UHGV virus genome: UHGV-0197549
Length of the DNA stretch: 64,000 nucleotides
From: a virus
Strand: one strand, 5' to 3'
In this document: positions 1 to 64,000 of the stretch, piece after piece
Position numbering within the stretch: position 1 is the first letter of the stretch
Layout of the letters: the number at the start of each line of letters is the position of its first letter
Notes under the pieces: generated by a model
The model's input: the letters and a program-made list of their open reading frames with translations, nothing else
Told to the model about the DNA's origin: nothing
Databases searched by the model: none
Made by a program: the position numbers and the translations under genes

Positions 1-70
1 CCCCTTTGAACCACCGGTGGGTATTGTAGTTCCCTTTGCGCAAGAACTCAATATCTGCCATGTGCATCAT
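1..70 (-). CDS. partial hypothetical protein (N-terminal part; continues past window start)
   Basis: minus-strand ATG at complement of 68-70 (MMHMADIEFLRKGNYNTHRWFKG...) stays open to position 1; truncated so absent from ORF track. Confidence 0.2.
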   Translation of the reverse strand, partial: MMHMADIEFLRKGNYNTHRWFKG

Positions 71-204
71 AAAATAAACGGCCTCGTTGCTCATCAAATA
101 AGCAAATTTGGGATAGCCTTTTATAAAACGTATTGTTTTTTCTGTTGTCATTTTCTTATTGTCATTTAATTAAGTTTGAAACCATGTTATTCGTTTTTAG
201 TTAT

Positions 205-426
205 TTAGATTTCCTTCCTTTTGGTTCTGATTAAGTGCGACTGCCTGATTATTGCCCGTCTGGTAGGAATGCAGCTTCCTTCACCCAACCCCGAATGAAG
301 TAATGTACTTTCCTTTATACCGACAATATTCTCATCCAGCGTATCATAAATAGCGGATATGCTGCCGAAATAATAATCCCGCTTCTCAAAAATCAGATGC
401 ACGTGTATGACCTTTATTATCCTCAT
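205..426 (-). CDS. small hypothetical protein
   Basis: 73-aa ORF co-oriented with minus-strand early cluster; no motif recognised. Confidence 0.25.
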   Translation of the reverse strand: MRIIKVIHVHLIFEKRDYYFGSISAIYDTLDENIVGIKESTLLHSGLGEGSCIPTRRAIIRQSHLIRTKRKEI

Positions 427-485
427 CTTTTCTTGATTGAGCAGCTAATTGGAAAAAATATTTTCGCGAAACTTCCAAATAGCAG

Positions 486-833
486 CTATTTGGTGATTTC
501 CCCTCTCATTATCTCCTTAACTCTGGCACCACACCATTCACCCGCTTCGGGAGAGAGCCACGCGGCATACGCCACCGCCACTTCCGAATACATCCACGTA
601 CCGTTAATGACACCGCCCCGGCGTACGATGACAAGCGATTCCATGCGTATCCTCCTTGTTCCGGAAACCTGCCTGACAAGCTCCTTCGCCTTTTGGGTAG
701 CCAGCCAGCGGCACGGTTGCCAGGCTCTGCCGAAGGTTTTGCCTATTTCACTGACGCATACCAGCACGGTTCTTTCACCGACCACCATCGGGACCCGTGT
801 CCCGTTGAAGTCCAATATCCTTAGTTCAGCCAT
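486..833 (-). CDS. KilA-N domain protein
   Basis: 115 aa; RVPMVVGERTVLVCVSEI ... GTWMYSEVAVAYAAWLSPE resembles the KilA-N DNA-binding domain (GTW..P..A...A.WLSPEF). Confidence 0.55.
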   Translation of the reverse strand: MAELRILDFNGTRVPMVVGERTVLVCVSEIGKTFGRAWQPCRWLATQKAKELVRQVSGTRRIRMESLVIVRRGGVINGTWMYSEVAVAYAAWLSPEAGEWCGARVKEIMRGEITK

Positions 834-836
834 GGT

Positions 837-1190
837 CTAATCACATGATATGGTTCCGTCACTGATAAGTTCGTTCAGCTTTTCCGCGAACCAGTTCGCC
901 AATCTTTCGTTTGCCCATCTCAGGTATTCCATCGCCACAAAGGCTTCGAGCCATAGTTCGATTGACCCGTCCACCTTGCGTACCTCATGAATGAGCTTGT
1001 CCGGCCTGCATCCCATCTGTTTGCAGGTAAGGTCAAGAAATTCCTTCACGCTTCTCTTGTTCATCCATACTTTCGGCTGCACATCCTTTCTTAATGATTC
1101 AGCCACCTTTGCCACGTCCAGCATCAGCTTGTTATCTTCGATGTCCATTTCAAAACGGACACCGTTGTCTTCTATCAAATTCAGTTTCAT
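837..1190 (-). CDS. hypothetical protein
   Basis: 117-aa ORF packed head-to-tail with neighbours on minus strand. Confidence 0.4.
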   Translation of the reverse strand: MKLNLIEDNGVRFEMDIEDNKLMLDVAKVAESLRKDVQPKVWMNKRSVKEFLDLTCKQMGCRPDKLIHEVRKVDGSIELWLEAFVAMEYLRWANERLANWFAEKLNELISDGTISCD

Positions 1191-1260
1191 ATTCCTATAT
1201 ATATAATGTGTTGATAATAGGATACCCCGCAGCCCTTAAAAGACCACAGGGTACCCTTGT

Positions 1261-1728
1261 TTATTTCCCGATGATGCCGAACTTATCGAATATCCTTAAA
1301 ATCAAGGGTACATTCTTCCCGTTCAGCCATTCACGGGCTACGTTCCAGGCAAGCGACTTTGAAAAGTCGAAGCTCTCTTCCGTCAGGGTATGATGGGAAA
1401 GCCGCCCTTCCGTCGGCTTGAGTCCCCGGTCATGCAATTCACAAAGCCCGTCCTGAAAGAAGACACAGCCGTCTGAGGTATGTATCACCTGTACCATGGG
1501 AATGGGAAACGGCAACTTTCCCACTGCCATTCCCACGCACCATGCGGTCACTGCCAGCTTGTCCTCATATCCGGCTTCGATCAGCGCCCAGATGTCCTGC
1601 GGCGTACCCAGGCATGGAGCACGCTTGCATTGGTTCCGGCAGGAAGCGCAGCGGCAAGCCACGGGTTCACGTCCGGTTATCCGGATGATTTTCTCCGTCG
1701 TTGTTTCCGATATATCATTCATAGCCAT
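1261..1728 (-). CDS. hypothetical Cys-rich protein
   Basis: 155 aa; CRCASCRNQCKRAPC cysteine cluster suggests metal binding; no family recognised. Confidence 0.4.
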   Translation of the reverse strand: MAMNDISETTTEKIIRITGREPVACRCASCRNQCKRAPCLGTPQDIWALIEAGYEDKLAVTAWCVGMAVGKLPFPIPMVQVIHTSDGCVFFQDGLCELHDRGLKPTEGRLSHHTLTEESFDFSKSLAWNVAREWLNGKNVPLILRIFDKFGIIGK

Positions 1729-2844
1729 TTATTTAAGATGTTTCCTGTTCCAAAGCTCGATGATAAACTCCCGTCCGTCCTGTGTCCAGCGGCGTGCACC
1801 ACCCATCTTGTACGACTTACCCTTGGCATTCGTCCAATAGTACGGTACTTCACACTGGAGTGCGGAGTGGAACCCCGGTACTACCCATTGTCCTTTCTCC
1901 TTGCGGATAATCCCTTCATCCTCAAGGAACCGGTTGAGCATACTGGGTGTCACCTGCAACTCATCGGCAATAGTAGTTGTCTTGAACCAGTCACGGTCTT
2001 CGATGAAACGGTTGTAGAACTCCACCTTGTGCCGGCTCTCCGCCAGTTGTTTCTGCTGGTTGGCAGCGAGCAACAGGGCTTCCTCGAAAGTCTTTGGAAC
2101 CGGGAAGTTCTCCGCAGGCACATCGGTCTGTTCACCATGTGGATGATGAGCGGACGGTGCTTCATGCAGTGAAACGGCTCCATGTGTCATCAGGTCACCG
2201 ATACGCTCGTTGCACCAGATAGAGAACTCCGGGGATAGCTCCCGGGCATATTCGACGGCCAGCTCTTCCTGCATCCATGTCCCGCCGGCTGTTCCCCGGT
2301 TGGTAATCACCTGTTCATCCAGAGAAACTGACTTCCCTTCATTGACAAGGGAGTGGCGGAAGCGTTTCGTGGAAGCCTTATGCAACCATTCAGCCGGCTG
2401 TACGTCGAAGCATCTTGCCATGTTGGTGGCATTTATCATCGCCTTGCCGTTCGCCGTCTTGAAGGTTACCGGGTGATCCCCGTAGTTGAACACCACCGGC
2501 ACCTCTTTCAGAACAGCTTCGATATCACTGTTCAGTCTGCCTGCCCATGTCTCCAGTTCCCCGCAAAGCTTTCTCATCTGCGAGTTTTCCTTCTTCACCA
2601 GATGCACGAGCTTGCGTATGTCACGGGGGACGATAGCCCACAGCGGCTTGACACCCGTCAGGAAGACAATCTTCGTAGCGGACGGGCACAGGCTCATTGC
2701 CTCCTTCGTCTCCATCATAACGGGACGCTTGATAATCTTGCACAGGTCATACAGGCAAAGCCAGACACGCCCGTCTTCTCTCGTTATTCTGACGGGGCGG
2801 TTTTTGAACTCAACCTCGTCGTATTTCAGTTGTTTGTCATTCAT
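1729..2844 (-). CDS. phage antirepressor (Bro-N / KilA-N / KilAC domains)
   Basis: 371 aa; N-term VRITREDGRVWLCLYDLCKII (Bro-N-like), middle GGTWMQEELAVEYARELSPEFSIWCNERI (KilA-N), C-term PVPKTFEEALLLAANQQKQLAESRHKVEFYNRFI...TIADELQVTPSMLNRFL (KilAC). Confidence 0.7.
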   Translation of the reverse strand: MNDKQLKYDEVEFKNRPVRITREDGRVWLCLYDLCKIIKRPVMMETKEAMSLCPSATKIVFLTGVKPLWAIVPRDIRKLVHLVKKENSQMRKLCGELETWAGRLNSDIEAVLKEVPVVFNYGDHPVTFKTANGKAMINATNMARCFDVQPAEWLHKASTKRFRHSLVNEGKSVSLDEQVITNRGTAGGTWMQEELAVEYARELSPEFSIWCNERIGDLMTHGAVSLHEAPSAHHPHGEQTDVPAENFPVPKTFEEALLLAANQQKQLAESRHKVEFYNRFIEDRDWFKTTTIADELQVTPSMLNRFLEDEGIIRKEKGQWVVPGFHSALQCEVPYYWTNAKGKSYKMGGARRWTQDGREFIIELWNRKHLK

Positions 2845-3200
2845 TTCTTTTGTCCTTTCTTCTTTGGTTTGGGGGGATTTAGTTTATCTGCAATGGCCTG
2901 ATATTTTTTCGCCATCACTTTACGGCTGTGATAAGTTCTTTTCTCACCGCACAGTTTGTCATACTCGGTCAGCCTAAGATTATTCCAGTCTTCCTCTTCC
3001 AGCTTGACGTTACTGTTTTCGCGTCTGTAATAAAAACCTCCTGCGGAGATATACTTGCCTGAACAGGCGAACGAAACTGACTGTGGCTTGACGAAACTTA
3101 ATTTGGACGCAGCCTGCATGGAGCCGACTCTGGACACAAATCTTCCGGTCCCGTCGAAAATCAGCACTCTTTGAGCAGACTTAAACGAGTTATTACTCAT
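2841..3200 (-). CDS. hypothetical protein
   Basis: 119 aa, lysine-rich C-terminus (PPKPKKKGQKK); 4-nt overlap with upstream gene. Confidence 0.4.
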   Translation of the reverse strand: MSNNSFKSAQRVLIFDGTGRFVSRVGSMQAASKLSFVKPQSVSFACSGKYISAGGFYYRRENSNVKLEEEDWNNLRLTEYDKLCGEKRTYHSRKVMAKKYQAIADKLNPPKPKKKGQKK

Positions 3201-3216
3201 TTTCTTTTCTATTAAA

Positions 3217-3633
3217 TTATAGTTGTTCCTTCGATAATCGGTCCTTAGCCATCAGGATTAAGAAGGTATCCGATAGGACGATACCCCTGAGTAACATGTC
3301 TGACATACGCTCCATCATATACACCCCGAAGGCGGGGTCGATGTAAGCGACGAACAGCAGGGCTAAGGCATAATCAATTAATTGGTGCCCGTTCGGGGCG
3401 GTGATGAACATATCTTCATCGGAAAGTGAATATGCGTCACGGACGGCATCAATCCAATGTGCGAACGCCATCCTGAAACCTTGTACGGAGTGTACGCCGG
3501 GATCGCCTTTGTTCTTGATGTAAAGAAACGCGTCAAAATACTCGCATCCGTCTCCCCGCACCGTAAACAACAGTTCGGGAAATTCCCGGTAGCGAATTTC
3601 ATACCGGGAAAAGTCTGATTTTACATTACTCAT
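3217..3633 (-). CDS. hypothetical protein
   Basis: 138-aa ORF, first gene of minus-strand cluster next to divergent intergenic region. Confidence 0.4.
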   Translation of the reverse strand: MSNVKSDFSRYEIRYREFPELLFTVRGDGCEYFDAFLYIKNKGDPGVHSVQGFRMAFAHWIDAVRDAYSLSDEDMFITAPNGHQLIDYALALLFVAYIDPAFGVYMMERMSDMLLRGIVLSDTFLILMAKDRLSKEQL

Positions 3634-3897
3634 AATTGTTAAAATTATTATTAAAAAATAACATCCTACAAATATATCTCTTTACCCGCTAAAAAAATCA
3701 CCTTATAAATTGCCGGATTCTGATTACAAAGGTATTTTAAGCGATATTTCCGGACTTTCAAACGCCATTTTCACATCTTATTTACTGTAAATATTATTTT
3801 TCACTTAAAACATTGATTTACCTGTCGTATTTACGAAATCTGCCTATCAATACTCATTTTGTAAAGAAAACTTTCAAAACGGTTCTTCCCCTATACC
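3634..3897. promoter_or_regulatory. AT-rich divergent intergenic region (likely promoters for minus-strand early cluster and plus-strand portal operon)
   Basis: 264 nt non-coding, AT-rich, flanked by divergently oriented genes; no individual promoter hexamers confidently assigned. Confidence 0.4.
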
Positions 3898-5238
3898 TTG
3901 TTAAATAACTCTAAATCTATGCATGTAAACACAGAAGGCTCGTTTAACCGCGAGTTATTGGAAAGCATCTTCCGCACCTCGAAGAAAACCATTCAGGAAT
4001 ATGTGCGCGAAATCGAGCGCAACAACCGGTACAAGTCCGTCCGGGGAAACGTGGTGCAGGGCACGGTGCTGGATGACCGCAGTCGTTTGATTGACCTTTA
4101 CGACGCCTGCCTGCAACAGGACGCCCATATCCGCTCGGTACTGGAAACGCTGGAGTCGCAAATCCTCGGCGACCGCTATATGCTGGCCCGCATGAATGAA
4201 AAAGGAAAGTACGTCAAGGACGTGGAAGAGACACGTAAAATCCAGGGCACCCAGTTCGACAAGATCATCCGGGGCATCGTGGAAGCCAAACTCTACGGCT
4301 ACACCTTGCTTGAAATCATGCCGGAGGTTGATTCCCGCACGGGAAAGCTGGCGGAGGTGAACATCGTCGAGAGACGTAATGTGCTTCCGGAGCAACGTAC
4401 GGTCGTCAAGCGCCAGGGTATCTGGCTCCCGAACTGGAACCTGGACTCCAAGACCTACCGGAGAAACTACATCCTTATCAACTCCGGGGATTTAGGGCTG
4501 TTCTCGGCAACTACGCCCCTGATACTTGCCAAGAAGTTCACCGTGGCGAACTACGTGAATTTCAGCCACACCTACGGGCAGCCTATCATTGTAGGAAAGA
4601 GTGTGTCGGAAAGCAACACCGACCGCAAGAGGCTTGCGAATGAGATAGCCAATGCCGCCCAGAACAAGGTCGTCGTTACAGGGTTGGAAGACGAAATCGA
4701 AATCAAGGCTTTCACCATGTCCAACTCAGAGAAGATTTACACCAGCCTGATTGAGTTTGTCAATAAAGAGGTAGCCAATCTAATTCTGGGTTCTGAATCC
4801 ATGGCGGGCGGGATGCAGAGCTATGTCGGTTCCACCAAGGCGCATCAGGATATTTTCCGGGAGCGCATCGAGGTATACCGCCGCTACATCGAAAACATAT
4901 TCAACGAAGAGGTGTTGCCGCGCCTGGTGGCAATGGGCTATATCAGGGACGGACTGGAGTTCAAGTACTCCAACCGCATCGAGATGAACAATGAGGACCG
5001 TATCAAGCTCTACGGGCTGATTACCGACAAGTACGAGGTGGCTCCGGACGAAATAGAGAAAGAGTTCGGCATCATCGTGGGCAAACAACTGAACCTGCTG
5101 GAAATGGATATGGGAATGGACAAGGAGAAGAAAGGCAATACCCACGACAGGCACATCATGTCCGAGGAAGAGTATTATCGCAGGTACGGTCACGGGCGGA
5201 GCAGCAACGTGGCGTCTTTTCTGATGGGGAGCGACTAA
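3898..5238 (+). CDS. portal protein (Mu gp29-like / DUF935 type)
   Basis: 446 aa, first gene of morphogenesis operon, immediately followed by Mu-F-like protein; size and position typical of DUF935 portals. Confidence 0.65.
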   Translation: MLNNSKSMHVNTEGSFNRELLESIFRTSKKTIQEYVREIERNNRYKSVRGNVVQGTVLDDRSRLIDLYDACLQQDAHIRSVLETLESQILGDRYMLARMNEKGKYVKDVEETRKIQGTQFDKIIRGIVEAKLYGYTLLEIMPEVDSRTGKLAEVNIVERRNVLPEQRTVVKRQGIWLPNWNLDSKTYRRNYILINSGDLGLFSATTPLILAKKFTVANYVNFSHTYGQPIIVGKSVSESNTDRKRLANEIANAAQNKVVVTGLEDEIEIKAFTMSNSEKIYTSLIEFVNKEVANLILGSESMAGGMQSYVGSTKAHQDIFRERIEVYRRYIENIFNEEVLPRLVAMGYIRDGLEFKYSNRIEMNNEDRIKLYGLITDKYEVAPDEIEKEFGIIVGKQLNLLEMDMGMDKEKKGNTHDRHIMSEEEYYRRYGHGRSSNVASFLMGSD

Positions 5239-5258
5239 GCGGGAACCCGCTCCCCGAC

Positions 5259-6086
5259 ATGGAGAACGTATCCGCCGCCCGGACCCGGTTGAAAGAAGAC
5301 GGGGCAAAGGAGGAATACCCGCTTGTCCTTGCCGCCTTCCGCCGCCTGATGGACTCGCTGGAAGACAGCGCCGAATCATGGCATATCATGGAAGAAATCA
5401 TCCTACTGCGTACCGCTTCCCTTTATTCCCGTGTACTGGAAGGTCTGAAAATGGACTTTGACACAGCGCTGGAACTATTGAGGAACCATAACGACTTCAC
5501 CACTTTACGGGAAAAAGAGGAACGGGACATATTGGTAGCCGCCATCGACAACCTCGTGGAGTTTGCCGCCGCAGAAGAATATGCCATGATGGATGATGTC
5601 CGGGAACATTCGGAAGATGAAGGCTTTGAGGATTACGAAGGCATCTGTGAAAAGTATAACCTGACGTATGGGGAAACGGAAAACGAACAGGTGTTGTATG
5701 CCGCCGGGATAACCGGATGGTGGATAAACCGGTCTTCCGATACATTGATTACCTATATGACACAGGGTGACGAGCGTGTAAGGGACTCTCATCAGGCCCT
5801 CGAAGGACTTACCTTCACTAAAAGCAACTTCCCTTCAGACCTTATCCCGCCTATTGACTGGAGATGCCGGTGCTACCTGCTTTCAGACGGTAATGAAGCT
5901 TTCATTTCCGCTTCCCTGAAAACTGATTACCGAAAGAAGGTGAATCCGGTCTTTGCGGAAAGCCTGGCGATGAAAGGCAGAATCTTCTCGGAAGCCCACC
6001 CTTATTTTACTTCCGCCTTCAGAAAGAACCGGAAGGTGCAGACAATCATACGAAAACTAAAAAACAAACTCCTATGTCGGAAATAA
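5259..6086 (+). CDS. head morphogenesis protein (Mu gpF / SPP1 gp7 family)
   Basis: 275 aa; TYMTQGDERVRDSHQALEGLTF ... PPIDWRCRCYL matches Phage_Mu_F conserved core (TQGD.RVR..H; NCRC). Confidence 0.75.
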   Translation: MENVSAARTRLKEDGAKEEYPLVLAAFRRLMDSLEDSAESWHIMEEIILLRTASLYSRVLEGLKMDFDTALELLRNHNDFTTLREKEERDILVAAIDNLVEFAAAEEYAMMDDVREHSEDEGFEDYEGICEKYNLTYGETENEQVLYAAGITGWWINRSSDTLITYMTQGDERVRDSHQALEGLTFTKSNFPSDLIPPIDWRCRCYLLSDGNEAFISASLKTDYRKKVNPVFAESLAMKGRIFSEAHPYFTSAFRKNRKVQTIIRKLKNKLLCRK

Positions 6087-6643
6087 GCCTTGCAGAATTT
6101 TGTGCGCAGTGGGTCCCGGCGCCCGGCAGACAATCCCTGACGAGCCGGTTGGCTTACAACGCTTCGGAGTTCGCCACCACAGCCGGTGCCTTCTCCCGGC
6201 GTTTCTTCCGGATGTCCTTCGCGCAGGGTGGGTTCTATGCCAGCGGCAACTGTTGGCAGACACGTACCTCCAAATGGGGCAAGAAATTCACCCACCCCGT
6301 TATGATTGACACGGGCAAGCTGAAAGGCGGTATCAAGGACGTTTTGATAGACAAAGACCACGGCTCCCTGATGAAGATGCATGAGTTCGGCTTCAAAAGG
6401 CAGTATGTTTATGAGATTAAAACCGATGAAGAAAGCTTCGTGGAGAAAGGAAAGAGAGGGCGCAACAGTAAGGGCAAAGGGTATGCGGCCATTCACAACA
6501 CCGATGAGAAGCTCACCCCTTATACCGTGAACCAATACTCCACCCGCAAGCCCGTCCAGCGGCAGTTCATCGGTTTTTCCGACAGGCTGGATGACTATAT
6601 CCATGAACATTACGTATCTATCATCTTCAAGAAATTCCCATGA
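6074..6643 (+). CDS. hypothetical virion protein
   Basis: 189 aa between head morphogenesis and protease genes; overlaps upstream gene by 13 nt. Confidence 0.4.
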   Translation: MSEISLAEFCAQWVPAPGRQSLTSRLAYNASEFATTAGAFSRRFFRMSFAQGGFYASGNCWQTRTSKWGKKFTHPVMIDTGKLKGGIKDVLIDKDHGSLMKMHEFGFKRQYVYEIKTDEESFVEKGKRGRNSKGKGYAAIHNTDEKLTPYTVNQYSTRKPVQRQFIGFSDRLDDYIHEHYVSIIFKKFP

Positions 6644-7347
6644 TAAAAGACAAAGAAACCAAGAAAGACACCACAGAGGTTATTTCCGTCGGAAAAGAGG
6701 TCATTATACCGGAAGAGGTATCGGAAAACCCTTTTGTGAACATGTACGAGGCGGTACGCCGGACTTTGCTCACTCTGCGTGAGAACCCGGAAAACCCTTT
6801 GACTCCCCCTTACTTCAAGACAATCCGGATGGACAACGGGCAGTTTGAACGGATCATCCGCTCGGACAATATGGAATACGAGACGGCGTTCCCGGCTGTA
6901 TTCATCCATTTTACCAACGTCCGCTATCTGGTGCAACAGCAACGGCTCGGGGAAGGCAGGGCGACGATGCGTATCCGGTTCATCCTGAATAACCTGAACA
7001 ACGGCGATGACGGGATGGAGTGCGAGCCCTTCCGGGTCTTCCAGCGTATCAACGTGGCTATCCAGGACGCTAAAAGTTACGAGCCTGCCCTGAACGAACG
7101 TTGCAACCTCCTGTACTTCGATATGCCTACCACCTCGAATATGCTGCAAGCCTACTGGGTGGATTACGAAGTGTGGTTCAGGGAATCTTCCGCCTGGAAA
7201 TACCGCAAATGGGTGGAGAGGTACGTAGTCATGCCGCCATTCACCAACCACGATGACGCACCGAAGCACGATGAAGAGAACCACGGTAACCACAAGGCAC
7301 CCGGCTACGGCGAGGTTTCCGGCTTTACAGGTGCCGGTGAAGGGTAG
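6640..7347 (+). CDS. hypothetical virion protein
   Basis: 235 aa; ATGA overlap with previous gene. Confidence 0.4.
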   Translation: MIKDKETKKDTTEVISVGKEVIIPEEVSENPFVNMYEAVRRTLLTLRENPENPLTPPYFKTIRMDNGQFERIIRSDNMEYETAFPAVFIHFTNVRYLVQQQRLGEGRATMRIRFILNNLNNGDDGMECEPFRVFQRINVAIQDAKSYEPALNERCNLLYFDMPTTSNMLQAYWVDYEVWFRESSAWKYRKWVERYVVMPPFTNHDDAPKHDEENHGNHKAPGYGEVSGFTGAGEG

Positions 7348-7426
7348 GAAAACAGAAAATAAACTCTTTGTGCCTAATACTCCTATACTTGGAAAAAGCC
7401 TAACTAAACCGACCTTAACCTGAACT

Positions 7427-8665
7427 ATGAATATCAACGACCTTCAACTTGTTACCGGAGAAGCCAGGCCCGGCGAGGCGGCATCCATCCGGTTCTTCGG
7501 CAAGGTGACCGCCCAGTCCACGGCGCGGTTCAATGAAGAGTTCGAGTACCTCGAAACGGTCATCCGCCCGTCGCTTATCAGAGTGCTGATTAACAGCGAG
7601 GGCGGCTCCGTTTTGCACGGCATGACAACTTACGCGACCATCCAGAACTCCACCATAGACACCGAGTGTGTCATCGAGGGCATGGCGGCGAGCATGGGCT
7701 CGGTACTCTGGGCAGCCGGAAAACGCTCCCTGATGCGCGACTACTCCATCCTGATGATACACAATCCCTTCTTGCCGTCAGCGGAAGAAGGGGAAGCCTC
7801 GGAGCTTGTCAAAGCGTTCACCCGGCAGATTGAAACGATTTACCGCAAACGTTTTTCCCTGACTGCCGAACAAGTGCAAAGTATCATGGCGGGGGAAACC
7901 GGGAAGGACGGTACCTACTTTGATGCATCACTGGCAGTCAGTGCCGGTATCATACCGGAAAAGAACATCCTGCACACCAGCCCCCAACTCTGTGAGATGG
8001 TAAAGAACAGCATTTCGGGACTGGAAGATGCAGGCGATATACAGAATGTAATGAGCAAAATAACCGCAGAAGCCGGTAACCATCCTACTCCTGCACAACA
8101 GAACATTAACCTGAATACTATGAACGAAGAAAGAACCATTCCTTTTGAACTGGGTGCGGTGGCGGCAAGCCTGGGCATCAAGGACAAATTCGAGGTAACG
8201 GATGTCATGTCGCGTATCTCCGCGCTGATGAACGTGGAGGCGTCCCTTACCGAAGCCAACCGTAAACTGACGGACGCGCAGACAGTGATTGCCGGCAAGG
8301 ACGCCAGCATCGGCAACCTGCAAAAAGACCTGGCCGAGACGGTAGCCAAACTGAGCGTATTTGAAAAGAAAGAGGCCGATGAAAAGAAAGCGCGTATCGA
8401 CAAGCTTGTCGAAGATGCCGTCACAGCGGGCAAGATTGAAAAAGAGAACAAGGAGCAATGGGTGGAAATGGCGGGCTCCAATTACGAACTGGCCGAAAAG
8501 ACACTGGCATCCATCCCCGCCCGTGAGAAGATCACCCATGAGATTGCCACCGACCCGGACAATGTGCAGGCAGCCAGGACGGCAGCCAGGACGGCAGAAG
8601 AGAAGATGGCGGAAAAAGTGAACGCCGTTGTCGGTGAGAGCTTCGAGTTCAAGAAGATGTCCTGA
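7427..8665 (+). CDS. prohead protease (ClpP/S14 family) fused to coiled-coil scaffolding domain
   Basis: 412 aa; INSEGGSVLHGMTTYATIQN ... EGMAASMGSVLWAAG ... MIHNP = ClpP Ser/His motifs; C-terminal 200 aa charged/coiled-coil (scaffold-like). Confidence 0.8.
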   Translation: MNINDLQLVTGEARPGEAASIRFFGKVTAQSTARFNEEFEYLETVIRPSLIRVLINSEGGSVLHGMTTYATIQNSTIDTECVIEGMAASMGSVLWAAGKRSLMRDYSILMIHNPFLPSAEEGEASELVKAFTRQIETIYRKRFSLTAEQVQSIMAGETGKDGTYFDASLAVSAGIIPEKNILHTSPQLCEMVKNSISGLEDAGDIQNVMSKITAEAGNHPTPAQQNINLNTMNEERTIPFELGAVAASLGIKDKFEVTDVMSRISALMNVEASLTEANRKLTDAQTVIAGKDASIGNLQKDLAETVAKLSVFEKKEADEKKARIDKLVEDAVTAGKIEKENKEQWVEMAGSNYELAEKTLASIPAREKITHEIATDPDNVQAARTAARTAEEKMAEKVNAVVGESFEFKKMS

Positions 8666-8680
8666 CAACCCATTATCCCA

Positions 8681-8699
8681 TTAACCTAAACCTTAAAAC
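8681..8699 (+). promoter_or_regulatory. upstream motif instance TTAACCTAAACCTTAAAAC
   Basis: member of recurrent AACCTWAAACC family 8-27 nt before ATG of late genes (see findings). Confidence 0.3.
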
Positions 8700-8707
8700 T
8701 ATAAAAC

Positions 8708-9772
8708 ATGGCAGAAGCAGCTAATACGGTTTCCTTTCTCCAGAACGGCTATAACGGTGAAGTCCTTGAAGACTTGCTCACTTATACCGCGCAGGGAAAC
8801 GACACCTTTAAAGAAGGACTGATTCATATTAAGTCAGGCATCCAGCACAAATACACCTTGCCGGCCATCCGTCTGGGCGATATCATCCAGGACAACGTTC
8901 CCACCCCCACCAGCAGCCACGGTGCCAAAGGCGAAAACGGAGAAAACGAGTACGAATTTACAGAGCGCTACCTGATTCCGCAGGATTTCATGGTGTACCT
9001 CGAATTTAACCCCCGCGACTACGAGAAGTATTGGAAATTCGCACAACCCGAAGGCAACCTCGTCTTCCGTGAGCTCGACCCGAAGATTCAGGCCACGATG
9101 TTGCGTTTGCTAATGGACAAGAAAAATGAGTATATCGGCAATGCTATCTGGACCAGCGCCAAGGGAGGTTCAGCGGCAGCGGGGATTACATGTCCGGCAG
9201 ATTCCATCATCATCGGCAGGAACAAGGAGAAGTACTTTGACGGAGTGGTCAAGCGCATCATCGACAACATCAACGCCACTGACAGGGAAACCATCGCGGG
9301 TGGTCAGTGTGTGCTTGCAGGCAATACCGAACTTCCGGACGGGGCAGCCGTGGAAAAGGCACTTTACGGTATGTGGAAGAAATGTCCCAAGCAAATCCGC
9401 AAGAAAGCCGGACTTACATTCGTAATGAATTTCGAGCAGTGGGACGCATACGACCAGTATGTCAGTGACAAGATGGTGAAGTACTCCGAAAATACGGAAA
9501 TCAACCGCTACCGCTTCAAAGGAAAACGCATCCTTCCGCTGGTAGGCATCCCCGAGCATACGATTGTCCTAGGTGAATTTACCACCGGCATGGACTCTAA
9601 CCTCTGGATGGGCGTGGATTACGCAAACGACACGGAAGTGCTGAAAGTGGACCGCCTGCAAAGCAACTCGGAGCTGTTCTTCTTCCAGATGCGTATGAAA
9701 ATGGACGTGAATATCGTCCGTCCCGCTGAAATCGTGGTACACACCGCTTACAAGAAGGCACCCACCACCTGA
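8708..9772 (+). CDS. major capsid protein (putative)
   Basis: 354 aa directly after protease-scaffold gene; followed by strong terminator. Confidence 0.6.
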   Translation: MAEAANTVSFLQNGYNGEVLEDLLTYTAQGNDTFKEGLIHIKSGIQHKYTLPAIRLGDIIQDNVPTPTSSHGAKGENGENEYEFTERYLIPQDFMVYLEFNPRDYEKYWKFAQPEGNLVFRELDPKIQATMLRLLMDKKNEYIGNAIWTSAKGGSAAAGITCPADSIIIGRNKEKYFDGVVKRIIDNINATDRETIAGGQCVLAGNTELPDGAAVEKALYGMWKKCPKQIRKKAGLTFVMNFEQWDAYDQYVSDKMVKYSENTEINRYRFKGKRILPLVGIPEHTIVLGEFTTGMDSNLWMGVDYANDTEVLKVDRLQSNSELFFFQMRMKMDVNIVRPAEIVVHTAYKKAPTT

Positions 9773-9795
9773 CAACCTTACTCTTAACTCTATGG

Positions 9796-9829
9796 CAGGG
9801 GAATAGGAATGACCTGTTCCCCTTTTTTA
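9796..9829 (+). terminator. rho-independent terminator after capsid gene
   Basis: AGGGGAA (9797-9803) / TTCCCCT (9817-9823) perfect 7-bp stem, 13-nt loop, then TTTTTT. Confidence 0.6.
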
Positions 9830-9830
9830 A

Positions 9831-9847
9831 AACCTTAAACCTTACCC
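9831..9847 (+). promoter_or_regulatory. upstream motif instance AACCTTAAACCTTACCC
   Basis: recurrent motif immediately upstream of ATG 9848. Confidence 0.3.
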
Positions 9848-10123
9848 TTGACTATGGCAAAACAAATCAAAACGGAAGGAGAACTTACCGCCGTACAGGA
9901 GCCGGAAGTAACCACTGCTGAAACCAAGACGGAAACCGTAACTAAAAACGAACCCAAAACCGAACCCAAACCGGAGGCATACGTACTTTCCGTATTGCAG
10001 GCGTTTCCGAATTATGAGCAACTGTATGTAGACAAACAGGGCGGCGTCTATGCCCCGGACACACCGAAGCACCTGCGCGAAATGGCCACCCTCTACAAGA
10101 ATCCTTATTTCATCCAACCTTAA
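9848..10123 (+). CDS. small hypothetical virion protein
   Basis: 91 aa, Thr/Glu/Pro-rich N-terminus; between capsid and sheath genes. Confidence 0.4.
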   Translation: MTMAKQIKTEGELTAVQEPEVTTAETKTETVTKNEPKTEPKPEAYVLSVLQAFPNYEQLYVDKQGGVYAPDTPKHLREMATLYKNPYFIQP

Positions 10124-10133
10124 CCCTTAAATC
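10115..10133 (+). promoter_or_regulatory. upstream motif instance CAACCTTAACCCTTAAATC
   Basis: recurrent motif upstream of ATG 10143. Confidence 0.3.
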
Positions 10134-10142
10134 TGAACATCC

Positions 10143-11483
10143 ATGTTAGGAAACGTATATATCAAGGACACGGACGGCAATATCTCTTACACGGGGGCAA
10201 CCGGCAACGAGAAAGTTACAGGGTTGCTGTTTGACGTGTCCCTGCAACCGGAACTCTTTACTGCCGGTTACGGGAAAAATAACGAGAACAATGTCAAACT
10301 CAACGACGTGCTTTATGTCACTAACCGTAAATCCGCCATCAAGGACTTCGGTATAATCCAGCGAGTGAAGGCCACCGAAGACGAAGAGAACAACGTGAAC
10401 TTCTTCCACGGCATCCCGTACTACCATATCTCCGAGTTCTTCCGCTTGTCCGGCAACATCGACGGCAACGGCAGGCTGTACGTGATGTTCGCCGACTGTT
10501 CAGCCGGCTGGGATGCGGTGGATATCATGCAGCGTGCGGCAGGCGGTACTATCAACCAGCTTGGCATCTGGACGGAACAGCCGCAATGGAAGCTTAACGG
10601 CGCCGAGGAAAAGTACAACCTGAACCTCGTCAAAGGTATCAATGACAAGGTGGTGGCTTTGGCAGAGCAGAACCAGCCGCTTTCCGTCATCCTGGCAGCC
10701 AACTGTTCCAACACCGGAGCCGATACGGCGGAAGGCCTGAAAGTGGACCTGAATAAAATCCCGACCGCTATCTGTGAATCCAGCCGTACATCGGTCGTTT
10801 TCGGGCAGGCACATTCGGAACTCGTGTCCACCATGCAGAAATACAATAAGAACCATACGCCCGTAGGAGTTCTCGGCGCGGCACTCGGCTGCCTGGCACG
10901 CGCCAACGTACATGAGTCAATCGCCTGGGTGAAGCAGTTCAACCTCTTTAGTGACGACTTCCAGGCCATTGAGCTGGGCTTCGGTGACATCAACCAGACG
11001 GCGCAGGAAGAGTTCATCAGTACGAACCTGTATGAATCACTGTCCCCCACACTGCTGGATGACCTGGACGAGAAAGGATACATCTTCCCGATCAAGTATG
11101 CCGGGCTGGAGAACGGGATTTACCTCTCCAAAGACCAGACCTGTTCCACGGGTGATTACCGGACGATTGCCCGGAACCGTACCATCAACAAGTCCCGCCG
11201 TGCCGTCCGTGCCGCCCTGCTGCCTTATGTGAACGCTCCCCTGATGGTGAATCCCGCTACCGGCTTGCTTGCACCTTCCAAGATTACCGCCTTCAGGACA
11301 TTGATTTCCGACGTGCTTGCCAAGATGCAGACCTCACAGGAGATTTCCGGCTATGCGGTAACGATTGACGCCAACCAGAACGTACTTCTCAATGACACGT
11401 TGCGTATTGGATATGTGCTGGTCCCCGTGGGCGTAGCTACTAAAATCTATGTGGAAGAAGGCTTGTCCCTGACGACGAAATAA
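10143..11483 (+). CDS. putative tail sheath protein
   Basis: 446 aa followed by ~147-aa tube-sized gene, then chaperone with G/GT frameshift and tape measure: contractile-tail gene order; no sequence motif confirmed. Confidence 0.4.
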   Translation: MLGNVYIKDTDGNISYTGATGNEKVTGLLFDVSLQPELFTAGYGKNNENNVKLNDVLYVTNRKSAIKDFGIIQRVKATEDEENNVNFFHGIPYYHISEFFRLSGNIDGNGRLYVMFADCSAGWDAVDIMQRAAGGTINQLGIWTEQPQWKLNGAEEKYNLNLVKGINDKVVALAEQNQPLSVILAANCSNTGADTAEGLKVDLNKIPTAICESSRTSVVFGQAHSELVSTMQKYNKNHTPVGVLGAALGCLARANVHESIAWVKQFNLFSDDFQAIELGFGDINQTAQEEFISTNLYESLSPTLLDDLDEKGYIFPIKYAGLENGIYLSKDQTCSTGDYRTIARNRTINKSRRAVRAALLPYVNAPLMVNPATGLLAPSKITAFRTLISDVLAKMQTSQEISGYAVTIDANQNVLLNDTLRIGYVLVPVGVATKIYVEEGLSLTTK

Positions 11484-11505
11484 CCTAACCTGAAAAACAA
11501 ATACT

Positions 11506-11949
11506 ATGGCAATAATCAATAACGTAGCCTATTCCTGGAGCATGATTACGCTCGCTTCAACCGCCCTTGGGATTGACGAGGGAAGCACGACACTCGAAGG
11601 CGTCTCCGGTATCAAGTGGAACAAGAAACGAAAGATTGAGAGCAACTACGGCATGGGCGGGCGGCCCGTGTCCCGTGGTTTCGGGAACCTTACCTATACG
11701 GCATCCATCACGATGGATTATGCTACCCAACAGATGTTACGCTCGACTTACGGCAGTTTGATGGACATCGGCGAGTTCGACCTTATCATCTCTTTCGCCA
11801 ACCCGATGGCATCGGATGACTGGACGACCACCACCGTGACGCTGAAGGGCTGCATTTTCTCCGAGGACGCGATGGAAAGTCAGCAGGACGATACCAACAT
11901 CACACATGAGTACGATCTGAATCCTTTCGATATCGTTATCGGTTCGTGA
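11506..11949 (+). CDS. putative tail tube protein
   Basis: 147 aa, position after sheath-sized gene. Confidence 0.4.
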   Translation: MAIINNVAYSWSMITLASTALGIDEGSTTLEGVSGIKWNKKRKIESNYGMGGRPVSRGFGNLTYTASITMDYATQQMLRSTYGSLMDIGEFDLIISFANPMASDDWTTTTVTLKGCIFSEDAMESQQDDTNITHEYDLNPFDIVIGS

Positions 11950-11963
11950 AGTCCCTTTAATTC

Positions 11964-12800
11964 CTATTTGGAAATCGCATCCTTTCGGTGCGGTTTCTTT
12001 TTTTTATGATGAAGCACTCTTCCTCTAAATTTATGCAGTTCAGTGCTTTTAACCCAAATACCATTAAACTTAGGATGAACCAAAACAAAAAAAATGAATA
12101 TTAGGACACATAAAAATGATAAGATTATAAAGCCAGGGACATACTTTTCAAACCAAACTTCATCCAATTGAAACTTATTTATATGCATAAAACAATGGAT
12201 TATAAAAGCAACGCACCATATAACAAACGAAATTTGGCCTATTGCAATATTTATTTTGGATGGAGAGTAAGCTCCACCTTGGCACTTAAAAATACAATCA
12301 TTTATATCTGTGGCATTGTATCCTTTTAAAAGCTGATACTGAAATCCTCCTATAGGTAATTTGTTTATTCCGGAATTAAGAACTTCGCCATTTACCAAAC
12401 TTTCATCACATTCAAAAGCATCAATAGCATGTTCATACCTCTCATACCAAGCTTTCGAACCTTTGGCCATCATAATCCAAAGAGAAGAAAATATAATATT
12501 AACTAAACATAGTACGAGAGCTATATTATTTAATATATAGGCTGACGGTGACACTACATATTCTACATTATCAAATAGTTTTATTGTAACAACTCCATAT
12601 CCGGTAAAACATAAAACAAGTATAGTCGTTAGAAATATAGAGCGTTGCCAAAGATGTGACAATTCAAAATCCCGACATCTCCATAAAGAATCTCTTATAT
12701 CCTTAGTTGTTATCTCAGAATTAAGAACAATATTATCAGTATTAATGGTGTATTTCAGTTTGCTTTTACTGCATTTTTCTCTTTTACTTCTTTTCCTCAT
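11964..12800 (-). CDS. AT-rich hypothetical membrane protein (4 predicted TM helices)
   Basis: 278 aa; ~30% GC versus ~53% backbone; hydrophobic segments IFLTTILVLCFTGYGVVTI, ILNNIALVLCLVNIIFSSLWIM, ISFVIWCVAFIIHCFMHI, FIILSFLCVLIFIFFVLV; last gene of umuD-umuC string. Confidence 0.55.
   Translation of the reverse strand: MRKRSKREKCSKSKLKYTINTDNIVLNSEITTKDIRDSLWRCRDFELSHLWQRSIFLTTILVLCFTGYGVVTIKLFDNVEYVVSPSAYILNNIALVLCLVNIIFSSLWIMMAKGSKAWYERYEHAIDAFECDESLVNGEVLNSGINKLPIGGFQYQLLKGYNATDINDCIFKCQGGAYSPSKINIAIGQISFVIWCVAFIIHCFMHINKFQLDEVWFEKYVPGFIILSFLCVLIFIFFVLVHPKFNGIWVKSTELHKFRGRVLHHKKKKPHRKDAISK
11972..12008. terminator. putative bidirectional terminator
   Basis: imperfect hairpin AAATCGCATCC-TTTC-GGTGCGGTTT followed by TTCTTTTTTTT; overlaps the last codons of the minus-strand gene. 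Confidence 0.35.
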
Positions 12801-12857
12801 ATTATTTATGATATATATTTTTACAAATGTAAATATATACCATTTTTATTAGAACAG

Positions 12858-14117
12858 CTAATAAATTTCAATAAAATCATCCGGATTCGTTGTATATTGC
12901 TTTGACAAATACTCACTTTTCAGTGCCCATTTCTTCCCGGTTCCCTGTGCCGCTACCTTCAATATTCTCGTACCATATTTCTTATGCACCATATCCAGTA
13001 CTTCAAGTACCTTCTCATGTTTTAATCTGTCACGTTCATCAAACAGATTCAGTTGGACGCTGTTTTGTGGTTCAATATCCATTACGATCACTCCTGCCTT
13101 TTTATACTGATACCCTTCCTTATATATATTCTTCAGTGCCAATCTTGCATAATGGATCAACTCTGCCACGTCATTAGTCGGTGTCGGCAAGGTTATCATC
13201 AGACTATTATAATACTGGGGTAAATCCTCCCGGAACCGGTTGGTATAAATAAAGACCTGGAGCATTCCGGTGCAGGAACGTTGCGCACGGAGTTTCCTGG
13301 CACAGGACGCCATGAAATTAGCTACGGATTCCATCAGAGTATCAAAGTCTTCTATCATCTCCCCGAAGCTCCGGGAAGTGCAGATGGTTTGTTTGGCAGG
13401 AGCGACAGGTTCCAATTCAAATGCCGGGATGCCTCTTAACTCTTTCCATGTCCTGACACCTACCACAGTCATTTGCTTTCTTACCCATTCTTCACTTTTT
13501 TGTGTCAGGTCATAAGCGGTTTTAACACCGTAATATTCAAGTTTCTTCTGGTAACGGCGTCCAATCCCCCAGACATCGGCGATATCAAATTGTTTGAGAG
13601 CCTTTATCCGCTTTTCTTCGCTGTCAATTACACATACGCCTTTATAACCTCTGTATTTCTTTGCAAATTTCGACGCCACTTTCGCCAATGTTTTTGTTGG
13701 TGCTATGCCCATTGATACGGGTATGCCGGTACCTTTTGTTACAGCCTTAACTATCTTGCTTCCATATTCGCCCAGATCATAGTTTTCAAATCCTTTTAGA
13801 GAAAGGAAACTTTCATCTATCGAATATATTTCCATATCTTCAACGAACTGGCTTAGAATCGTCATAACCCTGTGCGACATGTCCCCATATAACGCATAAT
13901 TACTGGAGAAAACGGCAATTCCATGTTCCTCTATCAGTTTAACCAGTTTGAATACCGGTTCGCCCATAGGTATACCAAGCGCCTTTGCCTCATTGCTTCT
14001 CGCTACGACGCATCCATCGTTATTACTTAATACGATAATTGGTACATCCTTCAAATTCGGTTGGAACACCCTTTCGCAAGATGCAAAAAAGTTATTGCAA
14101 TCGACTAATGAATACAT
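12858..14117 (-). CDS. umuC: translesion DNA polymerase V catalytic subunit UmuC (Y-family)
   Basis: 419 aa; MYSLVDCNNFFASCERVFQPNLKDVPIIVLSNNDGCVVARSNEAKALGIPMGEPVFK closely matches the E. coli UmuC N-terminus (ALCDVNAFYASCETVF...VVVLSNNDGCVIARNAEAKALG). Confidence 0.85.
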   Translation of the reverse strand: MYSLVDCNNFFASCERVFQPNLKDVPIIVLSNNDGCVVARSNEAKALGIPMGEPVFKLVKLIEEHGIAVFSSNYALYGDMSHRVMTILSQFVEDMEIYSIDESFLSLKGFENYDLGEYGSKIVKAVTKGTGIPVSMGIAPTKTLAKVASKFAKKYRGYKGVCVIDSEEKRIKALKQFDIADVWGIGRRYQKKLEYYGVKTAYDLTQKSEEWVRKQMTVVGVRTWKELRGIPAFELEPVAPAKQTICTSRSFGEMIEDFDTLMESVANFMASCARKLRAQRSCTGMLQVFIYTNRFREDLPQYYNSLMITLPTPTNDVAELIHYARLALKNIYKEGYQYKKAGVIVMDIEPQNSVQLNLFDERDRLKHEKVLEVLDMVHKKYGTRILKVAAQGTGKKWALKSEYLSKQYTTNPDDFIEIY

Positions 14118-14120
14118 ATT

Positions 14121-14573
14121 TTATCCCCTTTTCTTTCTTCTGTTTTCCTTGATCGTATGAGTTACGATACCCCAAACAATAAATTGATTATTCTCCGTTA
14201 CCTTTATCGAAGGATAATCGGGATTGGAAGGTACCAGCCATACAGTTTTCTTTCTTCTGTCTATTTTGACCCGTTTGAGTGTAAACTCTCCGTCCAGAAA
14301 GCAAACACATAAATCACCATCCTCCAAATCCAGCGATTTATCTATTATTAATAAATCACCCGGCTCTATCCCTTCGTCTTTCATCGAAAACCCTTTCACT
14401 CTCCCGATAAAGCTGGATGCAGGATTCTTTATAAGTTCCCTGTTCAGATCATAGCTTAGCTCCATGTAATCCTGCGCCGGTGAGGGGAATCCCGCTTGAA
14501 TCCCATCATCAGCGTAAGGTAATAATTGTTTGCTTGAAGCATCAATCCTGAATATTTCGAGCCAATTCTTCAT
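14121..14573 (-). CDS. umuD: UmuD-like S24 self-cleaving peptidase
   Basis: 150 aa; IQAGFPSPAQDYMELSYDLNRELIKNPASSFIGRVKGFSMKDEGIEPGDLLIIDKS...GEFTLKRVKI ~ E. coli UmuD ([39 protein letters not shown]...GEFTVKKL); Ala-Gly cleavage site and Ser/Lys dyad present. Confidence 0.85.
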   Translation of the reverse strand: MKNWLEIFRIDASSKQLLPYADDGIQAGFPSPAQDYMELSYDLNRELIKNPASSFIGRVKGFSMKDEGIEPGDLLIIDKSLDLEDGDLCVCFLDGEFTLKRVKIDRRKKTVWLVPSNPDYPSIKVTENNQFIVWGIVTHTIKENRRKKRG

Positions 14574-14827
14574 CTGAAAGTGTTTTCGAAGATAACAATC
14601 CGGATTGAAATTTGATTCATGCTTAGGTATTATTGTGCTTCATTTACGAAATATTGATAAACGTTTCCTTCCAACTCTTAAAGGATTATCTGCATACACT
14701 AATACATTCGGGTATGAACTTACCAACAACCGCATCGGGAAGGAATCGAAAGTCCGATTCAACCTTTTCTGATTTGTTCCCCTATACTTGGAAAAGAACA
14801 TTAACCAATCTACAACCAACTTTTATT

Positions 14828-15184
14828 ATGGAAGACAAATCACTCACGCTCGAACTGGAAGCGCAGATCAAGGAAACAGCCGGCAAGCTCAAAGCGGAAA
14901 AGAAACTGAGAAAAATCTATCCGCTGGTCGTGTTCGGTGACACCTCCTGCGGTGAAAAAGAGGTATACGTTGCCTATATGTCGGAGCCTACCTTCCCCCA
15001 GTTCTCCAAGTTTATGGTCGCCTCCCGCAAGGACGAGGTGATGGCGATGAAGACGCTTGCCAAGGACTGTTTCGTCGATGGAGACAAGGAACTGGTGGAT
15101 AACGAAAGCCTGTTCCTGTTCGGCCTGATGGGGCAGCTCACGGAAATCATCTCCACCCGCCAGAGCACGCTGGTAAATTTATAA
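14828..15184 (+). CDS. tail assembly chaperone (G-like, zero-frame product)
   Basis: ~118 aa from ATG 14828 (ORF-track ORF extends upstream without support); ends TAA 15182-15184 directly after slippery A_AAT_TTA. Confidence 0.55.
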   Translation: MEDKSLTLELEAQIKETAGKLKAEKKLRKIYPLVVFGDTSCGEKEVYVAYMSEPTFPQFSKFMVASRKDEVMAMKTLAKDCFVDGDKELVDNESLFLFGLMGQLTEIISTRQSTLVNL

Positions 15185-15369
15185 CCCGCTGGGAAGTACG
15201 TGACGACCACCGTATCCGGCAACGGCTGATTTATGTGCGTCACTACTTTCCCGGCGTGAACCTGGAAACCATTGATGACGAAGAGTTCGCCATTTTATCG
15301 GAAGAAGCCCTCTGGCTGCATAACCAGATGATGATAACCAAAGCCGCCAATGCCGCGCTATCCGTTTAA
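15175..15369 (+). CDS. -1 frameshift extension of tail assembly chaperone (GT-like product C-terminus)
   Basis: heptamer A AAT TTA at 15175-15181 (X XXY YYZ); -1 frame stays open 62 codons (ITRWEVRDDHRIRQRLIYVRHYFPGVNLETIDDEEFAILSEEALWLHNQMMITKAANAALSV) to TAA 15367-15369; no ATG of its own. Confidence 0.5.
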   Translation, partial: KFITRWEVRDDHRIRQRLIYVRHYFPGVNLETIDDEEFAILSEEALWLHNQMMITKAANAALSV

Positions 15370-15428
15370 CCGGCTTTTCATTCTTTATTACTTTCATTCA
15401 TTTTTCATTCTTTCATTTCCTTTGTTTT

Positions 15429-15466
15429 CCCCTGCCGCCACACAAGCGGCAGGGTTTTTCTTTTTT
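15429..15466 (+). terminator. rho-independent terminator between chaperone and tape-measure genes
   Basis: CCCTGCCGC / GCGGCAGGG 9-bp perfect stem (15429-15454) followed by TTTTTCTTTTTT. Confidence 0.6.
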
Positions 15467-15523
15467 AATCATACGCTCTCCTTTTCACCTATTCTTACCC
15501 GAACCTAACCTTGCATCCGTATT

Positions 15524-18500
15524 ATGACCCAAATCAAAGATTACCAGGTAAATTACAGCATTAACGTCACCGCTACCGAAGGCGTGCAGGAAGTCGAGAA
15601 ATTCGCCAAGGCGATGAAACAGCTCAGTGACGCCCGCAGCAACTTCATGCCGGCAGTCAATAGCGTCAATGACATGATGCAGCACATCGACAAAGTGTTC
15701 CGCCCCAAGGGCAGGAAGCGGGAATATACCTATAAGTTCGACATCGACACCGGTAAAAGCGAGAAGAAGCTGGAAAGCATCAAGGCGCTACTGACGGATA
15801 TCAAGGAGCTCACAACCGGTATCAACGTGGTCATCAACGCCGGGCAGAAGCTCGACACCAACACCATCCGCTCACAGGCAAAGGCGCTGGTGGGCAAGAA
15901 AGAACTGGAAGCGCAGAAGAGAAGCATCCGCAAGACCGCCTCCCAGTCCCTGAAAACGGTCAATGAGAAACAGCGCGAGGTTACCGGTGTGATCGGCAAA
16001 ATCAACTCCGCCCTTACCAGCCTGGAAGCCGGACGTGAAATCAATATCAGGACCGACGCGGCCAAAAACCGCCTGACGGAAATACTCGGCCTTCTCAGGC
16101 AGATAAAGACGGCATCCGATATCAATATGCCCTTCCGGATGGGTAGCGGCAAAGGAACATCTCCCGCCACTACACCCTTCCAGACCGGCTCCATCCTGAC
16201 GGACAAGGTATGGCAGCGGCAGCAGAAACAGGTTGCCAAAGCCGGTGAAGCCCGCACGATGCGGGAGATAGAAGCCCGGCAGGAAGCGGAATACCAACAG
16301 AACATACAGAAGAAGAAGGATGCCTTCAGGCGTACGAACGAGTGGCTGGAGCGCAGGGCAAAAAATTACGAATACTACGAACGGGCGAAGGTGGAACGTG
16401 TCCTGAAACAGGAACGGGAAGAGGAACGCCGGCAAAAGCGTGAAGCCGCCGGGGCCGCCCGCCGCAAACGGGAACAGGAACGGGAAGAGAAGCGGAACGT
16501 CATGAACTCCGTGCGGAACATGCAGAGGCAGGCCGCCGCAGGTGAAAGCGCCTATGGCGGCAAACGGCGTGCGGCCATCAACCGCCTTCAGTACTCCCGC
16601 CGCCCGTCCATCCGCAGCCTGCCGTTGGTGAACATGTTCAATGCCTACATGGCATACGGGTTCATCAAGTCCGAACTTTCCTCCGCCGTGGATTACAGCA
16701 ATATCATGGAGTCCGCCCGCAGCATCCTCAAGGTGGCTGACAGCGACCTCTCCACATTTGAGACACGCTTCCAACAGATGTCCTATAACGTGCGGAAGAT
16801 CGGTGTGGACACCAAGTTCACCGCCTTGGAGATTGCTTCGGCAGCGAAGTTCCTCGCCATGGCGGGCATGGACATCGCCACCATCAACGCTTCCATGCGC
16901 CCCATCAGCAACCTGGCGCTCATAGGCGACAACGATGTGGGGCTTATCGCCGACTTGACAACGAACATCATGTCCGGCTATAATATCCAAAGCGGCAGCA
17001 TGGGCACCGTGGCCGATATTATCACCTCCACCATCTCCCGTGCGAACGTGAACGTGGTCGAGATGGCGGAAAGCTTCAAGATGGCGTCGGGATACCTGAA
17101 GCTCTCCGGCGTGGACTTTTCCGAAGCAGCGGCGGCTATCGGTATCTTAGGCAATGCGGGCATGAAAGGCACCATGGCGGGAACCGCCCTGCGTGCGATG
17201 TCCACCCGCTTCGCCAAGCCTACCAAACAGGCGGAAGCCACACTGGACAGGCTCGGTGTCAAGTTTACCCGATTCACGGAGATAGCGGGCAAGAAAGTGG
17301 AAAAGCTCCGTCCGCTGGCAGAGATTTTCAAAGACCTTCACGATGCCGGGGCGAGTCTGGAAGATATGATTGCTATTTTCTCAAAGATCGGCGGCAACGC
17401 GGCGATGCAATTCGTGGTGAACTACGACAAGCTCCGGGTACTCACCACGCAGAACCGCGCTTCACACGGCATCTCCGACGAGCTGGCGCTTGTCAAGCAG
17501 AATACGACCAAGGGGCTTTGGGCACAGGTGACATCCACCCTGACGGAAAGCTTCATGCAGGCGTATGAGGTCGTAGAGCCCGTTATCAAAAGCATATTGA
17601 AGGACTTCCTGAGTAAGTTCAAGGCTCCGGAGTTTGCACGGGGCATCGCCTCTATCGGGCGGGCACTGCTGGATGTCTGTTCCGTGCTGGCTAACCTGGG
17701 TACATGGATGGCCCGTAACTTCCACTGGATAGAGCCGCTATTGTTCACCGGCTTTGTCGCTACGAAGATATTCAAACTGGCGGGCGCGGTAACGAACCTG
17801 GGTGTGGCCATCGGCTTTATCGGCAAACAGTCCGTCGCGTCTTCCACGCTCCAGCTTATCGCTTCCCTGACAGGCGGCGGTATCAATGTCAAAGCTTTGT
17901 CCTTCGCCAACAAGCGCAACATTGTCACCGCCCTGCGCGGGGCGGGAATCACGGGTAAAGGGGCCATGATGCAGGCGCTCGCCTCTACCGGCATGGCGGG
18001 GATGGGCGGTCTGACCGCACGCAGCGCCTTTACCTCCCTTTTTGCCAACCAGGTGGTGACCGGAACAGGCATCACAGGAGCCGCCGCCTCGTTGTCCGCC
18101 ATGGGTGCGGGCGCGGTGGCGGCTACCGCAGGCATTGCCGCACTGGTCGGCGCGTTGGGATGGGTCGCTTACAAGACCTGGCAGGTGAAGAAAGCCAAGG
18201 ATGCCGTACTGGAAGAGGTCAATGCCAACGAGAAGTACCGCTATCCTTCCATAGAAGCCCTGCACAACTCGCTACGGGATACATACCTCCAGGCTATCAA
18301 GACCAAGGAGGCGGTGGCGAACGTGACGGAAGGCAAGACGCTGGAAGAGGAATCCGGACAGAAAATCGGCGCGTTCACCGGTGAATGGTGGAGGGCGATG
18401 CTCTCCGGAATGGCAGCCGCCCAGACACATTCGGCACCCGATTATACCTATGATGACGCCTACCAGAAGAATGCGAAGGATGCTATCAACATCATCGCAC

Positions 18501-19351
18501 GCAAGAGCGGGCAGCAGCAGATCATTTCCGCCTATGCGGAGTTAGGCAAGCTCTCCAGCGCTGTGGAAGTAAGCGCATTTATAAAGAACATCGACCATAA
18601 CTACAGGTATAACACCAAGCTGTTGGACAAAAGCCTGTACACGGTAAGAAACGGGCGGGTGTTTTACAATCCCGGCATGGACAGGATTACCGCCCGCCAG
18701 GCCGCGCAGACCCCGCACTTTGCGGGCTACCAGAACACCGAGGTCGTGCGTTCCATCCGTGTCGGTGCGGAAAGCTACCTGGACGCCATACGGTCACAAC
18801 CGGGTGCCATGAAAAGGCTGCGGGAGAGCGGGTTCAGCTTTACCGAGCTGGGCAAGGAGGGGTTCTATATGAAGGACGGGAAATGGCAGCAGAAAGAAGC
18901 CGGAAAAGACGCGACGGAGGAAGAGGTCAGCAACCTGTTAGCCGCCAAAAGGCGTGTACGGGGCAGGCTTATCGAAATGATGAAGACGCTCCGGGAGAAG
19001 TATGGCGGCAGCGAGCAGATGGCGGAGAACATCATCAAAAAAGCGGGGTTCGACACGTCTCTCTATTCCAATGAACCGGGGTATAACGACAATCCCCTGG
19101 ATGCCCTGCGGGTGACTACCGACGGGGCGGATGACGGGATGGCCGGCGGTAACTATTCAGGGACAGGCAAGCTTTCATCCGCCGCACCCAAGCAGGTCAT
19201 CGTACAAATCACCAACCTTCTGAGCGTGGGAACCATCGACCTGATGAAGTCCCCTGAAGGACAGCAGGGGGAGATAAAAGACCTGAAAGAACAACTGGCG
19301 CAGGCACTGATCGACGTGGCGCATGACTTTGACGCATCATGGAATGCATAA
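15524..19351 (+). CDS. tail tape measure protein
   Basis: 1275 aa; Arg/Glu/Lys-rich coiled coil N-half, Gly/Ala-rich hydrophobic stretches (TM-like) in middle; directly downstream of frameshifting chaperone. Confidence 0.8.
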   Translation: MTQIKDYQVNYSINVTATEGVQEVEKFAKAMKQLSDARSNFMPAVNSVNDMMQHIDKVFRPKGRKREYTYKFDIDTGKSEKKLESIKALLTDIKELTTGINVVINAGQKLDTNTIRSQAKALVGKKELEAQKRSIRKTASQSLKTVNEKQREVTGVIGKINSALTSLEAGREINIRTDAAKNRLTEILGLLRQIKTASDINMPFRMGSGKGTSPATTPFQTGSILTDKVWQRQQKQVAKAGEARTMREIEARQEAEYQQNIQKKKDAFRRTNEWLERRAKNYEYYERAKVERVLKQEREEERRQKREAAGAARRKREQEREEKRNVMNSVRNMQRQAAAGESAYGGKRRAAINRLQYSRRPSIRSLPLVNMFNAYMAYGFIKSELSSAVDYSNIMESARSILKVADSDLSTFETRFQQMSYNVRKIGVDTKFTALEIASAAKFLAMAGMDIATINASMRPISNLALIGDNDVGLIADLTTNIMSGYNIQSGSMGTVADIITSTISRANVNVVEMAESFKMASGYLKLSGVDFSEAAAAIGILGNAGMKGTMAGTALRAMSTRFAKPTKQAEATLDRLGVKFTRFTEIAGKKVEKLRPLAEIFKDLHDAGASLEDMIAIFSKIGGNAAMQFVVNYDKLRVLTTQNRASHGISDELALVKQNTTKGLWAQVTSTLTESFMQAYEVVEPVIKSILKDFLSKFKAPEFARGIASIGRALLDVCSVLANLGTWMARNFHWIEPLLFTGFVATKIFKLAGAVTNLGVAIGFIGKQSVASSTLQLIASLTGGGINVKALSFANKRNIVTALRGAGITGKGAMMQALASTGMAGMGGLTARSAFTSLFANQVVTGTGITGAAASLSAMGAGAVAATAGIAALVGALGWVAYKTWQVKKAKDAVLEEVNANEKYRYPSIEALHNSLRDTYLQAIKTKEAVANVTEGKTLEEESGQKIGAFTGEWWRAMLSGMAAAQTHSAPDYTYDDAYQKNAKDAINIIARKSGQQQIISAYAELGKLSSAVEVSAFIKNIDHNYRYNTKLLDKSLYTVRNGRVFYNPGMDRITARQAAQTPHFAGYQNTEVVRSIRVGAESYLDAIRSQPGAMKRLRESGFSFTELGKEGFYMKDGKWQQKEAGKDATEEEVSNLLAAKRRVRGRLIEMMKTLREKYGGSEQMAENIIKKAGFDTSLYSNEPGYNDNPLDALRVTTDGADDGMAGGNYSGTGKLSSAAPKQVIVQITNLLSVGTIDLMKSPEGQQGEIKDLKEQLAQALIDVAHDFDASWNA

Positions 19352-19381
19352 TTATTCATATATCAAAAAAACTAACTAATA

Positions 19382-20359
19382 ATGAGCAGACTTATCAATA
19401 TCGGTGTAAGCACCCTGCTGAGCGGCGGCATCATCGGCAGCGGCAGCGCGGAGAACTATGTCAGTGACGCCGCCTGCCATGCCTTGGGCATGGGCTTGTC
19501 ACAGTTTGCCGACGGGCAGGTGCAATACTTCAGCAAGGACAGGCAGATACTTAAACGGGCGCTGGTCCAGACCACCTCGCAGCTTGCCTACGGGATGCTG
19601 CGCTCTTATCCCAGGTACCTGAAATACTGGGAGCAGAAAGAGAGGGACAAATACCTGCAAACCATGTCGCAGACCAGCATCGCCAACAAGACGGGGCAAT
19701 ATTACCAGCTTATCAGCGAGCAGCAGGCGGTCGCCAAAAAGAAGAACTATTCGGATACCGTTGCCGGCAACATCGTTCCGGACTATCTGGAGCTTTCCAT
19801 CAGTGCCGAGGGAATGTATTTTGATACGGAAACCATGAAGATAGAAACCAATTCCAAATACGGTCTGGTCACGTTTGCCGACCTACAGCCGCAGGTACAG
19901 GTCAGCAGCAAGAACAACATCGTCCTGACGACCGTTCAGGGACGGGATTATACCCGGAAGGAATTTATTTCCGGAGGCGACCTGGAAGTAAATATCAGCG
20001 GCAAGATTACAAGCAAATATCCCGATGTGTACCCGGAAGCCGAAGTCAGCAAGTTCCTCAAGCTGATGCAGTACAAGGGGGTGATAGAGTGTGACAACAC
20101 CATCCTGCGCCAGTTCAGAATCGAAAAGCTGATTGTGCTCAACTACTCCTTCCCGGCAAGCGACTGCCGTAACATCCAGCCTTATACGCTTTCCTGCGTG
20201 GCGGTGGAGCCTTCGGAGGCGGTGGAACTGAAACTGGCATCCCAAGAGAAGGTGGACACTGCCATCAAACATACGAACAAATGGATTAAGCTCGCGCAGT
20301 TCGGGACAAAGGTAGTAGATCCTTCCTCACTCTTAACACTTACCAAACAATGGCTGTAA
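19382..20359 (+). CDS. tail/baseplate protein (hypothetical)
   Basis: 325 aa, first gene after tape measure. Confidence 0.45.
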   Translation: MSRLINIGVSTLLSGGIIGSGSAENYVSDAACHALGMGLSQFADGQVQYFSKDRQILKRALVQTTSQLAYGMLRSYPRYLKYWEQKERDKYLQTMSQTSIANKTGQYYQLISEQQAVAKKKNYSDTVAGNIVPDYLELSISAEGMYFDTETMKIETNSKYGLVTFADLQPQVQVSSKNNIVLTTVQGRDYTRKEFISGGDLEVNISGKITSKYPDVYPEAEVSKFLKLMQYKGVIECDNTILRQFRIEKLIVLNYSFPASDCRNIQPYTLSCVAVEPSEAVELKLASQEKVDTAIKHTNKWIKLAQFGTKVVDPSSLLTLTKQWL

Positions 20360-21669
20360 ATACACTGGACGTACTATGCTGTAAAATAACCATCGGGGAT
20401 GCGGACCCGGCTAACCCGATGGCGATTCAGGACCCGGTTGTCCTGACCGAGGTGCAGGAGATAGAGATCGTGGAAACCTATAAGAAGCTGACAGGAACCG
20501 CCAGGGTAATACTTCCCAAAGGGACGGTTTACCAAAGCACCATCATCGGCAATGCGACGTTGGAAGGCAACGACGCCTCACGCATCACCACGGAAGTGAT
20601 GGAAGACGGGGTAATCATTGAAAAGAGAAGTTCACAGGCGGCTGTGGGGAAGGATACCTTTCATACCGGGCAGAGAATCAACATCAAGCTGGGCTACAAC
20701 GGCATCCTGAAGAATATGTTTGACGGCTATGTCACCGCCTATAATTCCGACAGCCTGTTCGAACTCCGGTGCGAGAACATGGCTTACAAGCTTAAACTCA
20801 AACAGGCTCCCAAGTTCGAGACACCGCTATCCACCAAGGTGAATGATGTATTGGGAGACAAATACAACCTGCTTAAAGATACGGGCTTTGAGATACACAG
20901 CGAAACCAGGCGGTTCGACATCAACATCGGCAAGGTCAAGATTACGGATAACTTCACGGTCGCCGACGTGCTGAACGACTGGAGCAAGTACAGGGTGTAT
21001 TGCTTTTTGAAGTATGATGAGAACTCGCCCGATGCGATGCCCCGGATTGCCGTAGGGCGTCCCTATTCATCTTCAAAGGCGCAACCGTCCTTTCCGGGAA
21101 GCGACAATACGATGCCTTACAGGATATGCTTCAACTACCATGTGGCGGAAAGCAACCTGAAAGTCTTGAAGGTGGACCCGAAGTTCCTGGCCGTTACCGC
21201 CAAGGCATTGGGAACGGACGAGAAGTTCTTCGAAGTGACGGTACGCCTGAATCCCGACTATGACGCGGGCAAAGCCGGAAGCAAGGAGTTCCAGACCATC
21301 AATGCCACGCAGATCAGTAAAAAGACGCATAAGGTAACCGGCAATACGACGGCATCGGGAGCCGCTACCAAAACAAAAGTGGACTTGAGCACCTATACGG
21401 TAGTGCCTTATATGTCACCGAACATGAGGATAGATTCGGATAAACTGGTGGAGGAAGCCATTGAATATTTCAAGAACTACAACCTGAACGGGATAACCGG
21501 AAGCGTGACAATCTTCGGTGACTTCGGGCTGCCTTCCGCCGTTCAGGTGGAACTGATAGACGATCTGAACCCGAGCAAAAACGGGGTGTATATCGTGGAA
21601 GAGGTAAAAACGATCTTCGGAACCAAGGGGTACAGGCAGGTTGTAAAGTTGCCTTACAAAGTAAAATAA
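20350..21669 (+). CDS. tail/baseplate protein (hypothetical, hub-sized)
   Basis: 439 aa; 10-nt overlap with upstream gene. Confidence 0.45.
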   Translation: MAVNTLDVLCCKITIGDADPANPMAIQDPVVLTEVQEIEIVETYKKLTGTARVILPKGTVYQSTIIGNATLEGNDASRITTEVMEDGVIIEKRSSQAAVGKDTFHTGQRINIKLGYNGILKNMFDGYVTAYNSDSLFELRCENMAYKLKLKQAPKFETPLSTKVNDVLGDKYNLLKDTGFEIHSETRRFDINIGKVKITDNFTVADVLNDWSKYRVYCFLKYDENSPDAMPRIAVGRPYSSSKAQPSFPGSDNTMPYRICFNYHVAESNLKVLKVDPKFLAVTAKALGTDEKFFEVTVRLNPDYDAGKAGSKEFQTINATQISKKTHKVTGNTTASGAATKTKVDLSTYTVVPYMSPNMRIDSDKLVEEAIEYFKNYNLNGITGSVTIFGDFGLPSAVQVELIDDLNPSKNGVYIVEEVKTIFGTKGYRQVVKLPYKVK

Positions 21670-21687
21670 ACAGAAAAAGACAAAACA

Positions 21688-22581
21688 ATGGAAAACACAA
21701 GTAACGGCAGCCGGCAAGTGATAACCGAAGCTATCCGTAAGATAGCATTAGGACGGAGCATGGAACGTATCGACATGGCTCCCGGAGGGACAAGCGGTAT
21801 CGGAACCGCACGTATGATTCACGGCTATGTCGCCAAAGTACATGACAATCCGGGTGACAGTGAATACGAAGAGTATGCCGGAACGGTTGATGTGGGCGAG
21901 TTTCCCGACGAGACGGCATCTTCCGAACCGGTCATCCACAAAGGTGTATTGCTTGCCGGGCTTAAAGACAACTCCGGCGGGTTCCTGATAATCCCGACCT
22001 TATTCTCGGACGTAACCATCGTAACGGATGCGGCGACGAAGTATGCTTATGTGCTGAACTATTCCCACGCAAAGGTTATCCAACTTAGTTCCCACGACGA
22101 AACGGTTATCGGCGTGACAGAAACGGAAGAACTGGACACGGGAAGCAATGACTCTCCCGATTATGACGAGCTGGAGAAGACGGGAAATGAAAGCTCCACC
22201 CGGTACACGGCGGAAAAGATAACCACCACCGTAAAGAACAAGAACGGAAAGGAAGCCAGCCGGACGATAGAGCCGGAGCTAATCAGTACAAAGGTAGACA
22301 AATCCGAAGTAACGCAGACAACGGATAAGATACAGCAGAAAGTGGGAAGTACGACTGTTACCCTTGCCGACAAGAAAGTGGCACTCGGAGATGAGAACGC
22401 TACCGAACCGTTGGTATTGGGCAACCAGCTTGCACAGTTGATGCTGGAGTTCCTGACCGAGTGCAGCAAGATAACGACCCCTACACTGATGGGAACCATG
22501 CCCGCCGTCAATGTGCCGAACTTCGCTTCACTCATTTCCAAGATACAGAATTTTCTCTCTAAAACCTCCTATACCCAATGA
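21688..22581 (+). CDS. tail/baseplate protein (hypothetical)
   Basis: 297 aa. Confidence 0.45.
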   Translation: MENTSNGSRQVITEAIRKIALGRSMERIDMAPGGTSGIGTARMIHGYVAKVHDNPGDSEYEEYAGTVDVGEFPDETASSEPVIHKGVLLAGLKDNSGGFLIIPTLFSDVTIVTDAATKYAYVLNYSHAKVIQLSSHDETVIGVTETEELDTGSNDSPDYDELEKTGNESSTRYTAEKITTTVKNKNGKEASRTIEPELISTKVDKSEVTQTTDKIQQKVGSTTVTLADKKVALGDENATEPLVLGNQLAQLMLEFLTECSKITTPTLMGTMPAVNVPNFASLISKIQNFLSKTSYTQ

Positions 22582-24218
22582 CAGAACTCTTACCCGGCAT
22601 CAGGGAACTGGACAAGGACAGCCTTTGTCACGCCATCTATTCCCAGCTTTACCATAACTTTTTCAATGCACAGGATGCCGGAACCGTCACCGAAGGCGAC
22701 CAGACTTCCATTCGCTTGCGCAATACGGCTTATAACTTTGCCAGTGCCATCGCTTCGGGCGTCACCGGTGAAGGCGGTGGTGAGAGTGGCGGTGTCCTTT
22801 TGGCTTTCCTGAAGAAAAGCGGTGGCGATATGAGCGGGTTGTTACGTGCGGGCAACGGTTTTGAAGCTGGCATAGCCAATGAACGCATCCTACATATATA
22901 TAAGGTAGGACAAGAACGGGGCGTTGCCGTTTCCGGCAACCTGAAAATCGGTGGGAATCTGTACCTGAACGGTAAACAGGTGCTCTCTTATGATTCCGGT
23001 ACCCATACCGCAACATTGGAAAGCACACGGGTTGATTTCGGAAGCTCCCTTCTCAGGGGAGCCGGTGAGCTTCTTATCGGAGAGGATAAGGAGACGGGCA
23101 TCTACATGACACCGGCACTGTTGCAGGTAGGTGGCAGGAATGTGTATCATGCGGGCAATGCCAACCGGACGGACATTTCATGGAGTATGCTGGACGCCTC
23201 TGTTTCGGGAAAACTTCAGGTAACGGGTACTGCGGACATACAAGGCGTCCTGACAGCGGAACAGGGGGTCAATCTGGGCGCAGCCGGTAAGACGGTACTT
23301 TCCATCCATTCCGATACGGCTGACCTTAGCGGCTATCTTTCCTTTTCCCAAGGGCATGGCATCAAAATCGGCGGTTCTCCCGTCCTTATCCGGCTGGATG
23401 ACAAGGATATCCAGCTTGCGGCAGCGGGTGGAGACTTACTTTTGGGTAATGAATCCACTAATAAAATCCGTTTGCAATCGGACTTATGGGATATTGACGG
23501 AGATACGATGCTAATCAGCAAGTACGGCTCTGCCTGTTTTCCCGGTTCACTTACCGTCAGGCATAATTACGGGGATAATCTGCTCACATCCTATCACAAG
23601 GATAAACAGGATGAAGGGATTGTCATTCATAAACGGTTGCGCTGGGGAAACTCTTCGGGTGCTTACCTGTATGGCAAAGACGATGCGCTTCATTTCGCTT
23701 CAAGGGTTTACCGCACGGACAGCGCGAACGGCCAGACGAGCCCTTACCCTTATGAGACTGCCTTCTCGTTTGTCCCTTCCACCAGCCTTTACAAACGGCA
23801 GGACCGGCACTCCGACACTTTTTGTCTCCATACGGACGCTGATTTCTTCGGTTTTAATAAACCGCTCGAAGCATCCGGACATATCGGCATTGACGGTTCA
23901 TTCACCCGGCTGGCGGACAAGACGCTATTCTTCAGCGCAGAGAGTTATCTGCTTTCCGTGTCAAACGGCATCCGGCATTATGGGGATGCTTACTTCATGG
24001 GCGGTATCAGCAGTGAGTTTTTCTCTTCGGGCTTTGCGGGCTCCGGCTGGGCCATCCTGAAGAACAAGGCTACGGGCAGCATACAGGCTACCTTTGACGA
24101 GGTGGTCGTCCGCAGGAAAATGCGCGTCTATGAGCTGGAAGTCCAGAAAAACACCGCTACCAACGGCTCCCTATGGGTAACGGACAGTTGCAGCGGTGAT
24201 ATGGTCATACCACTTTAA
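22578..24218 (+). CDS. tail/baseplate protein (hypothetical)
   Basis: 546 aa; ATGA overlap with upstream gene. Confidence 0.45.
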   Translation: MTELLPGIRELDKDSLCHAIYSQLYHNFFNAQDAGTVTEGDQTSIRLRNTAYNFASAIASGVTGEGGGESGGVLLAFLKKSGGDMSGLLRAGNGFEAGIANERILHIYKVGQERGVAVSGNLKIGGNLYLNGKQVLSYDSGTHTATLESTRVDFGSSLLRGAGELLIGEDKETGIYMTPALLQVGGRNVYHAGNANRTDISWSMLDASVSGKLQVTGTADIQGVLTAEQGVNLGAAGKTVLSIHSDTADLSGYLSFSQGHGIKIGGSPVLIRLDDKDIQLAAAGGDLLLGNESTNKIRLQSDLWDIDGDTMLISKYGSACFPGSLTVRHNYGDNLLTSYHKDKQDEGIVIHKRLRWGNSSGAYLYGKDDALHFASRVYRTDSANGQTSPYPYETAFSFVPSTSLYKRQDRHSDTFCLHTDADFFGFNKPLEASGHIGIDGSFTRLADKTLFFSAESYLLSVSNGIRHYGDAYFMGGISSEFFSSGFAGSGWAILKNKATGSIQATFDEVVVRRKMRVYELEVQKNTATNGSLWVTDSCSGDMVIPL

Positions 24219-24231
24219 TTTAACCTTAAAC
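24218..24231 (+). promoter_or_regulatory. upstream motif instance TTTAACCTTAAAC
   Basis: recurrent motif immediately upstream of ATG 24233. Confidence 0.3.
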
Positions 24232-24232
24232 G

Positions 24233-26494
24233 ATGTCTCTACTTAATTACAACCGATATAAGATATGTATCTCCCCCAAGTCCGCCAAAAGGCAGGGACT
24301 CCGTACGGGTGATGTGGTAAGGCGGCAGTATTTCGACGGAAAGAATGTCGTCTACTCCCTGATGGCCGTACTGGAAACAGGCATTGACCGAATAACCACA
24401 TTGGAAGGGGAAGAACAGGAGTCTCCTTACTTTATAGGAGCGTTACTGGATGGGGATGTGCCCCAAAACGGGCAGATACTCGACTTTGTACGGGTAACCA
24501 ATCTTTTCGATGAAGACCGCAGCGGTGCCATGTACCTGACTGCATCGGACAGCCAGTCCCCTTACATGGACGTGATTGACGGCATGGCGCAGGAGAAGTC
24601 CCTGTGTTATCCCCGGGGTGACAACGGCTGCCGGTATACGCTCACGACCGGAGGAAGACTTTCCGGAGAATACCTGCCATACAAGGACGGTTGCAGCCGG
24701 GTGTTCAGCATCCTCTGTAACGGAATCCCGTTACAAGGTAAATGCGGACTGGAGCAAACGATTGGCAAAGGATTGGAGAACCCGGAAAGGATTCTCATTT
24801 CTTATAAGATACGCGCTTCCAGGGATTTTCCGTCACTTCCCTTCTCTTTAGGATATGCTGACGGCACTGAAACAGACGGAAGCGGTATGGTGGCGGTATC
24901 AACCCTCTGGCAGTACAAGCTTGCTATCATCACCATAGACTATCTTCCCGAATACGAACGGAGTTTCAGGTTGGATTTATCCGACCTGGAACCGGGCGAC
25001 CGGTGCGAGATAGCCGAACTGAACATCATCCGGCTTTCGGACATAGCCACCTTCGCAGACTCAACGAAGGCCCGTGTGGGCAAAGTCCAGGGAATTATCG
25101 ACCCGACCTTCGGACGATTGGAAGGTTACGGCGCTTACTTCCAACGGCTCTATGCGACACGGGATGTAAACATAGCCGGCACCTTGACCGCCGGTGACGA
25201 AACGGGCTTTGCCAGCACTTTCTATGTAGGACGCATCCATAAGAATTGCCTGATAAACTCGCTGTACGGCAACTTTCTGCATCCGGTAGAAAGGGCTATC
25301 GGTGAACAACCGCCTGCCGGTATCGGGGATGTCTTTCTGATTCCGGCTGACGGTGTTATGTTGGTCGCCCAAACACAAAGCTGGGCGGAGACGCATCAGG
25401 GAGAAAAGTATTGCTTCTCCTTTTGGGCAAAAGGGATATCCGGTACTTTGACAGTCTCCCGGAACGGGCACCCGCTACAGGAGATAGAAATAGAGAATCA
25501 GTGGAAACGTTATCACATACCGTTTGTTATCGGCTATGAAGAGCCGGAAGATTTGCTGATAGAAATTACGACGGATACCACCGGAGTCCTGTTCTGCTGC
25601 GCCCAACTTGAAAAAGGGGAACGGGCAACGCTCTACCAGGCAACAGACGGCAAGCTGGCGGATACGGACGGGTACGGGGCGTGGTTTGCAAGGGGCGGCA
25701 TCGGCGGCACGATACAGAACCCGCTCCTTAAACTCAATGCGGACGGCTCCATCTCTGCCGGTGACGGTTCATTCGTTATCAACCGCGACGGTACGGGCTA
25801 CTTTGCGGAAGGACGGTTCAAGTGGACAAAGGACACCATCACTTTACAGGATGTTACTATCCGTTGGGAAGACTTTGACGACCAGGCAAAAGAAAACCTG
25901 CTTACCAAATATGTAACAATCACCGGGACGAACCTCTTCCATTACACGGACGCCCTTCAGGAAGATGCCTGCGAACCCAAGGAAATCACCCTCTTTGCCA
26001 CTGAATACAACTTCACGGCGACGGCAAGGAGATGGCAGTACATGGGAAGTGAGGGGAACTGGAAGGACATGCCGGGAACTGATTCGGACTATCTTAAATT
26101 ACTACCTGCTTCACATTTCTGGGAAGACAGGGATGTATTGACCCTTAGATACATCGCTACGCTGGATGAATCCGAATATGTTGAGTCCTTCACCATTTCT
26201 AAACAATATGACGGTGCGGACAGCTATTCCGTCTATATCGCTTCTACTGGTGGGAACGTATTCCGCAACGGTATCATTTCAACCACCTTGTCTGCCCGCG
26301 TACTCAAAGGTGGCGAGGACATTACGGAACGGATACCGGAAAAGAACTTTCTCTGGACACGTACCGGCAATGATGCGGCGGACGACGACCTCTGGAACTC
26401 CGTTACCCATACCGGCAAGACACTGGAGATAACCGGTGAGGACGTCTATCGCAAGGCGGTATTTGACTGTGAAGTAATTATCTCAACCCAATAA
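24233..26494 (+). CDS. large tail/baseplate protein (hypothetical)
   Basis: 753 aa. Confidence 0.45.
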   Translation: MSLLNYNRYKICISPKSAKRQGLRTGDVVRRQYFDGKNVVYSLMAVLETGIDRITTLEGEEQESPYFIGALLDGDVPQNGQILDFVRVTNLFDEDRSGAMYLTASDSQSPYMDVIDGMAQEKSLCYPRGDNGCRYTLTTGGRLSGEYLPYKDGCSRVFSILCNGIPLQGKCGLEQTIGKGLENPERILISYKIRASRDFPSLPFSLGYADGTETDGSGMVAVSTLWQYKLAIITIDYLPEYERSFRLDLSDLEPGDRCEIAELNIIRLSDIATFADSTKARVGKVQGIIDPTFGRLEGYGAYFQRLYATRDVNIAGTLTAGDETGFASTFYVGRIHKNCLINSLYGNFLHPVERAIGEQPPAGIGDVFLIPADGVMLVAQTQSWAETHQGEKYCFSFWAKGISGTLTVSRNGHPLQEIEIENQWKRYHIPFVIGYEEPEDLLIEITTDTTGVLFCCAQLEKGERATLYQATDGKLADTDGYGAWFARGGIGGTIQNPLLKLNADGSISAGDGSFVINRDGTGYFAEGRFKWTKDTITLQDVTIRWEDFDDQAKENLLTKYVTITGTNLFHYTDALQEDACEPKEITLFATEYNFTATARRWQYMGSEGNWKDMPGTDSDYLKLLPASHFWEDRDVLTLRYIATLDESEYVESFTISKQYDGADSYSVYIASTGGNVFRNGIISTTLSARVLKGGEDITERIPEKNFLWTRTGNDAADDDLWNSVTHTGKTLEITGEDVYRKAVFDCEVIISTQ

Positions 26495-26512
26495 CTTAAA
26501 CCTAAATCAACT

Positions 26513-27823
26513 ATGGCCATTAAAGTAGCAAGAGGACAGGTCACCATCATCGACCAGAACGATGCCGTCTCCCTTCAGGCGTTTGTCGGTTCCAACCAAC
26601 CTCTCACACAAGTTTTTAACAAGGACACGGGCGCTTTTGCCCCGAACTGGACGGCATCCCCGTATCTGGTGCTGACCCCTTCCTTATTTGTCAGTGGCAA
26701 GGGCGCCGCTGACCAGATTACCACCGTAGGAAATGCGGCGGTTCTGACTCCCGGTGTAAAATCCGGCTCCGCCAAATGGTACAAGAACGGTACGGCTATA
26801 ACCACGGGCGCGGACGGATGTACAATTGGGGCGGCATCCGCCAAGTATGCGCTGACCGTCAAGACGAACCACATGAGTGTGAGTGTCCCGCAGGTACGCT
26901 ATACCTTTGAGGCCGTTTACATAGACGCCAACGGGCTGGAGATTCCCTTCCGCTCGGATATCCAGTTCACGCAGCACCTGAACGCGGGCGCGACCATCGT
27001 GGCGGTGGCTTATGCACCTAACGGTGTGGTTTTCCGTAACGATGAAGTGACCGCCCTCAAGGCGCACTGTGACCTGTGGCGCGGGGCGACCATCGACAAT
27101 ACGAATATCACCTATGCCTGGGGCATCAAGGATTCCTCCGTGTTCGCGCCGACCACCCTTACCGCAGCAGCGGCATCCGGAGCCACCACGATAACGGTTG
27201 CCAATGTCGCCAATATGGAAGCGGGCGGAAAGATAACGGTCGGCTCGGCGCAATACACCATTTCCGCTATAAATGCCAGCACCAAAGTGGTGACGCTGAC
27301 TTCCGCATTGAGTGCCGCAGCCGCTTCAGGAGCGTCCGTTTCCTGCCCGTATTATAATTCCATGCTGGGGGTGAGCTGGTCCTGCCTGACATCGGCAAAC
27401 CCTAAAGGCGTTACAGCCGGATGGACGACCAATGAGATTACGATCACGGCGGATGCGGTACTGAACTTCGAGACATTCAAGTGCGCCATCAAGGACACGG
27501 ACACTTCCGCAGGCAACGCTTCGGCCAACAAGGTGGTCTGCGACATCATTTCCTTCTCGGACATGTCAGACCCCATCACCGTGCATATCGTCAGCCAGAA
27601 AGGGTTCACCATCAAGAACAACCTGAACGACGTGGACGCCAAAGCCATCCTCTACCGGGGAGGCGACGAGCTGGACAGTGCCGGGACATCTTATACTTAT
27701 ACCTGGAAACTCTGGAACGCGGCGGGCACGACGGTCGTAAGGACCTACACCGGAAAGTCCGTAACAGTGTCCAAGGCGGATGTGACGGGAAGGGGTGTCC
27801 TTATGTGTGAAATTTCCAAATAG
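26513..27823 (+). CDS. tail protein (hypothetical; Ala/Thr/Gly-rich beta-rich, possibly Ig-like)
   Basis: 436 aa. Confidence 0.45.
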   Translation: MAIKVARGQVTIIDQNDAVSLQAFVGSNQPLTQVFNKDTGAFAPNWTASPYLVLTPSLFVSGKGAADQITTVGNAAVLTPGVKSGSAKWYKNGTAITTGADGCTIGAASAKYALTVKTNHMSVSVPQVRYTFEAVYIDANGLEIPFRSDIQFTQHLNAGATIVAVAYAPNGVVFRNDEVTALKAHCDLWRGATIDNTNITYAWGIKDSSVFAPTTLTAAAASGATTITVANVANMEAGGKITVGSAQYTISAINASTKVVTLTSALSAAAASGASVSCPYYNSMLGVSWSCLTSANPKGVTAGWTTNEITITADAVLNFETFKCAIKDTDTSAGNASANKVVCDIISFSDMSDPITVHIVSQKGFTIKNNLNDVDAKAILYRGGDELDSAGTSYTYTWKLWNAAGTTVVRTYTGKSVTVSKADVTGRGVLMCEISK

Positions 27824-27852
27824 GTGCTATATGGAAGTTTGATGTTTTTTTA

Positions 27853-27876
27853 AGGCGGTGTCATACCGCCTTTTCC
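27853..27876. terminator. rho-independent terminator (bidirectional-looking)
   Basis: AAGGCGGT-GTCAT-ACCGCCTT hairpin flanked by TTTTTTT upstream and TTTT downstream. Confidence 0.55.
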
Positions 27877-27900
27877 CGTTTATTCCCTATTCTACCTTAG

Positions 27901-27913
27901 ACTAAACCTTAAC
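27901..27913 (+). promoter_or_regulatory. upstream motif instance CTAAACCTTAACC
   Basis: recurrent motif immediately upstream of ATG 27916. Confidence 0.3.
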
Positions 27914-27915
27914 CA

Positions 27916-30900
27916 ATGGAAAAACAACTGATCGCACGGGGACAGGCGACCATCCTCGTACAAAAAGACTCCTACACGATTCACCAGTCGGTAGGTGAAT
28001 ATATCTTTCCGGCAAATAATAACGGCTCCCTCTCACAGGCGGTCACCTTCAGTTCCACCATCAAGGTGACGCTGGGCGACGACAACCTGACGAACTTCAC
28101 GATTGGCGCCGTTACCAGACCTGCCGGGTTCTCCGCCATCACCGTGAACAACACGAACAAGACGGTTAGCTACTCGGTTGCCGCCGGTACGACTACCATG
28201 GCGGACAGCGGGCTGGTGACGATTCCGGTAACCATTGCCGGACAGACATATACTATTACCTTCTCTTATGCCAAGGCGAAGACCGGTGCGGCAGGCGTCG
28301 ATTCCAATATGCTCGACTGGGTAAGCGACTGGAACAGTGCCAAAACGGTGATCGGTTCCCAGTCGGTCATCACTCCCAAACTGTTTGCCGGGACAAAGAA
28401 CGCGAACGGGACGATAACGGGTATTGCTATCGGCAAGTTCCCGCTAAGTACCGTAAACGCTTCCGGAGCGGTTGCCACCGAGACAATCAACGGCATCTAC
28501 GGGTTCAAGGACGGATACAAGACATTCGCCATTGATACTACGGGAAGTGTGTTGCTGGGCAAGGGCAACCAGTTCATCCGTTATAACCCGGCAAACGGGA
28601 AGATAGAGTTCGGATCGGAAGTGACGCTGAACTGGGTGAACGCCATCAACACCGCCAAGACCGAAGCAATCAATTCCGCGGCGGCAACGGCGCAGGCGAA
28701 AGCGGATGCCGCGAAGAAAGGAGCTGTGGATGCGGTAAGAAACGATATCGCTGATGCCAAGAAAGCCGGAACGGATGCAAAGGCGGTTGCCGATGCCATC
28801 ACTAACAAGGCGAATACGGAAGGTTGGGCGACCAAACTCACCTATATAGGCTCTACGGGCATCTATACGGGAACGCTCTCTGCCAATACGGTGAACGCCG
28901 TCCGTATCAACGCTTCCCAGATTAGCGCCGGAACCATTGACGCGGCACGTATCAACGTAGCCGCCCTGAAAACATCACTGATAACGGCAGGCAATATCGA
29001 AGCATTAACACTGAACGTTACTAAAGGGAAAGTCGGCGGCTGGAGCATTGATGCGGACTCAATTTACCGTAGCACCAAGAACAACACTTCCGGAGCATAT
29101 ACGGGGGCTTCGGGTTCGGTTTGCATCGGCTCGAACGGCATCCGGGGCTTTAAATGGCGGCTGGACGCGACAGGTGCGGGTGCCGTAGCGGGTGGCAATA
29201 TTGCATGGGACGCGGCAGGGAATGTCACGTTCGGTGCTTCGGTAACCCTGAACTGGACAAATGCTGCCAATACAGCCGCCAATAACGGTAAACTATTTAT
29301 ACGTGGTACAGGATTGAACCATTCCGCCACCCGTTATATCTTACTGAACGGCACGAAAATCCACGAATCCTCTTCCCGGGGACTGGTACTGAGTGTAATC
29401 AACCGGAGCGACCTGAAAGCGGTGAGCCATACGCATTACGACGTTTATGCCAGCGATGCCAACTGTAATAGCCTGGCAACGGCAATGAACGCCCTCGACA
29501 GTACCAAAATTGTCATCCTGACCTCCTATGACGCTATCCGTATCAATGCGACGCTATCCGCGGCTATCCAGCGCTGTGGCGGCTCTGATTATATGGTAAC
29601 CGATGCCAGGACCCCTTACGCCCTGATAGGTATTCCGGGGATAGGCAGGAATATGGGGCTGACCTCCATATACGGTCTGGAAGCCACCGCCCCGTTCGCT
29701 GAAATCTCCACCGTCATAGTGAACGGTATTCCCCAGGGAGTCAATGCGGACGGAAAACTGAAAACCTACCTGAGCGGCAACGGCATCTATACCGGCACGC
29801 TGACTGCCGCACAAGTGAATGCGGTCGCTATCAATGCCGGAAGTATCACTGCGGGTACCCTTAGTGCTGACAGAATAGGCGCCAAGGCAATTACTGCCGC
29901 CAAGATTGCCGCCGGTACGATCACTGCCACAGAAATCAATGTATCCAGCATTCAGGCATCCGTCGTTACGGCAACGGCAGTCAACGGTCTGACCTGTACG
30001 TTCAACAAGGGAACGATAGCCGGATGGACGATTAACTCCACACAAATATTCAAGAACAGTGTTTATCTCGGTGCGGACGGTTCCATCACGAACTCTACCA
30101 AATGGAAATTTAATAACGACGGTTCGGGACAAATAGCAAATGGTAATATCAGTTGGAACGCTGCGGGAGCGGTGACGTTTTCTTCCGCGGTTTCATTGAA
30201 TTGGACGGACGCAATCGAAAAAATTCAGATAGGCGGAAATAACTTGTTGAATAATTCCGGAGACTGGAGAACTGCCGGCTGGAATGGCGGATACACAACC
30301 AATGGCGGTGGTTATACAATAGACTCATCCGTGCTTTTCAAAGGAAGACCTACGCTGAAAACCGATGCCGGAAACGGGGTCGTTCACTCGTCATGGATAA
30401 AATTGGAAAATAATGCCGAGTATACTTATTCGGCAATGGTAAGATGTAATAAAACAATTACAGGTAATGGAAATACCCCCTTGCATTATTGGGCGGGAAA
30501 GGATAACAACAGCCAGTCCAAAATTACCGTTTTGAAATATGATACGTCTGTTGTTGCCAACACTTGGAAAAGGATATATGTAGTCTTCAAGCTAAATTCT
30601 GACGGAGATAGTTTCCGTCCGTTCCTTTACAGGGGAAGTAACGAATCAACATTCTATAATGTAGCTTACTTCAAACTGGAAAGAGGGAACAGACCGACTG
30701 ACTGGAGCCAGTCAGACGGTGACGCCAACAAGCTTTCAATTGATGCCCAGAACGCTGCAAATGCAATTATTGCAGCCTTGGGAGGTTCCGGCTATCCAAA
30801 AATGACAAAAATATCTTCCACTGGAATCTATACGGGAACACTGACGGCAGCACAGGTGAATGCGGTGGCCATCAATGCGGGCAGCATCAATGCGGGCACA

Positions 30901-32883
30901 CTGAGTGCCGACAGGATAGCCGCCGGCAGCATCACTTCCACGAAACTGGACGCGGCAAGCATCAAAGCCAATATCATCAATACCGGCTATATAAACGGAT
31001 TAACCTGTACGTTTGTACGGGGAACCATCGGCGGGTGGACGATTAATTCTACACAGATATATAAGAACAGTGTCTATCTGGGTTCGGACGGTTCCATCAC
31101 GAACTCTACGAAATGGAAATTAAATAATGACGGTTCGGGACAGGTGGCAAACGGAAACATCAGTTGGAACGCCGCGGGAGCCGTAACTTTCGCTTCCTCC
31201 GTGTCCCTGAACTGGACCAATGCAGCAACGAATGCCTTGAACTCCGCAAAGAGTTACGCCGATACCAAGAAAACGGAAGCCGTCAATGCAGCGGCTTCTG
31301 ATGCGACAGCCAAAACCAATGCCGCCAAGGAACTGGCTCTGGCCATGGCTTTCGGCAAGATGATGTACCGTGACCCGGAGTTTCGGAATGACAATAACAG
31401 TATCACCGTATATAACACCAATAGCAACGGTACGGTAACGATTGCCCGGACGGGGCTTTCCAGTGCACCCAATGACAGCAAGACGGTACTGGAGATCAAA
31501 ACGGCCGGCAGCGCGACACCGGGTATAGGCGGCTTTTGCTTTGCCACTCCCTGTTCCAACCGAAAAGTGTTTATCGTCAGGATTATAGCCAAAATACCTG
31601 TGGGAAGGAATATCCAGTGGACAAGCAATGCCATCGGCGCTTCGGGCAGCAGCAAATGGCTGACACCGAACGCCGGCACAGGAGACTGGGCGGAGTACAT
31701 ATACAAGGTGACGTGCGGTACTTCGGGCTTCTCTTCGACGAACTTCTTCTATCTGGACGGCGCGCAGGGAACCGCGGCGGCTCCCGTCATCTGGCATGTC
31801 GCCTACGCAACCGTGTTCGACACGACTTCTTCCGAAAGGTATACCACCACCATTGACGCCAACGGCATTTATACCGGCACGGTACGGGCGGGTCAGGTGC
31901 TCGTTGACAGCGCGCTGGTAGTGGGCGGCAGCACGTATAACGGCAGCATCTCGGTAAGGGATGCGGGCAACAATGTGAAGGCGACGCTCGACCGCACGGG
32001 CATAACGGCTGTTGCCGGGAAGATCGGGGGCTGGAATATCATCTCCGGCGCCATCTATGCCTGCGCGCCCGCCGGTGGACACCGGGTATACATCACTTCC
32101 AGCGGATACATTTACAACGATGACGGCACACAGGACTACTGGGGGCTACGGGCGGACGGCTCGGCGACGTTCGGCTATGGGAAGATACTGTTCGACAATG
32201 ACGGCTCGGGATATGTGGCGAACCAAAATATTAAATGGGACGCGAAAGGCAACGTGGAAATCAAGGGCAACATCACCGCCAATTCAGGACTGATCGCCGG
32301 CTTCACCATTAGTGGCAACAAGCTCATCAATACGGCAGCGGATTCTTCCATCGAGTTCTCATCCATGATGGGAAACGCTTCCATGACCATCAACTCATAC
32401 AGTTCCCTGCTCTCCCTACGTGCCGATTCGGCACGAACGGGCATTGCTATCCAGACCTATGCCACGGGAGCCGTCGGGCTCTCTATTATCGCCAACGCCG
32501 GTTCTAATTATGCCATTGAATCATACGGGCCGGTGCAGTTCGGACAGCGTGCCGGCGAACGGTGGTGCGTGCCGGGTGTCCTGTACATCGGCTGCAAGTA
32601 CAATAGCGGTAACAATTCGAATTTCAGCAAAATATGGGGTGAAGGATGCAATGTCACGTCCTGTTACCACATGGGAAATGCCCAATATAAATTCTATCAT
32701 AATCTGGGGCATACGAACTATACCGTATTCGCGCAAGGCTGCCAGAATACAAGATATTACGGTTTCTTCCGGTTGCTGGAAAGGGCATCCTCCTACTTTG
32801 TCATCCAGAATGTGGGAAGTAACGGCGGGCCTGACGGCTCTCCTTTCGACTTCGTTATCTACGGCAGGAACAAATGGTCTTGA
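27916..32883 (+). CDS. giant tail fibre / receptor-binding protein with three internal repeat modules
   Basis: 1655 aa; repeated ~150-aa module (GIYTGTL.A..VNAV.INA..I.AGT ... G.I.GW.I......YL...G....S.KW..N.DGSG...GNI.W.A.G.VTF...V.LNWT.A) three times; Gly/Ala/Thr/Asn-rich. Confidence 0.6.
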   Translation: MEKQLIARGQATILVQKDSYTIHQSVGEYIFPANNNGSLSQAVTFSSTIKVTLGDDNLTNFTIGAVTRPAGFSAITVNNTNKTVSYSVAAGTTTMADSGLVTIPVTIAGQTYTITFSYAKAKTGAAGVDSNMLDWVSDWNSAKTVIGSQSVITPKLFAGTKNANGTITGIAIGKFPLSTVNASGAVATETINGIYGFKDGYKTFAIDTTGSVLLGKGNQFIRYNPANGKIEFGSEVTLNWVNAINTAKTEAINSAAATAQAKADAAKKGAVDAVRNDIADAKKAGTDAKAVADAITNKANTEGWATKLTYIGSTGIYTGTLSANTVNAVRINASQISAGTIDAARINVAALKTSLITAGNIEALTLNVTKGKVGGWSIDADSIYRSTKNNTSGAYTGASGSVCIGSNGIRGFKWRLDATGAGAVAGGNIAWDAAGNVTFGASVTLNWTNAANTAANNGKLFIRGTGLNHSATRYILLNGTKIHESSSRGLVLSVINRSDLKAVSHTHYDVYASDANCNSLATAMNALDSTKIVILTSYDAIRINATLSAAIQRCGGSDYMVTDARTPYALIGIPGIGRNMGLTSIYGLEATAPFAEISTVIVNGIPQGVNADGKLKTYLSGNGIYTGTLTAAQVNAVAINAGSITAGTLSADRIGAKAITAAKIAAGTITATEINVSSIQASVVTATAVNGLTCTFNKGTIAGWTINSTQIFKNSVYLGADGSITNSTKWKFNNDGSGQIANGNISWNAAGAVTFSSAVSLNWTDAIEKIQIGGNNLLNNSGDWRTAGWNGGYTTNGGGYTIDSSVLFKGRPTLKTDAGNGVVHSSWIKLENNAEYTYSAMVRCNKTITGNGNTPLHYWAGKDNNSQSKITVLKYDTSVVANTWKRIYVVFKLNSDGDSFRPFLYRGSNESTFYNVAYFKLERGNRPTDWSQSDGDANKLSIDAQNAANAIIAALGGSGYPKMTKISSTGIYTGTLTAAQVNAVAINAGSINAGTLSADRIAAGSITSTKLDAASIKANIINTGYINGLTCTFVRGTIGGWTINSTQIYKNSVYLGSDGSITNSTKWKLNNDGSGQVANGNISWNAAGAVTFASSVSLNWTNAATNALNSAKSYADTKKTEAVNAAASDATAKTNAAKELALAMAFGKMMYRDPEFRNDNNSITVYNTNSNGTVTIARTGLSSAPNDSKTVLEIKTAGSATPGIGGFCFATPCSNRKVFIVRIIAKIPVGRNIQWTSNAIGASGSSKWLTPNAGTGDWAEYIYKVTCGTSGFSSTNFFYLDGAQGTAAAPVIWHVAYATVFDTTSSERYTTTIDANGIYTGTVRAGQVLVDSALVVGGSTYNGSISVRDAGNNVKATLDRTGITAVAGKIGGWNIISGAIYACAPAGGHRVYITSSGYIYNDDGTQDYWGLRADGSATFGYGKILFDNDGSGYVANQNIKWDAKGNVEIKGNITANSGLIAGFTISGNKLINTAADSSIEFSSMMGNASMTINSYSSLLSLRADSARTGIAIQTYATGAVGLSIIANAGSNYAIESYGPVQFGQRAGERWCVPGVLYIGCKYNSGNNSNFSKIWGEGCNVTSCYHMGNAQYKFYHNLGHTNYTVFAQGCQNTRYYGFFRLLERASSYFVIQNVGSNGGPDGSPFDFVIYGRNKWS
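28835..29280 (+). repeat. intragenic repeat module copy 1 (divergent)
   Basis: encodes KLTYIGSTGIYTGTLSANTVNAVRINASQISAGTIDAARINVAALKTSL...VTLNWTNAANTA. Confidence 0.5.
29755..30215 (+). repeat. intragenic repeat module copy 2
   Basis: encodes LKTYLSGNGIYTGTLTAAQVNAVAINAGSITAGTLSADRIGAKAI...VSLNWTDA; ~85% nt identity to copy 3 in the 3' half. Confidence 0.55.
30800..31240 (+). repeat. intragenic repeat module copy 3
   Basis: encodes KMTKISSTGIYTGTLTAAQVNAVAINAGSINAGTLSADRIAAGSI...VSLNWTNAATNA. Confidence 0.55.
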
Positions 32884-32920
32884 CCTTTACTTACCTTTTT
32901 TGCCTTCAAGAGTCCTATTC

Positions 32921-33232
32921 ATGGAAAATGGCTTATCTATGGAAATAAAAAACATCGTTGTAACCAAAAGCATGACGGCCCTGACAGCCAACGCTTACTA
33001 CCAGTTGGAAACGAGCGCGTCCAACGGAATCCTGAACCGTATCTCCGCCAATGTGCTGACTCCCGCATCCGCCCAGGGACAGGAAGAGTATCTGGGCAAT
33101 ATCAGTTATGAGAACCATAACCTCTCCTGTAGCTTCCTCTCGGTGGAGGACGTATCGGCGTACTTCAAGGACTTTGAAGGGTTCATGGCGGAGATCGGAG
33201 CACAGCAGGAACAGGAAAAGCAAAGCAAGTGA
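32921..33232 (+). CDS. small hypothetical protein
   Basis: ~103 aa from ATG 32921 (MENGLSMEIKNIVVTKSMTALTANAYYQLE...); the longer ORF-track ORF 32420..33232 overlaps the fibre gene and is unsupported upstream. Confidence 0.3.
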   Translation: MENGLSMEIKNIVVTKSMTALTANAYYQLETSASNGILNRISANVLTPASAQGQEEYLGNISYENHNLSCSFLSVEDVSAYFKDFEGFMAEIGAQQEQEKQSK

Positions 33233-33295
33233 CAACATCTCCGGCTTACTTTCCCTATTCCTTGAGAAACAACTTAAAGAACAACAATCAAATTT

Positions 33296-33631
33296 ATGGA
33301 ATTACTAATCAAAGACCGGCTTTACATTCCGGCATTCCTTCCCAAAGAAGGCAGTTTCAAAGACTTCAACACGAAGAAAAGCATCCTCAGCAAGATTGAG
33401 ATCACACAGGATGAACGTGAAGCCGTAGGGCTCAAAGAAAACGCGGAAACCAAACGCATCGAATGGGACGTGGAAAAAGACACCCCGCTGGTAGTGGACT
33501 TCTCAGCCGACGAGATGCAGTACCTGAAAACATCCTGTGAGAAAATCTCCGACCAGAGCCTTCCGGATGATATGTGGCAGACGGTTGAAAAGCTGTATAA
33601 TGCGATTCAGGAACCGGAAAAAGAATCATAG
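33296..33631 (+). CDS. hypothetical protein
   Basis: 111 aa, followed by terminator-like hairpin. Confidence 0.35.
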   Translation: MELLIKDRLYIPAFLPKEGSFKDFNTKKSILSKIEITQDEREAVGLKENAETKRIEWDVEKDTPLVVDFSADEMQYLKTSCEKISDQSLPDDMWQTVEKLYNAIQEPEKES

Positions 33632-33663
33632 GAATCATTTGTAGCATAAGATTTTGATAACCC

Positions 33664-33706
33664 GAAAAGGATGTCCACCACCAAAAGGGCGTCCTTTTCT
33701 TTTTTA
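33664..33706 (+). terminator. putative rho-independent terminator
   Basis: GAAAAGGATGTCC / GGGCGTCCTTTTC 13-bp stem with two G.U pairs, 10-nt loop, then TTTTTT. Confidence 0.45.
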
Positions 33707-33713
33707 ATTAGCT

Positions 33714-34385
33714 ATGGCAAGACAAGACATCAATATGGACGCCTCCTGCGGGGAGGTGAACCTGGCGGATAACCTGACGGACAAGCGCATTTATCCTTTT
33801 GAATATTTAGGAACGGATACGGGCAGATACGCCTACGGAGAAATCCGCGTGCCCGGTAACTTCGAGAGCCGGTACAACGACCAAGACGGCATCCGGGTGC
33901 ATATCCCGTATATCCCACAGTACAAGGAGCTGAAAATCCGTTTCTCCCTGGAAAAAGGGGACGGAAACGAATCCTACCTGAGAAACCGCAACGACAACAG
34001 TATATGGTTTACGGTACTTTCTCCCGATTTGGGAACAGTCTATCTCTCAGCCTTCCGCACAGTCAATGAAACGAATCACTTCAACTTGATCCTGCATGAG
34101 GGAAAACTGTTACTGTACAGCGCCAACGAAACGGATTTTATCATCAAACCCTCGCTGGAACAAACGAAGGTATTCCTTCTCAAAGCCGCTGCCGGGAACC
34201 TCTACCAGCATCCGACCACGGGTGTAGGACTAATCAGATACTTGCACGGGAACTTTGAGAACTCGAACCTGCCGGGCAAGTTGCAACAGGAGTTTGAGGC
34301 GGACGGGATGATTATAAAAAATGCCTATATGGACTCTGAAACAGGGGAACTATTACTGGATGTGGATGAAAAACAAACGGACTAA
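33714..34385 (+). CDS. hypothetical tail-associated protein
   Basis: 223 aa. Confidence 0.4.
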   Translation: MARQDINMDASCGEVNLADNLTDKRIYPFEYLGTDTGRYAYGEIRVPGNFESRYNDQDGIRVHIPYIPQYKELKIRFSLEKGDGNESYLRNRNDNSIWFTVLSPDLGTVYLSAFRTVNETNHFNLILHEGKLLLYSANETDFIIKPSLEQTKVFLLKAAAGNLYQHPTTGVGLIRYLHGNFENSNLPGKLQQEFEADGMIIKNAYMDSETGELLLDVDEKQTD

Positions 34386-34394
34386 AGAAATACG

Positions 34395-35345
34395 ATGGGA
34401 AAATACAAAATAACAGCCGGACAGAATATTTATGACGTTGCCATGCACCTGTACGGAAGCATCGAAGGCATCGTGGACTTATTGATAAACAACCCGGAAC
34501 TTTCTTTGGATGACACCCTGAAAAGCGGTGAAGAACTGGAGTATACCGACGGCTTTACCATCAGTCCCGATATTGTTGCCTATAACAGGATGTACAGCCT
34601 CCTTCCGGCAAACGGGGAAAGAAACGTCTATCCCAAAGAACCTGCCGGCAAGCGTTTCATGGAGCTGTACATAGACAACAAACAGACAGCCGCTTCGCTG
34701 TTACTAAGCGGCAACGGGACACTGGAAATAGACTGGGGAGACAATATGGAACTGGAAGTGGTGGTGCTGAGTGATGAAACAAAAGAGCTCCGGCACTATT
34801 TCAATGACAAGATCACGTCCGTCCGCAGAGTGAGTTTCTATGGAGAGGTAAGGTTCAGGATACTGGAAATAAGCCGTTCGCACGCATCATCCGTTTACCT
34901 GCTCCGTCCGGTCAGTATGGAGAAATTCACCTGTGAAAAGATGGAACTGGACATCTCTTTCCTTTCACTGGCGGAAGATACATACGAGCTTTACTTTGCC
35001 GGATTACAAACGGGCAGCCTTCTATCACTTTTGCCACTGAAAAGGTTAATGAGACTGGATTTAACCGGTTCTAAAGTGAAGCCTTCCGTTCTGGACACCT
35101 ACCTGAAAGCGTTGGTAGCACAACACTACGGCAGACGGAATATGACCGTTCTCCTGTCTACCTCACCGTCGGGCACCTACCGGAAGCCGGAGAAAGACAG
35201 CAATGGCAACTACCTGATTGCATCGGGCATGGAAGCCGTCTGGATGCTTACCCATGAACCCGCCTGGAACGAGGGTGGCGCATGGATATTTATTATTAAC
35301 AACCAAACTTATACCTATGAGCCGGACGATACGGGAAATCTATAA
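34395..35345 (+). CDS. hypothetical tail-associated protein
   Basis: 316 aa. Confidence 0.4.
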   Translation: MGKYKITAGQNIYDVAMHLYGSIEGIVDLLINNPELSLDDTLKSGEELEYTDGFTISPDIVAYNRMYSLLPANGERNVYPKEPAGKRFMELYIDNKQTAASLLLSGNGTLEIDWGDNMELEVVVLSDETKELRHYFNDKITSVRRVSFYGEVRFRILEISRSHASSVYLLRPVSMEKFTCEKMELDISFLSLAEDTYELYFAGLQTGSLLSLLPLKRLMRLDLTGSKVKPSVLDTYLKALVAQHYGRRNMTVLLSTSPSGTYRKPEKDSNGNYLIASGMEAVWMLTHEPAWNEGGAWIFIINNQTYTYEPDDTGNL

Positions 35346-36201
35346 CGAAGCCATTACGGAGAGAAACAAGCGGCTGGAACTAAGCGAGTTCTCCAGTGAT
35401 TCCAAAATGAGCATCATGAACGGAATTACGTGGACGGTGGCCGCTGCTATCCACAGCTTTGAGACACTTTTGGATGTATTCGCCGTGGACATCTCGACAG
35501 CCATCAACCTCCGTGTAAACGGAACGCCCACTTTCTATGCCAACGCATTGCTCCAATACCAGAAGGGAGATGAACTCTCGGTAAGGGAAGACGGGCTGGC
35601 GTTCGGTTATGCCAACGTGGACGAGACGAAACGCATCATCACGCAGGTATCCTACATCGAGAGCACGGACGATACCAACCTGGATAGCAAACTGATACTG
35701 AAAGTGGCTACGGGAGAAAAGGGGCATCTGGAACCGCTGCCCGCCTCGGAGATGGTACCGGTCAATGCCTATATAGGTAAGATGAAGTTCGCCGGGACGC
35801 GTATCGAGGTCATCAGCCGGGAAGGGGACGTGCTTATTCCCCGCATCACCGTCTACTATGACGGTGCCATACCCGAGAGCGAAATCTATGACAAGATTGA
35901 AGAGAAGCTGAACAAGTATATCATGGGGATGCCTTTTGACTCATCCGTCTATGTTTCCTCGGTTATTGAAGCTGTCCGCAGTGCCGAGCATGTGACGGAC
36001 GTATATATCGACGAGCGGGCAACACCCGAACAGGGAATCTTTATCGCCTCTTATGACGCGGACGGAAACCTGTTGCCACCCGGAAAAGTGCATCGCATCA
36101 CCAAAACATCGTCCGGCTTTATGAAACAGTCGTCCGCCACGGGCAAGGAACAGGAACTGCCAACATTCCGGCAGGCAATCAGGCTAATCGTTGAAGGATG
36201 A
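35317..36201 (+). CDS. hypothetical tail/baseplate protein
   Basis: ~294 aa from ATG 35317 (MSRTIREIYNEAITERNK...), 29-nt overlap with upstream gene; ORF-track start 35218 unsupported. Confidence 0.4.
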   Translation: MSRTIREIYNEAITERNKRLELSEFSSDSKMSIMNGITWTVAAAIHSFETLLDVFAVDISTAINLRVNGTPTFYANALLQYQKGDELSVREDGLAFGYANVDETKRIITQVSYIESTDDTNLDSKLILKVATGEKGHLEPLPASEMVPVNAYIGKMKFAGTRIEVISREGDVLIPRITVYYDGAIPESEIYDKIEEKLNKYIMGMPFDSSVYVSSVIEAVRSAEHVTDVYIDERATPEQGIFIASYDADGNLLPPGKVHRITKTSSGFMKQSSATGKEQELPTFRQAIRLIVEG

Positions 36202-36755
36202 AAGAGAACCGTTATAAACTACCGACCGACAAGCTGGTGAACAGGCTGGTGCCTTATTACCTCTCAGGCAGGAAATACATTCTTTTCCTGCAAAGCCTGG
36301 TGTATCCCCTGCACTCCCTGAGTGAGAAATTCCGTGCCTTTGCGGCAGAGAAACACATCGAAGCACGCATGACCTCACAGGTGATGTACTTCGAGTGGCA
36401 CCTGAACCATAAGTTCGCCCGGTATCTGAAAAACAGCGGAGAAAGGCTCGTGATTTCACAGAGCGACTCACTGGGAGTGGACATCTACCGCGAAGATGCC
36501 GCATACGGCAAGCCCTTTACTATTTGGTACAACCTCGAAGAAGTGACGCCGGACGTGAAGCCCGAAGAGAAGCCCCGCGAGTTTCACTTCCTGGCGGAAG
36601 AGAAGGCGATCAACCGGGTCAGCTTCATGGTGCTCGTCCCTGAAATAAACATCCCTGAGAAAGAGTTCGTCTATATGCTCTCCTTTGTTATCAACACCTA
36701 TAAAGTGGCAGGCAAGACCTACCTGATAAAAATAGACCAAACTGAAAACACCTAA
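36198..36755 (+). CDS. hypothetical tail protein
   Basis: 185 aa; ATGA overlap. Confidence 0.4.
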   Translation: MKENRYKLPTDKLVNRLVPYYLSGRKYILFLQSLVYPLHSLSEKFRAFAAEKHIEARMTSQVMYFEWHLNHKFARYLKNSGERLVISQSDSLGVDIYREDAAYGKPFTIWYNLEEVTPDVKPEEKPREFHFLAEEKAINRVSFMVLVPEINIPEKEFVYMLSFVINTYKVAGKTYLIKIDQTENT

Positions 36756-36772
36756 CCAATTAACCTGATACT

Positions 36773-39325
36773 ATGAAAGAATACGTTGCAGACACGGGCG
36801 GAAGATATACCTACGTGGATGACATCCTGAACCTGCAAGAGCTTGCCCTTTCCATGACGGCGATCTTCAACGCCTGCGAGGACTTTATCATCTCGGGCTG
36901 CGAGATAACGGGCAATGCCATCTCGTCCGGCTATGTTTGGATCAACGGTAAAGTCCGTCACTTTGAAGGATGCCCTTCAGCCGCTTTCCCTTATTATATC
37001 TATGAGAAGAACGGCACCGACACGGTGGTGTATGCCGGGGACGTGAACAAGAAAGGACGGGAAAACTACCTGTGCGCAGGCAGTAGCGTCCTTCCTTCCG
37101 TAAAGGACACCCTGACGGGTAAAGTACCCTGCCTTATTGAAATCACCAAAACCTACGCGCCCCGCTTCCTGGATAAGTTCTTCGGGCATTACGCCGTCCT
37201 GCTGGATACACCCTTTTCCAAACAGACCATCAAGAAAGAGCTGGTTGTCACCGGGAAGCTGACGACCGAACAAGGTCTGGAATCCAAGACCGCCGTATCC
37301 GTTGTTTCCCCTTCGGGATATTCCCTCAAAGGGTTGGTCAAACAAAACGGGACGGCTTCCTTCGGCTCTTACCTGAACGGCTTGCTCATCAGTGAGATTT
37401 GCATTTCGACCGACGGCAGCGTTTCATTCCTAAAGGGTAAAAACGAACTGGCACGGATAGATGAAAACGGCATGACCTATACCCATGCCTCTTGTACCAG
37501 TTCACGCACCGGCTCGTTGCTGATTGAAAAGAACTCCATCATTAATGTCGCGGATACTACGGACGAAGGTTCGGTAGACATCAATACCGTCCGCCTGAAC
37601 GAGGAAACGAGTACCTTCCGTGACTTCCGGGTGTTTGACGGCAAACAGGCAGCCATTCCCTTGCTTCATGTCAAAGGAAAGACGAAAGAAGTATGTGTCA
37701 GCGGGACTTTTACCGTGGCGGGCAAATCCATTACCATCGCTTCCGCAGAATCAAAAACATTATCTTATACGGATGACGAAGGCGTGGAAACAGCATCCAT
37801 CGGATTCATTTCAAGCCAAAGCACAGACTTTTCCCTTATCAATGCCATCGGAAACATTGAACTTTCCCCTAAAGAATCCGTAAACATTGCCGGAGACTTA
37901 AAAGTGAACGGCACCAGCCTGAAAGACATCTATGTCAGTCAAAAGAGTTTTACGGATGCATTGGCAGGGAAAGTAAATACTGTGAAGGGCAAACAGCTCT
38001 CCACCGAAGACTTTACCACGAATTACAGGAAGAAACTGGATGCCATTTCCACCGGTGAAATCCAGACCGGGGGCGAAGGATTTGTTACCGCTACTCAGGT
38101 AAAAGAGGCGCTGGCAAAGAAACTGACGGCTTCCTCCAACCTTTCCGATGTACCCGACAAAAAGATAGCACGCACTTCACTGGACATCTATTCCCGGGAG
38201 GAAACAGGCTCCCTGTTCCTGAAAGTATCCGGCAACCTGCAAGAACTCGTGTCCCTAACCGCCGACGAAGTAAACGACCTTACGGCGGAAGAAGCGGCAG
38301 CCCTGAAAGCCCGGAAGCAAGCGGCAGTCCGTGACAACCTGGATGCGGAGAAGAAAGGGACCGGAGCCTTGAAACTGGCAAAAGCAAGCAACCTTTCCGA
38401 CCTGTCCGATAAGGCATCCGCCCGAAAGAACATCAGCGTCTATTCAACGGCAGAGGTAGACAAACTGCTTGCCGGGAAGCTGGATACAGACTATGCCTAC
38501 ACCGGCGTAGTCTTTACCGAAACCATGAAGCAAAAGCTGGAAGGAATCAAGACAGGCAGCTTCGCCTACATAGACAATGACGATGTATCACACGCGGAAG
38601 TGGAAGGCTATGTGCTTCTTTCCCATGTCAGGAAAGAGCTGGCAAAGAAAGCCGACCGCTTGCTTGCCGGATATACGGAGGAAGAGAAGAAAAGCGTTGC
38701 CGCCAATATCAATGTTTACTCCAAGACAGAAACAGATACGAAGTACGCGGGCATCGCCCGTCTCTTTCAGGATTACATTGATTACCTTGTCGCCCAGGGA
38801 AAGAAAGCCGCCGACGCGCAGAAGATGCTCCGGGACAAGCTGGATGTACTCTCGAAAGCCGATGTCAGCGGTACTTACCTGAGAAAGGACGGCAAACTAT
38901 CCGACCTATCACTACCTGATACGGCTGCCAGGAAACAGGCATGTAACGCACTGGGAGCCGCTTACGCCCCGGAATACCAGACAAAGATTGCAGACACGGG
39001 GTGGATGCAAATGGCGAACTCCGGCAACGGAACAGACACCAGCCGGCTGTTCGTACGTCAGATCGGAAATATCGTATCCATACAGGGCGTCATCAATACG
39101 GCCCGGCGGGACGGCAGCAACATGGGAGGAACGGTCGCCGTGCTTCCGAACGGGATTTCCGCACCCCGTTACGGAGTAAGGACAACACTCTGCGACTGGA
39201 ACGACGACGCAAAGTACAATAGGGGTACTACCTTTATCCTGAGTGGCGGAAGCCGGAACATCCGGATATTTGAAAGCGGATGGTACAATGTGAACACCGA
39301 CATGAACTTTACATACATGGTATAA
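36773..39325 (+). CDS. tail fibre protein with repeated NLSD(V/L).DK..AR motifs
   Basis: 850 aa; repeated SNLSDVPDKKIARTSLDIYSREETGSLF / SNLSDLSDKASARKNISVYSTAEVDKLLAGKLD / KLSDLSLPDTAARKQACNALGA segments typical of fibre shafts; preceded by upstream motif CACCTAACCAATTAACCTG. Confidence 0.55.
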   Translation: MKEYVADTGGRYTYVDDILNLQELALSMTAIFNACEDFIISGCEITGNAISSGYVWINGKVRHFEGCPSAAFPYYIYEKNGTDTVVYAGDVNKKGRENYLCAGSSVLPSVKDTLTGKVPCLIEITKTYAPRFLDKFFGHYAVLLDTPFSKQTIKKELVVTGKLTTEQGLESKTAVSVVSPSGYSLKGLVKQNGTASFGSYLNGLLISEICISTDGSVSFLKGKNELARIDENGMTYTHASCTSSRTGSLLIEKNSIINVADTTDEGSVDINTVRLNEETSTFRDFRVFDGKQAAIPLLHVKGKTKEVCVSGTFTVAGKSITIASAESKTLSYTDDEGVETASIGFISSQSTDFSLINAIGNIELSPKESVNIAGDLKVNGTSLKDIYVSQKSFTDALAGKVNTVKGKQLSTEDFTTNYRKKLDAISTGEIQTGGEGFVTATQVKEALAKKLTASSNLSDVPDKKIARTSLDIYSREETGSLFLKVSGNLQELVSLTADEVNDLTAEEAAALKARKQAAVRDNLDAEKKGTGALKLAKASNLSDLSDKASARKNISVYSTAEVDKLLAGKLDTDYAYTGVVFTETMKQKLEGIKTGSFAYIDNDDVSHAEVEGYVLLSHVRKELAKKADRLLAGYTEEEKKSVAANINVYSKTETDTKYAGIARLFQDYIDYLVAQGKKAADAQKMLRDKLDVLSKADVSGTYLRKDGKLSDLSLPDTAARKQACNALGAAYAPEYQTKIADTGWMQMANSGNGTDTSRLFVRQIGNIVSIQGVINTARRDGSNMGGTVAVLPNGISAPRYGVRTTLCDWNDDAKYNRGTTFILSGGSRNIRIFESGWYNVNTDMNFTYMV

Positions 39326-39343
39326 CTAATAGCATAACTAATT

Positions 39344-39938
39344 ATGAAGAAAATCAATATCCAAAAGGATCTGGACAGCCGCCGGGAAATCTCCCGGATG
39401 GCATACCGTCCCCAAAGCGTGAGAGCAACCGAAGTAGAACCAACCACCCAGCAAACCAATGACCAGAGCGAAGAGAAAATACGGCAGCCGGCAGACGAAA
39501 TTCGTACCGGCACGGGAAAAAAGGGCGTTCGCCGACGGGCGCCCCAAGGGAACCCGTAAGAAGTTCCCCTTCGAACAGACGCCGCTGGGGTTCCTGCTTA
39601 AATATGAGATGCCCGTCGTATATGACATCCTGCAAGACAAGTACAAGGACCCCAGGCGTTTCCACCCCGCAGCCGAGGTAGTGGAACTGGTGTGCAGGGC
39701 ATCCGGGGACCCCACCTACAAGAAGCCCAAATTCCGGCGCTGCATGAACGCGTACATCGCCGACGGGCTTTGCTGCAAAAGGGGCAAGGTTCTCACACCC
39801 GGTCGGAAGGTGTATTACGAGTCGGTGCGCAGGAAGAAGATGGAGGCGTTCATTGCGGGAAACCGGAAGAAAATAAAGATTCTGGGAGAACAGGTTTTTA
39901 ATAATGTATTTAAAAAAGATTCGGCAAGTGATACCTAA
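39344..39938 (+). CDS. basic hypothetical protein, reading frame switches at an A6 run (39517-39522): possible pseudogene, sequencing indel or slippage
   Basis: frame 1 (39344..39559, MKKINIQKDL...TGTGKKGVRR) and frame 2 (39459..39938, ...PAREKRAFADGRPKGTRKKFPFEQTPLGFLLKYEMPVVYD...) overlap across GGGAAAAAAGGG. Confidence 0.3.
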
Positions 39939-40023
39939 AAATATATGGTTCAACGGGTTGTATTCCATATTTGAAAATTTATTTAAACATACTTGGAGCG
40001 TAAGGAATAACCTGTTATCTTTG

Positions 40024-40054
40024 CCGGAAATTAATTGATTGCCGGGTAATTCCG
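40024..40054. promoter_or_regulatory. near-palindrome CCGGAAATTA-N11-TAATTCCGG (operator-like) upstream of replication/recombination operon
   Basis: inverted repeat in the 160-nt gap between structural and replication modules. Confidence 0.3.
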
Positions 40055-40181
40055 GGCGGAAGAATTACTTCACTTTCCCCGTTACCCACCATATTGTAAA
40101 TTGAGATGCGGCATGTCTATGAACCGAAGCAGCCAGGCATCATGTTCCGATTCTTCGGTCTTTTTCCAAAAAAATGCTTTT

Positions 40182-41474
40182 ATGCAGGAAGAAAAAAACA
40201 ACGGCACAGCCACAGTTGTGCCCGCCGGTGAGCTGATGAACCTATTCTCAGCCGCACAGGAGAGTTACCAGGAAGCGCAGATACGAACTGCGGAAGAAAA
40301 CAAAGGATTTTCCAGAACAGAATTTTTTAAACTTGACAAGCTCGGCACGTACAGGCTGCGCATACTCCCGGCCATCCCGTCAGCGGACGGAACCATTGAC
40401 CGCAAGAGCTATGAGTGCCCGGTACACCAGATGCTGCTTGAGATCCAGAAGCCCTCTTCGGGAGGCAAAGCACAATCCGTTTATGTCAATGCGGTACGCG
40501 CCACCGATGCGGGACTTCCGGTTGACATCATCGACACCTACCGGAAAGCGGCGGTGGCGGCAGCCAAGGAGGCGGGCGACGAGAAGCTGGCCGAGAAGAT
40601 CGCGGGCGGCAACTATGGCGGTGGACTGAAATACTCCTACGCACACTGCGCCTACATCTTTGACCTGAACGAACGCGCCAAAGGGGTGCAGTTGCTCACG
40701 CTAAGCCATTCGCAGTACAAGGAGCTGGACGACCGCAAGTTCAAGCTGTGGCAGAAGAAGCTGGCCAAGAACCCGGGCTACCCGTGCCCCATCTCTTCGA
40801 TAAAGGATGCCTATCCGGTGGAGATCGAAAAGAAGAAGAACGGCCAGAAGACCGAGTATGTTATCTCCATTGACAACGAATCCGACACTGACGAGCTATC
40901 CATCGAGGAACTGACCGCGCTCATGAACACCCCGCGACTGTCGGAAGCGGTGGTGCGTTACAGCCGTTATCAGTTCGGTGCTACCATCGAGTTCCTGAAA
41001 CAATGCGACGTCAAGTACGGCTTGCAGATAATGGATACGGACGAGATGAAGGAAGCCATTGCCCAACTGGAGAAAGCGATTCCCAAGACGGATACAAGCT
41101 CGTTCTCCTTTGACAAGCGCAGCAAGGACGACAAGGAAACTGAGGAAAGCGGCGCGTTGTCCCTTGACATGCTGTTCGACCGCTTTGACGCGCTACAGGA
41201 GCAGTCGATGGGTGACAAGACCGAAGGCGGACAGGAACTGCGCGGAATGATACGCACCTTTATCGAACAGGAGAAACTGGACATCCGGGTGACCCGCACC
41301 ACTACCAATGCGGCACTGCTGGAGATGATCGAGAAGGAGATGCAGGGACCGGGGGAAGAACCGGAACCTTCCGCACCTTCGACAGATGCCGGCGAGCCCG
41401 AAACTCCGGTAGAAGAATCCGCCGCACCCACGGCGGCAGCGTCTGAAGAACCTACGCCCAGACGCCGGAGATAA
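40182..41474 (+). CDS. single-stranded DNA-binding protein (T4 gp32-like, tentative)
   Basis: ~430 aa from ATG 40182; FFKLDKLGTYRLRILPA resembles gp32 KLDNAGNGQAVIRFLPS; Cys/His cluster (YECPVHQ...HCAY); long acidic C-terminal tail (EEPEPSAPSTDAGEPETPVEES) typical of SSBs; sits before SbcCD. Confidence 0.45.
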   Translation: MQEEKNNGTATVVPAGELMNLFSAAQESYQEAQIRTAEENKGFSRTEFFKLDKLGTYRLRILPAIPSADGTIDRKSYECPVHQMLLEIQKPSSGGKAQSVYVNAVRATDAGLPVDIIDTYRKAAVAAAKEAGDEKLAEKIAGGNYGGGLKYSYAHCAYIFDLNERAKGVQLLTLSHSQYKELDDRKFKLWQKKLAKNPGYPCPISSIKDAYPVEIEKKKNGQKTEYVISIDNESDTDELSIEELTALMNTPRLSEAVVRYSRYQFGATIEFLKQCDVKYGLQIMDTDEMKEAIAQLEKAIPKTDTSSFSFDKRSKDDKETEESGALSLDMLFDRFDALQEQSMGDKTEGGQELRGMIRTFIEQEKLDIRVTRTTTNAALLEMIEKEMQGPGEEPEPSAPSTDAGEPETPVEESAAPTAAASEEPTPRRRR

Positions 41475-41494
41475 GCGATAATTTTTCCATCTGT

Positions 41495-41520
41495 AAGGGA
41501 GAGGCAAATGCCTTTCCCTT
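41495..41520 (+). other. stable hairpin (11-bp stem, no U tract) between SSB-like gene and sbcD
   Basis: AAGGGAGAGGC-AAAT-GCCTTTCCCTT. Confidence 0.3.
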
Positions 41521-41536
41521 CCTAACTTATACCCTT

Positions 41537-42592
41537 ATGAATCAACATCAACCCTGTATGTTGTTGCTCAACGACATACATATATCCAAAGACAACATCC
41601 CCGATTTTTCCCTGAACTGGAACGAAGCGCTATCACACTGCAAGCGTCTGGACATCCATACCATCGTACTGGGCGGAGACTTGTTCTTTTCACGCTCATC
41701 ACAGACGCTGGATGTGCTACTGGCTGTACATGATGCCTTATTAGCTGCCCGGAACATGAACATAGATGTCATTCTTGCCAATGGCAACCATGATTTAGTG
41801 AACCAGGAAGCCATACGCGGTTACTGCCATGTCTACGACCAACACGACAATGTGCTGGTGATTGACGAATACCATACCCTTTCCAACCCGGAGTGGAGTT
41901 TCATGCTCCATGTCATACCGTACTTTCCGGAAGACGGAAGCTTCACAGAGAAGCTGGATGAAGTCATTCAAAATGAGGTAAGCACCGGCAAGCTTAACTA
42001 CCTCTATATCCATGAAGGCGTCAATGGCGCACTTTCCCGTCCCGCTGAAAATGAACTGCCGGCAAATATCTTCGGTGACTTCGACAAGGTATTTGCAGGC
42101 CATTACCACAACCGTTGCACCGTGGCTCCCAATATCGAGTATATCGGCTCGGCGCGCCAGCATAACTTCGGTGAAGACGAGGAAAAAGGCTATACCGTCC
42201 TTTATGCCGACGGTACGACCGAATTTATAAAGAACCGTGCCAACAAGCGCTATATGGTGCTCGATGTCCCGGATGACAAGGTGGACATTCACCTGACCGA
42301 CCATCTGGAGGAACTCAGGGAAGACGGCAGGTACAAGGTAAAGGTACGTGTCCACTCGTCCCTCGCCGGTGCAGCCGCCATTGACAAGGATAAATTACTG
42401 GAAGCCGGAGCGGGCAAGGTGGAAGTCGTTGTCGCGGAACTGCAAGCCGTCCGGTCTGCCGATGCGGGAGTACTGGAGAAGTTTGACGGCGGAAAGATAC
42501 GCGATAACTACCGCCAATTCTGCACGGAGAAAGGAATCAGTGATTGCCTGGGATTGTCTTACCTTAAACCGGACGCGTCATGTGGAAACTAA
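41537..42592 (+). CDS. sbcD: SbcD/Mre11-family nuclease (calcineurin-like phosphoesterase)
   Basis: 351 aa; LLNDIH (DxH), VLGGDLF (GD), LANGNHD (GNHD), FAGHYH (GH.H) metallophosphatase motifs in Mre11 order. Confidence 0.75.
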   Translation: MNQHQPCMLLLNDIHISKDNIPDFSLNWNEALSHCKRLDIHTIVLGGDLFFSRSSQTLDVLLAVHDALLAARNMNIDVILANGNHDLVNQEAIRGYCHVYDQHDNVLVIDEYHTLSNPEWSFMLHVIPYFPEDGSFTEKLDEVIQNEVSTGKLNYLYIHEGVNGALSRPAENELPANIFGDFDKVFAGHYHNRCTVAPNIEYIGSARQHNFGEDEEKGYTVLYADGTTEFIKNRANKRYMVLDVPDDKVDIHLTDHLEELREDGRYKVKVRVHSSLAGAAAIDKDKLLEAGAGKVEVVVAELQAVRSADAGVLEKFDGGKIRDNYRQFCTEKGISDCLGLSYLKPDASCGN

Positions 42593-44913
42593 ATAAGATC
42601 ACCGCAGAGAATATCTGCTCGTTCAGCAACCTGCATTACGTACTGGACCAAGGCGTTACTACATTAGTATTCGGGCACAATCTGGACAATGACAGCCAGG
42701 GCTCCAACGGTTCGGGCAAGTCCGCATTGATAGAGTGCATCGCTACCGGCATCACGGGCAGCCCGTTGCGCAAGGTCAAGAATGAGGAAATTATCAATGA
42801 TGCCGCCGATGAGTGCAGCATTCAACTGGAGTTCTTCAATGACACTTCGGATGAGGTCTTTACCATTTTGCGACGCATCCTGCGTAAATGCGGTTCCACG
42901 GTAGAGTGCCGGATTGAACGTGAAGGCAAGGCTGTGACAACCGATGAAGCGGTATGTCCCGGTATAGATGCCTATAACAAGTATATCCTTGAGAAGTTGG
43001 GCATTACCAAAGACGAACTCTATAATAACTATCTTCTTTCCAGACATAAATACCAGGACTTCCTTTCTTCTTCCGACAAGGACAAGAAGGAAATCATCAA
43101 CCGCTTTTCCAATGCCAGCCTTGTGGATATAGCCATGGAGAAGGTACTGGAAGACAAGAAGCCGGTGGATGAAGCGTTGCGCAAGGCGGAACTGGAAGTT
43201 GCCGGGCTGGACGGGCGCATTGAAATGCTGGCTGAACAGATTCTCAAAGAAGAGGATTCGGCTCAGGAAAAAGCACGCACGAAAGCCCAAAGGCTGGCGG
43301 ATATGGAAAAGAGCATCGCCGGGAAGCGTTCCCTGATACGGGACTGCAACGAAGAGTTGGAAATCCTGAAAGCTTCCTATCAGGGGATTGAAAAAGCGGA
43401 CAAACAGATGCAGGAACTGGAAAACGGCGAATCCTCCATCGGGGAGTGCCTGAAAGAAGTCACCGCCCTGCTCTCTCCCCTGCAATGCGGTTCATTATCG
43501 GACTGGAACGGGATAATAACGGACAAGAAAGGCAGGATTGAAAAACTGAACGGGGAGCTTTCCGTTTGGGACACGGCTTTGGAGGAAGCGGAAAAGAAAC
43601 TGCAAGAGGTAACACGGATGCGCAGCTCCCTGCTGGAAGAATACCGTGTCTTCTTTGAAAACTTTAAAGTAAAATCGGACGGATACGATGCAGAACTGGA
43701 GCGCATGGATAAGGATATAACAGCTCTTACCGGCCGTATCACTGAACTGGGCAAGCAAAGGGCTACTCTTACATCCGCTATTGAGAACCTGAAGAACAAG
43801 CTGGCGGGGACAATCGTTTGCCCGGCCTGCCGCCACCCATTCATTTTATCAGATGAAAACTTCGATGTACAGGCTGCCCGTAAACAGGTGGAAGACAACG
43901 AGACGGAAAAGGGAAAACTGGACAACCTGCTGACGGATTGCCGCAAACAATCGGAAAGCATTGAAGAATCGGAGAAGGATATACGTACAAGCAAGCGTGC
44001 CCTTGCCGGACAGAATACCGCCTGGGAGGAAAAGCTCCGGCAATCGGAAAAGTCCGGACGGGAAGCCTTGGGGATGCAGGAAGACGCCAGCCAGGGCAAG
44101 GAACGGATTCTCCGTTCGATAAACGCCATGCAAACCGAACTGGACGGCATCCGCCGCAAGCTTTTTGACGAGGCGTTCTCATTCCTGGACGACGCTTACA
44201 GAAACGTCAAGCGGGAGAGCGACAACCGGAAGGAAGACATCAAAGCGGCGGAGAGCGCCATTCTGGTGCTGGAAAATACGATAAAGGAATTGAAGGAGTC
44301 TTCGGACGGCGATATTCTCGTCTCCCTGAAAGCCTCGCTCAAAGAGTACCGGAAGCGGTCATCGGCAGCGGTTGCCGCATTGGACAAGCTGGAGAAACAG
44401 TCCGGAGAACTGATGCGCCAGGCGGAAGTCTTTTCACAGTTCAAGTCCTACCTTGCCAATAGCAAGATCGCGGCGCTGGCACAAGTTACGAACGAGTTCT
44501 TAGAGAGCATCGGCAGCGACATCCGCCTGCAACTCTCCGGCTTTACCACCCTGAAATCGGGAAAGGTACGCGAGAAAATATCGGTCAGCCTGTTGCGCTC
44601 CGGCATGGACTGCGGCTCTTTCGACAAGTTCTCCGAGGGGGAAAAGTGCCGGGTGAACCTCGCCACGATCCTTGCCATGCAGAAACTGGTGAACGGGAAC
44701 TGCGAGGGGGACAAAGGGCTGGGCCTGATCGTACTGGATGAAATATTATCTCCGGTGGATGAGGACGGGCTGGCAAGCATGTTCGGAGCCCTGAACAAGT
44801 CCGGCATCACCGCACTGGTCGTATCGCACGGGAACATCAGCGAAAGCTACCCTTACAAGCTCATTATCAACAAACAGGATGGCAAATCCTATATCAATCA
44901 CCCAAACCAATAA
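42580..44913 (+). CDS. sbcC: SbcC/Rad50-family ATPase
   Basis: 777 aa; Walker A GSNGSGKSALIE at N-term, long coiled coil with central CPAC zinc-hook, C-terminal LIVLDEILSPVDEDG (Walker B/D-loop). Confidence 0.8.
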   Translation: MWKLNKITAENICSFSNLHYVLDQGVTTLVFGHNLDNDSQGSNGSGKSALIECIATGITGSPLRKVKNEEIINDAADECSIQLEFFNDTSDEVFTILRRILRKCGSTVECRIEREGKAVTTDEAVCPGIDAYNKYILEKLGITKDELYNNYLLSRHKYQDFLSSSDKDKKEIINRFSNASLVDIAMEKVLEDKKPVDEALRKAELEVAGLDGRIEMLAEQILKEEDSAQEKARTKAQRLADMEKSIAGKRSLIRDCNEELEILKASYQGIEKADKQMQELENGESSIGECLKEVTALLSPLQCGSLSDWNGIITDKKGRIEKLNGELSVWDTALEEAEKKLQEVTRMRSSLLEEYRVFFENFKVKSDGYDAELERMDKDITALTGRITELGKQRATLTSAIENLKNKLAGTIVCPACRHPFILSDENFDVQAARKQVEDNETEKGKLDNLLTDCRKQSESIEESEKDIRTSKRALAGQNTAWEEKLRQSEKSGREALGMQEDASQGKERILRSINAMQTELDGIRRKLFDEAFSFLDDAYRNVKRESDNRKEDIKAAESAILVLENTIKELKESSDGDILVSLKASLKEYRKRSSAAVAALDKLEKQSGELMRQAEVFSQFKSYLANSKIAALAQVTNEFLESIGSDIRLQLSGFTTLKSGKVREKISVSLLRSGMDCGSFDKFSEGEKCRVNLATILAMQKLVNGNCEGDKGLGLIVLDEILSPVDEDGLASMFGALNKSGITALVVSHGNISESYPYKLIINKQDGKSYINHPNQ

Positions 44914-44918
44914 CCACT

Positions 44919-45407
44919 ATGAAAAAAGAAAAACCAAAAGCCGAAGAACTCAGGCGGGAGCATATACTGGCTCTCGACGTGGCTACCCTTTGCGGCTATT
45001 ACAGCGTGCATGAATCCGGCACGTGGAACTTCACCGAAGGCAAGCACCGAAACGACAACAAGCAACACCTCGCACTGAAGAACACGCTGACGGACTTTAT
45101 CGTCAAATACGGCATCCGCCGGATTGTGACCGAGAACGTGTCGGTAAACAAGCACTTCTTCGACATGCGCAAGCTATCGGAGTTCCGGGGCGTATTGCTC
45201 TGCGTCTGTGACGAGCTGGATCTGCCCGAACCGGAGTTCATCAACCCGAAGGCGCTCAAGAAGTTCGCCACGGGCAACGGGAATGCCGGGAAACAGGAGA
45301 TGGTGCAGGCTTACGTGCAGCGTTTTGGTCGGCAACCGCTGGATGACAACGAGGCGGACGCCGCCTGGCTATACCACTATTACATCAGCAAATACCGTAT
45401 CAACTAA
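44919..45407 (+). CDS. RuvC-like Holliday junction resolvase
   Basis: 162 aa; ILALDVATLCGYY (RuvC first acidic motif) ... DEADAAWLYHYY C-terminal motif. Confidence 0.6.
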   Translation: MKKEKPKAEELRREHILALDVATLCGYYSVHESGTWNFTEGKHRNDNKQHLALKNTLTDFIVKYGIRRIVTENVSVNKHFFDMRKLSEFRGVLLCVCDELDLPEPEFINPKALKKFATGNGNAGKQEMVQAYVQRFGRQPLDDNEADAAWLYHYYISKYRIN

Positions 45408-45490
45408 ACCTTGGACATCTATGCAGAACAACCTTTATTTCAATGAATTGACAGCTACAGATTATATTCTGAAACTTAGCGGCTGTCACG

Positions 45491-46090
45491 ATGGGGAAGG
45501 CAAATAGCTCGCCTTACCTGACGGATGAAGAGTCCGTACGCACCCGCACGGCCCTGTTCCATAAATACGTTTACCCGTACCGGAACCTGATCTACCACAT
45601 CTGTATCAGGCAGACCCGTGACAAGGAGAATATCGACGACAACTACAACGAAGTGCTGATAAACTTCTTCAAATATGTCAGCTCTTATGACCCCCGGCGG
45701 GAAATAAAGACGTGGCTTTACGCGATTACCGTCAGGATGCTGGCGGACCTGGAACGGAAGAACAACCGGTTCACCCGCGAAGGGGACGTGGGGGCGATGA
45801 GGATGGAACAGCTTCCCGATACACCCTGTACGGAAAGCATAACGCTCGAAAACTACCGGGACATGCTCGGCGATGAAGTGCTGGGAGCCCTGAAAGAAAT
45901 CGGACCCCTGTACAGCGAGGCGCTCCTGTTGCAAGTGGAAGGATACAAGCTGGAAGAGATAACGGACATACTCTACCGGAGGGGATGTCTCAGGACAAGG
46001 AGTGTTGAAACGACCAAAAGCAGGATTTTCCTGGCAAAGAAGAAACTTAGAGAAAGGCTTACAAGAGATGGAAAACGAAAAGAAAACTAA
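45491..46090 (+). CDS. ECF-type sigma-70 family RNA polymerase sigma factor
   Basis: 199 aa; region-2-like EIKTWLYAITVRMLADLERK and region-4 HTH LYSEALLLQVEGYKLEEITDIL...TTKSRIFLAKKKLRERL. Confidence 0.65.
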   Translation: MGKANSSPYLTDEESVRTRTALFHKYVYPYRNLIYHICIRQTRDKENIDDNYNEVLINFFKYVSSYDPRREIKTWLYAITVRMLADLERKNNRFTREGDVGAMRMEQLPDTPCTESITLENYRDMLGDEVLGALKEIGPLYSEALLLQVEGYKLEEITDILYRRGCLRTRSVETTKSRIFLAKKKLRERLTRDGKRKEN

Positions 46091-46673
46091 AGAGATGATG
46101 AAGGTGTTCGCCTTCCTGATGAACCGGGTGTATCCCGGCTTTGCTTTTCCGGGAGGCGCCGCTTCCCGGCGGGCTGTGGCTTCCTGCCTCCGCTCCCTGG
46201 AAAGCTCCGGGCAGCCGGACGCGGAGCGCATGGTGGACTTCTGCGTCTGCCAGGTGTATGCCCTTTCCAACTTCGGGGAGGAATATAAGAACCGCTGGAG
46301 GGTGACCCATTCCTTCGGGAAAAAGGCACTCAGGCGTTACGCCGAATCCAAGCGGGAGGTGCGCTATTACGAGGACAAGTGGTTATACGGGAATGAGTTG
46401 AGCCGGGAGTTGCTGTGCGAGCTCATCCGTGACCGCACCTTCCACCCGCAGGCAAAGTTCATCTATCCACGGTATGAGGACCGGACGAAGAAAAGGCTGG
46501 TGGGGACGGCGTTAGGATATTACATCTGCGGCGCTTCCACGCTTCTGTGGACTCCCTTTTCCCCCGTTTGCACCGACTGTCCGAAAGCCGCCGCCTGTGA
46601 GCAAAGGACCCGTACCGCCTATCCGGAACTCTACCGTATCCGTGTGGAAGAATTTAAAGCGTCCCTGAAATGA
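46068..46673 (+). CDS. hypothetical Cys-rich protein downstream of sigma factor
   Basis: ~202 aa from ATG 46068; C-terminal CGASTLLWTPFSPVCTDCPKAAAC cluster. Confidence 0.4.
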   Translation: MENEKKTKEMMKVFAFLMNRVYPGFAFPGGAASRRAVASCLRSLESSGQPDAERMVDFCVCQVYALSNFGEEYKNRWRVTHSFGKKALRRYAESKREVRYYEDKWLYGNELSRELLCELIRDRTFHPQAKFIYPRYEDRTKKRLVGTALGYYICGASTLLWTPFSPVCTDCPKAAACEQRTRTAYPELYRIRVEEFKASLK

Positions 46674-48028
46674 TGAAGGACGGAATGAACCCGATGTCCG
46701 TGGAGTTCCTTTACGAGCTGTTCGCCACCGCCCTGCACTCAGAGATGATCTGCGGGGTGGTGGCAAGGCACGTGAAGAAGGAATACCTGCCGGACAGGGC
46801 GTTCCAGAAAATACTCCTGGCCATTTCCACCCATTACCGGAATTATAAGGAACCGCCCTCGTATGCGGTGCTCAGCCAATTATTCAACGGCGACTACGAT
46901 ACGATGGAACTGGTGAATACCTTTCAGGAAAGCGAGGGTGAGAAGAACTCGGAAGTATTGCTGGATATGCTGGAAGCCTATATCAAGGGGGTGCGCTTGC
47001 AGATGACCTACTCGGAAGTAGGCAAGCTGTACAACCTGAACAGGCAGCCGGAGGCGGAGGGGAAGCTGAAGGAGTACGCGGAGTGGTTGTCGGGCTTTAC
47101 ACTCAAGGCCACCGCCTTTGTGAACGTGGCGGAGACATTTACACAGCGTTTCTACCAGAACCGGCAGAAGGACATTGACAACCGGAACTCCCCGCTGGCT
47201 CCCGTTACCCGGTTTTATATCCCGGATCTGGATGTAATGAACAGCGGCAGGAACCTGCGGGGGCAACTAACTTGCTTCCTTGCCAGCACCGGCGTGGGCA
47301 AGTCGCATCTTGCCAAGCATATAGGTATCCGTGCCAACATTGACGACGGCCTGCATGTGCTTCATTTCCAACTGGAAGGCAGCGAGGAAGAGGCGCTGGA
47401 CGCATACTCGGGAGGGCTTATCAGCAAGAACGCTTTCTACTATGAACGCGGCAGGATATCGGATACGGAGATGAAACACTTCGAGCAGCAGGTGGCGGCT
47501 TATAAGGGCAGCATCACCGTCCGTTCCTTCCCACGGTTCAATAGTAGAATCTCCACGCTGGATATCAAGAACGGGATAGCCGAATACAGGAAGCTCAATG
47601 CCCGCTCACCGGACATTGTGATTATTGACTCAATGGACTTGCTGACGGATGCCAGCCGGAGAAACTGGGGGGAAGACCACGAACGGAGCAAACGCATCGC
47701 CGTGGCGAACGACCTCAAGGACCTAGCGGCGGACGAAAAGGTCTGGATGGTGGTAACCTACCAGGCGACGATTGAAAACAGGGACTGGCTGAATGACGAG
47801 AAAAACGTGCTCACAGAATACAACTGCTCGGAAAGCAAAGGGCTCGCACGCCCCTGTACGCACCTGATCTCCATGAACCAGTCCTCGGCGGAAAGAAAAG
47901 AGAACGTGATGCGCCTGCATGTCGCCAAAGCCCGGTTCTTCAAGAAGGGGGAAACGGTGAAGATAGCCACCGATTATGACAACGAGGTATTCTATGACGC
48001 GCGGCGGAGTATGAACTTGAAAAGGTAA
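46670..48028 (+). CDS. DnaB-like replicative helicase
   Basis: 452 aa; Walker A FLASTGVGKSHLA, Walker B DIVIIDSMDLL, RecA-fold layout in C-terminal half. Confidence 0.65.
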   Translation: MMKDGMNPMSVEFLYELFATALHSEMICGVVARHVKKEYLPDRAFQKILLAISTHYRNYKEPPSYAVLSQLFNGDYDTMELVNTFQESEGEKNSEVLLDMLEAYIKGVRLQMTYSEVGKLYNLNRQPEAEGKLKEYAEWLSGFTLKATAFVNVAETFTQRFYQNRQKDIDNRNSPLAPVTRFYIPDLDVMNSGRNLRGQLTCFLASTGVGKSHLAKHIGIRANIDDGLHVLHFQLEGSEEEALDAYSGGLISKNAFYYERGRISDTEMKHFEQQVAAYKGSITVRSFPRFNSRISTLDIKNGIAEYRKLNARSPDIVIIDSMDLLTDASRRNWGEDHERSKRIAVANDLKDLAADEKVWMVVTYQATIENRDWLNDEKNVLTEYNCSESKGLARPCTHLISMNQSSAERKENVMRLHVAKARFFKKGETVKIATDYDNEVFYDARRSMNLKR

Positions 48029-48035
48029 AACGAAT

Positions 48036-49076
48036 ATGGCGCTGTCCTTAAACGATACGGAGTTTCTCATCCGGGAGATTACCAAAGAACTGGATGCAAA
48101 GGCGGACGGTGCGGGAAAAAACCTGATTGCCCGGTGCCCCCGTTGCGGGAAAGAAGGAAAGTACGGTGTCTATGTAGGCAAAGAGACACAGCGGAAGAAG
48201 CCGTTCATGTCGCACTGTTTCAGTTGCGGATGTTCGACCTACACGCTGGAAGCATTGCTGGACTTTATAGGCAGGCCGGATTTGATGGTGGCTCCTACGG
48301 CTGACATTGACGCCCGGCTGGATACGAACCTGCTGTTCCCGCTGGAGGAAGGTGAAGAGATAGACGACGCGCTGGGCGTGGTGGAACTGCCGGACTTTTA
48401 CCGGAGATGCTTTACCCACCCTTATCTGAAATCCCGTGGGTTCACCTTCGATGACTACGAGTATTTTCCGGTGGGAACGACAAGGGGGCTCAACTTCCGC
48501 TACGATGATTATGTCGTCTTTCCCATTATTGACGAGGGTGATGTGGTGGGATACGTCTCACGCCACACTTGGAACAAGGACGAGATAGACAGGCATAACA
48601 GCCGGGTAAGGCGCAAGGGCGGATACCGGATACTGCGTTTCAGGAACTCTACGGAGAACGACTTTGTAAAGCTGCTCTATAACTATGATGCGGTAATTGA
48701 AGGCGTTACGGATACGGTAATCATCACGGAGGGGATATTCGACGTGATAGCATTAACAAGAAAACTGGAAATCTATGACAATAAACATGTGGCCGCGGTC
48801 GCCACCTTCGGAAAGAAGATATCCCGCACGCAGATTTACAAGCTGCAATGCAAAGGGGTAAAGACCGTAATACTGGGTTACGATGGAGACGCTGTTGAAG
48901 CCATAAAGAAGACAGCCGGTGAATTGAACGCTTACTTCCGGGTATTTATTGCCGACATACCGGATGCAGGAAAAGATTGGGAGGACCTCGGGGATGAAGA
49001 GATATACGGCATATTCTCTTACCGGTTGAGGACTCCCGCCGAGTACCGACTTTTAAAAGTTCAGGAATTAAAATGA
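48036..49076 (+). CDS. DNA primase (zinc-ribbon + TOPRIM)
   Basis: 346 aa; CPRCG...CFSCGC zinc ribbon; TOPRIM IITEGIFDVIAL and GYDGD. Confidence 0.65.
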   Translation: MALSLNDTEFLIREITKELDAKADGAGKNLIARCPRCGKEGKYGVYVGKETQRKKPFMSHCFSCGCSTYTLEALLDFIGRPDLMVAPTADIDARLDTNLLFPLEEGEEIDDALGVVELPDFYRRCFTHPYLKSRGFTFDDYEYFPVGTTRGLNFRYDDYVVFPIIDEGDVVGYVSRHTWNKDEIDRHNSRVRRKGGYRILRFRNSTENDFVKLLYNYDAVIEGVTDTVIITEGIFDVIALTRKLEIYDNKHVAAVATFGKKISRTQIYKLQCKGVKTVILGYDGDAVEAIKKTAGELNAYFRVFIADIPDAGKDWEDLGDEEIYGIFSYRLRTPAEYRLLKVQELK

Positions 49077-50794
49077 AAGAACTAATCAAATGGCTGGAAG
49101 CCAACAAAATCAAGTATCGACAGATAGACAATGAAGTAGTGGAGATGGAAGGATTGGGAAAGCTCTATGTGGCTGACCTGACGGAGGTGAGATCGGTGTT
49201 CCGGGTGACCGGTGAAGACATCCGGTTCAACCTGATGGAGAGCCCGGAGGTACTGGTTGCCGAGGGGATATTCCATGTGGCGTTCCCGTTCGGGGACAAC
49301 TGGTATTATTATAACCTGACCGAAGGGTTCCGGTTTAATATCCTCAAGTATGCGGGAGTACGGCAGCCTTGTAAAATGCAGGTACCTTTCGCGAATCTGG
49401 GCGTGCATACACCTTTTGAGTTGCTCAACGGTAGCGGAAGCATTGCCGACTGGGTACGGAAAGCGAAGTATCTGGGGCATACGGCACTGGGTATCTGTGA
49501 TAAAAACACAATGGCGGCCACGCTGAATCTACAGAAGGAATGTGCGGCACAGGGAATGAAGCATGTATTCGGATATACGCTGGAAATGGAATACGAAGGG
49601 GAAAAGATAGGGATGAAAGTCTATGCGCAGACACAGCGGGGAATGAGGAACCTGTTGCGCATCCAGAAGGAAATCATGGTGGACTCGGACAACCGGACGC
49701 TATCGCTTCAAGGACTGCTCACCCACGGGGAAGGCAATGTGCTGGTGCTGGGAAAACTCGCTTCCTACTGGATGAAGAAGAACCCGCATATCCTGGGAGC
49801 GATGGGGATTGCATTTGAAAAGGTGTTCTATCAGGTGGATTTGAGCGAATACAAGGCTGAACGTATCGACGTGGAAGTCCTGAAAGCTACCAAGTTCTTT
49901 TTTGATAATTTCTATGACCTACAGACCGGCTCATTTCAGATCGAACCCATTCTGCTTTGTGACACGTATTATCTGGACAAGGACGATGCACGCAACAAGA
50001 TTATCCTCAATAAGATAGCTACCGGGGCGGCCCACCGGCAAAGTGACGACCAGTATTTCAAGGATATAGACGAACACTACGCACTGTTTACTTCTCTCTT
50101 TGACGGGAATAAGTGGGAGCTGGACAGCCTGTTCAGGGGGATGTGCGCCCATACGGTAGAAATTGCCGAGGGGGCGGTTGCCCGTTATGAGACGGACAGG
50201 AACTTCATGCCGCAGTACGATATGACTGACAAGGAAAAACAGAGGTACGGTAACAGGCACCGGATGTTCCTTGAGTTGCTGGAGGAAGGATTCAGAAAGC
50301 TGGTTCCCGCCGGACAGGAAGATGAGTATCGCAAACGGCTGGACTACGAGGTGTATATCCTTGAATCCACCAATAATGTGGACTACATTCTGAATCAGTA
50401 TGATACGGTGAACTGGGCACGGGAGAACGGTATTCTTGTGGGCTGTGGCCGTGGTTCGGCGGGCGGTTCACTGGTACTCTACCTGCTGGGTATCACACTC
50501 ATTGACCCGATTAAATACGATTTGATTTTCGAGCGTTTCCTGCTGCCTGAACGTGCGGGGCTTTATCCGGATGAGGTGACGATCATTGTTGGCGGACTGG
50601 AATCCACAAAGATCGTGCATGTCACCTTAGCCAATGGCAAAGAGTATGTCTTTGACAAGGACGCCAAGTTCCGGGTGATGCGGGAAGGACGCAGCATGAT
50701 AGTCTATGCCGACGAGTTGAAGCTGGGCGATGACATCATCTTTGATAACAGGGATTTGGTATGGACACTTAATGAGACGGTTTATGGTTGTTAA
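49073..50794 (+). CDS. dnaE: DNA polymerase III alpha (DnaE) N-terminal part: PHP + palm start
   Basis: 573 aa; PHP motifs (VHTPFELLNGSGSIADWV...); GCGRGSAGGSLVLYLLGITLIDPIKYDLIFERFLLPER = DnaE signature; then ~77 extra aa and stop. Confidence 0.8.
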   Translation: MKELIKWLEANKIKYRQIDNEVVEMEGLGKLYVADLTEVRSVFRVTGEDIRFNLMESPEVLVAEGIFHVAFPFGDNWYYYNLTEGFRFNILKYAGVRQPCKMQVPFANLGVHTPFELLNGSGSIADWVRKAKYLGHTALGICDKNTMAATLNLQKECAAQGMKHVFGYTLEMEYEGEKIGMKVYAQTQRGMRNLLRIQKEIMVDSDNRTLSLQGLLTHGEGNVLVLGKLASYWMKKNPHILGAMGIAFEKVFYQVDLSEYKAERIDVEVLKATKFFFDNFYDLQTGSFQIEPILLCDTYYLDKDDARNKIILNKIATGAAHRQSDDQYFKDIDEHYALFTSLFDGNKWELDSLFRGMCAHTVEIAEGAVARYETDRNFMPQYDMTDKEKQRYGNRHRMFLELLEEGFRKLVPAGQEDEYRKRLDYEVYILESTNNVDYILNQYDTVNWARENGILVGCGRGSAGGSLVLYLLGITLIDPIKYDLIFERFLLPERAGLYPDEVTIIVGGLESTKIVHVTLANGKEYVFDKDAKFRVMREGRSMIVYADELKLGDDIIFDNRDLVWTLNETVYGC

Positions 50795-53012
50795 GAGTGT
50801 GGAATTTAAACAGACACAGATACCGGTTCAGGCTTTGGATTGCCTGACCGGTAACGGGTTCAGACAAGGAGACGGCGGAAGTCTACCGGATATTGATACC
50901 GACTTCGCTTCGAACAGGCGTCAGGAAGTAAAGGAATACCTGGAGCGTCGTTATAATATGAACGGAAAACAGCGTGTCTTCTCTGCCGGGACTTACTCGA
51001 CAATGAAACTGAAAGCTGCAATAAAAGACGTGTGCAGGGTATATAAAGTCCCTGTCAGTTATGTGAATTATATTACCGCCATTTTCGAGGATGACAACAT
51101 GAGTTGGACAGACCTGTTCATGTTTGCGACAACCAATAAGAAAGTAAACAAGTTCGTACAGGATTACCCGCAGGTGATTGAGGACATACGGGGACTGATG
51201 GGGCAACCGCGTTCGGCTTCCGTACATGCTTCGGCAATCATTGTTACACCGAACTCAAAGGACGGTGAGGATATGGAGTGCTTCGATTTTACTCCCATCA
51301 AGAAGGTGGACGATATTCTGGTATCGGAACTGGACGGGTATTCCATTGATGAAACGGGATTGTTGAAGAATGACTGTTTGGGCATCAAGGAACTTGCCAA
51401 GATACAGTCGGTCATAGATGAAAGTAACCGTGTGTATAATGCAGGCATCTCTTTTGAAGGGCTCGTCCGCAGCGGACTGGATGATGAGAAAACCTACCGG
51501 ATACTCGCCAAAGGGTACACCCAGAACGTTTTCCAGTTCAGCTCCGCAGGAATGACCAAGTTCCTGATGGATATGCAACCGGACTGCATCAATGATTTGA
51601 TTGCCGCCAATGCCTTGTATCGTCCGGCTACACTGGAATCGGGTTCTACTCAAAAGTATTTGGATTGTAAAAGAGGTGAAGTGGCTCCCGTATATCTGTG
51701 GGGAACTTATAATGCGCTAAAAGGTACGTACGGGCAATTAACATATCAGGAAGACCTGGCGCAAATGGCGAGGGAAATAGGTGGCTTTTCATTGGGAGAA
51801 GGTGTAAATCTCGTTAAGTATATATCAAAAAAGAAAGTCGAAAAAATTCATGCAATGAGGGATAAGTTTATGTCGGGAGCTCACGAAAAGGGATGCCCGA
51901 AAGAAGACGCAGACCTCATTTGGGATATGATTGAGGCGGGCGGTTCCTATATTTTTAACAAATCGCACGCAACGGCTTATGCCATCACATCGTATGTAGG
52001 TGCCTGGCTGAAAGCCAATTACCCGACTGCCTTCTACACCATCGCCCTGCAATGGGCGGATGACAAGGAACTCCCGCTTATCATGTCGGAAATGGAAGAA
52101 TGCAGTTCTGCCAAGGTGGTGCCGCCCGATATTAACACCTCAGCCGAAAAGTTCTTCACGGATTACCGGACGAATGAAATCTTCTGGTCGCTGGGTAAGA
52201 TAAAGATACTGGGAACCAAAGCGGTGCAATACATCATTGACGAGCGCACCAAAGGCGGTCCGTTTAAATCAATCGAGAACTTTATACACCGTATATTCAA
52301 ATACAAGCTGAAAAAGTACGAATACTGGGATGATGCGGATAATGAGCAGGAGGCCGTTAGGGTTCCCGTCAATGCACGTCACGTAAAGAACCTGATTCTT
52401 GCCGGTTGCTTCGATAAGGTAAGCAATATCAGTGCCGTTGTGGAAAGGTATTCGATACTGGATAAGGCGGCTACGGAACTGGGATTCAAGATTCCCACCG
52501 GTGACTATCCCGACCACCTGATTAACCAGCATTACTTCTGGAGTATGCAGCAGATCGAGGTCTGTGGCATCGGGCGGATTGACTACAAGCGGATATATGA
52601 TAACTCCTATTGCCGCCACCAGTTCAAAGGGCGGGCATCCTATTCTACCGTACATAACGCGCTCCTGTCCGGAAGCGAAGGAAAGAAGGTCGCCCTTTGC
52701 GCGACTGTTACGGAAATGGAGGAAATCTCCTACAAGGACAAAAAGACGGGAGAAAGGAAGCACCTCTGCAAACTGCATCTCCAACAGAACAACGACCTGA
52801 TAAAGCTCGTATGCTGGAATGACTTCTACATAGAGAATAAAACGGAACTCCAGGATATAAAAGGTAAGATTGTCATCGTATCGGCAATCGTCAAGTACAA
52901 TGACTACAGCGGAGGCAACAGCCTGAATACCTACAAGACTTCCCGGCTATTCACACTTAACCAATCATCAGAAAATCAAATAAACCAAGAAGATGGCAGC
53001 ACCAAAAAATGA
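50730..53012 (+). CDS. dnaE: DNA polymerase III alpha (DnaE) C-terminal part
   Basis: 760 aa in +1 frame; LPDIDTDFASNRRQEVKEYLERRY continues the DnaE motif (..PDIDTDF...); frame closed upstream by TGA 50718-50720. Confidence 0.8.
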   Translation: MTSSLITGIWYGHLMRRFMVVKSVEFKQTQIPVQALDCLTGNGFRQGDGGSLPDIDTDFASNRRQEVKEYLERRYNMNGKQRVFSAGTYSTMKLKAAIKDVCRVYKVPVSYVNYITAIFEDDNMSWTDLFMFATTNKKVNKFVQDYPQVIEDIRGLMGQPRSASVHASAIIVTPNSKDGEDMECFDFTPIKKVDDILVSELDGYSIDETGLLKNDCLGIKELAKIQSVIDESNRVYNAGISFEGLVRSGLDDEKTYRILAKGYTQNVFQFSSAGMTKFLMDMQPDCINDLIAANALYRPATLESGSTQKYLDCKRGEVAPVYLWGTYNALKGTYGQLTYQEDLAQMAREIGGFSLGEGVNLVKYISKKKVEKIHAMRDKFMSGAHEKGCPKEDADLIWDMIEAGGSYIFNKSHATAYAITSYVGAWLKANYPTAFYTIALQWADDKELPLIMSEMEECSSAKVVPPDINTSAEKFFTDYRTNEIFWSLGKIKILGTKAVQYIIDERTKGGPFKSIENFIHRIFKYKLKKYEYWDDADNEQEAVRVPVNARHVKNLILAGCFDKVSNISAVVERYSILDKAATELGFKIPTGDYPDHLINQHYFWSMQQIEVCGIGRIDYKRIYDNSYCRHQFKGRASYSTVHNALLSGSEGKKVALCATVTEMEEISYKDKKTGERKHLCKLHLQQNNDLIKLVCWNDFYIENKTELQDIKGKIVIVSAIVKYNDYSGGNSLNTYKTSRLFTLNQSSENQINQEDGSTKK

Positions 53013-53763
53013 ACCTAAGATATATACAGGCATCGGACTGGACTTCGAGACGTCCGGGCTGGATTGTGTGAAACATGCCTGTACCCAGTTGGCTATGCAG
53101 GCAGTACGTTTCGACACGTGGGAAATATTCGACAGCTATGTGAAATATTTCAAGCCGTATCCGAAGCAGGACATCGGCGGGACACCTAAACGTAAGGTTC
53201 TCCGAACCAAGCAGGAACTGGAACAGGAAGAGCTCAAGCTGATGGAATACCAAACAGAAGCGCTTACTTATTCAGGAATCACCATGGACACCTTATATAA
53301 TCAGGGTGTAGACTTGAAAGAGATTGCCCGTGACGTCATAGACTTCGGAAAGAAGGCGACCCTTACTAATGGCAGACAGACCAAGCCTGTACTTATCGGG
53401 CAGAATATCACCTTCGATATCGGCTTCGTTCAGCAACTCATGTGCTATGCCGGACTGATGAAGGAGTTTGAGAAGGTCTTTGCCGGAAGCTATGATTTCC
53501 ACGGGAACTTTCAGCCTAAATACATTGATACCATTGATTTAGGACGGCTTGCCCTTGCGAATGACCCGACAATGACATCCTACAAGCTTGAACTGATTGC
53601 CGGGCGGTTGGGCATCGAGCTGGATGATGCGCATGATGCGGGCGCGGATGTCACAGCGACCTTGAACGTGGCTATCGTTTGCTCCAACCGGCTAAGGAAT
53701 AACAACGGCACCGGGGCGAATCTTCAGAGAGCGGAAAAAACACGGTTACACTTTAAAATCTAA
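52993..53763 (+). CDS. DnaQ-like 3'-5' proofreading exonuclease
   Basis: 256 aa; ExoI GLDFETSGLD, ExoII LIGQNITFDIGF, ExoIII AHDAGADV (H.A..D). Confidence 0.75.
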   Translation: MAAPKNEPKIYTGIGLDFETSGLDCVKHACTQLAMQAVRFDTWEIFDSYVKYFKPYPKQDIGGTPKRKVLRTKQELEQEELKLMEYQTEALTYSGITMDTLYNQGVDLKEIARDVIDFGKKATLTNGRQTKPVLIGQNITFDIGFVQQLMCYAGLMKEFEKVFAGSYDFHGNFQPKYIDTIDLGRLALANDPTMTSYKLELIAGRLGIELDDAHDAGADVTATLNVAIVCSNRLRNNNGTGANLQRAEKTRLHFKI

Positions 53764-53766
53764 GCG

Positions 53767-54024
53767 ATGGAAGAGGAAGAAAAGACGGTTTCATTCAAGC
53801 CGTCGGAAAAAATGTTGTATGGCGTGCTGAATTATGACGGCAACGAACTGATGGCGACCATATCGGGGTATGACCTCTCTATCTCATTCAATATGAGGGT
53901 TATAAACTCTCTATCGGATGCAGAAAGTTGTGCAGACGCTTTGGCGAATGTCTTTTATGAAGCACTAATGGAACAATTAGCTGAAAAAAAATCTGCAATT
54001 TTTCAACCTAAACAGAACCAATGA
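53767..54024 (+). CDS. hypothetical protein
   Basis: 85 aa. Confidence 0.35.
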   Translation: MEEEEKTVSFKPSEKMLYGVLNYDGNELMATISGYDLSISFNMRVINSLSDAESCADALANVFYEALMEQLAEKKSAIFQPKQNQ

Positions 54025-54088
54025 CCCCTATACCTTGATAAAGCACCGAAGTTCGGACTTATGCGCCGGACTTCTTACTCGAAACATA

Positions 54089-54592
54089 ATGGAAAAAGAA
54101 ACTAAAAAACTACCACTGACTGCACAGGAAGAACAGCTTTGCCAGCTTTTCATAAACGGGGGCATGAAGTTCGCCGGAAAACGCACTCCCTGTTACCGGG
54201 AAGTCTTCAAGGATGAATCGCCCAAAGCGTACGCAGCAGCATACAAGGTGTTTGCCCGCCCGCAGGTAATGGCACGCATCAAGGAGCTGGTGCAGGAAGT
54301 GGACAATGAAACAGAAACGCTTGCCATGAAGCTCCAGATTACCGAGACACTGAAAGCGGTGATGGAAGAAACGGCAGACGCTTCGTATACGGACAAGTTC
54401 GGAATCAAACTCTCACCGGCTCCTTTACGGGCGGTATCCGTCAATGCGGCAAGAACACTGATGGATATTTATCCGGTCAGGCACTCCGCTGATTCAAAAG
54501 GTAAGAATGAGGTGAGCAGCGGAGTGACGTTCAATGTCATCGTTCCGGTGCCGGTACAAATAACAAAGGAGGAAGACGGAGATGAAACTTGA
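54089..54592 (+). CDS. terS: terminase small subunit (tentative)
   Basis: ~167 aa from ATG 54089; LTAQEEQLCQLFINGG...AAAYKVFARPQVMARIKEL fits the LT.KQE.FC.EY ... A..LL....V.A.I.EL pattern of Terminase_2-type small subunits. Confidence 0.45.
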   Translation: MEKETKKLPLTAQEEQLCQLFINGGMKFAGKRTPCYREVFKDESPKAYAAAYKVFARPQVMARIKELVQEVDNETETLAMKLQITETLKAVMEETADASYTDKFGIKLSPAPLRAVSVNAARTLMDIYPVRHSADSKGKNEVSSGVTFNVIVPVPVQITKEEDGDET

Positions 54593-54734
54593 CCGTAGAA
54601 AAGTACAATGGACGGTCTATCTGATTCTGCTGATCGGGCTTGTTATCTATGGCTTGCGGGATTCGGAGGGGGCGGAAAGGCTTATCCGAGCCATCACAGA
54701 CGCATTTGCTATTTTATTCAATAACTCAACCTAA
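54582..54734 (+). CDS. small single-TM protein (holin candidate), not in ORF track
   Basis: 50 aa MKLDRRKVQWTVYLILLIGLVIYGLRDSEGAERLIRAITDAFAILFNNST; ATGA overlap with terS-like gene; immediately upstream of lysis genes. Confidence 0.3.
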   Translation: MKLDRRKVQWTVYLILLIGLVIYGLRDSEGAERLIRAITDAFAILFNNST

Positions 54735-54741
54735 CCTAAAC
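54727..54741 (+). promoter_or_regulatory. upstream motif instance CAACCTAACCTAAAC
   Basis: recurrent motif immediately upstream of ATG 54744. Confidence 0.3.
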
Positions 54742-54743
54742 TG

Positions 54744-55034
54744 ATGACACAACTAAGAGAATTTGTACTTAACAACTTCAAGACGCTGGCTATCGTGCTC
54801 TCATTCGCAGTGACAATGTACGTGCAGCACGTAACCAACATTCAAAGGATTAATGAATTGACACTCAGGTGCTCGTCGCTGGAACTCAAGATTGAAGACC
54901 AGTACGAGAAGATAGATGCCATCAAACTTGACAAGGCTGTCTTTGAGGCCACGATGACACAGTTTACATCCATGCGCTCTGACCTGAGAGAAATGCGCAC
55001 GGATATTAAGGAACTACTAAAAAGCATGAGATGA
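54744..55034 (+). CDS. membrane/coiled-coil protein (holin or spanin-like)
   Basis: 96 aa; one TM (TLAIVLSFAVTMYV) then coiled coil; ATGA overlap with lysozyme gene. Confidence 0.4.
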   Translation: MTQLREFVLNNFKTLAIVLSFAVTMYVQHVTNIQRINELTLRCSSLELKIEDQYEKIDAIKLDKAVFEATMTQFTSMRSDLREMRTDIKELLKSMR

Positions 55035-55489
55035 AAATTTGGATTGCAACAGCCTGTCTCTTTTTCTCCCTTCAGGCAACCCCCGATAATTTATTCGAGG
55101 ATGCTGTACGGCTGATTAAAAAGTACGAAGGTTGGCACCATGCACGCGACCAGCCTTATGTGGGCTACGGACACCGGTTATTGCCGACTGACACCTTTAA
55201 CTCTGATATATCGGAAAGTTTCGCAGATTCGCTTCTGCGCAGTGACCTGAAAAAGAAATGTGCTGTATTCCGGCACTTTGGGGCTGACTCCCTTTTACTT
55301 GGAGTGCTTGCCTTTAATGTCGGGGAGAGTAAGGTTCTTCGCAGTAAACTGGTTCGGAAGCTGGAAGCGGGTGACCGGAATATCAAAGGAGAGTATCTGT
55401 CTTTCAGGATGTACAAGGGCAAGGTCGTCCGGTCTTTGGAACGAAGACGGGAAGAAGAATATGAATTACTAAAATCAAATATCGAATAA
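55031..55489 (+). CDS. endolysin, GH24 (T4-lysozyme-like), with N-terminal signal/SAR-like segment
   Basis: 152 aa; MKIWIATACLFFSLQA hydrophobic N-term; LIKKYEGWHHARDQPYVGYGHRLLPT = Glu-8aa-Asp-5aa-Thr catalytic triad spacing of T4 lysozyme family. Confidence 0.7.
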   Translation: MKIWIATACLFFSLQATPDNLFEDAVRLIKKYEGWHHARDQPYVGYGHRLLPTDTFNSDISESFADSLLRSDLKKKCAVFRHFGADSLLLGVLAFNVGESKVLRSKLVRKLEAGDRNIKGEYLSFRMYKGKVVRSLERRREEEYELLKSNIE

Positions 55490-55490
55490 T

Positions 55491-56198
55491 ATGTCTGAAC
55501 TTATAAAAATTATCGAAAAAGAAGACGGCAGAAGAGCTGTATCAGCAAGAGAACTGCATCTGTTTTTAGAGAGCAAGCGAGACTTCTCACACTGGATGAA
55601 AGATCGTATCGTAAAATATGGTTTAATAGAAAATATTGATTATCAAGCTTTACACTATGACTACCTTGGTAACTTATTGAATATCAGACGTGACAAATTT
55701 GGCGAGTCTGAAAATCAGCATGTTAGTAAAATTGAATATGTGCTTTCAATTGATGCAGCCAAAGAGCTTTCAATGGTAGAGGGTAATGAAAAAGGTAAAG
55801 AAGCCCGCAGATATTTTATCACTTGTGAAAAGATTGCTCTTGAGAAAAAAGCATCTTATTCTCCGGCTGAACTTTTGCTACATTCTGCCCAGATTCTCTT
55901 GGAACAGGAACGAAGAACAAAAGCTATTGAAAATAAGGTGAATCAAATAGAAGAAAGAACAATTACTGATTTGAAACATAGTACAGTGGTAGCTTATGTA
56001 ACACGAAATAAGATATGCCTTGACTTTAAACGTTATTCAGTTATTGGAGCAAAGGCGAGCAGACTATGTAAGAAACGGGGTCTTCAAATTTCAAAAGTGA
56101 ATGATGTACGTTTCGGAACTGTAAATGTCTATTCAGACGAAATACTCGATGAAGTATTTGCTACTGAAAACAACCAGTTTAAATCTAAAGAAAAATGA
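55491..56198 (+). CDS. antirepressor (AntA/ORF6N-type N-terminal domain)
   Basis: 235 aa; RRAVSARELHLFLESKRDFSHWMKDRIVKYGLIENIDY matches AntA/ORF6N N-terminal domain; GC ~37%. Confidence 0.55.
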   Translation: MSELIKIIEKEDGRRAVSARELHLFLESKRDFSHWMKDRIVKYGLIENIDYQALHYDYLGNLLNIRRDKFGESENQHVSKIEYVLSIDAAKELSMVEGNEKGKEARRYFITCEKIALEKKASYSPAELLLHSAQILLEQERRTKAIENKVNQIEERTITDLKHSTVVAYVTRNKICLDFKRYSVIGAKASRLCKKRGLQISKVNDVRFGTVNVYSDEILDEVFATENNQFKSKEK

Positions 56199-56410
56199 TT
56201 AAAGAAAACGACATCGTAGTAATTAAGCCCTCAGACGAGCTTTCATTAATGAGACTGAATGATCTGGCAGGCAGAGAGGCGACAATCAGACAAGACCTCA
56301 CATCTATCGGACGCCTGAATAAAGGCTATATGGTAGAACTGACTGAACCCTACCTGAATGAAGTAGATTGGTTTATTCCACAGGACTCCATTGATGATGA
56401 TGAAGATTAA
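56195..56410 (+). CDS. hypothetical protein
   Basis: 71 aa, ATGA overlap. Confidence 0.35.
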   Translation: MIKENDIVVIKPSDELSLMRLNDLAGREATIRQDLTSIGRLNKGYMVELTEPYLNEVDWFIPQDSIDDDED

Positions 56411-57005
56411 CCTGAATAAAATTCTTCTCCTGATTGCCCTGGGACTTGGGGTAACAACTTACACCTTATATAACTGGGGCAACAGGATGAAAGAAGAGAG
56501 GAATACCTACCGTAGCAATACACATGCGTTACTTGCGGATGTAGAGCATGTCCGGATGGATTCGGCAATGATGGCATCCACTATTCAGGTTCTCAACCTA
56601 TCACTGGATGAATTTGAAAAGTACCGGGCGGAAGATGCAGCAACCATTAAGAAGATGGGGGTACGCATCAAAGACCTGGAAGCTGCCGGAAGGCACGATG
56701 TGGAAGTCAATGCTCCGGTGGATGCTACAGTGAAAGATACGACAGTCGTCAGAGATACTACAACAATTATTGTAAAGGCGGTGAAGATGGATACGCCATA
56801 CCTTAAACTGAACGGTATCATTGAAGACAATTATCTGAAAGGAAACATCCACTTACCGGTGCATCTGCATCAAGCATTTTGGGTAGAATACAAACACCGC
56901 TTTCTCTGGTGGCGATGGAAAGTAAAAGCAATACACCAGACAATCTCAAGCGACAATCCGTATGTCGAAATTAAGTATACGGAGATCATTAATTTAAAGA
57001 ATTAA
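56391..57005 (+). CDS. membrane-anchored coiled-coil protein
   Basis: 204 aa; N-terminal TM ILLLIALGLGVTTYTLY. Confidence 0.4.
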   Translation: MMMMKINLNKILLLIALGLGVTTYTLYNWGNRMKEERNTYRSNTHALLADVEHVRMDSAMMASTIQVLNLSLDEFEKYRAEDAATIKKMGVRIKDLEAAGRHDVEVNAPVDATVKDTTVVRDTTTIIVKAVKMDTPYLKLNGIIEDNYLKGNIHLPVHLHQAFWVEYKHRFLWWRWKVKAIHQTISSDNPYVEIKYTEIINLKN

Positions 57006-57009
57006 TCTT

Positions 57010-57228
57010 ATGTTATTCAGAAAATCATTCCAAACCCAAATCAACGGTGCAAACCGGGTATTCACAGCAACAGTAGAGAAGTTGAAAAACATTCAGGCGG
57101 ACATCACTGCCAGAGTTGAAAAGAATCACGCTAAAGTTCAGAAGCTAACCAGCGAGAACGAAGAGCTGGAAGACATGAAAGCCAAAGCAGGACGACAAAT
57201 CGAAGAAATCAGTAAATTCATTATCTAA
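57010..57228 (+). CDS. small coiled-coil protein
   Basis: 72 aa. Confidence 0.3.
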   Translation: MLFRKSFQTQINGANRVFTATVEKLKNIQADITARVEKNHAKVQKLTSENEELEDMKAKAGRQIEEISKFII

Positions 57229-57416
57229 TGGCAGAAATAGATTGCTACGAGCACCAGCTATTCGATGCAAGGTGGCTCAACGGTTACAGCATTCCGTACT
57301 ACAATACGCATATCAACAAGTATTACGCCAAGTCCATTTATGATGGTAACATCGTAAAGCGGTCTTATAGTGATACATTGTGGGAACTGAGACGGAAGAT
57401 GAGAAATTACCGATAA
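57228..57416 (+). CDS. small hypothetical protein
   Basis: 62 aa. Confidence 0.3.
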   Translation: MAEIDCYEHQLFDARWLNGYSIPYYNTHINKYYAKSIYDGNIVKRSYSDTLWELRRKMRNYR

Positions 57417-57423
57417 AGGTTTA

Positions 57424-57446
57424 AGGGGCTTCTCAAACAGATGCCC
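57424..57446. terminator. weak hairpin between convergent genes
   Basis: GGGGC-N13-GCCCC; poor U tract. Confidence 0.25.
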
Positions 57447-57462
57447 CATTCTCAATATAGGA

Positions 57463-58926
57463 TTAAGATTTCCCATACTTTCTAAAAGCCGAAACCACTT
57501 GAAATATTCCATAAGCTATTGCCACTTTACCTAATAAAAAAAAGACTGTCCCTAATATAAGACTAAGATTTGAACTATTCATTTGATAAAGTTCGGCTAA
57601 CTCATTTAATCCATCTGGCAACCACAAGTATTGTATAGCAGTGTTCCAGTAATTACTGTCAAATAAAAGCCATATACAATTCTCTTGGAATGGAAATGCA
57701 ATTCCTTCCTTAGACATAATAAAAACGGAATAGCATAAATGCCAAACAATAACAGTAAATAAAACACCTGTTATCCAACTTAGTCCAAAATTATTTGAAA
57801 GCCTGTTCAAATTAAGCAAGATCAGATCACTACATGTCTTTTCCCCTAGTTTTAAAGACTTTCTATATGCATTCATCTCATTAGATTTAAAGATTAGTGC
57901 GTGAGGGCGATTCATGTTTTCTTCCATACAACATTTCAATTGCCTAAAAATTTCTTTCTGTTTTCTCCAATAATTAACGTTCTTTGGAGTTTCTTGGATA
58001 TTTAACTTTTTTGCATCAAACCAGTGAACATTGATTATGGTTAGATTTATCAGGACACTAGCCTCTATCTTTATGTTATTAAAAGAATTAAGATCACAGT
58101 TTAGGAAAGACGTGTTCCCGAGATTTGAGTTCCATATTTTTAATTCGCTATTTAATGTTTGATTAGAATGAAGCGACTGAAAAATCACAGTAGCTTCATT
58201 AATAAAAGTGTCAAATGTGAGCTTACAAGTATCAATGTTATTGAATTGAATATTAGCACTATAATTAAATCCTTCTAATGATATCTTATCTGATACCGAC
58301 ATTCCTTCAAAAGAAATATCACCAACAAGGCTTTTAGCCGTTATTATTTTTATTGTATCAAGAAGTTGTTTTTCTTCTTTATCCCCGCCATTAAATCTTA
58401 CCTTATCACAAAATTCTGATTTTTCAATAAATATTTGTTTAGCACCTCCTTTTACCTCAGCTTGTCCGTTATCACATTCGTTAATTGTTACTTTTTGTTT
58501 AAAAATGCCTCCTATAATACTTAAATTTTGACATTTTATAGCAGTTATAATAAACTCGTCATCATATCTACCATTGTTAAAAGTGATGCTTCCAGACAAT
58601 GTACCCCTCCATAAATAAACATCCTTTGCAAATATTGTATTAATGAACGTATAGTTAGCAGCATCCACTGATTCTAATCGAACTTTTCCCAATATGCTAG
58701 AATCAAGAAAATCAAGTCCAATAGACTGTATTTTAGTATTACTTATCAAAAGACTATTATTAATTTGTGATCTATCAATAATAAATCCATTATAGAAGCA
58801 TAATAAATATTCAATATAAATATCATCAACATTGGTTTCTTCTAACATTATTCCTCTTTTAAAAAATGTTGGATATACTTTGGATCCATTAGAAGTGCCT
58901 CTTATATCTATTTTTTTATGAGACAT
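57463..58926 (-). CDS. pentapeptide-repeat-like beta-helix protein with C-terminal 2-TM domain
   Basis: 487 aa; ~30% GC; hydrophobic residue every 5th position over ~300 aa (e.g. SNLGNTSFLNCDLNSFNNIKIEASVLINLTI); C-terminal TM helices WITGVLFTVIVWHLCYSVFIM and LSLILGTVFFLLGKVAIAYGIFQVV. Confidence 0.5.
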   Translation of the reverse strand: MSHKKIDIRGTSNGSKVYPTFFKRGIMLEETNVDDIYIEYLLCFYNGFIIDRSQINNSLLISNTKIQSIGLDFLDSSILGKVRLESVDAANYTFINTIFAKDVYLWRGTLSGSITFNNGRYDDEFIITAIKCQNLSIIGGIFKQKVTINECDNGQAEVKGGAKQIFIEKSEFCDKVRFNGGDKEEKQLLDTIKIITAKSLVGDISFEGMSVSDKISLEGFNYSANIQFNNIDTCKLTFDTFINEATVIFQSLHSNQTLNSELKIWNSNLGNTSFLNCDLNSFNNIKIEASVLINLTIINVHWFDAKKLNIQETPKNVNYWRKQKEIFRQLKCCMEENMNRPHALIFKSNEMNAYRKSLKLGEKTCSDLILLNLNRLSNNFGLSWITGVLFTVIVWHLCYSVFIMSKEGIAFPFQENCIWLLFDSNYWNTAIQYLWLPDGLNELAELYQMNSSNLSLILGTVFFLLGKVAIAYGIFQVVSAFRKYGKS

Positions 58927-59210
58927 TTTTTAAAGACAATTGAATTAGCTGGATTAAACTTAAGGAACTCTTCTGTGTCTTCTTTGATTTTGCAGTTATA
59001 AAAACAAACTTCTTTTTCAAAGGTGCAATTTTCAAAATAAACCCAACTACCAAGGGTCAAATTTGCGAATATTACAGAGCTACAAAAACGACAGCCTTTA
59101 AAAGTGAAACTATGATATTCATTATCCTCAAACTGAACAGTAGTAGTGTATGTCTGATTTTCTTTTTGATATTTATTCATGTTATTCGTATTTTTCTGTG
59201 ATATGTTCAA
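58908..59210 (-). CDS. small pentapeptide-repeat-like protein (possibly N-terminal fragment of downstream gene)
   Basis: 100 aa; FKGCRFCSSVIFANLTLGSWVYFENCTFEKEVCFYNCKI 5-residue periodicity; overlaps downstream ORF start by 19 nt in another frame. Confidence 0.4.
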   Translation of the reverse strand: MNISQKNTNNMNKYQKENQTYTTTVQFEDNEYHSFTFKGCRFCSSVIFANLTLGSWVYFENCTFEKEVCFYNCKIKEDTEEFLKFNPANSIVFKKCLIKK

Positions 59211-59260
59211 AGTTAACTAGTAATATCTGCAAAGATACAGTATTTAAAATGTCTGTCTAA

Positions 59261-60082
59261 TTAATTATACATGATGTTTTCACTTCTACTTTTGTAAAGG
59301 TGGGGTGTTGGGGGAACTTTTCCAATAGTATCAATTAAATTAGTTTTTTGTATATTAGTGTATTCCTGTAGTAAAACTTTAATTTCTTCCAACTCTTTAT
59401 TTTGCTTTTTAATATATTCATCTGATGTGTTGTTATTGGGAAAAACCGTAAAGATGTATATCAATAGCCCACTTAGTCCAACAGTAAGCACCCATTTGAA
59501 TACTTCTTGACTAAAACTGTATAATTTAGATTTTTGATAATCACTGCCAACTGAATAACTCTTAAAATTTCGAAGTTTCCAGCATCTATATTTATCAAAT
59601 AGTGAAGGAGAACCATCAATTGAAGTACATTCCATATATGAATTTAAGTAATTCCATTGTTTTTTGAGAAATGATATATCATTAAGTTTCTTAGGATGAA
59701 TGTAATCTTCTACAAATATGGCAGATTCAATAGATTTAGTATATGGAGTACTGGAAGGATGTAATATTATAGCAACATATCCGTGATCGTTAAGATGGAA
59801 TGCTAAAGTAGCTCCATTTTCAACCAAAAACTCCTTATTTGTTTTTAAATCTTTAGTTATTGTTATTTTTTCATCATAAGAGCTGGCCCCATAGAATACT
59901 TCAGCAATTCTGTTATTAACAGCCCCATTTCTTCCCTTAGGGCAAACGCAAAGCATATATATATCATCTAATTTATTATATTTTTGATCATCTGCCTTAA
60001 ATTTCTTAAATACAGCTTCAATTTTTGACGTTTGAAACTCTTGAAATAACCTCACTCGATCTAACCTAGTGTCTTTTGTCAT
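59261..60082 (-). CDS. hypothetical membrane-anchored protein (one TM + C-terminal coiled coil)
   Basis: 273 aa; ~30% GC; TM WVLTVGLSGLLIYIFTVF; first gene of minus-strand island after AT-rich divergent promoter region. Confidence 0.5.
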   Translation of the reverse strand: MTKDTRLDRVRLFQEFQTSKIEAVFKKFKADDQKYNKLDDIYMLCVCPKGRNGAVNNRIAEVFYGASSYDEKITITKDLKTNKEFLVENGATLAFHLNDHGYVAIILHPSSTPYTKSIESAIFVEDYIHPKKLNDISFLKKQWNYLNSYMECTSIDGSPSLFDKYRCWKLRNFKSYSVGSDYQKSKLYSFSQEVFKWVLTVGLSGLLIYIFTVFPNNNTSDEYIKKQNKELEEIKVLLQEYTNIQKTNLIDTIGKVPPTPHLYKSRSENIMYN

Positions 60083-60251
60083 AATAATATGGATTTATGT
60101 TTTTTGTTGATTAATGCCATAAAGATAATAAACATAAAAATAACTACATATTATTTCATATATTTATTTATAAAGCATTTTATAATTGTTTGTTCCCTCT
60201 TTTATAGTGTATTCCCCTATACTTTCCTATATAACCTAAATCATGTAAATA

Positions 60252-60695
60252 ATGAAACTCACACTAAAACGAAAGTTCGTCGGTGACAAATACACCGTTG
60301 GAGATTTATTCATTGACGGTAAGTTCTTCTGCAACGCAATTGAGGATACAGTAAGAAAACTTCCGGTTATTTGTCCTTATACCTCCAAAGGACAATCCTG
60401 TAAATGCAAAGAGAAAATCTATGCGCAGACTGCCATTTCAGCTGGAACGTATAAAGTAACCATGGAATACAGTCCACGATTCAAACGCAAGTTGCCACTC
60501 CTACATAATGTACCTCACTTCATTGGGATTCTCATTCATAGCGGTACCACGGAAATAGATTCAGCCGGCTGTTTAATTGTTGGGAATAACACCATCAAAG
60601 GCAAGGTAACTGAATCACGTGCCACCTCCGACAAGTTGAACGCCATTCTATCCAAAGAAAAACACATCACAATCGAAATAATCAATGGCAAGTAA
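60252..60695 (+). CDS. hypothetical protein (HSG...SAGC motif reminiscent of L,D-transpeptidase/YkuD-fold active site; tentative)
   Basis: 147 aa; IGILIHSGTTEIDSAGCLIVGNN; overlaps terL exon 1 start by 11 nt. Confidence 0.4.
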   Translation: MKLTLKRKFVGDKYTVGDLFIDGKFFCNAIEDTVRKLPVICPYTSKGQSCKCKEKIYAQTAISAGTYKVTMEYSPRFKRKLPLLHNVPHFIGILIHSGTTEIDSAGCLIVGNNTIKGKVTESRATSDKLNAILSKEKHITIEIINGK

Positions 60696-62539
60696 AAAGT
60701 TGGTCCCACCTAAGAACCTTCACATCGACTTCAAGCCTTCACCTAAACAGTATGAACTCTGGAAACTACTCCAGCCTGAATGCCCGTTATGTGGAGGTGA
60801 AATCGAACAGAAGCTGATAGGCTACGACACCAATCACAACCCCAAGTATAAGCCGCACTGCATCAAGTGTGGCAATTCCAATATACCGCAACTCATTCTG
60901 GGTGGCGGTGCCGCTGGTAAACGATTCCTCTGCCAGCCTATGCAGTAATGCATAGAAAACAATCTCTTTAATTGCTGGAAACTCTGACCGCATAATGGCG
61001 AAGACAATCAGCAGCCAAGCCGGTTCAGCCGGAAGGTTCAACGGCTATCCGAAAGGAGTACGGTCAAGCGACCGGAAATGGGAGACTCCTTAGTCAGCTA
61101 AGGATGAAGATATAGTCTCATCTGCATGGAAACATGCAGCAGCGAAAGCGGTCACACCGTAGCGAAGTGTGGCGAAGAAATACCAAATGGGTGGAAAATC
61201 GTATTTGGCAAGTGTTTGGCTTGTGAGTAGTTGTATTAGATTTCCGGATGTGCGTGCAATAGTGGCGAGAAAGACGTTGAAATCTTTAAAGGAAAGTACC
61301 TGGAATACAATCCGTATGATTATTAAGGGCTGGGGGCTCGTTGAAGATGTGAACTATCATATTAACAGCGTAGCCGGAACTCTTCGGTTTTGGAATGATT
61401 CAGTAATTCTGATGCTTGATTTAGCCGATTTACCCTCGGACCCAAATTTCGAGCGTTTTGGTTCAATGGAAGCAACGATTGCGGCATGTGATGAGGTTTC
61501 GGAAGTTAGTCAGAAAGCAATTGAAGTATTGTTTTCTCGTTTACGATGGAAGACACACGAGACATTCAAAGTTTCTAAAATGCTCCTTACAACCAATCCG
61601 ACAACCAACTGGGTAAGAACCCGATTCGTACAAGACGAAAACGGAGACAAGACAGTTACACGTGAAGGTGAGTTTTATGTTCCCTTCAGTGTATTCGACA
61701 ATCCCGACATCGCCTTCCGCCAAACCTACGAAGCCGCTCTAAACAAGATCAGCGACCAGGCAACGAAAGAGCGACTACTTTACGGTAACTGGGACTTTGT
61801 AGAGGCAAACGACATGGCGCTCTACAATCAGTTCGACGGGACCAGGCATTTGATTACCGGACTGAAAGAAAAGGTATATGACCCAACTAAGCCGCTGATC
61901 GTTGTGTGGGACTTCAACGTTGCACCTTATATGTCTACCCTGTTAGTTCAGATTGACTACGACAAGAAGAAGGTATATATTATCGAAGAGATACTGGGAA
62001 AGGCAGAGGATAAAGAGAATAACACACCATCACTCGCCCGAAAAATCAAAAAGAAGATGTACCGTCAAAAACACATCGGAGGCTTGGATATAACAGGCGA
62101 CCCAGCCGGACTCCAACGTTCAACCACCAACGAAGACGGCGTGAATAACTATACGATAATAAATGAGACGTTGGGCAAAGGGATACTGCGCCCAAAAATC
62201 AAACTCCTGAAGAAGCAACCGCCACAGGCACCACGTTGTGAGTTTGTGAATGAAGTTTTCAAAGGTTACAACGGTTGGGAAATAATGATTGACCTGCGTT
62301 GCCGGAAACTTACACAGGACTTAATCTATCAGCTAAAGAACGAGGACGGAAGCAAAGGAAAGCCTAAAGTAACGGACTCTAAAACCGGAGTGAAGTACGA
62401 AAAGTACGGTCACTTGTCAGATTGCCTTGATTATTTGCTTTGCTATTATCTTAGAGATGCGTGGTATAAGTTCAAGAGCGGTGACGATAGCGGCAGCATC
62501 CTTTCTACAGCTACCATTTCAGAAGGATTTAACTACTAA
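60685..62539 (+). CDS. terL: terminase large subunit, interrupted by group I intron (exon 1 60685..60918, exon 2 61190..62539)
   Basis: exon 1 ends in P-loop LILGGGAAG(K); exon 2 (LLTTNPTTNWVRTRF; VVWDFNVAPYMSTLLVQIDYD...YIIEEI nuclease-like) lacks a P-loop; splice predicted to give GAAGGGKS. Confidence 0.65.
60919..61189 (+). ncRNA. group I self-splicing intron (no internal ORF), boundaries +/- a few nt
   Basis: IGS GCCAGC (60933-60938) pairs with exon end GCUGGU (U.G at splice site); GCAGCCAAGCC (cf. Tetrahymena GCAGCCAAGUCC); P7 halves GGCUAU/AUAGUC within ACGGCUAUCC...GAUGAAGAUAUAGUCUCAUC (AAGAUAUAGUC also in Tetrahymena and T4 td introns); terminal G at 61189. Confidence 0.6.
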
Positions 62540-62549
62540 AACTATTAAT

Positions 62550-63569
62550 ATGTACAGACGATTTCTTAATGATTCCGATTACTTGAGCCTTCTCACACCG
62601 GAAGCTCTTTCCCAGATTACCCGCAACGATACCGGACGCTTTATCCAGGCGGAAGAGGCGGCTGAAATGAGCATCGTGGAATATCTAAGCGAAAATTACG
62701 AAGTAGTACAGGAACTGAACCGGGGAAAGTATATTGCGGAGTATGACAGACGCATCACTTTTCCGGTCGGGGCGCATATCTATCTGGAGAATAGAATATA
62801 TGAAGTAACCCAATCAATCAGCGGTTATAAAGTGCCTTCATTGGTCGAATACTGGGAAGAACATCTGGACACGAACTTGGATATGGAAACGATAAACAAC
62901 TACTCCCAGTTCGGAACCTACTACAAAGGGAATATTGTGAAGTACAACGACATCCTGTATATGTGTCTTCAGGATAACGGGTATAAATTCGATAACATCA
63001 GAATCCCTCTCGTAAATGGCTGGCTGGAAGCGCACTATTTCGATTGGGAGCCGGTAGAATATAACCTTTGGGATGTGGTCCGTTATGAAGGCGGATTCTA
63101 TACCTTGATGAGCCTTGACAGCTTCGACAATAATATCACGCCGTTGAAAAGTGAGAACTGGGGAGCGATAGCCGATTATGATTCCAACTATAATCAGTAT
63201 GAGTTAAACGGGCACGAATATGTGGTTTATGAAGGTAAGGTGTTCTATCCGGAACTCGATGTGAACTCGGATATTCCGGAAGTCGGAAAGAACCTGTCGT
63301 TACATGATCCGCGTAACTACAACCTGAAAAAGCACATGCTCAGGTTAGCGGTGTATGAACTTACAAAACTGATTGCTCCTAATAACGTGAGTGTTGTCCG
63401 GTTGCGTGACTATGAGGATTCTATGAAATGGCTGAATGACGCTTCAAAGCTACGCCTCAATCCACAGTTTCCTCGGAGACTGGCAGAAGATAAGAAGCCG
63501 GTAATGGATTGGCAGCTTGCCACTTTCCAGACAAGTTATGACCCGTATAAGAATCCGTGGCTTACCTGA
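62550..63569 (+). CDS. hypothetical protein
   Basis: ~339 aa from ATG 62550 (MYRRFLNDSDYLSLLTPE...); follows terL. Confidence 0.4.
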   Translation: MYRRFLNDSDYLSLLTPEALSQITRNDTGRFIQAEEAAEMSIVEYLSENYEVVQELNRGKYIAEYDRRITFPVGAHIYLENRIYEVTQSISGYKVPSLVEYWEEHLDTNLDMETINNYSQFGTYYKGNIVKYNDILYMCLQDNGYKFDNIRIPLVNGWLEAHYFDWEPVEYNLWDVVRYEGGFYTLMSLDSFDNNITPLKSENWGAIADYDSNYNQYELNGHEYVVYEGKVFYPELDVNSDIPEVGKNLSLHDPRNYNLKKHMLRLAVYELTKLIAPNNVSVVRLRDYEDSMKWLNDASKLRLNPQFPRRLAEDKKPVMDWQLATFQTSYDPYKNPWLT

Positions 63570-63782
63570 TATAAAACAAAGGCGGCACCTCGATTCACAT
63601 CGCAGCACCGTCACAACACAAACACAAAATAAAACACGACAAAACTACTATTTAATCGTTCTGCAATGTCAGGGAGACATTAGAACTAACTGTTGCGGCT
63701 ATTCACATAGGCACAAAGCCCTAAGAACGATTATTATAGTAAACAAATATTTTTGTTTCTTGTTCACAAAGGTAAACAAAAA

Positions 63783-63814
63783 AGTCGCTCTACCGAAAGA
63801 TAGGGCGACTTTTC
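63783..63814. terminator. bidirectional rho-independent terminator
   Basis: AGTCGCTCTA-CCGAAAG-ATAGGGCGACT 10-bp stem (one G.U) flanked by AAAA upstream and TTTT downstream. Confidence 0.55.
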
Positions 63815-63839
63815 AATTTAATTTTGTTCAGTTCACTGG

Positions 63840-64000
63840 TTATTGCTTGGAAGCTTCCAGAGAGGCTTTACGAAATTCTTTCATCATCTTTTCGATTTCC
63901 AGTGATGCTTTGCGAGCACGGGTACCGGCTGCCTTATTATTTTTTTCTATCTGAAGATTTGCATCTTCAATAAATGCTGTGAATGATTCATTCACTTTTT
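63840..64000 (-). CDS. partial gene (C-terminal end) of a Lys/Ala-rich histone-H1-like nucleoid protein
   Basis: minus-strand translation ...KVNESFTAFIEDANLQIEKNNKAAGTRARKASLEIEKMMKEFRKASLEASKQ*; Lys/Ala-rich C-terminus resembling Bacteroidales histone-H1-like proteins; continues beyond window end. Confidence 0.4.
   Translation of the reverse strand, partial: KVNESFTAFIEDANLQIEKNNKAAGTRARKASLEIEKMMKEFRKASLEASKQ

Follow-up and report, generated by a model that had tools for sequence, protein, structure and literature searches.

The question raised by this locus is at what level a short AACC-type sequence, recurring just before the start codons of a phage genome, is read: in the DNA, as the late-promoter element that an earlier note had proposed, or in the RNA, as part of the leader.

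Occurrence and form of the motif

The recurrence of the motif is confirmed in the window, the whole 64,000-nucleotide stretch that was analysed, and all 13 instances listed in the earlier note were found where it had placed them. The 30 nt before each of 43 plus-strand starts contain 19 AACCT-type words in all, against 2.5 and 6.5 after mononucleotide and dinucleotide shuffling of every upstream region on its own; none of 2000 shuffles equalled the observed count. Across 50 upstream windows (-30 to -1), AACCT is present in 15 (2.2 expected), TAACCT in nine (0.49 expected) and ACCTAA in eight (0.31 expected). Strand bias is strong, with 17 plus and three minus occurrences of AACCTWA and 13 and none, respectively, of ACCT(W)AAC. 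Motif discovery, which the note had recommended, was done by unbiased EM on the 43 upstream regions and returned AA[CT][CT]TAA[AC]C. At 10 bits or more the corresponding PWM matches 21 plus-strand and four minus-strand sites, and 17 of the 21 end 1-17 nt before a start codon.

The motif takes the form of two to three tandem T(W)AACC units at a variable distance from the ATG. It lies 1-28 nt before ATGs, ahead of both first and internal genes of units, in predicted leaders of 16-34 nt or internal junctions of 5-42 nt, some of the sites being inside the upstream ORF. In six junctions the TAA of the motif doubles as the stop codon of the preceding gene; at the sheath junction, AACCTTAA codes for (Q/K)-P-stop. 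The sites are as follows, complements being to the FopS RNA considered below and ddG the net cofold value with it.

3903-3918, plus: predicted portal-gene leader, AAATAACTCTAAATCT; 8-nt contiguous FopS complement TAAATCTA; cofold ddG -19.3; promoter-like element upstream at 3891
7401-7426, plus: AACC-type leader of the protease/scaffold gene (7427); ddG -19.7, predicted duplex spanning the ATG; promoter-like element upstream at 7383
8681-8707, plus: AACC-type leader of the major capsid gene (8708), in a 42-nt internal junction; PWM 12.3 bits; 9-nt complement AACCTTAAA; ddG -14.0
9829-9853, plus: AACC-type leader of gene 9854, right behind the capsid-gene terminator; 9-nt complement; ddG -18.0
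10115-10142, plus: AACC-type leader of the sheath gene (10143), in which the upstream ORF's final codons and stop make up the 5' part; 10-nt complement CCTTAAATCT; ddG -15.0
11481-11505, plus: AACC-type leader of the tube gene (11506), in a 22-nt junction, the TAA being the sheath stop codon; PWM 12.1 bits; ddG -16.6
14794-14827, plus: predicted leader of gene 14828, TTAACCAATCTACAACC; ddG -17.3; best-scoring promoter-like element upstream at 14782
15498-15523, plus: AACC-type leader of the tape-measure gene (15524); ddG -17.7; promoter-like element at 15489, between a terminator (15430-15454) and the motif
24216-24232, plus: 14-nt junction before tail-fibre gene 24233, filled by the AACC motif; 11-nt contiguous FopS-seed complement TTAACCTTAAA; PWM 12.0 bits
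26492-26512, plus: 18-nt junction ahead of tail gene 26513, with an AACC motif; PWM 12.3 bits; ddG -13.2
27901-27915, plus: AACC-type leader of a 1655-aa tail gene (27916); 8-nt complement; ddG -13.2; CCCTATTCTA 14 nt upstream
36749-36772, plus: AACC-type leader of tail-fibre gene 36773; 11-nt complement ATACTATGAAA, plus TTAACCT; ddG -20.2; RNAduplex -25.2
42560-42579, plus: weaker copy within the 3' end of the ORF upstream of SbcC (42580); PWM 11.7 bits; kept in relatives
44901-44918, plus: copy upstream of a RuvC-like gene (44919); 11-nt complement ACTATGAAAAA; stronger copy in relatives (AACCTAAACCAATAAC)
45402-45420, plus: copy upstream of a conserved 28-codon ORF (45421-45507) that overlaps the sigma-gene start
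54727-54743, plus: AACC motif upstream of gene 54744 (DUF7365 in Pfam; adjoins the lysozyme gene); PWM 12.3 bits; ddG -13.7
60229-60251, plus: AACC-type leader of gene 60252 (DUF5675); PWM 10.4 bits; ddG -16.0; promoter-like element at 60217

The earlier note had assigned the motif to late and structural genes. Such genes do carry it, but replication genes are preceded by it too (SbcC at 42580, RuvC at 44919 and an exonuclease at 52993), so that it is not late-gene-specific. The weak copy reported at 45402 is present but faces the 28-codon ORF rather than the sigma ORF itself. Several sites had been said to follow an intrinsic terminator; a strong one precedes only two, 9831 and 15498, and at the latter a promoter-like element intervenes.

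A separate promoter-like element

Operon starts are marked by another element, the bipartite TTTAAACCTTTT-N10-CCCCTAYNCTT-N4-AAA, which is kept across the whole phage family. Where both are present, the AACC motif lies downstream of it. Scores in the window, listed here with the capsid terminator and the sigma gene, come from a PWM trained outside the phage's clade.

3865-3905, plus: bipartite promoter-like element before the portal gene, made up of a -35-like box, CTATACCT and an A block; score 17.6
7358-7397, plus: bipartite promoter-like element before the protease gene; score 20.7
14757-14796, plus: bipartite promoter-like element ATTCAACCTTTT-N10-CCCCTATACTTG; score 21.8, the window's best
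15464-15503, plus: bipartite promoter-like element before the tape-measure gene; score 20.0
33230-33269, plus: bipartite promoter-like element before gene 33296; score 18.8
54002-54042, plus: bipartite promoter-like element whose -35-like box is the 'orphan' AACC match at 54004; score 14.8
60193-60231, plus: bipartite promoter-like element before gene 60252; score 15.2
9797-9829, plus: intrinsic terminator behind the capsid gene, an 11-bp stem followed by TTTTTT; position kept in all clades
45491-46090, plus: gene for an ECF-type sigma factor, kept throughout the phage family

At the protease-gene position, CTAYNCTT was present in all 13 representative relatives inspected. The AACC PWM match at 54004 has no ATG downstream. 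The phage does encode an ECF-type sigma factor, as had been suggested (TIGR02937, 46.7 bits with a cutoff of 42.9; Sigma70_r2, 1e-8). Homologues are encoded by MT835494.1, at 50% identity, and by BS-TP1, where the protein of 35% identity carries a sigma-factor annotation.

Phage-encoded sigma factors that read late promoters of their own are familiar, as in T4 gp55 with TATAAATA and the SPO1 sigma factors, and an 'AAC' is typical of ECF -35 elements. The window resembles these systems in that it encodes an ECF-type sigma and its operon starts carry the conserved TTTAAACCTTTT-N10-CCCCTAYNCTT; this is a different element from the AACC motif, which has neither a -10 partner nor promoter geometry. 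The proposal that the AACC motif is nevertheless the late-promoter element, read by the phage sigma and giving very short leaders or none, now appears improbable. The T(A/T)AAC(C) unit is similar to the -35-like box that the family promoter carries (TTAAACCTTT), as well as to the ECF-typical 'AAC'; the window's top match to the -35 PWM is at 9835, right behind the capsid terminator, and TTAACCT, the best-kept part of capsid leaders, lies 23-32 nt from the ATG. However, a -35 box 1-28 nt before the ATG would place the start site within the gene, none of the AACC sites is scored as a complete bipartite promoter, and the -35 PWM is uninformative by itself (33 plus versus 27 minus matches). Many sites lie inside upstream ORFs or in junctions of 5-22 nt, and copies of the motif are also found before replication genes and before the ORF ahead of the sigma gene. 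Equally, the whole family has the sigma gene and the CTAYNCTT promoter, whereas the AACC motif is found in only a few lineages, which argues against this sigma as its reader, and other clades lack any element behind the capsid terminator, so that no promoter is needed there. The motif is probably an RNA element of leaders and start regions rather than a promoter.

Complementarity to the FopS seed

The single-stranded 5' seed (R1') of FopS, a family of Bacteroides sRNAs, has the motif as its reverse complement, the complementary sequence family being TTAACCTTAAATCTAA with a frequent ACT-ATG-AAA context. FopS, with the consensus GTGTTTTTCATAGTATTAGATTTAAGGTTAACAAA, is a 12-15-copy sRNA family of the Bacteroidaceae (PMC11697453) related to GibS (PMC7366714). 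A real FopS gene (Rfam RF04319) with a 5' end identical to the consensus was found in L128. The earlier note made no mention of this complementarity.

Contiguous complements of at least 8, 9 and 10 bases occur in 15, 10 and 6 of the 43 start regions. Shuffled seeds give 2.06, 0.57 and 0.14, with none of 1000 shuffles equalling the observed values, and when 353 real start regions from Bacteroidales or other phages served as pseudo-targets the maxima were 11, 4 and 3, so that none attained the phage counts. Contiguous matches measure 8-11 nt in the window, and relatives have some of up to 14 nt. By a net cofold metric, which differs from that of IntaRNA, a ddG of -14 or below is reached by 26% of start regions in the window, 39% in close relatives and 0-3% in controls drawn from rough ORF calls. 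By the same metric the validated target, susC BT_3983, scores -14.7 kcal/mol, and 11 phage start regions equal or surpass it; the leader at 36749-36772 is the strongest predicted site of the whole window, with the RNAduplex minimum.

The likeness to the FopS pairing with susC BT_3983 and other PUL genes of Bacteroides thetaiotaomicron (PMC11697453) extends to the partner sequence, the same single-stranded 5' seed, and to placement, since phage sites, as there, begin shortly before the start codon and run across it. The predicted duplexes span the start codon, and the validated site, UGUUUAAUCUUAAAUUCAAGUGU-AUG (UUUAAUCUUAAAU...AUG), shares its architecture with the phage sites, whose predicted energies are equal or stronger. 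A U of BT_3983 is replaced by C in the phage sites, so that G-U pairs become G-C pairs. Phage-leader pairing is here a computed prediction, and it concerns virion and replication genes instead of PUL operons, about a quarter of one genome's genes as against a handful in a host genome of 4800.

The motif is kept at orthologous gene junctions of close relatives. It is retained in 94% of clade orthologues of the major capsid leader, and the block at the tube junction, TAACCTAACCTGAAAA, is kept in subclade A and absent in other clades, where the junctions are 10-14 nt. Across orthologous leaders sequence and unit number turn over while the motif type stays. The fractions of start regions with complements of at least 8 and at least 10 nt are 0.35 and 0.14 in the window and 0.30-0.42 and 0.10-0.15 in close relatives, compared with 0.11 and 0.01 in host-like genes, 0.04 and 0 in other clades of the family, 0.12 and 0 in Hankyphage, and 0 and 0 in BS-TP1. 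Named hosts of motif-bearing loci are Bacteroides in every case, a second lineage, of the B. oleiciplenus type, also carries the motif, and strong complementarity is found only in phage lineages that occur in Bacteroides. The host of the present phage, and its possession of FopS, we infer.

Proposed role and rival explanations

We favour, at a probability of about 0.5, the reading that these are putative FopS-responsive translation start regions. As the motif is the reverse complement of the seed, FopS is predicted to pair across motif and start codon. In Bacteroides, FopS is induced by bile salts and has been shown experimentally to block translation of susC BT_3983 by start-region pairing; RbpB counteracts it and relieves the block (PMC11697453). 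Pairing in the phage would concern the genes for portal, protease/scaffold, capsid, sheath, tube, tape measure, tail fibres and others, where it would block ribosome loading, and virion-gene translation would be set by FopS abundance. The locations, enrichment, conservation, specific complementarity and energies comparable to the validated target are results of computation; binding in vivo, the direction of the effect and any benefit to the phage follow by inference. FopS RNAs may gate late-gene expression, possibly as a threshold against leaky prophage expression or as a tie to gut conditions. Conversely, they may be soaked up by abundant phage late mRNAs. RNA sponges are known to titrate sRNAs, for example the prophage-encoded anti-sRNAs of enterohaemorrhagic E. 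coli, and many abundant phage transcripts with seed-complementary sites could likewise lower free sRNA and de-repress host targets, although the phage sites differ in lying within functional start regions of protein-coding late genes.

Several observations count against FopS-responsive starts. The complementary stretches are A/U-rich, the matches at 36773, 44919 and 7427 are mostly to start-codon context and not to the AACC block, and in several start regions the register of block and ATG is 1-7 nt off that of the seed, which forces bulges in the duplex. Several relatives in Bacteroides or Phocaeicola lack the motif, and the phage would be keeping repressor sites in its own late genes. Furthermore, the seed is itself antisense to start-region-like sequence, so that a shared, efficient type of start could give the match in the absence of regulation. 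This leads to a tentative alternative, somewhat doubtful in our view, in which the motif is a lineage-specific form of the Bacteroidia non-SD start region, an unstructured, G-poor, A-rich leader aiding ribosome (bS1) loading on highly expressed genes; FopS complementarity would then be a by-product, since FopS evolved to recognise such start regions in PULs. The motif is indeed no Shine-Dalgarno sequence, as had been noted, duplexes with the 16S 3' tail being mostly -2 to -5 kcal/mol (about -10 in two of 14 leaders), and the translation-level reading was the better of the two in the earlier note. Bacteroidia non-SD starts have upstream adenines at -3, -6, -12 and -13 (PMC6847099), and 'group B' genomes an A-rich RBS with a TAAAAA core (PMC6028130). 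The phage profile fits both: upstream A is 0.37 and G 0.13 (window, 0.28 and 0.25), the A fraction is 0.56 at position -3 and about 0.5 over positions -12 to -15, and G makes up 0-5% at -12 to -14. Like such starts, the sites are near the start codon, before first and internal genes, unstructured (predicted pairing probability at -30 to -1 of 0.29 versus 0.54 in coding controls) and free of 16S 3'-tail pairing; they share the words TAAC, CTAA and TAAA with hexamers enriched in host start regions, and the persistence of motif type in orthologous leaders accords with this too. However, non-motif genes are almost equally unstructured (0.34; difference not significant), so that the motif is not needed for accessibility, and its spacing to the ATG is not fixed. 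The defined, C-containing repeat of TWAACC units is limited to a few phage lineages, and AACCT is found in 4.7% of host-like start regions and, among other Bacteroides phages, in one of 45 in Hankyphage and in none in BS-TP1, so that it is no general host enhancer. Shuffles show that composition alone does not produce the words, and the seed match exceeds that of the 353 real start regions. A further translational precedent is the 'epsilon' enhancer of T7 gene 10, UUAACUUUA, for which pairing with 16S helix 17 was proposed. The phage motif is similar in flavour (UUAACCUUAA) and in its late-gene leader position, but differs in that no complementarity beyond chance was found to 12 Bacteroidales 16S rRNAs.

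Unlikely, too, is a site for some other RNA-level factor, whether processing by an endoribonuclease of host or phage, a 5'-end stability element or an RNA-binding protein, encoded by the phage or by the host, such as RbpB. The motif is a recurrent, strand-specific, intergenic feature of polycistronic units and, given the promoter-element geometry, would lie at the extreme 5' end of four predicted transcripts; moreover, RbpB binds the susC BT_3983 5' UTR independently of FopS (PMC11697453). Yet no RNA-binding or ribosomal proteins were detected among the window's ORFs, the window itself encodes no antisense partner, there is no pointer to cleavage, and such a factor would leave the specific FopS-seed match unaccounted for. 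We consider it very improbable that the motif is functionless, its slippage-prone pentamer or hexamer repeats having arisen between genes in one lineage and then been inherited. Tandem-unit copy number does vary among relatives, and the units look like 10-20 nt insertions relative to other clades, but the bias of strand and position is strict, the FopS-seed match is non-random, the second lineage carries the motif, and it is kept at orthologous junctions despite sequence turnover.

Form and distribution of the AACC motif

Judged by its gene content, the window holds most of the genome of a tailed phage with a contractile tail. Its main structural genes and its ECF-type sigma gene, the latter scoring above the ECF superfamily cutoff, are as follows.

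Principal genes of the window
3919-5238, portal
7427-8665, protease/scaffold
8708-9772, capsid
10143-11483, sheath
11506-11949, tube
15524-19351, tape measure
45491-46090, ECF-type sigma factor

Several further tail and fibre genes are present, along with replication genes (SbcCD, RuvC, DnaB, primase and a split DnaE), a lysozyme and the large terminase. Relatives of the capsid are common in human-gut viral contigs and are carried by prophages across Bacteroidales; a megablast of phage records gave 0 matches. The gene content is similar to that of the proposed 'Gratiaviridae' (PMC8008677), and BS-TP1, an isolated temperate Bacteroides phage, is a distant member of the family (capsid identity 54%). 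An uncultured Bacteroides sp. is the closest host with a name (locus L081, capsid identity 99%). The closest relatives having named hosts are in Bacteroides, the presumed host genus of this particular phage.

All 13 instances of the A/C-rich AACC motif listed in the earlier note were found in place, and the motif is clearly enriched over shuffled controls. Words of the AACCT type occur 19 times in the 30 nt before plus-strand starts, compared with 2.5 and 6.5 after mononucleotide and dinucleotide shuffling, respectively, of each upstream region on its own, and none of 2000 shuffles reached 19. These words are strand-specific. Unbiased EM motif discovery returned AA[CT][CT]TAA[AC]C, whose PWM has 21 matches of at least 10 bits on the plus strand and four on the minus strand; for 17 of the 21, the distance from the end of the match to the following start codon is 1-17 nt. 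The motif comprises two or three tandem T(W)AACC units at variable spacing and lies close to the start codons of first and internal operon genes alike. At six junctions its TAA is the stop codon of the upstream gene, and at the sheath junction part of it codes for (Q/K)-P-stop. It does precede late and structural genes, as had been claimed, but it is not specific to them, since replication genes are also preceded by it.

The motif is conserved in related phages, being retained at orthologous junctions of the closest clade. There, the fraction of orthologues with a PWM match of at least 9 bits is 0.94 for capsid, 0.88 for sheath, 0.78 for gene 9854 (genes without a name are called by their start-codon coordinate), 0.71 for tape measure and 0.69 for tube. 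The values for the other clades, where junctions are shorter and A-rich, are 0.23 for capsid, 0.11 for sheath, 0 for tape measure and 0.02 for tube, with no orthologues of gene 9854 detected. Even within the closest clade the sequence and unit number of the motif turn over, and a sister subclade keeps it at capsid and sheath only. A second motif-bearing lineage consists of prophages of B. oleiciplenus and B. thetaiotaomicron, and the named hosts of motif-bearing loci are all Bacteroides.

A promoter-like element distinct from the motif

Two readings of the motif had been offered in the earlier note, a late-promoter element, with the phage's own sigma factor as candidate reader, or an enhancer of translation initiation. 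The family does have a promoter-like sequence, but it is a different, bipartite one, TTTAAACCTTTT-N10-CCCCTA[TC]NC[TC]T-N4-AAA, located 20-60 nt upstream of the portal, protease, tape measure and a few other genes. CTA[TC]NC[TC]T is found upstream of these genes in every family clade, including prophages of Segatella and Muribaculaceae as well as BS-TP1 (loci L001-L127 and L260). When 214 non-redundant instances of CTA[TC]NC[TC]T followed by an ORF start were aligned, two features that had played no part in their selection emerged, namely a T-A-A-A/C-C box at a distance of exactly 19 nt on the upstream side (A 0.75, A 0.81, C 0.81) and, 4-6 nt downstream, a block of A. Of the aligned sites, 62% have the AA[AC]C box, compared with 8% of internal plus-strand and 0-16% of minus-strand matches. 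A PWM trained only on clades without the AACC motif was then scanned over the window.

Bipartite elements in the window
3865-3905, plus strand, PWM position 3891
7358-7397, plus strand, PWM position 7383
14757-14796, plus strand, PWM position 14782
15464-15503, plus strand, PWM position 15489
33230-33269, plus strand, PWM position 33255
54002-54042, plus strand, PWM position 54028
60193-60231, plus strand, PWM position 60217
27887-27894 and 22569-22576, weaker sites of the same type

All seven PWM positions lie 28-61 nt upstream of starts, and one further plus-strand pick is internal; the best scores are 21.8 on the plus strand and 12.4 on the minus strand. A sigma gene is found in the window and in both family records checked, MT835494.1 (50% identity) and BS-TP1 (35%), the latter homologue being annotated as a sigma factor. 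The natural reading is that the phage sigma factor would recognise the bipartite element. The text of the Gratiaviridae proposal (PMC8008677) has neither 'promoter' nor 'sigma factor', and a literature search returned nothing relevant. A family-wide bipartite promoter combined with an ECF-type sigma factor provides a concrete model for late transcription in a family whose prophages extend across Bacteroidales.

None of this extends to the AACC motif. The bipartite scan recognised none of the AACC sites that precede an ATG, and at least seven of the sites are confined to 5-22 nt junctions or fall within the upstream ORF, leaving no room for a transcription start. The phage does encode an ECF-type sigma factor, as proposed, but the idea that this factor reads the AACC motif fails, because the bipartite elements are elsewhere and the motif does not co-distribute with the sigma gene: BS-TP1 has the gene without the motif, and most clades lack the motif. 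At genes 7427, 15524, 27916 and 60252 the motif falls between the predicted transcription start and the ATG. Leaders from the predicted promoters measure 16-34 nt, and the commonest length of Bacteroides 5' UTRs is 23 nt (PMC7366714). Elsewhere the motif occupies internal junctions of 5-42 nt. Downstream of the capsid terminator a promoter-like element was seen in none of the clades, and there the AACC block fills the start region of the next gene. The motif is therefore very probably an RNA-level element of leaders and start regions, and its interpretation as a promoter is rejected. Two variants were also discarded, a -35 decoy, for which the -35 PWM is too uninformative, and a pseudo-promoter made of an AACC box and a CTATG start context, of which the bipartite scan contains 0 sites.

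One AACC copy stands in front of a short ORF at the sigma gene.

45421-45507, plus strand, 28-codon ORF overlapping the start of the sigma gene by 17 nt

This ORF is conserved, with 57-100% identity to its counterparts in relatives. No separate motif precedes the sigma ORF, an arrangement that points to translational coupling or a leader peptide.

Start regions and the FopS seed

The earlier note's statement that the motif is not a Shine-Dalgarno sequence agrees with the predicted duplexes with GGAACACCUCCUUUCU-containing 16S 3' tails, which are mostly worth -2 to -5 kcal/mol. An epsilon-type enhancer pairing elsewhere in 16S rRNA was rejected, as complementarity is at chance level: the longest internal match in 12 Bacteroidales 16S rRNAs is 7 nt, and 55% of shuffled 16S sequences do equally well. 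The start regions have an adenine frequency of 0.56 at -3 and of roughly 0.5 from -12 to -15, and G is nearly absent at -12 to -14, a pattern that fits the description of non-SD initiation in Bacteroidia (PMC6847099; PMC6028130). Their predicted pairing probability is 0.29-0.34 compared with 0.54 in coding controls, but accessibility as the sole explanation was rejected since genes with and without the motif are about equally unstructured. Of 298 host-like start regions, 4.7% contain AACCT, compared with about one third of those of the phage, and the word is also infrequent in two other Bacteroides phages whose G+C is similar or lower. Together, the comparisons of structure, host usage and other phages indicate that composition and accessibility do not explain the specific sequence. 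Ribosomal or RNA-binding proteins were not found among the phage ORFs.

A different candidate partner is offered by FopS, a GibS-related family of Bacteroides sRNAs that block translation by pairing at start regions. Bacteroidaceae genomes carry 12-15 copies each, and bile salts induce them (PMC11697453). The single-stranded 5' seed, of consensus GTGTTTTTCATAGTATTAGATTTAAGGTTAACAAA, pairs with the start regions of first genes in PUL operons, and for susC BT_3983 pairing was demonstrated by EMSA, in-line probing, compensatory mutations and in vitro translation; FopS repression is relieved by RbpB (PMC11697453). The reverse complement of the seed, TTTGTTAACCTTAAATCTAATACTATGAAAAACAC, includes both the motif (TTAACCTTAAATCTAA) and the context ACT-ATG-AAA, which is frequent in the phage. 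ACT-ATG is a frequent start context on the plus strand of the window (A 0.56, C 0.47 and T 0.40 at -3 to -1) and also belongs to the FopS-complementary sequence (CUAAUACUAUGAAAAA).

Among 43 start regions of the window, contiguous complements of the seed of at least 8, 9 and 10 nt are present in 15, 10 and 6, respectively, these matches being 8-11 nt long and A/U-rich, in a register that implies bulges, and some being provided by the surroundings of the start codon, not by the AACC block. Composition-matched shuffled seeds gave 2.06, 0.57 and 0.14, and 0 of 1000 reached the observed counts. The seed matches fall between -31 and +8 relative to the start codon. The fraction of start regions with a complement of at least 8 nt is 0.30-0.42 in motif-bearing lineages, 0.11 in host-like genes, 0.04 in other family clades and 0 in BS-TP1, the control gene starts being rough ORF calls.

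Binding energies were predicted as the cofold energy minus both self-folds (ddG), with FopS at full length and start regions spanning -40 to +20.

Predicted ddG with FopS of window start regions (kcal/mol)
Gene 36773, -20.2
Gene 7427, -19.7
Gene 3919, -19.3
Gene 9854, -18.0
Gene 15524, -17.7
Gene 14828, -17.3
Gene 21688, -16.8
Gene 11506, -16.6
Gene 60252, -16.0
Gene 53767, -15.1
Gene 10143, -15.0
Gene 8708, -14.0

Eleven window start regions are at -15.0 or below. Calculated in the same way, the validated susC BT_3983 site comes to -14.7, and the highest-ranked candidates of B. thetaiotaomicron to between -17 and -21. Values of -14 or below are reached by 26% of window start regions and 39% of those in close relatives, compared with 0-3% in all control sets. 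For the top-ranked start regions, the start codon itself falls within the predicted duplex. The susC BT_3983 site (UGUUUAAUCUUAAAUUCAAGUGU-AUG) shares its layout with the phage leaders but has U at positions where they have C.

Computation thus establishes that the AACC motif is specifically complementary to the FopS seed, and that the predicted energies of the phage leaders lie within the range of a validated target. The best explanation, to which we assign a probability of about 0.5, is that the AACC leaders are a set of FopS-responsive start regions. By analogy with the published mechanism, FopS would occlude these regions and repress translation. The main rival holds that they represent an efficient type of start region that FopS evolved to recognise; the prediction of pairing then stands, yet pairing would not be why the motif exists. 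Host-like start regions share only the sub-words TAAC, CTAA and TAAA with the motif. When 353 real start regions, drawn from host-like genes, Hankyphage and BS-TP1, were used as pseudo-targets, the maximal counts at the same three lengths were 11, 4 and 3, and 0 of 353 reached those observed, so the match to the FopS seed exceeds general start-region likeness.

Beyond FopS responsiveness as such, we tentatively propose, at somewhat lower confidence, that a widespread temperate lineage of Bacteroides phages has wired the starts of its virion genes to the host's FopS. FopS might set a threshold on late-protein synthesis, which would silence leaky late genes of the prophage and couple their expression, and hence lysis, to the bile and glycan conditions of the gut. 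Alternatively, the burst of late mRNAs might act as a sponge for FopS, so that PULs, the host's glycan-uptake loci, would be de-repressed during phage production. Either way, if true, the regulon of a trans-acting host sRNA would reach into phage structural genes, in a host without Shine-Dalgarno-based initiation. The mapping of post-transcriptional control in Bacteroides has just begun, and known sRNA targets there are metabolic genes. If FopS pairs with these leaders, an abundant gut-phage lineage would be under, or would be manipulating, a bile- and glycan-responsive host sRNA network, and the production of phage would be tied to gut physiology and to the expression of PULs. Nothing relevant on FopS or GibS together with phage appeared among the top full-text results of a literature search.

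A FopS-like RNA encoded by the phage was also sought, and none was found in the window or in the related loci searched. The window has no seed match within 3 mismatches, nor does it contain a cluster of complementary sequence that would indicate a phage-encoded antisense. At gathering thresholds, the sole Rfam family in the window is a group I intron, and seven related loci have none. An exact 14-mer scan of viral contigs produced only scattered, uninformative matches. No host susC start regions were found among the loci examined, the only perfect matches being FopS genes themselves. A FopS gene lies on the IMG/VR contig L128.

L128 5689-5761, minus strand, FopS gene (Rfam RF04319, 83 bits)

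Its 5' end is identical to the published seed. The contig is labelled viral but ends in the 5' half of a Bacteroidales 16S rRNA gene, and is probably host DNA within a viral collection. This bears on the published report of a BLAST match of FopS to a Caudovirales phage; phage-mediated spread of the sRNA was also suggested there (PMC11697453).

Other features of the phage genome

The capsid gene is near-identical across two subclades whose neighbouring genes diverge. Between loci L005, L007, L008, L010 and L011 and loci L001-L004 the capsid N-terminus is 100% identical, with identities of 74-76% for portal, 60-64% for protease and 40-42% for tape measure, and the AACC-type leader co-travels with the capsid gene. 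The idea of a recombination linker at the motif, which arose from this pattern, was rejected because conservation extends into the protease gene at its 3' end, placing the breakpoint elsewhere.

Minor features of the window
11964-14573, minus strand, low-GC island
57258-60082, minus strand, low-GC island
60909-61139, plus strand, group I intron (Rfam RF00028, 86 bits, E 1.6e-20)
49073-50794, plus strand, DnaE (Pol III alpha) ORF with PHP and the first part of the NTPase domain
50730-53012, plus strand, overlapping DnaE ORF with the remainder of the NTPase domain, finger and HHH

The two islands (29-39% GC) interrupt the late region. The products of one are an 8xMP membrane protein and UmuC-like and UmuD-like (S24 peptidase) proteins, no Pfam match was obtained for the other, and their upstream regions are A/T- or A/G-rich without the AACC motif. 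The group I intron lies between ORF 60685-60948 and the Terminase_3 ORF 61169-62539, directly upstream of the latter, and is probably a self-splicing intron interrupting the large terminase gene. The split in DnaE could reflect a frameshift, a sequencing error or programmed recoding.

Follow-up and report, generated by a model that had tools for sequence, protein, structure and literature searches.

The occurrence of umuDC, the operon for the translesion polymerase Pol V, on prophages, plasmids and ICEs is already well known. The plasmid and ICE copies are regulated by LexA in their enterobacterial hosts, and phage P1 encodes HumD, a pre-truncated, UmuD'-like protein without a phage UmuC partner. 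Both UmuD and UmuC are carried as accessory cargo by Escherichia phage PHB10, Salmonella phage vB_SosS_Oslo, Cronobacter phage ENT39118 and Acinetobacter prophages, and 102 phage records contain a UmuC homolog (PHROG families 1268 and 811). To our knowledge, no SOS regulator has been described in the Bacteroidales. P2-like phages and P4-like satellites, for their part, possess defence hotspots, in which a variable slot between conserved phage genes is rich in known defence systems (bioRxiv 10.1101/2021.01.21.427644).

Here we analyse a minus-strand umuD-umuC pair that lies between the genes for tail tube and tail chaperone in a temperate Bacteroidales phage of ~95 kb. The phage belongs to a myovirus lineage with Mu-type head genes, and the window, that is, the whole stretch of DNA analysed, comprises 64,000 nt of UHGV virus genome UHGV-0197549. 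In our view it is probable that a functional, host-derived umuD-umuC was captured and long kept by ~95-kb temperate Bacteroidales myoviruses, in an interchangeable accessory/defence hotspot. As cargo, the operon is genuine but fairly commonplace; its location is less so, and its modest novelty lies only in the hotspot context and the undefined regulation.

Identity of the UmuD and UmuC proteins

The two minus-strand ORFs lie exactly where the sequence-only reading had placed them, umuD at 14121..14573 (150 aa) and umuC at 12858..14117 (419 aa), and all the peptides it had quoted are present (AGFPSPAQDY, GFSM, GEFTLKRV, SLVDCNNFFASCERVF and VLSNNDGCVVARSNEAKALG). umuD is directly upstream of umuC, with 3 nt between the ORFs, and the same pairing is found in most of 80 Bacteroidota loci. 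That reading had called the pair strikingly close to its E. coli counterpart: the assignment to UmuC and UmuD holds, both in profile and in pairwise scores, while the closeness amounts to only 44% identity for UmuC and 40% for UmuD, in each case over the full length.

Profile and pairwise matches identify the larger protein as a Y-family translesion polymerase of the Pol V catalytic subunit type. It contains the Pfam domains IMS, IMS_C and DUF4113 (128, 83 and 47 bits), all of which exceed their cutoffs; DUF4113 is the UmuC-specific C-terminal domain. The NCBIfam model PRK03609 matches residues 1-416 with 421 bits, against 166.8 bits for the best DinB model; this is 10 bits under the curated cutoff of 431, an annotation threshold tuned on Proteobacteria and not a biochemical criterion. 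PHROG 1268 is matched with 500.7 bits. In BLASTP the protein scores 348 bits with E. coli UmuC but only 68 bits with DinB, to which it shows 26% identity across no more than 235 aa. In an alignment with E. coli UmuC and Dpo4, the catalytic residues D6, D101 and E102 are conserved; the steric gate is F11, an aromatic residue, and a beta-clamp motif, QLNLF, occupies residues 355-359. With these motifs intact, polymerase activity would be expected.

The smaller protein matches the NCBIfam UmuD model and corresponds to the S24 self-cleaving accessory subunit in its full-length, uncleaved form. PRK10276 scores 146.8 bits (cutoff 110), against 74.8 bits for LexA TIGR00498 (cutoff 111), and the HumD model reaches 76 bits, under its equivalog cutoff of 120. 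Peptidase_S24 (residues 24-137) is the sole Pfam domain, with no HTH or other DNA-binding domain of the kind that distinguishes LexA, CI and UmuDAb, and only a 27-residue arm precedes the cleavage site. Ala27-Gly28 aligns with the E. coli cleavage site Cys24-Gly25, and the dyad Ser63-Lys100 with E. coli Ser60 and Lys97. Since both the site and the dyad are conserved, RecA*-stimulated self-cleavage of UmuD may reasonably be inferred.

A variable slot in the tail operon

The tail gene order agrees with the flanks that had been named for the pair, a tube gene and a chaperone gene. On the plus strand, the tail sheath gene (10143..11483; Pfam DUF2586, 94.7 bits; PHROG 907, tail sheath; GC3 0.70), which is 74-99% identical across 30 IMG/VR relatives, is followed by the tail tube gene (11506..11949; PHROG 4579, tail protein), the left border of the slot; homology to all relatives stops at 11942-11952, where the tube gene ends. 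Homology to the relatives without umuDC restarts in a core phage intergenic region 5' of the chaperone (14716..14828, plus strand), which forms the right border and contains a palindrome, GAATCG-N6-CGATTC, at 14743-14760. The tail assembly chaperone gene (14829..15184, plus strand; PHROG 19076, with a weak DUF6848 match) starts at ATG 14829 and not at TTG 14633, the relatives being conserved from MEDKSLTLE... onwards by tblastn, and it stands after the tube gene and ahead of the tape measure gene (the latter at 15524..19351, plus strand; PHROG 28 and others, 150 bits), as in BS-TP1, a cultured relative that is a temperate Bacteroides phage. A megablast search of GenBank phages with 12 kb of the window gave no match, and neither tRNA genes nor any further S24 or Y-family gene were found within the window.

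Profiles, pairwise comparisons and relatives all support the proposal that umuDC is an antisense cargo between tube and chaperone. It is not a lone insertion, however, but one of two modules, with three genes in all, that make up an island in a variable hotspot. The third gene, missed by the sequence-only reading, lies between umuC and a hairpin (11964..12800, minus strand) and encodes a 278-aa multi-pass membrane protein of the 8xMP family (PF24838; Pfam 72.1 bits), which matched nothing in PADLOC or PHROG; UmuC and UmuD likewise matched no PADLOC model. Its composition (GC 0.31, GC3 0.24) is distinct from that of umuDC, and the 57-nt gap that separates it from umuC contains a perfect Bacteroidetes-type -7 box, TACATTTG (12824..12831, minus strand), a candidate for its own promoter. 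Among the relatives, L004 carries the 8xMP gene without umuDC, and five others carry umuDC without the 8xMP gene. The 8xMP gene is an independent module, acquired separately, and the slot of the window consists of this gene and of umuDC with its ~100 bp upstream region. Elsewhere, 8xMP relatives are found on Bacteroidales conjugative transposons, beside ArdA, RadC, DarT-Macro and RM genes; a literature search for 8xMP or octameric membrane protein returned nothing relevant.

A terminator-like hairpin does follow the tube gene (11970..12007, plus strand; stem-loop 11970-11998, 12 bp stem plus T8 run), as had been noted, but it does not flank umuC, from which the 8xMP gene separates it, and it overlaps the 3' end of the convergent 8xMP ORF. 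Nor can it simply terminate the late operon, as had been proposed, because essential tail genes come after it. On the minus strand no U-tract follows the hairpin, and we found no clear minus-strand terminator for the cargo genes. A similar hairpin with a T-run is present after the tube gene, beside unrelated cargo, in most relatives, namely L001/2, L004, L006, L008-12, L018, L020, L023, L026, L027 and L029, and absent from L003, L005, L007, L013, L016/17 and L030. The terminator belongs to the 3' end of the tube gene in many relatives, whatever the cargo.

Among the 30 IMG/VR relatives the content of the tube-chaperone gap varies, which marks it as a hotspot. It houses pAgo_II and its partner (787 and 194 bits), Shedu (SduA, 307 bits), ApeA/PDC-S58 (182 bits), an LRR-TIR protein (ThsB-like TIR, 56 bits), AbiGi (110 bits), PDC-M36A (248 bits) or an MBL-fold protein, in other cases N6/N4 and Dam methylases or thioredoxin, or nothing much; in BS-TP1 the gap is an empty 142 bp. 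Strands are mixed, the defence genes being on the minus and the methylase and thioredoxin genes on the plus strand. Other slot genes have no Pfam or PADLOC match, namely one of 578 aa (L016), those of 328-335 aa (L011, L018, L029) and the pairs of L012 and L030; PADLOC returned no matches for several of the slot genes without an assigned function.

In 7 independent IMG/VR contigs the umuDC module is likewise found in this slot; counting the window, it stands at the chaperone-proximal end in 8/8 umuDC-bearing loci, followed 26-107 nt past the end of umuC by a minus-strand gene that varies between loci. It is missing from the close relatives L001, L002 and L005 and from 19 more distant ones; L004 has lost it, retaining as a remnant 26 bp from the 3' end of umuC at the deletion. 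A metagenome collection lists the exact UmuC protein in 698 sample blocks, which indicates that the prophage is common, and the longest contigs read that carry this protein have the same neighbourhood in 24/24 cases. Together with the 7 IMG/VR contigs, this rules out an assembly chimera. We also weighed whether a 9-bp direct repeat, ATCCGGATT, found at either end of the umuDC module, might be a recombination scar, and set this aside: in 3.2 kb, chance alone should yield ~20 pairs of this kind, and the repeat plays no part in the deletion junction of L004.

Selection, origin and transcriptional control of umuDC

Across 6 relatives, with dS up to 0.3-2, the dN/dS values are 0.02-0.08 (0.02-0.07 for umuC and 0.04-0.08 for umuD), and all the ORFs are intact and of equal length. 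umuDC is therefore under strong purifying selection and has long been kept in the phage lineage. Its GC3 is nonetheless 0.42-0.44, versus 0.66-0.73 in the core genes, the cargo genes of this slot together covering 0.24-0.44; this low GC despite long residence suggests continuing exchange with an outside gene pool and not simple vertical descent. The nearest UmuC relatives are encoded by Bacteroides, Tannerellaceae, Odoribacter and Butyricimonas (63-66% identity), none above 66% being present in the species-representative genome set. A general link of the chromosomal Bacteroidales umuDC to mobile elements or defence was marked down: their neighbours are housekeeping genes, and none recurs from defence or mobile elements.

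An upstream region of ~85-110 bp (14574..14682, minus strand) travels with the umuDC module and is conserved in 8/8 umuDC-bearing loci, beyond which the sequence differs between loci. TAnnTTTG is the consensus of the Bacteroides-type -7 promoter box. A candidate -7 box, TATCTTCG, with one mismatch to this consensus, lies at 14587-14594 (minus strand); at the homologous position (-21) the box is perfect, TATTTTTG, in L008, L009 and L027. Of the chromosomal Bacteroidales loci, 12/28 have TAnnTTTG no more than 80 nt from the umuD start, versus 1.6 expected. Beside the candidate box, at 14596-14607, is a perfect 12-bp palindrome, CAATCCGGATTG, a candidate operator. As a possible phage-repressor site it had no extra exact copies in the window.

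The sequence-only reading had pointed to 14574..14827 as the place to look for a host LexA-type operator. We scanned the region upstream of umuD for seven LexA box types. Within 14574-14828 there was no CTAA-N5-TTAG, CTGT-N8-ACAG, GAAC-N4-GTTC, TTAC-N3/5-GTAA or GTTC-N7-GTTC with up to one mismatch, nor any exact GGA-N5-TCC; the three one-mismatch sites for the latter (14683, 14738 and 14770) are no more than a 6-base dyad should produce by chance. No Cheo-type box was found within 255 bp upstream of umuD, and two Bacteroidota LexA-like motifs were also absent from 7 phage relatives. In control loci from Flavobacteriaceae and Chitinophagaceae the scan did pick up the motifs known from publications, including GGA-N5-TCC in tandem, at -50 and -30, in the former family, and CTAA-N5-TTAG in L075 and L101. 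A de novo search for a shared dyad across 29 Bacteroidales umuD upstream regions gave a top count of 4 versus a shuffle maximum of 5, and thus no common operator. The phage umuDC is not controlled by any described LexA-type operator, and the Bacteroidales have been reported to be without the Bacteroidota LexA-like regulators (PMC8565304); taken together, these two points leave SOS transcriptional control unsupported. Action during the SOS response, as had been envisaged for the operon, is consequently an assumption at the transcriptional level, whereas RecA*-activated maturation of UmuD remains reasonable from the cleavage site and dyad.

Proposed role and relation to known systems

On the model of the E. 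coli paradigm, from which we infer expression, cleavage, polymerase activity and benefit, a Bacteroidetes-type promoter belonging to umuDC itself, ~20 nt upstream of umuD, would drive its transcription in the lysogen. The UmuD dimer would cleave itself at Ala27-Gly28, via the Ser63-Lys100 dyad, on meeting RecA-ssDNA filaments, and UmuD'2 would join UmuC, which would bind the beta clamp through QLNLF and bypass lesions at a mutational cost. The lysogen would gain damage tolerance, as possibly would the phage genome after damage-triggered induction.

Whether the chief beneficiary is instead the phage deserves consideration: umuDC could be turned on at damage induction, for lesion bypass in the ~95-kb phage genome or for diversification of phage genes, an alternative that we regard as possible, if doubtful. 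The phage is temperate, as are its cultured relatives, induced with mitomycin C in the study concerned (PMC12694917); long retention under strong purifying selection in a phage lineage fits a phage benefit, and full-length UmuD would need the RecA* signal, which commonly triggers induction. However, an operon antisense to the late genes and with its own upstream region has the usual layout of morons expressed in lysogeny, and since many relatives do without umuDC and L004 has lost it, it is dispensable for the lytic cycle.

A tie to the defence hotspot itself is less probable still, and we think it unlikely. Here umuDC would buffer the self-damage inflicted by nuclease-type defence genes (MBL-fold, PD-(D/E)XK, Shedu), or its promoter would provide the variable defence gene downstream with transcription that responds to damage or infection. 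Its slot-mates do include established defence families, its fixed chaperone-proximal position beside a variable minus-strand gene holds in every umuDC-bearing locus, and umuDC/mucAB homologs on conjugative plasmids likewise border anti-defence islands, in a role called unclear (bioRxiv 10.1101/2023.02.15.528439). Yet defence genes fill the slot without umuDC in L001, L002, L004 and L005, a perfect -7 box precedes the 8xMP gene, umuDC matches no PADLOC model, the chromosomal Bacteroidales copies have no recurrent defence or mobile-element neighbours, and a shared hotspot location is expected of any cargo. We would give similarly small credence to a broader proposal, namely that the tube-chaperone gap is an undescribed defence hotspot of which umuDC is the longest-standing resident and fixed boundary, much as umuDC/mucAB lie at the edge of plasmid anti-defence islands, that mobile Pol V operons are in general functionally linked to (anti-)defence cargo, for instance by making nuclease self-damage tolerable or by read-through into the defence gene downstream in response to damage or infection, and that an as yet undescribed Bacteroidales damage regulator acts at CAATCCGGATTG. 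Least credible of all is that the pair comprises a DinB-like polymerase and a LexA/CI-like repressor regulating the prophage or island. Although S24 peptidases include phage repressors, and PHROG 4 (transcriptional repressor) is a secondary match of UmuD (84.6 bits), a 150-aa protein with so short an arm and no HTH does not resemble a repressor, the UmuD models beat the LexA and repressor models by ~70 bits, and UmuC, with its UmuC-type C-terminal domain, beats every DinB model by >250 bits; domain, profile, PHROG and pairwise results effectively refute it.

If the operon is active, a widespread gut phage gives its Bacteroidales host an error-prone polymerase, which could alter survival and mutation supply under metronidazole, fluoroquinolones or inflammation. 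In an order with no described SOS regulator, a mobile and well-conserved umuDC promoter with a discrete palindrome would also be handy for studying the control of mutagenic repair. A more useful outcome, if an incidental one, is the hotspot itself: flanked by two conserved tail genes, this defined slot offers a place to search gut Bacteroidales phages for new defence genes; candidates include the unmatched genes of L011, L012, L016, L018, L029 and L030 and the 8xMP protein.

Compared with known systems, the phage pair resembles the E. coli umuDC in gene order, tight coupling and the full-length identities given above, and both have the catalytic carboxylates, the QLNLF motif, the Ser-Lys dyad and an X-Gly cleavage site. 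They differ in several respects: (i) cleavage is at Cys-Gly in E. coli and would be at Ala-Gly in the phage; (ii) the steric gate is Tyr in E. coli and Phe in the phage; (iii) the phage operon has no LexA box, in a host order without known LexA; and (iv) it is phage-borne, unlike the chromosomal umuDC of E. coli. From P1 HumD, likewise a phage-encoded UmuD-family protein, this UmuD differs in keeping its N-terminal arm and cleavage site and in having its own UmuC. The pair is only 36-46% identical to those of the temperate phages and satellites with similar cargo, the closest phage records being unannotated human-faecal contigs (48-58% identity); and unlike the other phage copies, it is embedded in the tail operon of a large Bacteroidales phage, where defence systems use the same slot.

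With mucAB, impAB and rumAB the phage operon shares its residence on a mobile element, and the plasmid umuDC, which stands at the edge of an (anti-)defence island, parallels the fixed position at one end of the slot. Plasmids and ICEs are nevertheless another type of element, the island content is defence here and anti-defence there, and the LexA regulation of those copies has no corresponding operator in the phage. As in the P2 and P4 hotspots, close relatives differ in slot content and the cargo is low in GC. In contrast to them, the slot described here belongs to another phage lineage, with Mu-type head genes and a Bacteroidales host, lies between tail tube and chaperone, and mixes minus-strand defence genes, plus-strand methylase and thioredoxin genes and a DNA-repair operon.

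The umuD-umuC pair and its flanks

A minus-strand umuD-umuC pair had been read from the sequence alone at 12858–14573, and both open reading frames lie exactly there, together with every peptide quoted from them: umuD (14121–14573, minus strand, 150 aa) and, after a gap of 3 nt, umuC (12858–14117, minus strand, 419 aa). The 419-aa protein carries the Pfam domains IMS, IMS_C and DUF4113, matches PHROG 1268 (500.7 bits), and has D6, D101, E102 and the beta-clamp motif QLNLF, with F11 as the steric gate aromatic where E. coli has Y11. The 150-aa protein is a bare S24 peptidase domain in which Ala27-Gly28 aligns with the E. coli cleavage site Cys24-Gly25, Ser63 with Ser60 and Lys100 with Lys97; the arm before the cleavage site is just 27 residues long, which leaves no DNA-binding domain. 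The description of the pair as near-canonical holds for architecture and motifs but not for sequence, the identity to the E. coli K-12 proteins being only 44% end to end for UmuC (348 bits) and 40% for UmuD.

There is next to no chance that the pair is of the DinB/repressor type instead of Pol V, and the model scores refute this identity, which we rejected. UmuC matches the NCBIfam UmuC model along its entire length with 421 bits, against at most 167 bits with each of nine DinB models, and E. coli K-12 DinB is only 26% identical to it over 235 residues (68 bits). UmuD scores 146.8 bits with the NCBIfam UmuD model (cutoff 110), about twice its score with the LexA model (74.8 bits), and falls under the cutoff of 120 with the P1-type HumD model (76.1 bits). 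Scores and pairwise identities thus place the proteins with UmuC and UmuD rather than with DinB and LexA, as ordinary cross-phylum orthologs of the E. coli proteins.

The flanking genes form a contractile-tail module on the plus strand: tail sheath (10143–11483; DUF2586, PHROG 907), tail tube (11506–11949), tail chaperone (14829–15184, true start ATG 14829) and tape measure (15524–19351), preceded by the Mu-type head genes Portal_Mu, Mu_F and Clp protease. These profile matches confirm that umuDC sits between tube and chaperone. The hairpin and U-tract thought to flank umuC and to terminate the late operon is real (11970–11998, plus strand, 12-bp stem, then T8), but its place is 3' of the tube gene, where it shares sequence with the final codons of a convergent ORF, 8xMP, and hence not next to umuC; read on the minus strand, it lacks a U-tract. 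Most relatives, irrespective of the cargo they carry, have a similar hairpin and T-run 3' of the tube gene, which makes it part of the phage backbone. Since essential tail genes follow downstream, its effect on the late operon can be no more than attenuation, and not termination.

Elsewhere in the window, a group I catalytic intron (60909–61139, plus strand; Rfam RF00028, 86 bits, E 1.6e-20) lies about 30 nt upstream of a Terminase_3-domain ORF (61169–62539). A second low-GC patch (57000–60100, GC 0.29–0.36) holds two minus-strand ORFs without Pfam or PADLOC match (57463–58926, 487 aa; 59261–60082, 273 aa) and may be another cargo slot. Two KilA-N/ANT antirepressor-type genes lie on the minus strand left of the head module (1729–2844; 5839–6660 in the comparison locus L125), and the window contains no S24-type repressor. 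The phage reaches at least 9.6 kb past the left end of the window.

The tube-chaperone gap and its cargo

Composition divides the region into three classes, with GC3 of 0.66–0.73 in the core genes, 0.42–0.44 in umuD and umuC, and 0.24 in 8xMP. Searching IMG/VR with the sheath protein, we retrieved 30 related phage contigs (64–119 kb), all of which keep sheath, tube, chaperone and tape measure, while the interval from tube to tape measure has lengths between about 1.2 and 5.2 kb. The slot holds a class II prokaryotic Argonaute (PADLOC 787 bits) with a partner in L001 (11914–15047) and L002; Shedu SduA (307 bits) with an MBL-fold protein in L003 and L007 (about 11870–13735); ApeA-HEPN/PDC-S58 with an LRR-TIR protein in L005 (9336–11931); AbiGi with PDC-M36A in L024 (11906–14360); an N6/N4 methylase in L006, L008 and L027; thioredoxin and Dam-like methylases in a more distant clade; and proteins without a family match in six others (578 aa in L016; 328–335 aa in L011, L018 and L029; pairs in L012 and L030).

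Besides the window, seven contigs carry umuDC (L003, L006–L009, L024 and L027), always at the chaperone-proximal end and with a differing minus-strand gene 26–107 nt downstream of umuC. In four of them this neighbour is an MBL-fold gene (minus strand; 12575–13735 in L003, 12577–13713 in L007, 11861–12988 in L008/L009), whose product weakly matches LmuA and RT-associated MBL in PADLOC. The two MBL-fold pairs are only 57–59% identical to each other, whereas the accompanying UmuC proteins are each about 89–97% identical to that of the window; this gene beside umuDC either evolves fast or has been exchanged repeatedly.

By blastn, backbone homology stops at 11942–11952 and resumes at 14716–14828; the umuDC module starts at the umuC stop codon (12858) and reaches about 14658–14682. 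In L004, 8xMP is the only cargo, and the last 26 bp of umuC are fused to backbone (12822–12856), the scar of a clean 1.8-kb deletion that took umuDC and its promoter. The nearest cultured relative, the temperate Bacteroides salyersiae phage BS-TP1 (PMC12694917), has a sheath 43% identical to the window's; its genes follow in the same order, with tube and chaperone a mere 142 bp apart. The varied slots and this short gap indicate that the island 11950–14828 is an insertion into an intergenic gap. The proposal that umuDC is a cargo (moron) locus is borne out by its deviating GC3, the variable slot content and the cargo-free gap of BS-TP1, and the gap acts as an accessory and defence hotspot in this phage family.

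The third minus-strand gene, overlooked by the sequence-only reading, is 8xMP (11964–12800; Pfam 8xMP, 72 bits), encoding a 278-aa multi-pass membrane protein without PADLOC or PHROG match. A perfect TACATTTG box (12824–12831, minus strand) in the 57-nt gap after umuC is its candidate promoter and fits an independent module. The family (PF24838, 860 homologs) is absent from PADLOC; members elsewhere (L127, L130–L133) belong to the accessory regions of conjugative transposons in Bacteroidales, where ArdA, RadC, DarT-Macro and RM/helicase genes are among their neighbours and a conserved gene of about 260 aa often follows them directly. 8xMP may be regarded as a candidate effector of exclusion or defence.

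Persistence, origin and regulation of umuDC

An identical UmuC protein is recorded in 698 metagenome sample blocks, and the 24 longest contigs examined (up to 315 kb) all share the same phage neighbourhood, which excludes an assembly chimera; its occurrence on contigs of 0.2–1 Mb points to an integrated prophage. Across six relatives the ORF lengths of umuD and umuC are identical and dN/dS is 0.02–0.08 (dS 0.3–2). This strong purifying selection, maintained while the genes diverged as deeply as the backbone did, argues for a functional operon that has long resided in the clade with sheaths at least 89% identical; all 19 more distant relatives lack it. No close UmuC homolog in IMG/VR lies outside this phage family, or outside this slot within it. 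The best matches in species-representative genomes (63–66% identity; Bacteroides, Tannerellaceae, Odoribacter and Butyricimonas) are likewise paired with umuD and stand among housekeeping genes, and neither mobile-element nor defence families recur beside them. The phage copy is thus a captured chromosomal operon of Bacteroidales type.

Bacteroidota LexA-like repressors bind CTAA-N5-TTAG and GGA-N5-TCC, and both regulator groups are reported missing from Bacteroidales (PMC8565304). Neither operator was found upstream of umuD in the window, its seven phage relatives or Bacteroidales chromosomal loci; as positive controls, the scan recovered tandem GGA-N5-TCC at −50 and −30 in Flavobacteriaceae loci and CTAA-N5-TTAG in the comparison loci L075 and L101. 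E. coli-type, Cheo-type and three further box types were also absent upstream of the window umuD, so the LexA operator suggested for 14574–14827 did not materialize. A de novo search for shared dyads in 29 Bacteroidales upstream regions gave no excess over shuffled controls.

About 85–110 bp upstream of umuD travel with the module. They include, at −21, a candidate Bacteroidetes −7 box (14587–14594, minus strand), TATCTTCG in the window and a perfect TATTTTTG in L008, L009 and L027. TAnnTTTG stands near the umuD start in 12 of 28 chromosomal Bacteroidales loci (1.6 expected), which supports this promoter assignment. Immediately upstream, the perfect 12-bp palindrome CAATCCGGATTG (14596–14607), whose exact match is single-copy in the window, is a candidate operator for some factor, nothing more. 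Two small same-strand ORFs (about 120 and 123 aa) immediately precede umuD in several chromosomal loci of Bacteroidaceae and Prevotellaceae (L046, L047 and L050, about 4750–5530); these loci have no TAnnTTTG box beside umuD, which suggests a longer operon.

Function and comparison with known systems

The best-supported explanation, and in our judgement a probable one, is that the operon encodes a working translesion system of the Pol V type and is cargo expressed during lysogeny. By the E. coli paradigm, the operon would be expressed in the lysogen, RecA filaments would prompt UmuD cleavage at Ala27-Gly28, and UmuD'2C loaded on the clamp would confer damage tolerance and mutagenesis. A benefit to the phage genome instead, when damage triggers induction, is plausible but less likely, the operon being dispensable and antisense to the late genes. 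Still less probable is a functional tie between umuDC and the neighbouring defence genes. It would suit the fixed position at one slot end and the umuDC/mucAB genes that border anti-defence islands on conjugative plasmids, for reasons called unclear (bioRxiv 10.1101/2023.02.15.528439); but some slots have defence genes without umuDC, 8xMP has a candidate promoter of its own, and the chromosomal umuDC copies stand in a housekeeping context.

For translesion cargo as such there is ample precedent: 102 GenBank phage records contain a UmuC homolog, dedicated PHROG families exist, and umuDC on temperate phages, satellites, plasmids and ICEs is already well documented. The umuDC finding is correct but expected. 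The parts worth following are the hotspot and the regulatory gap. The slot, of which a limited literature search found no description, can be mined for new defence genes; its logic is similar to that of the P2/P4 hotspots, although lineage and position differ. Unlike P1 HumD, the UmuD of the window is full length, predicted to be cleavable and paired with UmuC, and its operon differs from the enterobacterial copies in the absence of any LexA box and in a host order without a described SOS regulator.

What the first reader, a model, noticed from the sequence alone, without database searches (positions are those of the whole stretch)
57463..60251. AT-rich minus-strand island between terS/lysis block and terL: pentapeptide-repeat proteins fused to a 2-TM domain plus a TM/coiled-coil partner, a candidate undescribed exclusion or defence module
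Three co-oriented minus-strand genes (59261..60082, 58908..59210, 57463..58926) have about 30% GC against a ~53% backbone, and they sit in a 170-nt AT-rich divergent promoter region. That placement is the classic signature of a recently acquired moron. Both the 100-aa and 487-aa products show strict 5-residue periodicity of hydrophobic residues (e.g. FANLT LGSWV YFENC TFEKE; NLGNT SFLNC DLNSF NNIKI), i.e. a pentapeptide-repeat beta-helix (Qnr/MfpA-like DNA-mimic fold). The large protein ends in two transmembrane helices. The first gene encodes a soluble domain, one TM helix and a coiled coil. I do not know a described phage-defence or superinfection-exclusion system with a membrane-anchored pentapeptide-repeat protein. 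The architecture (putative DNA-mimic sensor + 2-TM effector + membrane partner), the composition and the location between packaging genes, all inferred by eye without a database search, make it a plausible abortive-infection/exclusion candidate.
Basis: partly seen in the sequence, partly recalled or inferred. Interest (0 to 1): 0.8.

Follow-up and report, generated by a model that had tools for sequence, protein, structure and literature searches.

The report
Frameshifted beta-helix membrane gene in prophage
A low-GC cargo island in a common Bacteroides prophage holds two genes, not three; the larger belongs to a big unannotated family found in anti-phage defence islands, its membrane domain resembles the Hailong ion-channel effector HalA, and here it is broken by a one-base slip in a run of A's.

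Summary
The island is real: 29% GC against 50% for the rest of the window, on the minus strand, between the lysis/Ant block and DUF5675-terL. It was misread in three ways.

1. The 100-aa and 487-aa ORFs are one 572-aa gene split by an A8-to-A7 deletion. The intact allele of the same phage strain exists, but the broken allele dominates public data (292 contigs against about 17).
2. The soluble domain is predicted to be a three-sided right-handed beta-helix with rungs of about 21-22 residues. It is not a Qnr/MfpA-type pentapeptide DNA mimic.
3. The 273-aa membrane protein is not a conserved partner. Its family occurs alone on other mobile elements.

It is most likely a single-protein sensor plus membrane-channel anti-phage factor, switched off in this copy. 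No function has been tested.

The parts
57463..59180 (-). One gene for a 572-aa beta-helix plus two-TM protein, interrupted here by a 1-nt deletion. It reads as a 90-aa N-terminal fragment (ATG 59180 to TAG 58908-58910) and a 487-aa ORF (ATG 58926 to 57463).
   Evidence: Homologues are 562-624 aa. Inserting one A gives a 572-aa ORF identical to P0221. The AF2 model of close homologue P0001 has pLDDT 89.2 and pTM 0.80.
58911..58917 (-). A7 homopolymer tract (A8 in intact alleles). This is the frameshift site: CTC ATA AAA AAA TAG.
   Evidence: It is the only indel against L001/L002 and among 11 near-identical copies. A7 and A8 copies are otherwise identical over 7.7 kb. The A7 product is on 292 contigs and the intact product on about 17.
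57997..59180 (-). Coding region for the cytoplasmic right-handed beta-helix (about residues 1-395 of the intact protein).
57466..57990 (-). Coding region for the C-terminal helical membrane domain (residues 398-572). It holds the conserved motifs REIFRQLK, SNxxGxSW and QxxSAFRKYGK.
57706..57774 (-). TM helix 1
   Evidence: Kyte-Doolittle maximum 2.0. Helix 469-492 in the AF2 model.
57502..57570 (-). TM helix 2. It is followed by a basic cytoplasmic tail, SAFRKYGKS.
   Evidence: Kyte-Doolittle maximum 2.06. The inter-TM loop has 0 K/R and 5 D/E, and the tail has 3 K/R, which indicates N-in/C-in topology.
59208..59237 (-). Two matches to the Bacteroidota -7 promoter motif TAnnTTTG in the spacer upstream of ATG 59180. 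This is a possible own promoter for the big gene.
   Evidence: Pattern search. This is a consensus match only, and function is not shown.
59261..60082 (-). Gene for a 273-aa single-pass membrane protein: an N-terminal domain of about 195 aa with a conserved CxCPxGRxGG...EVFYG motif, a TM helix at residues 197-215 (59438-59494), and a variable helical tail. It is an independent accessory gene.
   Evidence: It has its own family of 50 listed homologues and alignment A5. No significant Pfam or PDB hit. It occurs alone in conjugative transposons, next to SymE/AbiEii, and between an ECF sigma factor and FecR.
60083..60251 (.). 169-nt AT-rich divergent intergenic region between the 273-aa gene and the DUF5675 gene.
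   Evidence: GC 0.20. The sigma-70 scan found no more sites than shuffled sequence (18 against 18.0) and no TAnnTTTG motif was found here.

Best explanation
The island is a two-gene accessory cassette sitting in a cargo hotspot of a temperate Bacteroides phage.

The main gene encodes, when intact, a 572-aa inner-membrane protein. Its N-terminal part is a cytoplasmic right-handed beta-helix of about 390 residues. Its C-terminal part is a helical domain with two TM helices whose predicted fold resembles HalA, the tetrameric ion-channel effector of the Hailong defence system.

I infer that it is a single-protein anti-phage factor acting by abortive infection or exclusion. In this model the faster-evolving beta-helix senses, or is held in check by, a phage-derived or cellular ligand. 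The highly conserved membrane domain then oligomerises or opens and dissipates membrane potential.

In this window the gene is in an OFF state, because an A8 tract has slipped to A7. The intact allele of the same strain also circulates, so the tract acts as a mutational switch, whether or not the switch is reversible.

The upstream 273-aa single-pass membrane protein is a separate mobile-element accessory gene. It merely travels with the big gene in this phage lineage.

What is shown: gene structure, frameshift, allele frequencies, predicted fold, family size and genomic contexts. What is inferred: defence function, sensing by the helix, and channel activity.
For: One gene, frameshifted:
- Homologue lengths and the single A8->A7 indel establish that the two ORFs are one gene.
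- The same strain carries both alleles.

Structure:
- AF2 models are confident.
- HalA is a homotetrameric DNA-gated ion channel that depolarises cells (PMC13434031).
- Topology is N-in/C-in with no signal peptide.

Selection:
- dN/dS is 0.11 overall, 0.05-0.08 in the membrane domain and 0.14-0.17 in the helix.

Family:
- 6,481 representatives at E<=1e-3 and 985 at E<=1e-30, almost all full length.
- All 39 reference species found are Bacteroidota.

Contexts:
- HigB/HTH and ArdC, then the gene, then OloA/OloB and QatABCD.
- DrmD-like SNF2 helicase, then the gene, then (GmrSD-like in one locus) type III Mod and Res, in three loci. The helicase neighbour is found in five loci.
- Abi_C nearby.
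- Integrases plus AAA_23/MC2/CTD6 conflict genes.
- ResIII, SNF2, methylases, GmrSD and AAA_21 recur among 150 neighbouring proteins.

Mobility:
- The gene's GC is below its flanks in 34 of 36 loci.
- The island's dS (0.15-0.36) is far below that of backbone genes (0.6-1.9). It was therefore exchanged between phages more recently than the backbones diverged.

Precedent:
- Rip1 is a prophage sensor-pore protein located between terS and terL (PMC13434031).
Against: - No experiment exists, and no hit in PADLOC 2023.
- No HalB-like or other conserved regulator is nearby. How a toxic channel would be kept silent is unexplained.
- The commonest allele is the broken one (292 against about 17 contigs). 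L066 carries a second disruption. This is compatible with a dispensable or decaying gene.
- Defence-island association was seen in about 10 of about 40 loci, without a formal background control.
- Only 1 locus was found in IMG/VR.
Confidence: 0.45

Rival explanations
1. Non-abortive superinfection exclusion. The inner-membrane protein interferes with genome entry or with the injection machinery of incoming phages, as P22 SieA and similar proteins do, without killing the cell. The beta-helix would act as a cytoplasmic-face binding platform.
For: - The protein is prophage-encoded and sits in the inner membrane with a large cytoplasmic domain.
- The position is moron-like.
- No regulator is needed if the protein is not toxic, which fits the lack of a conserved partner.
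Against: - Most family members are chromosomal, in defence islands beside restriction-modification-like and Abi-type systems, rather than in prophages. Only 1 IMG/VR locus was found.
- The fold match is to a depolarising channel effector.
- Recurrent inactivation suggests the gene is costly to carry.
Confidence: 0.18
2. One reading: a three-component module in which membrane-anchored pentapeptide-repeat, Qnr/MfpA-like DNA-mimic proteins sense DNA-binding enzymes, a two-TM effector acts, and the 273-aa protein is an obligate membrane partner.
For: - Marginal Pentapeptide_3 matches: 22.2 bits on the N-terminal fragment, with some relatives reaching the threshold.
- Weak profile hits to AlbG and MfpA (E 0.085 and 0.19).
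- AlbG and QnrB1 appear among weak Foldseek hits.
- The two genes are adjacent in all close relatives.
Against: - There are two genes, not three.
- Periodicity is not significant.
- The 273-aa family is absent from about 40 other loci of the big family, and the big family is absent from the 273-family loci examined.
Confidence: 0.06
3. A decaying or neutral passenger. In this phage the gene is a pseudogene with no current role, and the family's native function is unrelated to phage defence, for example a membrane-anchored cytoplasmic scaffold or an envelope-associated function carried on mobile elements.
For: - The frameshifted allele dominates (292 contigs), and there is a secondary disruption in L066.
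- Split copies also occur in three reference genomes, L038, L047 and L049.
- There is no match to any defence model.
- Many loci have ordinary neighbours such as TonB receptors, glycosidases and regulators.
Against: - Purifying selection is strong between intact relatives (dN/dS 0.11-0.17).
- The family is large, with a conserved full-length architecture.
- It is repeatedly embedded inside or beside known defence systems.
- The A7 copies have no other decay across 1.7 kb, so the inactivation is very recent or reversible.
Confidence: 0.2
4. The A7 allele is still expressed. Either -1 ribosomal frameshifting on A_AAA_AAA just before the TAG codon, or transcriptional slippage on the A run, yields a low dose of the full-length protein. 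The 'broken' allele would then be a dosage-tuned form rather than an OFF form.
For: - The site is a canonical X_XXY_YYZ heptamer in the zero frame, and a -1 shift gives exactly the ...CLIKKIDIRG... junction of the intact protein.
- The A7 allele is very widespread and otherwise undecayed.
Against: - The frameshift is not conserved. Relatives encode the protein in frame, with A8 (L001, L002, L059-L064) or an interrupted tract AAATAAAA in L011.
- There is no stimulatory structure downstream (z 0.04).
- Seven A's is short for efficient transcriptional slippage (general knowledge, not tested here).
Confidence: 0.1

Closest known systems
HalA, the membrane ion-channel effector of the Hailong anti-phage system (PDB 9nyi; Tan et al. 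2025, as summarised in PMC13434031)
   Same: - Both are inner-membrane proteins.
- Both occur in defence-island contexts.
   Different: - Only 7% identity, with no sequence or profile link.
- No adjacent HalB nucleotidyltransferase, and no evidence of oligo-dA binding.
- A 390-residue beta-helix is fused at the N-terminus.
- The oligomeric state is unknown.
- The family was found only in Bacteroidota in the reference-genome scan.
Pentapeptide-repeat proteins (Qnr, MfpA, AlbG/McbG; Pfam Pentapeptide families)
   Same: - Both are right-handed beta-solenoids.
- The first rungs give marginal Pentapeptide_3 matches, and a few relatives reach the Pfam threshold.
   Different: - Rungs are about 21-22 residues, not 20.
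- The best structural matches are three-sided beta-helices.
- The protein is about three times longer, membrane-anchored, and sits in defence islands rather than with topoisomerase-protection genes.
Rip1 (ring-interacting pore 1), a Pseudomonas prophage sensor-plus-pore protein (Patel et al. 2026, as summarised in PMC13434031)
   Same: - It is a single prophage-encoded protein proposed to combine sensing with membrane disruption.
- It is encoded between the small and large terminase genes.
   Different: - No sequence or fold relationship was detected.
- Rip1 uses an amphipathic helix and assembles around phage terminase or portal rings.
- It occurs in Proteobacteria.
Pectate-lyase-like and autotransporter passenger beta-helices (Vag8, EtpA, phage tailspikes and depolymerases)
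   Different: - Those proteins are secreted or part of the virion.
- This domain has no signal peptide, is predicted to be cytoplasmic, and has no catalytic-site evidence.
Homopolymer contingency loci (phase-variable genes switched by slipped-strand mispairing)
   Same: A poly-A tract inside the ORF varies in length (A7 or A8) between otherwise identical sequences from many samples.
   Different: - Reversibility is not shown. The haplotype data fit a single recent deletion equally well.
- The tract is not conserved across the family.

Membership tests
Pentapeptide-repeat proteins (Qnr/MfpA type) | Tandem five-residue repeats detected by Pfam pentapeptide models above the gathering score | tested here: not met
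   Pentapeptide_3 scores 22.2 bits on the 100-aa ORF and 16.9 bits on the intact P0221, against a cutoff of 27. The 487-aa ORF gives no hit. Period-5 power is not significant. Some relatives do reach the threshold.
Pentapeptide-repeat proteins (Qnr/MfpA type) | Four-sided right-handed beta-helix with 20 residues per coil | tested here: not met
   [not shown]
Pentapeptide-repeat proteins (Qnr/MfpA type) | DNA-mimicking dimer that protects or inhibits topoisomerases | not testable with these tools
   This needs an experimental structure and biochemistry.
Hailong system (HalA + HalB) | HalA-type transmembrane channel effector | tested here: inconclusive
   [not shown]
Hailong system (HalA + HalB) | Adjacent HalB nucleotidyltransferase that makes the inhibitory oligo-dA | tested here: not met
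   No nucleotidyltransferase was found in the window island or in related loci, and no neighbour is conserved across about 40 loci.
Known anti-phage defence systems (PADLOC-DB 2.0) | A match of any island protein to a defence-protein model | tested here: not met
   Zero families at E<=1 for all three ORFs.
Defence-island-associated gene family (guilt by association) | Recurrent location next to known defence genes in unrelated genomes | tested here: met
   Neighbours include Olokun plus Qat plus HigBA/ArdC, a DrmD-like helicase with type III restriction-modification genes and a GmrSD-like gene, Abi_C and AAA_23/MC2/CTD6 with integrases. No formal background control was run.
Prophage moron / accessory cargo | Atypical composition, opposite orientation, a position between conserved modules, and cargo that varies among relatives | tested here: met
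   GC is 0.29 against 0.50, on the minus strand among plus-strand genes. Relatives carry different extra genes at the same site: L001 has 279-aa, 58-aa and HTH genes, and L011 has 233-aa and 88-aa genes. The island's dS is well below that of the backbone.
Phase-variable contingency locus | Homopolymer tract in the ORF with length polymorphism on an otherwise identical background | tested here: met
   A7 and A8 are the only indel difference among 11 copies, and A8 copies L059 and L061 differ from the A7 window only at the tract over 7.7 kb.
Phase-variable contingency locus | Reversible, recurrent switching | tested here: inconclusive
   The four-gamete test against 3 informative SNPs shows no violation, and A7 occurs on one haplotype only. 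Read-level or culture data are needed.
Programmed -1 ribosomal frameshift | Slippery heptamer, conservation of the frameshift in relatives, and a downstream stimulatory structure | tested here: not met
   The heptamer A_AAA_AAA is present. Relatives are in frame, and the downstream fold has z 0.04.

The most novel reading that the evidence does not exclude
The beta-helix plus two-TM protein founds a previously unrecognised single-gene anti-phage family of more than 1,000 clusters, found only in Bacteroidota so far. A HalA-like depolarising channel would be gated directly by a fused cytoplasmic beta-helix sensor, instead of by a separate HalB-made DNA ligand. In a highly prevalent gut Bacteroides prophage, its expression would be toggled ON and OFF by slippage in an A7/A8 tract, or dosed by low-level -1 frameshifting. 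That would be a phase-variable, prophage-borne abortive-infection switch.
Probability: 0.2. Interest if true: 0.8.

Novelty: new variant of a known kind. Interest (0 to 1): 0.6.

Why it matters
If the inference holds, it adds a large and so far unannotated family to the Bacteroidota defence repertoire, a phylum poorly covered by defence catalogues built around E. coli and Bacillus.

It would also show that the HalA-type channel fold is used outside Hailong, with a fused protein sensor in place of a DNA ligand.

The A7/A8 polymorphism in a phage seen on hundreds of metagenomic contigs offers a natural ON/OFF pair for testing the cost and benefit of a prophage-borne defence gene in the gut.

If the inference fails, the result is still useful. 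It corrects a three-gene, DNA-mimic reading to a two-gene cassette with one frameshifted gene.

Tried and rejected
- Family libraries gave nothing significant for the 487-aa and 273-aa proteins (Pfam, PADLOC, PHROGs, NCBIfam).
- Megablast and tblastn against 50,697 GenBank phage records found no match.
- Profile searches of the whole protein, the C-terminal domain and the 273-aa family against PDB sequences returned only marginal or noise hits: AlbG and MfpA at E about 0.1, neuraminidase, carbonic anhydrase.
- Pfam scans of 34 C-terminal domains and 33 members of the 273-aa family found no consistent family. DUF6708 appeared in 6 of 33 members, all sub-threshold.
- The afdb50 fold library was unavailable.
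- Clustering of neighbours within three genes across about 40 loci found no universally conserved partner.
- The sigma-70 promoter scan equalled the shuffled expectation (18 against 18.0) and found no intrinsic terminators. It does not model Bacteroidota promoters.
- No frameshift-stimulating RNA structure was found.
- I first took P0220 (378 aa, 27 contigs) for a second independent disruption. Its DNA in L065 is identical to the window, so it is only a different gene call of the same A7 allele.
- My first dN/dS run used a wrong start coordinate and was discarded (for that gene), then corrected.
- The primary Hailong paper (PMC12360457) is not held, so HalA's properties are taken from reviews.
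Full report
**1. Observation**

The three minus-strand ORFs are at the stated coordinates. The island 57463-60251 has GC 0.291. The 169-nt region 60083-60251 is 20% GC.

On one side lie a terS-like gene (phrog_51), a lysozyme, AntA and DUF6549. On the other lie DUF5675 and terL. None of the island proteins matches PADLOC, PHROGs or NCBIfam. Pfam gives only a sub-threshold Pentapeptide_3 hit (22.2 bits against a cutoff of 27) on the 100-aa ORF. GenBank phages hold nothing similar.

**2. Two ORFs are one gene**

Homologues of the 487-aa ORF are 562-624 aa long. The closest, P0001 (92% identity), reads ...CIIKKIDIRG... straight across the junction. In the window the junction is CTC ATA AAA AAA TAG.

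DNA alignment with L001 and L002 shows a single indel in 1.8 kb: A8 in the relatives and A7 in the window, at 58911-58917. Restoring one A gives a 572-aa ORF with no internal stop. That ORF is identical to database protein P0221.

The exact 487-aa product is on 292 public contigs, including NCBI DAM12338.1 (Caudoviricetes sp.). The intact P0221 is on about 17. Among 11 near-identical copies the tract is the only indel. A8 copies L059 and L061 differ from the window at nothing else over 7.7 kb. A second haplotype carries A8 only, and there is no four-gamete violation. L066 has a further disruption on the A7 background.

The frameshift is therefore real and not an assembly error. It is very recent or reversible, and it marks a slippage-prone site. 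It is not a conserved programmed frameshift: relatives are in frame (L011 has AAATAAAA at this position), and there is no downstream structure (z 0.04).

**3. What the big protein is**

AlphaFold2 on a 20-sequence alignment gives pLDDT 89.2 and pTM 0.80. The model is a beta-solenoid to about residue 390, followed by helices from 402 to 571.

There is no signal peptide. The loop between the TM helices is acidic (0 K/R, 5 D/E) and the tail is basic (3 K/R), which indicates N-in/C-in topology with the beta-helix in the cytoplasm.

**4. Family and contexts**

A profile search found 6,481 representatives at E<=1e-3 and 985 at E<=1e-30, nearly all full length at 560-630 aa. All 39 reference species carrying the family are Bacteroidota. 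Only one IMG/VR locus was found. No neighbour is conserved across about 40 loci.

The contexts are defence-like:
- L009 has HigB/HTH and ArdC, then the gene, then Olokun OloA/OloB (E 5e-96 and 2e-191), then QatABCD.
- L022, L023 and L038 have a DrmD-like SNF2 helicase (E about 1e-200), then the gene, then (a GmrSD-like gene in L023) type III Mod and Res. The helicase neighbour is seen in five loci.
- L006 lies near Abi_C.
- L003-L005 lie among integrases and AAA_23/MC2/CTD6 conflict-system genes.
- Among 150 neighbouring proteins, ResIII, DEAD, SNF2, N6_N4_Mtase, GmrSD, ArdC and AAA_21 recur.

The gene's GC is below its flanks in 34 of 36 loci, by 8 points on average. Three reference genomes hold split copies.

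**5. The 273-aa gene**

Its family is broader, reaching Prevotellaceae, Sphingobacterium and Enterovibrio. It occurs without the big family in several settings: between an ECF sigma factor and FecR, in Bacteroidales conjugative-transposon backbones, and beside SymE and AbiEii modules.

HMM searches confirm that the two families co-occur only in this phage lineage. There is no significant Pfam or PDB relative. dN/dS is 0.41. It is an independent accessory gene of unknown function.

**6. Island dynamics**

Related prophages L001, L011 and L059-L064 keep the two-gene cassette at the same site. They differ in adjacent cargo: L001 has 279-aa, 58-aa and HTH genes, and L011 has 233-aa and 88-aa genes. 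Apart from the HTH protein, none of these matches a known family.

The island's synonymous divergence (dS 0.15-0.36) is far below that of the flanking backbone genes (0.6-1.9). The cassette has therefore moved between these phages more recently than their backbones diverged. Two TAnnTTTG motifs lie upstream of ATG 59180.

**7. Interpretation**

The best-supported reading is a two-gene accessory cassette whose main gene is a candidate single-protein anti-phage factor. It would combine a cytoplasmic beta-helix as the sensing or regulatory module with a HalA-like two-TM domain as the membrane effector. The copy in this window is switched off by the A7 slip.

Stronger constraint on the membrane domain (dN/dS 0.05-0.08) than on the helix (0.14-0.17) fits a constant effector paired with a faster-evolving sensor. 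Rip1 provides a precedent for a prophage sensor-pore gene between terS and terL.

The function is inferred, not shown.

**8. Novelty**

No library or paper searched describes this family. It resembles known kinds, namely membrane-depolarising abortive-infection effectors and prophage morons, but it is a sequence member of none of them. I therefore class it as a new variant of a known kind. Interest is moderate to high (0.6) pending experiments.

Noticed in passing
window 60919-61189 (terL = 60685-60918 + 61190-62539): terL is interrupted by a 271-nt group I intron (Rfam RF00028, 86 bits, E 1e-21) inserted in the Walker A coding sequence. The 5' exon ends in U and the intron ends in G. Splicing restores a 527-aa TerL (GGGAAGGGKS) that is 89% identical to the uninterrupted TerL of L001. 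The intron has no ORF. terL is called in the same two pieces (87 aa plus about 450 aa) in L010, L011, L059, L060, L063 and L066, so the intron is presumably present there too. It is absent in L001.
   Followed up: yes
L022, L023, L038 (also L020, L024): There is a conserved arrangement of a DrmD-like SNF2 helicase, the beta-helix plus two-TM gene, and type III Mod and Res genes (with a GmrSD-like gene in L023). In Flavobacteriales, Pedobacter and Chryseobacterium the family gene may be an integral part of, or a frequent insertion into, a helicase-associated type III restriction-modification system.
   Followed up: partly
window 55491-56198: The AntA/anti-repressor gene is also low in GC (0.35) compared with its neighbours, so it looks like a second piece of accessory cargo. 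L011 has a Bro-N/ANT protein at the equivalent place.
   Followed up: no
window 57536-57543: A second homopolymer (T8 on the coding strand) lies in the TM2 coding region of the big gene. Cluster member P0226 has a C-terminal frameshift (...FQENLYMAFI), upstream of this tract, so other slippage or decay alleles exist.
   Followed up: no
L015 (Flavobacterium sp. W1B chromosome) 7878-9596 and 15144-16862: Two copies of the family gene with identical HMM scores lie about 7 kb apart, which suggests a recent duplication or a repeated mobile element.
   Followed up: no
L067 (SRR33520799 contig) 1-2900: In this contig the phage sequence stops inside the big gene (from window-equivalent position 507 of the aligned region) and abuts bacterial ECF sigma, FecR and TonB-receptor genes. 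This is the same kind of neighbourhood in which a 273-family member sits in Sphingobacterium (L012). It may be a rearrangement, a prophage end or an assembly chimera.
   Followed up: no
window 49073-53012: The phage DNA polymerase III alpha is encoded as two overlapping ORFs, PHP plus N-terminal part (573 aa) and the remainder (760 aa). L001 has the same split, so it appears to be a conserved feature and not an error.
   Followed up: no
L058 669-5905: Upstream of a 273-family member lie three large genes (556, 517 and 664 aa). One has HATPase_c_3 and another has a weak mad8 match. SymE and AbiEii modules follow. This may be an uncharacterised defence cluster.
   Followed up: no
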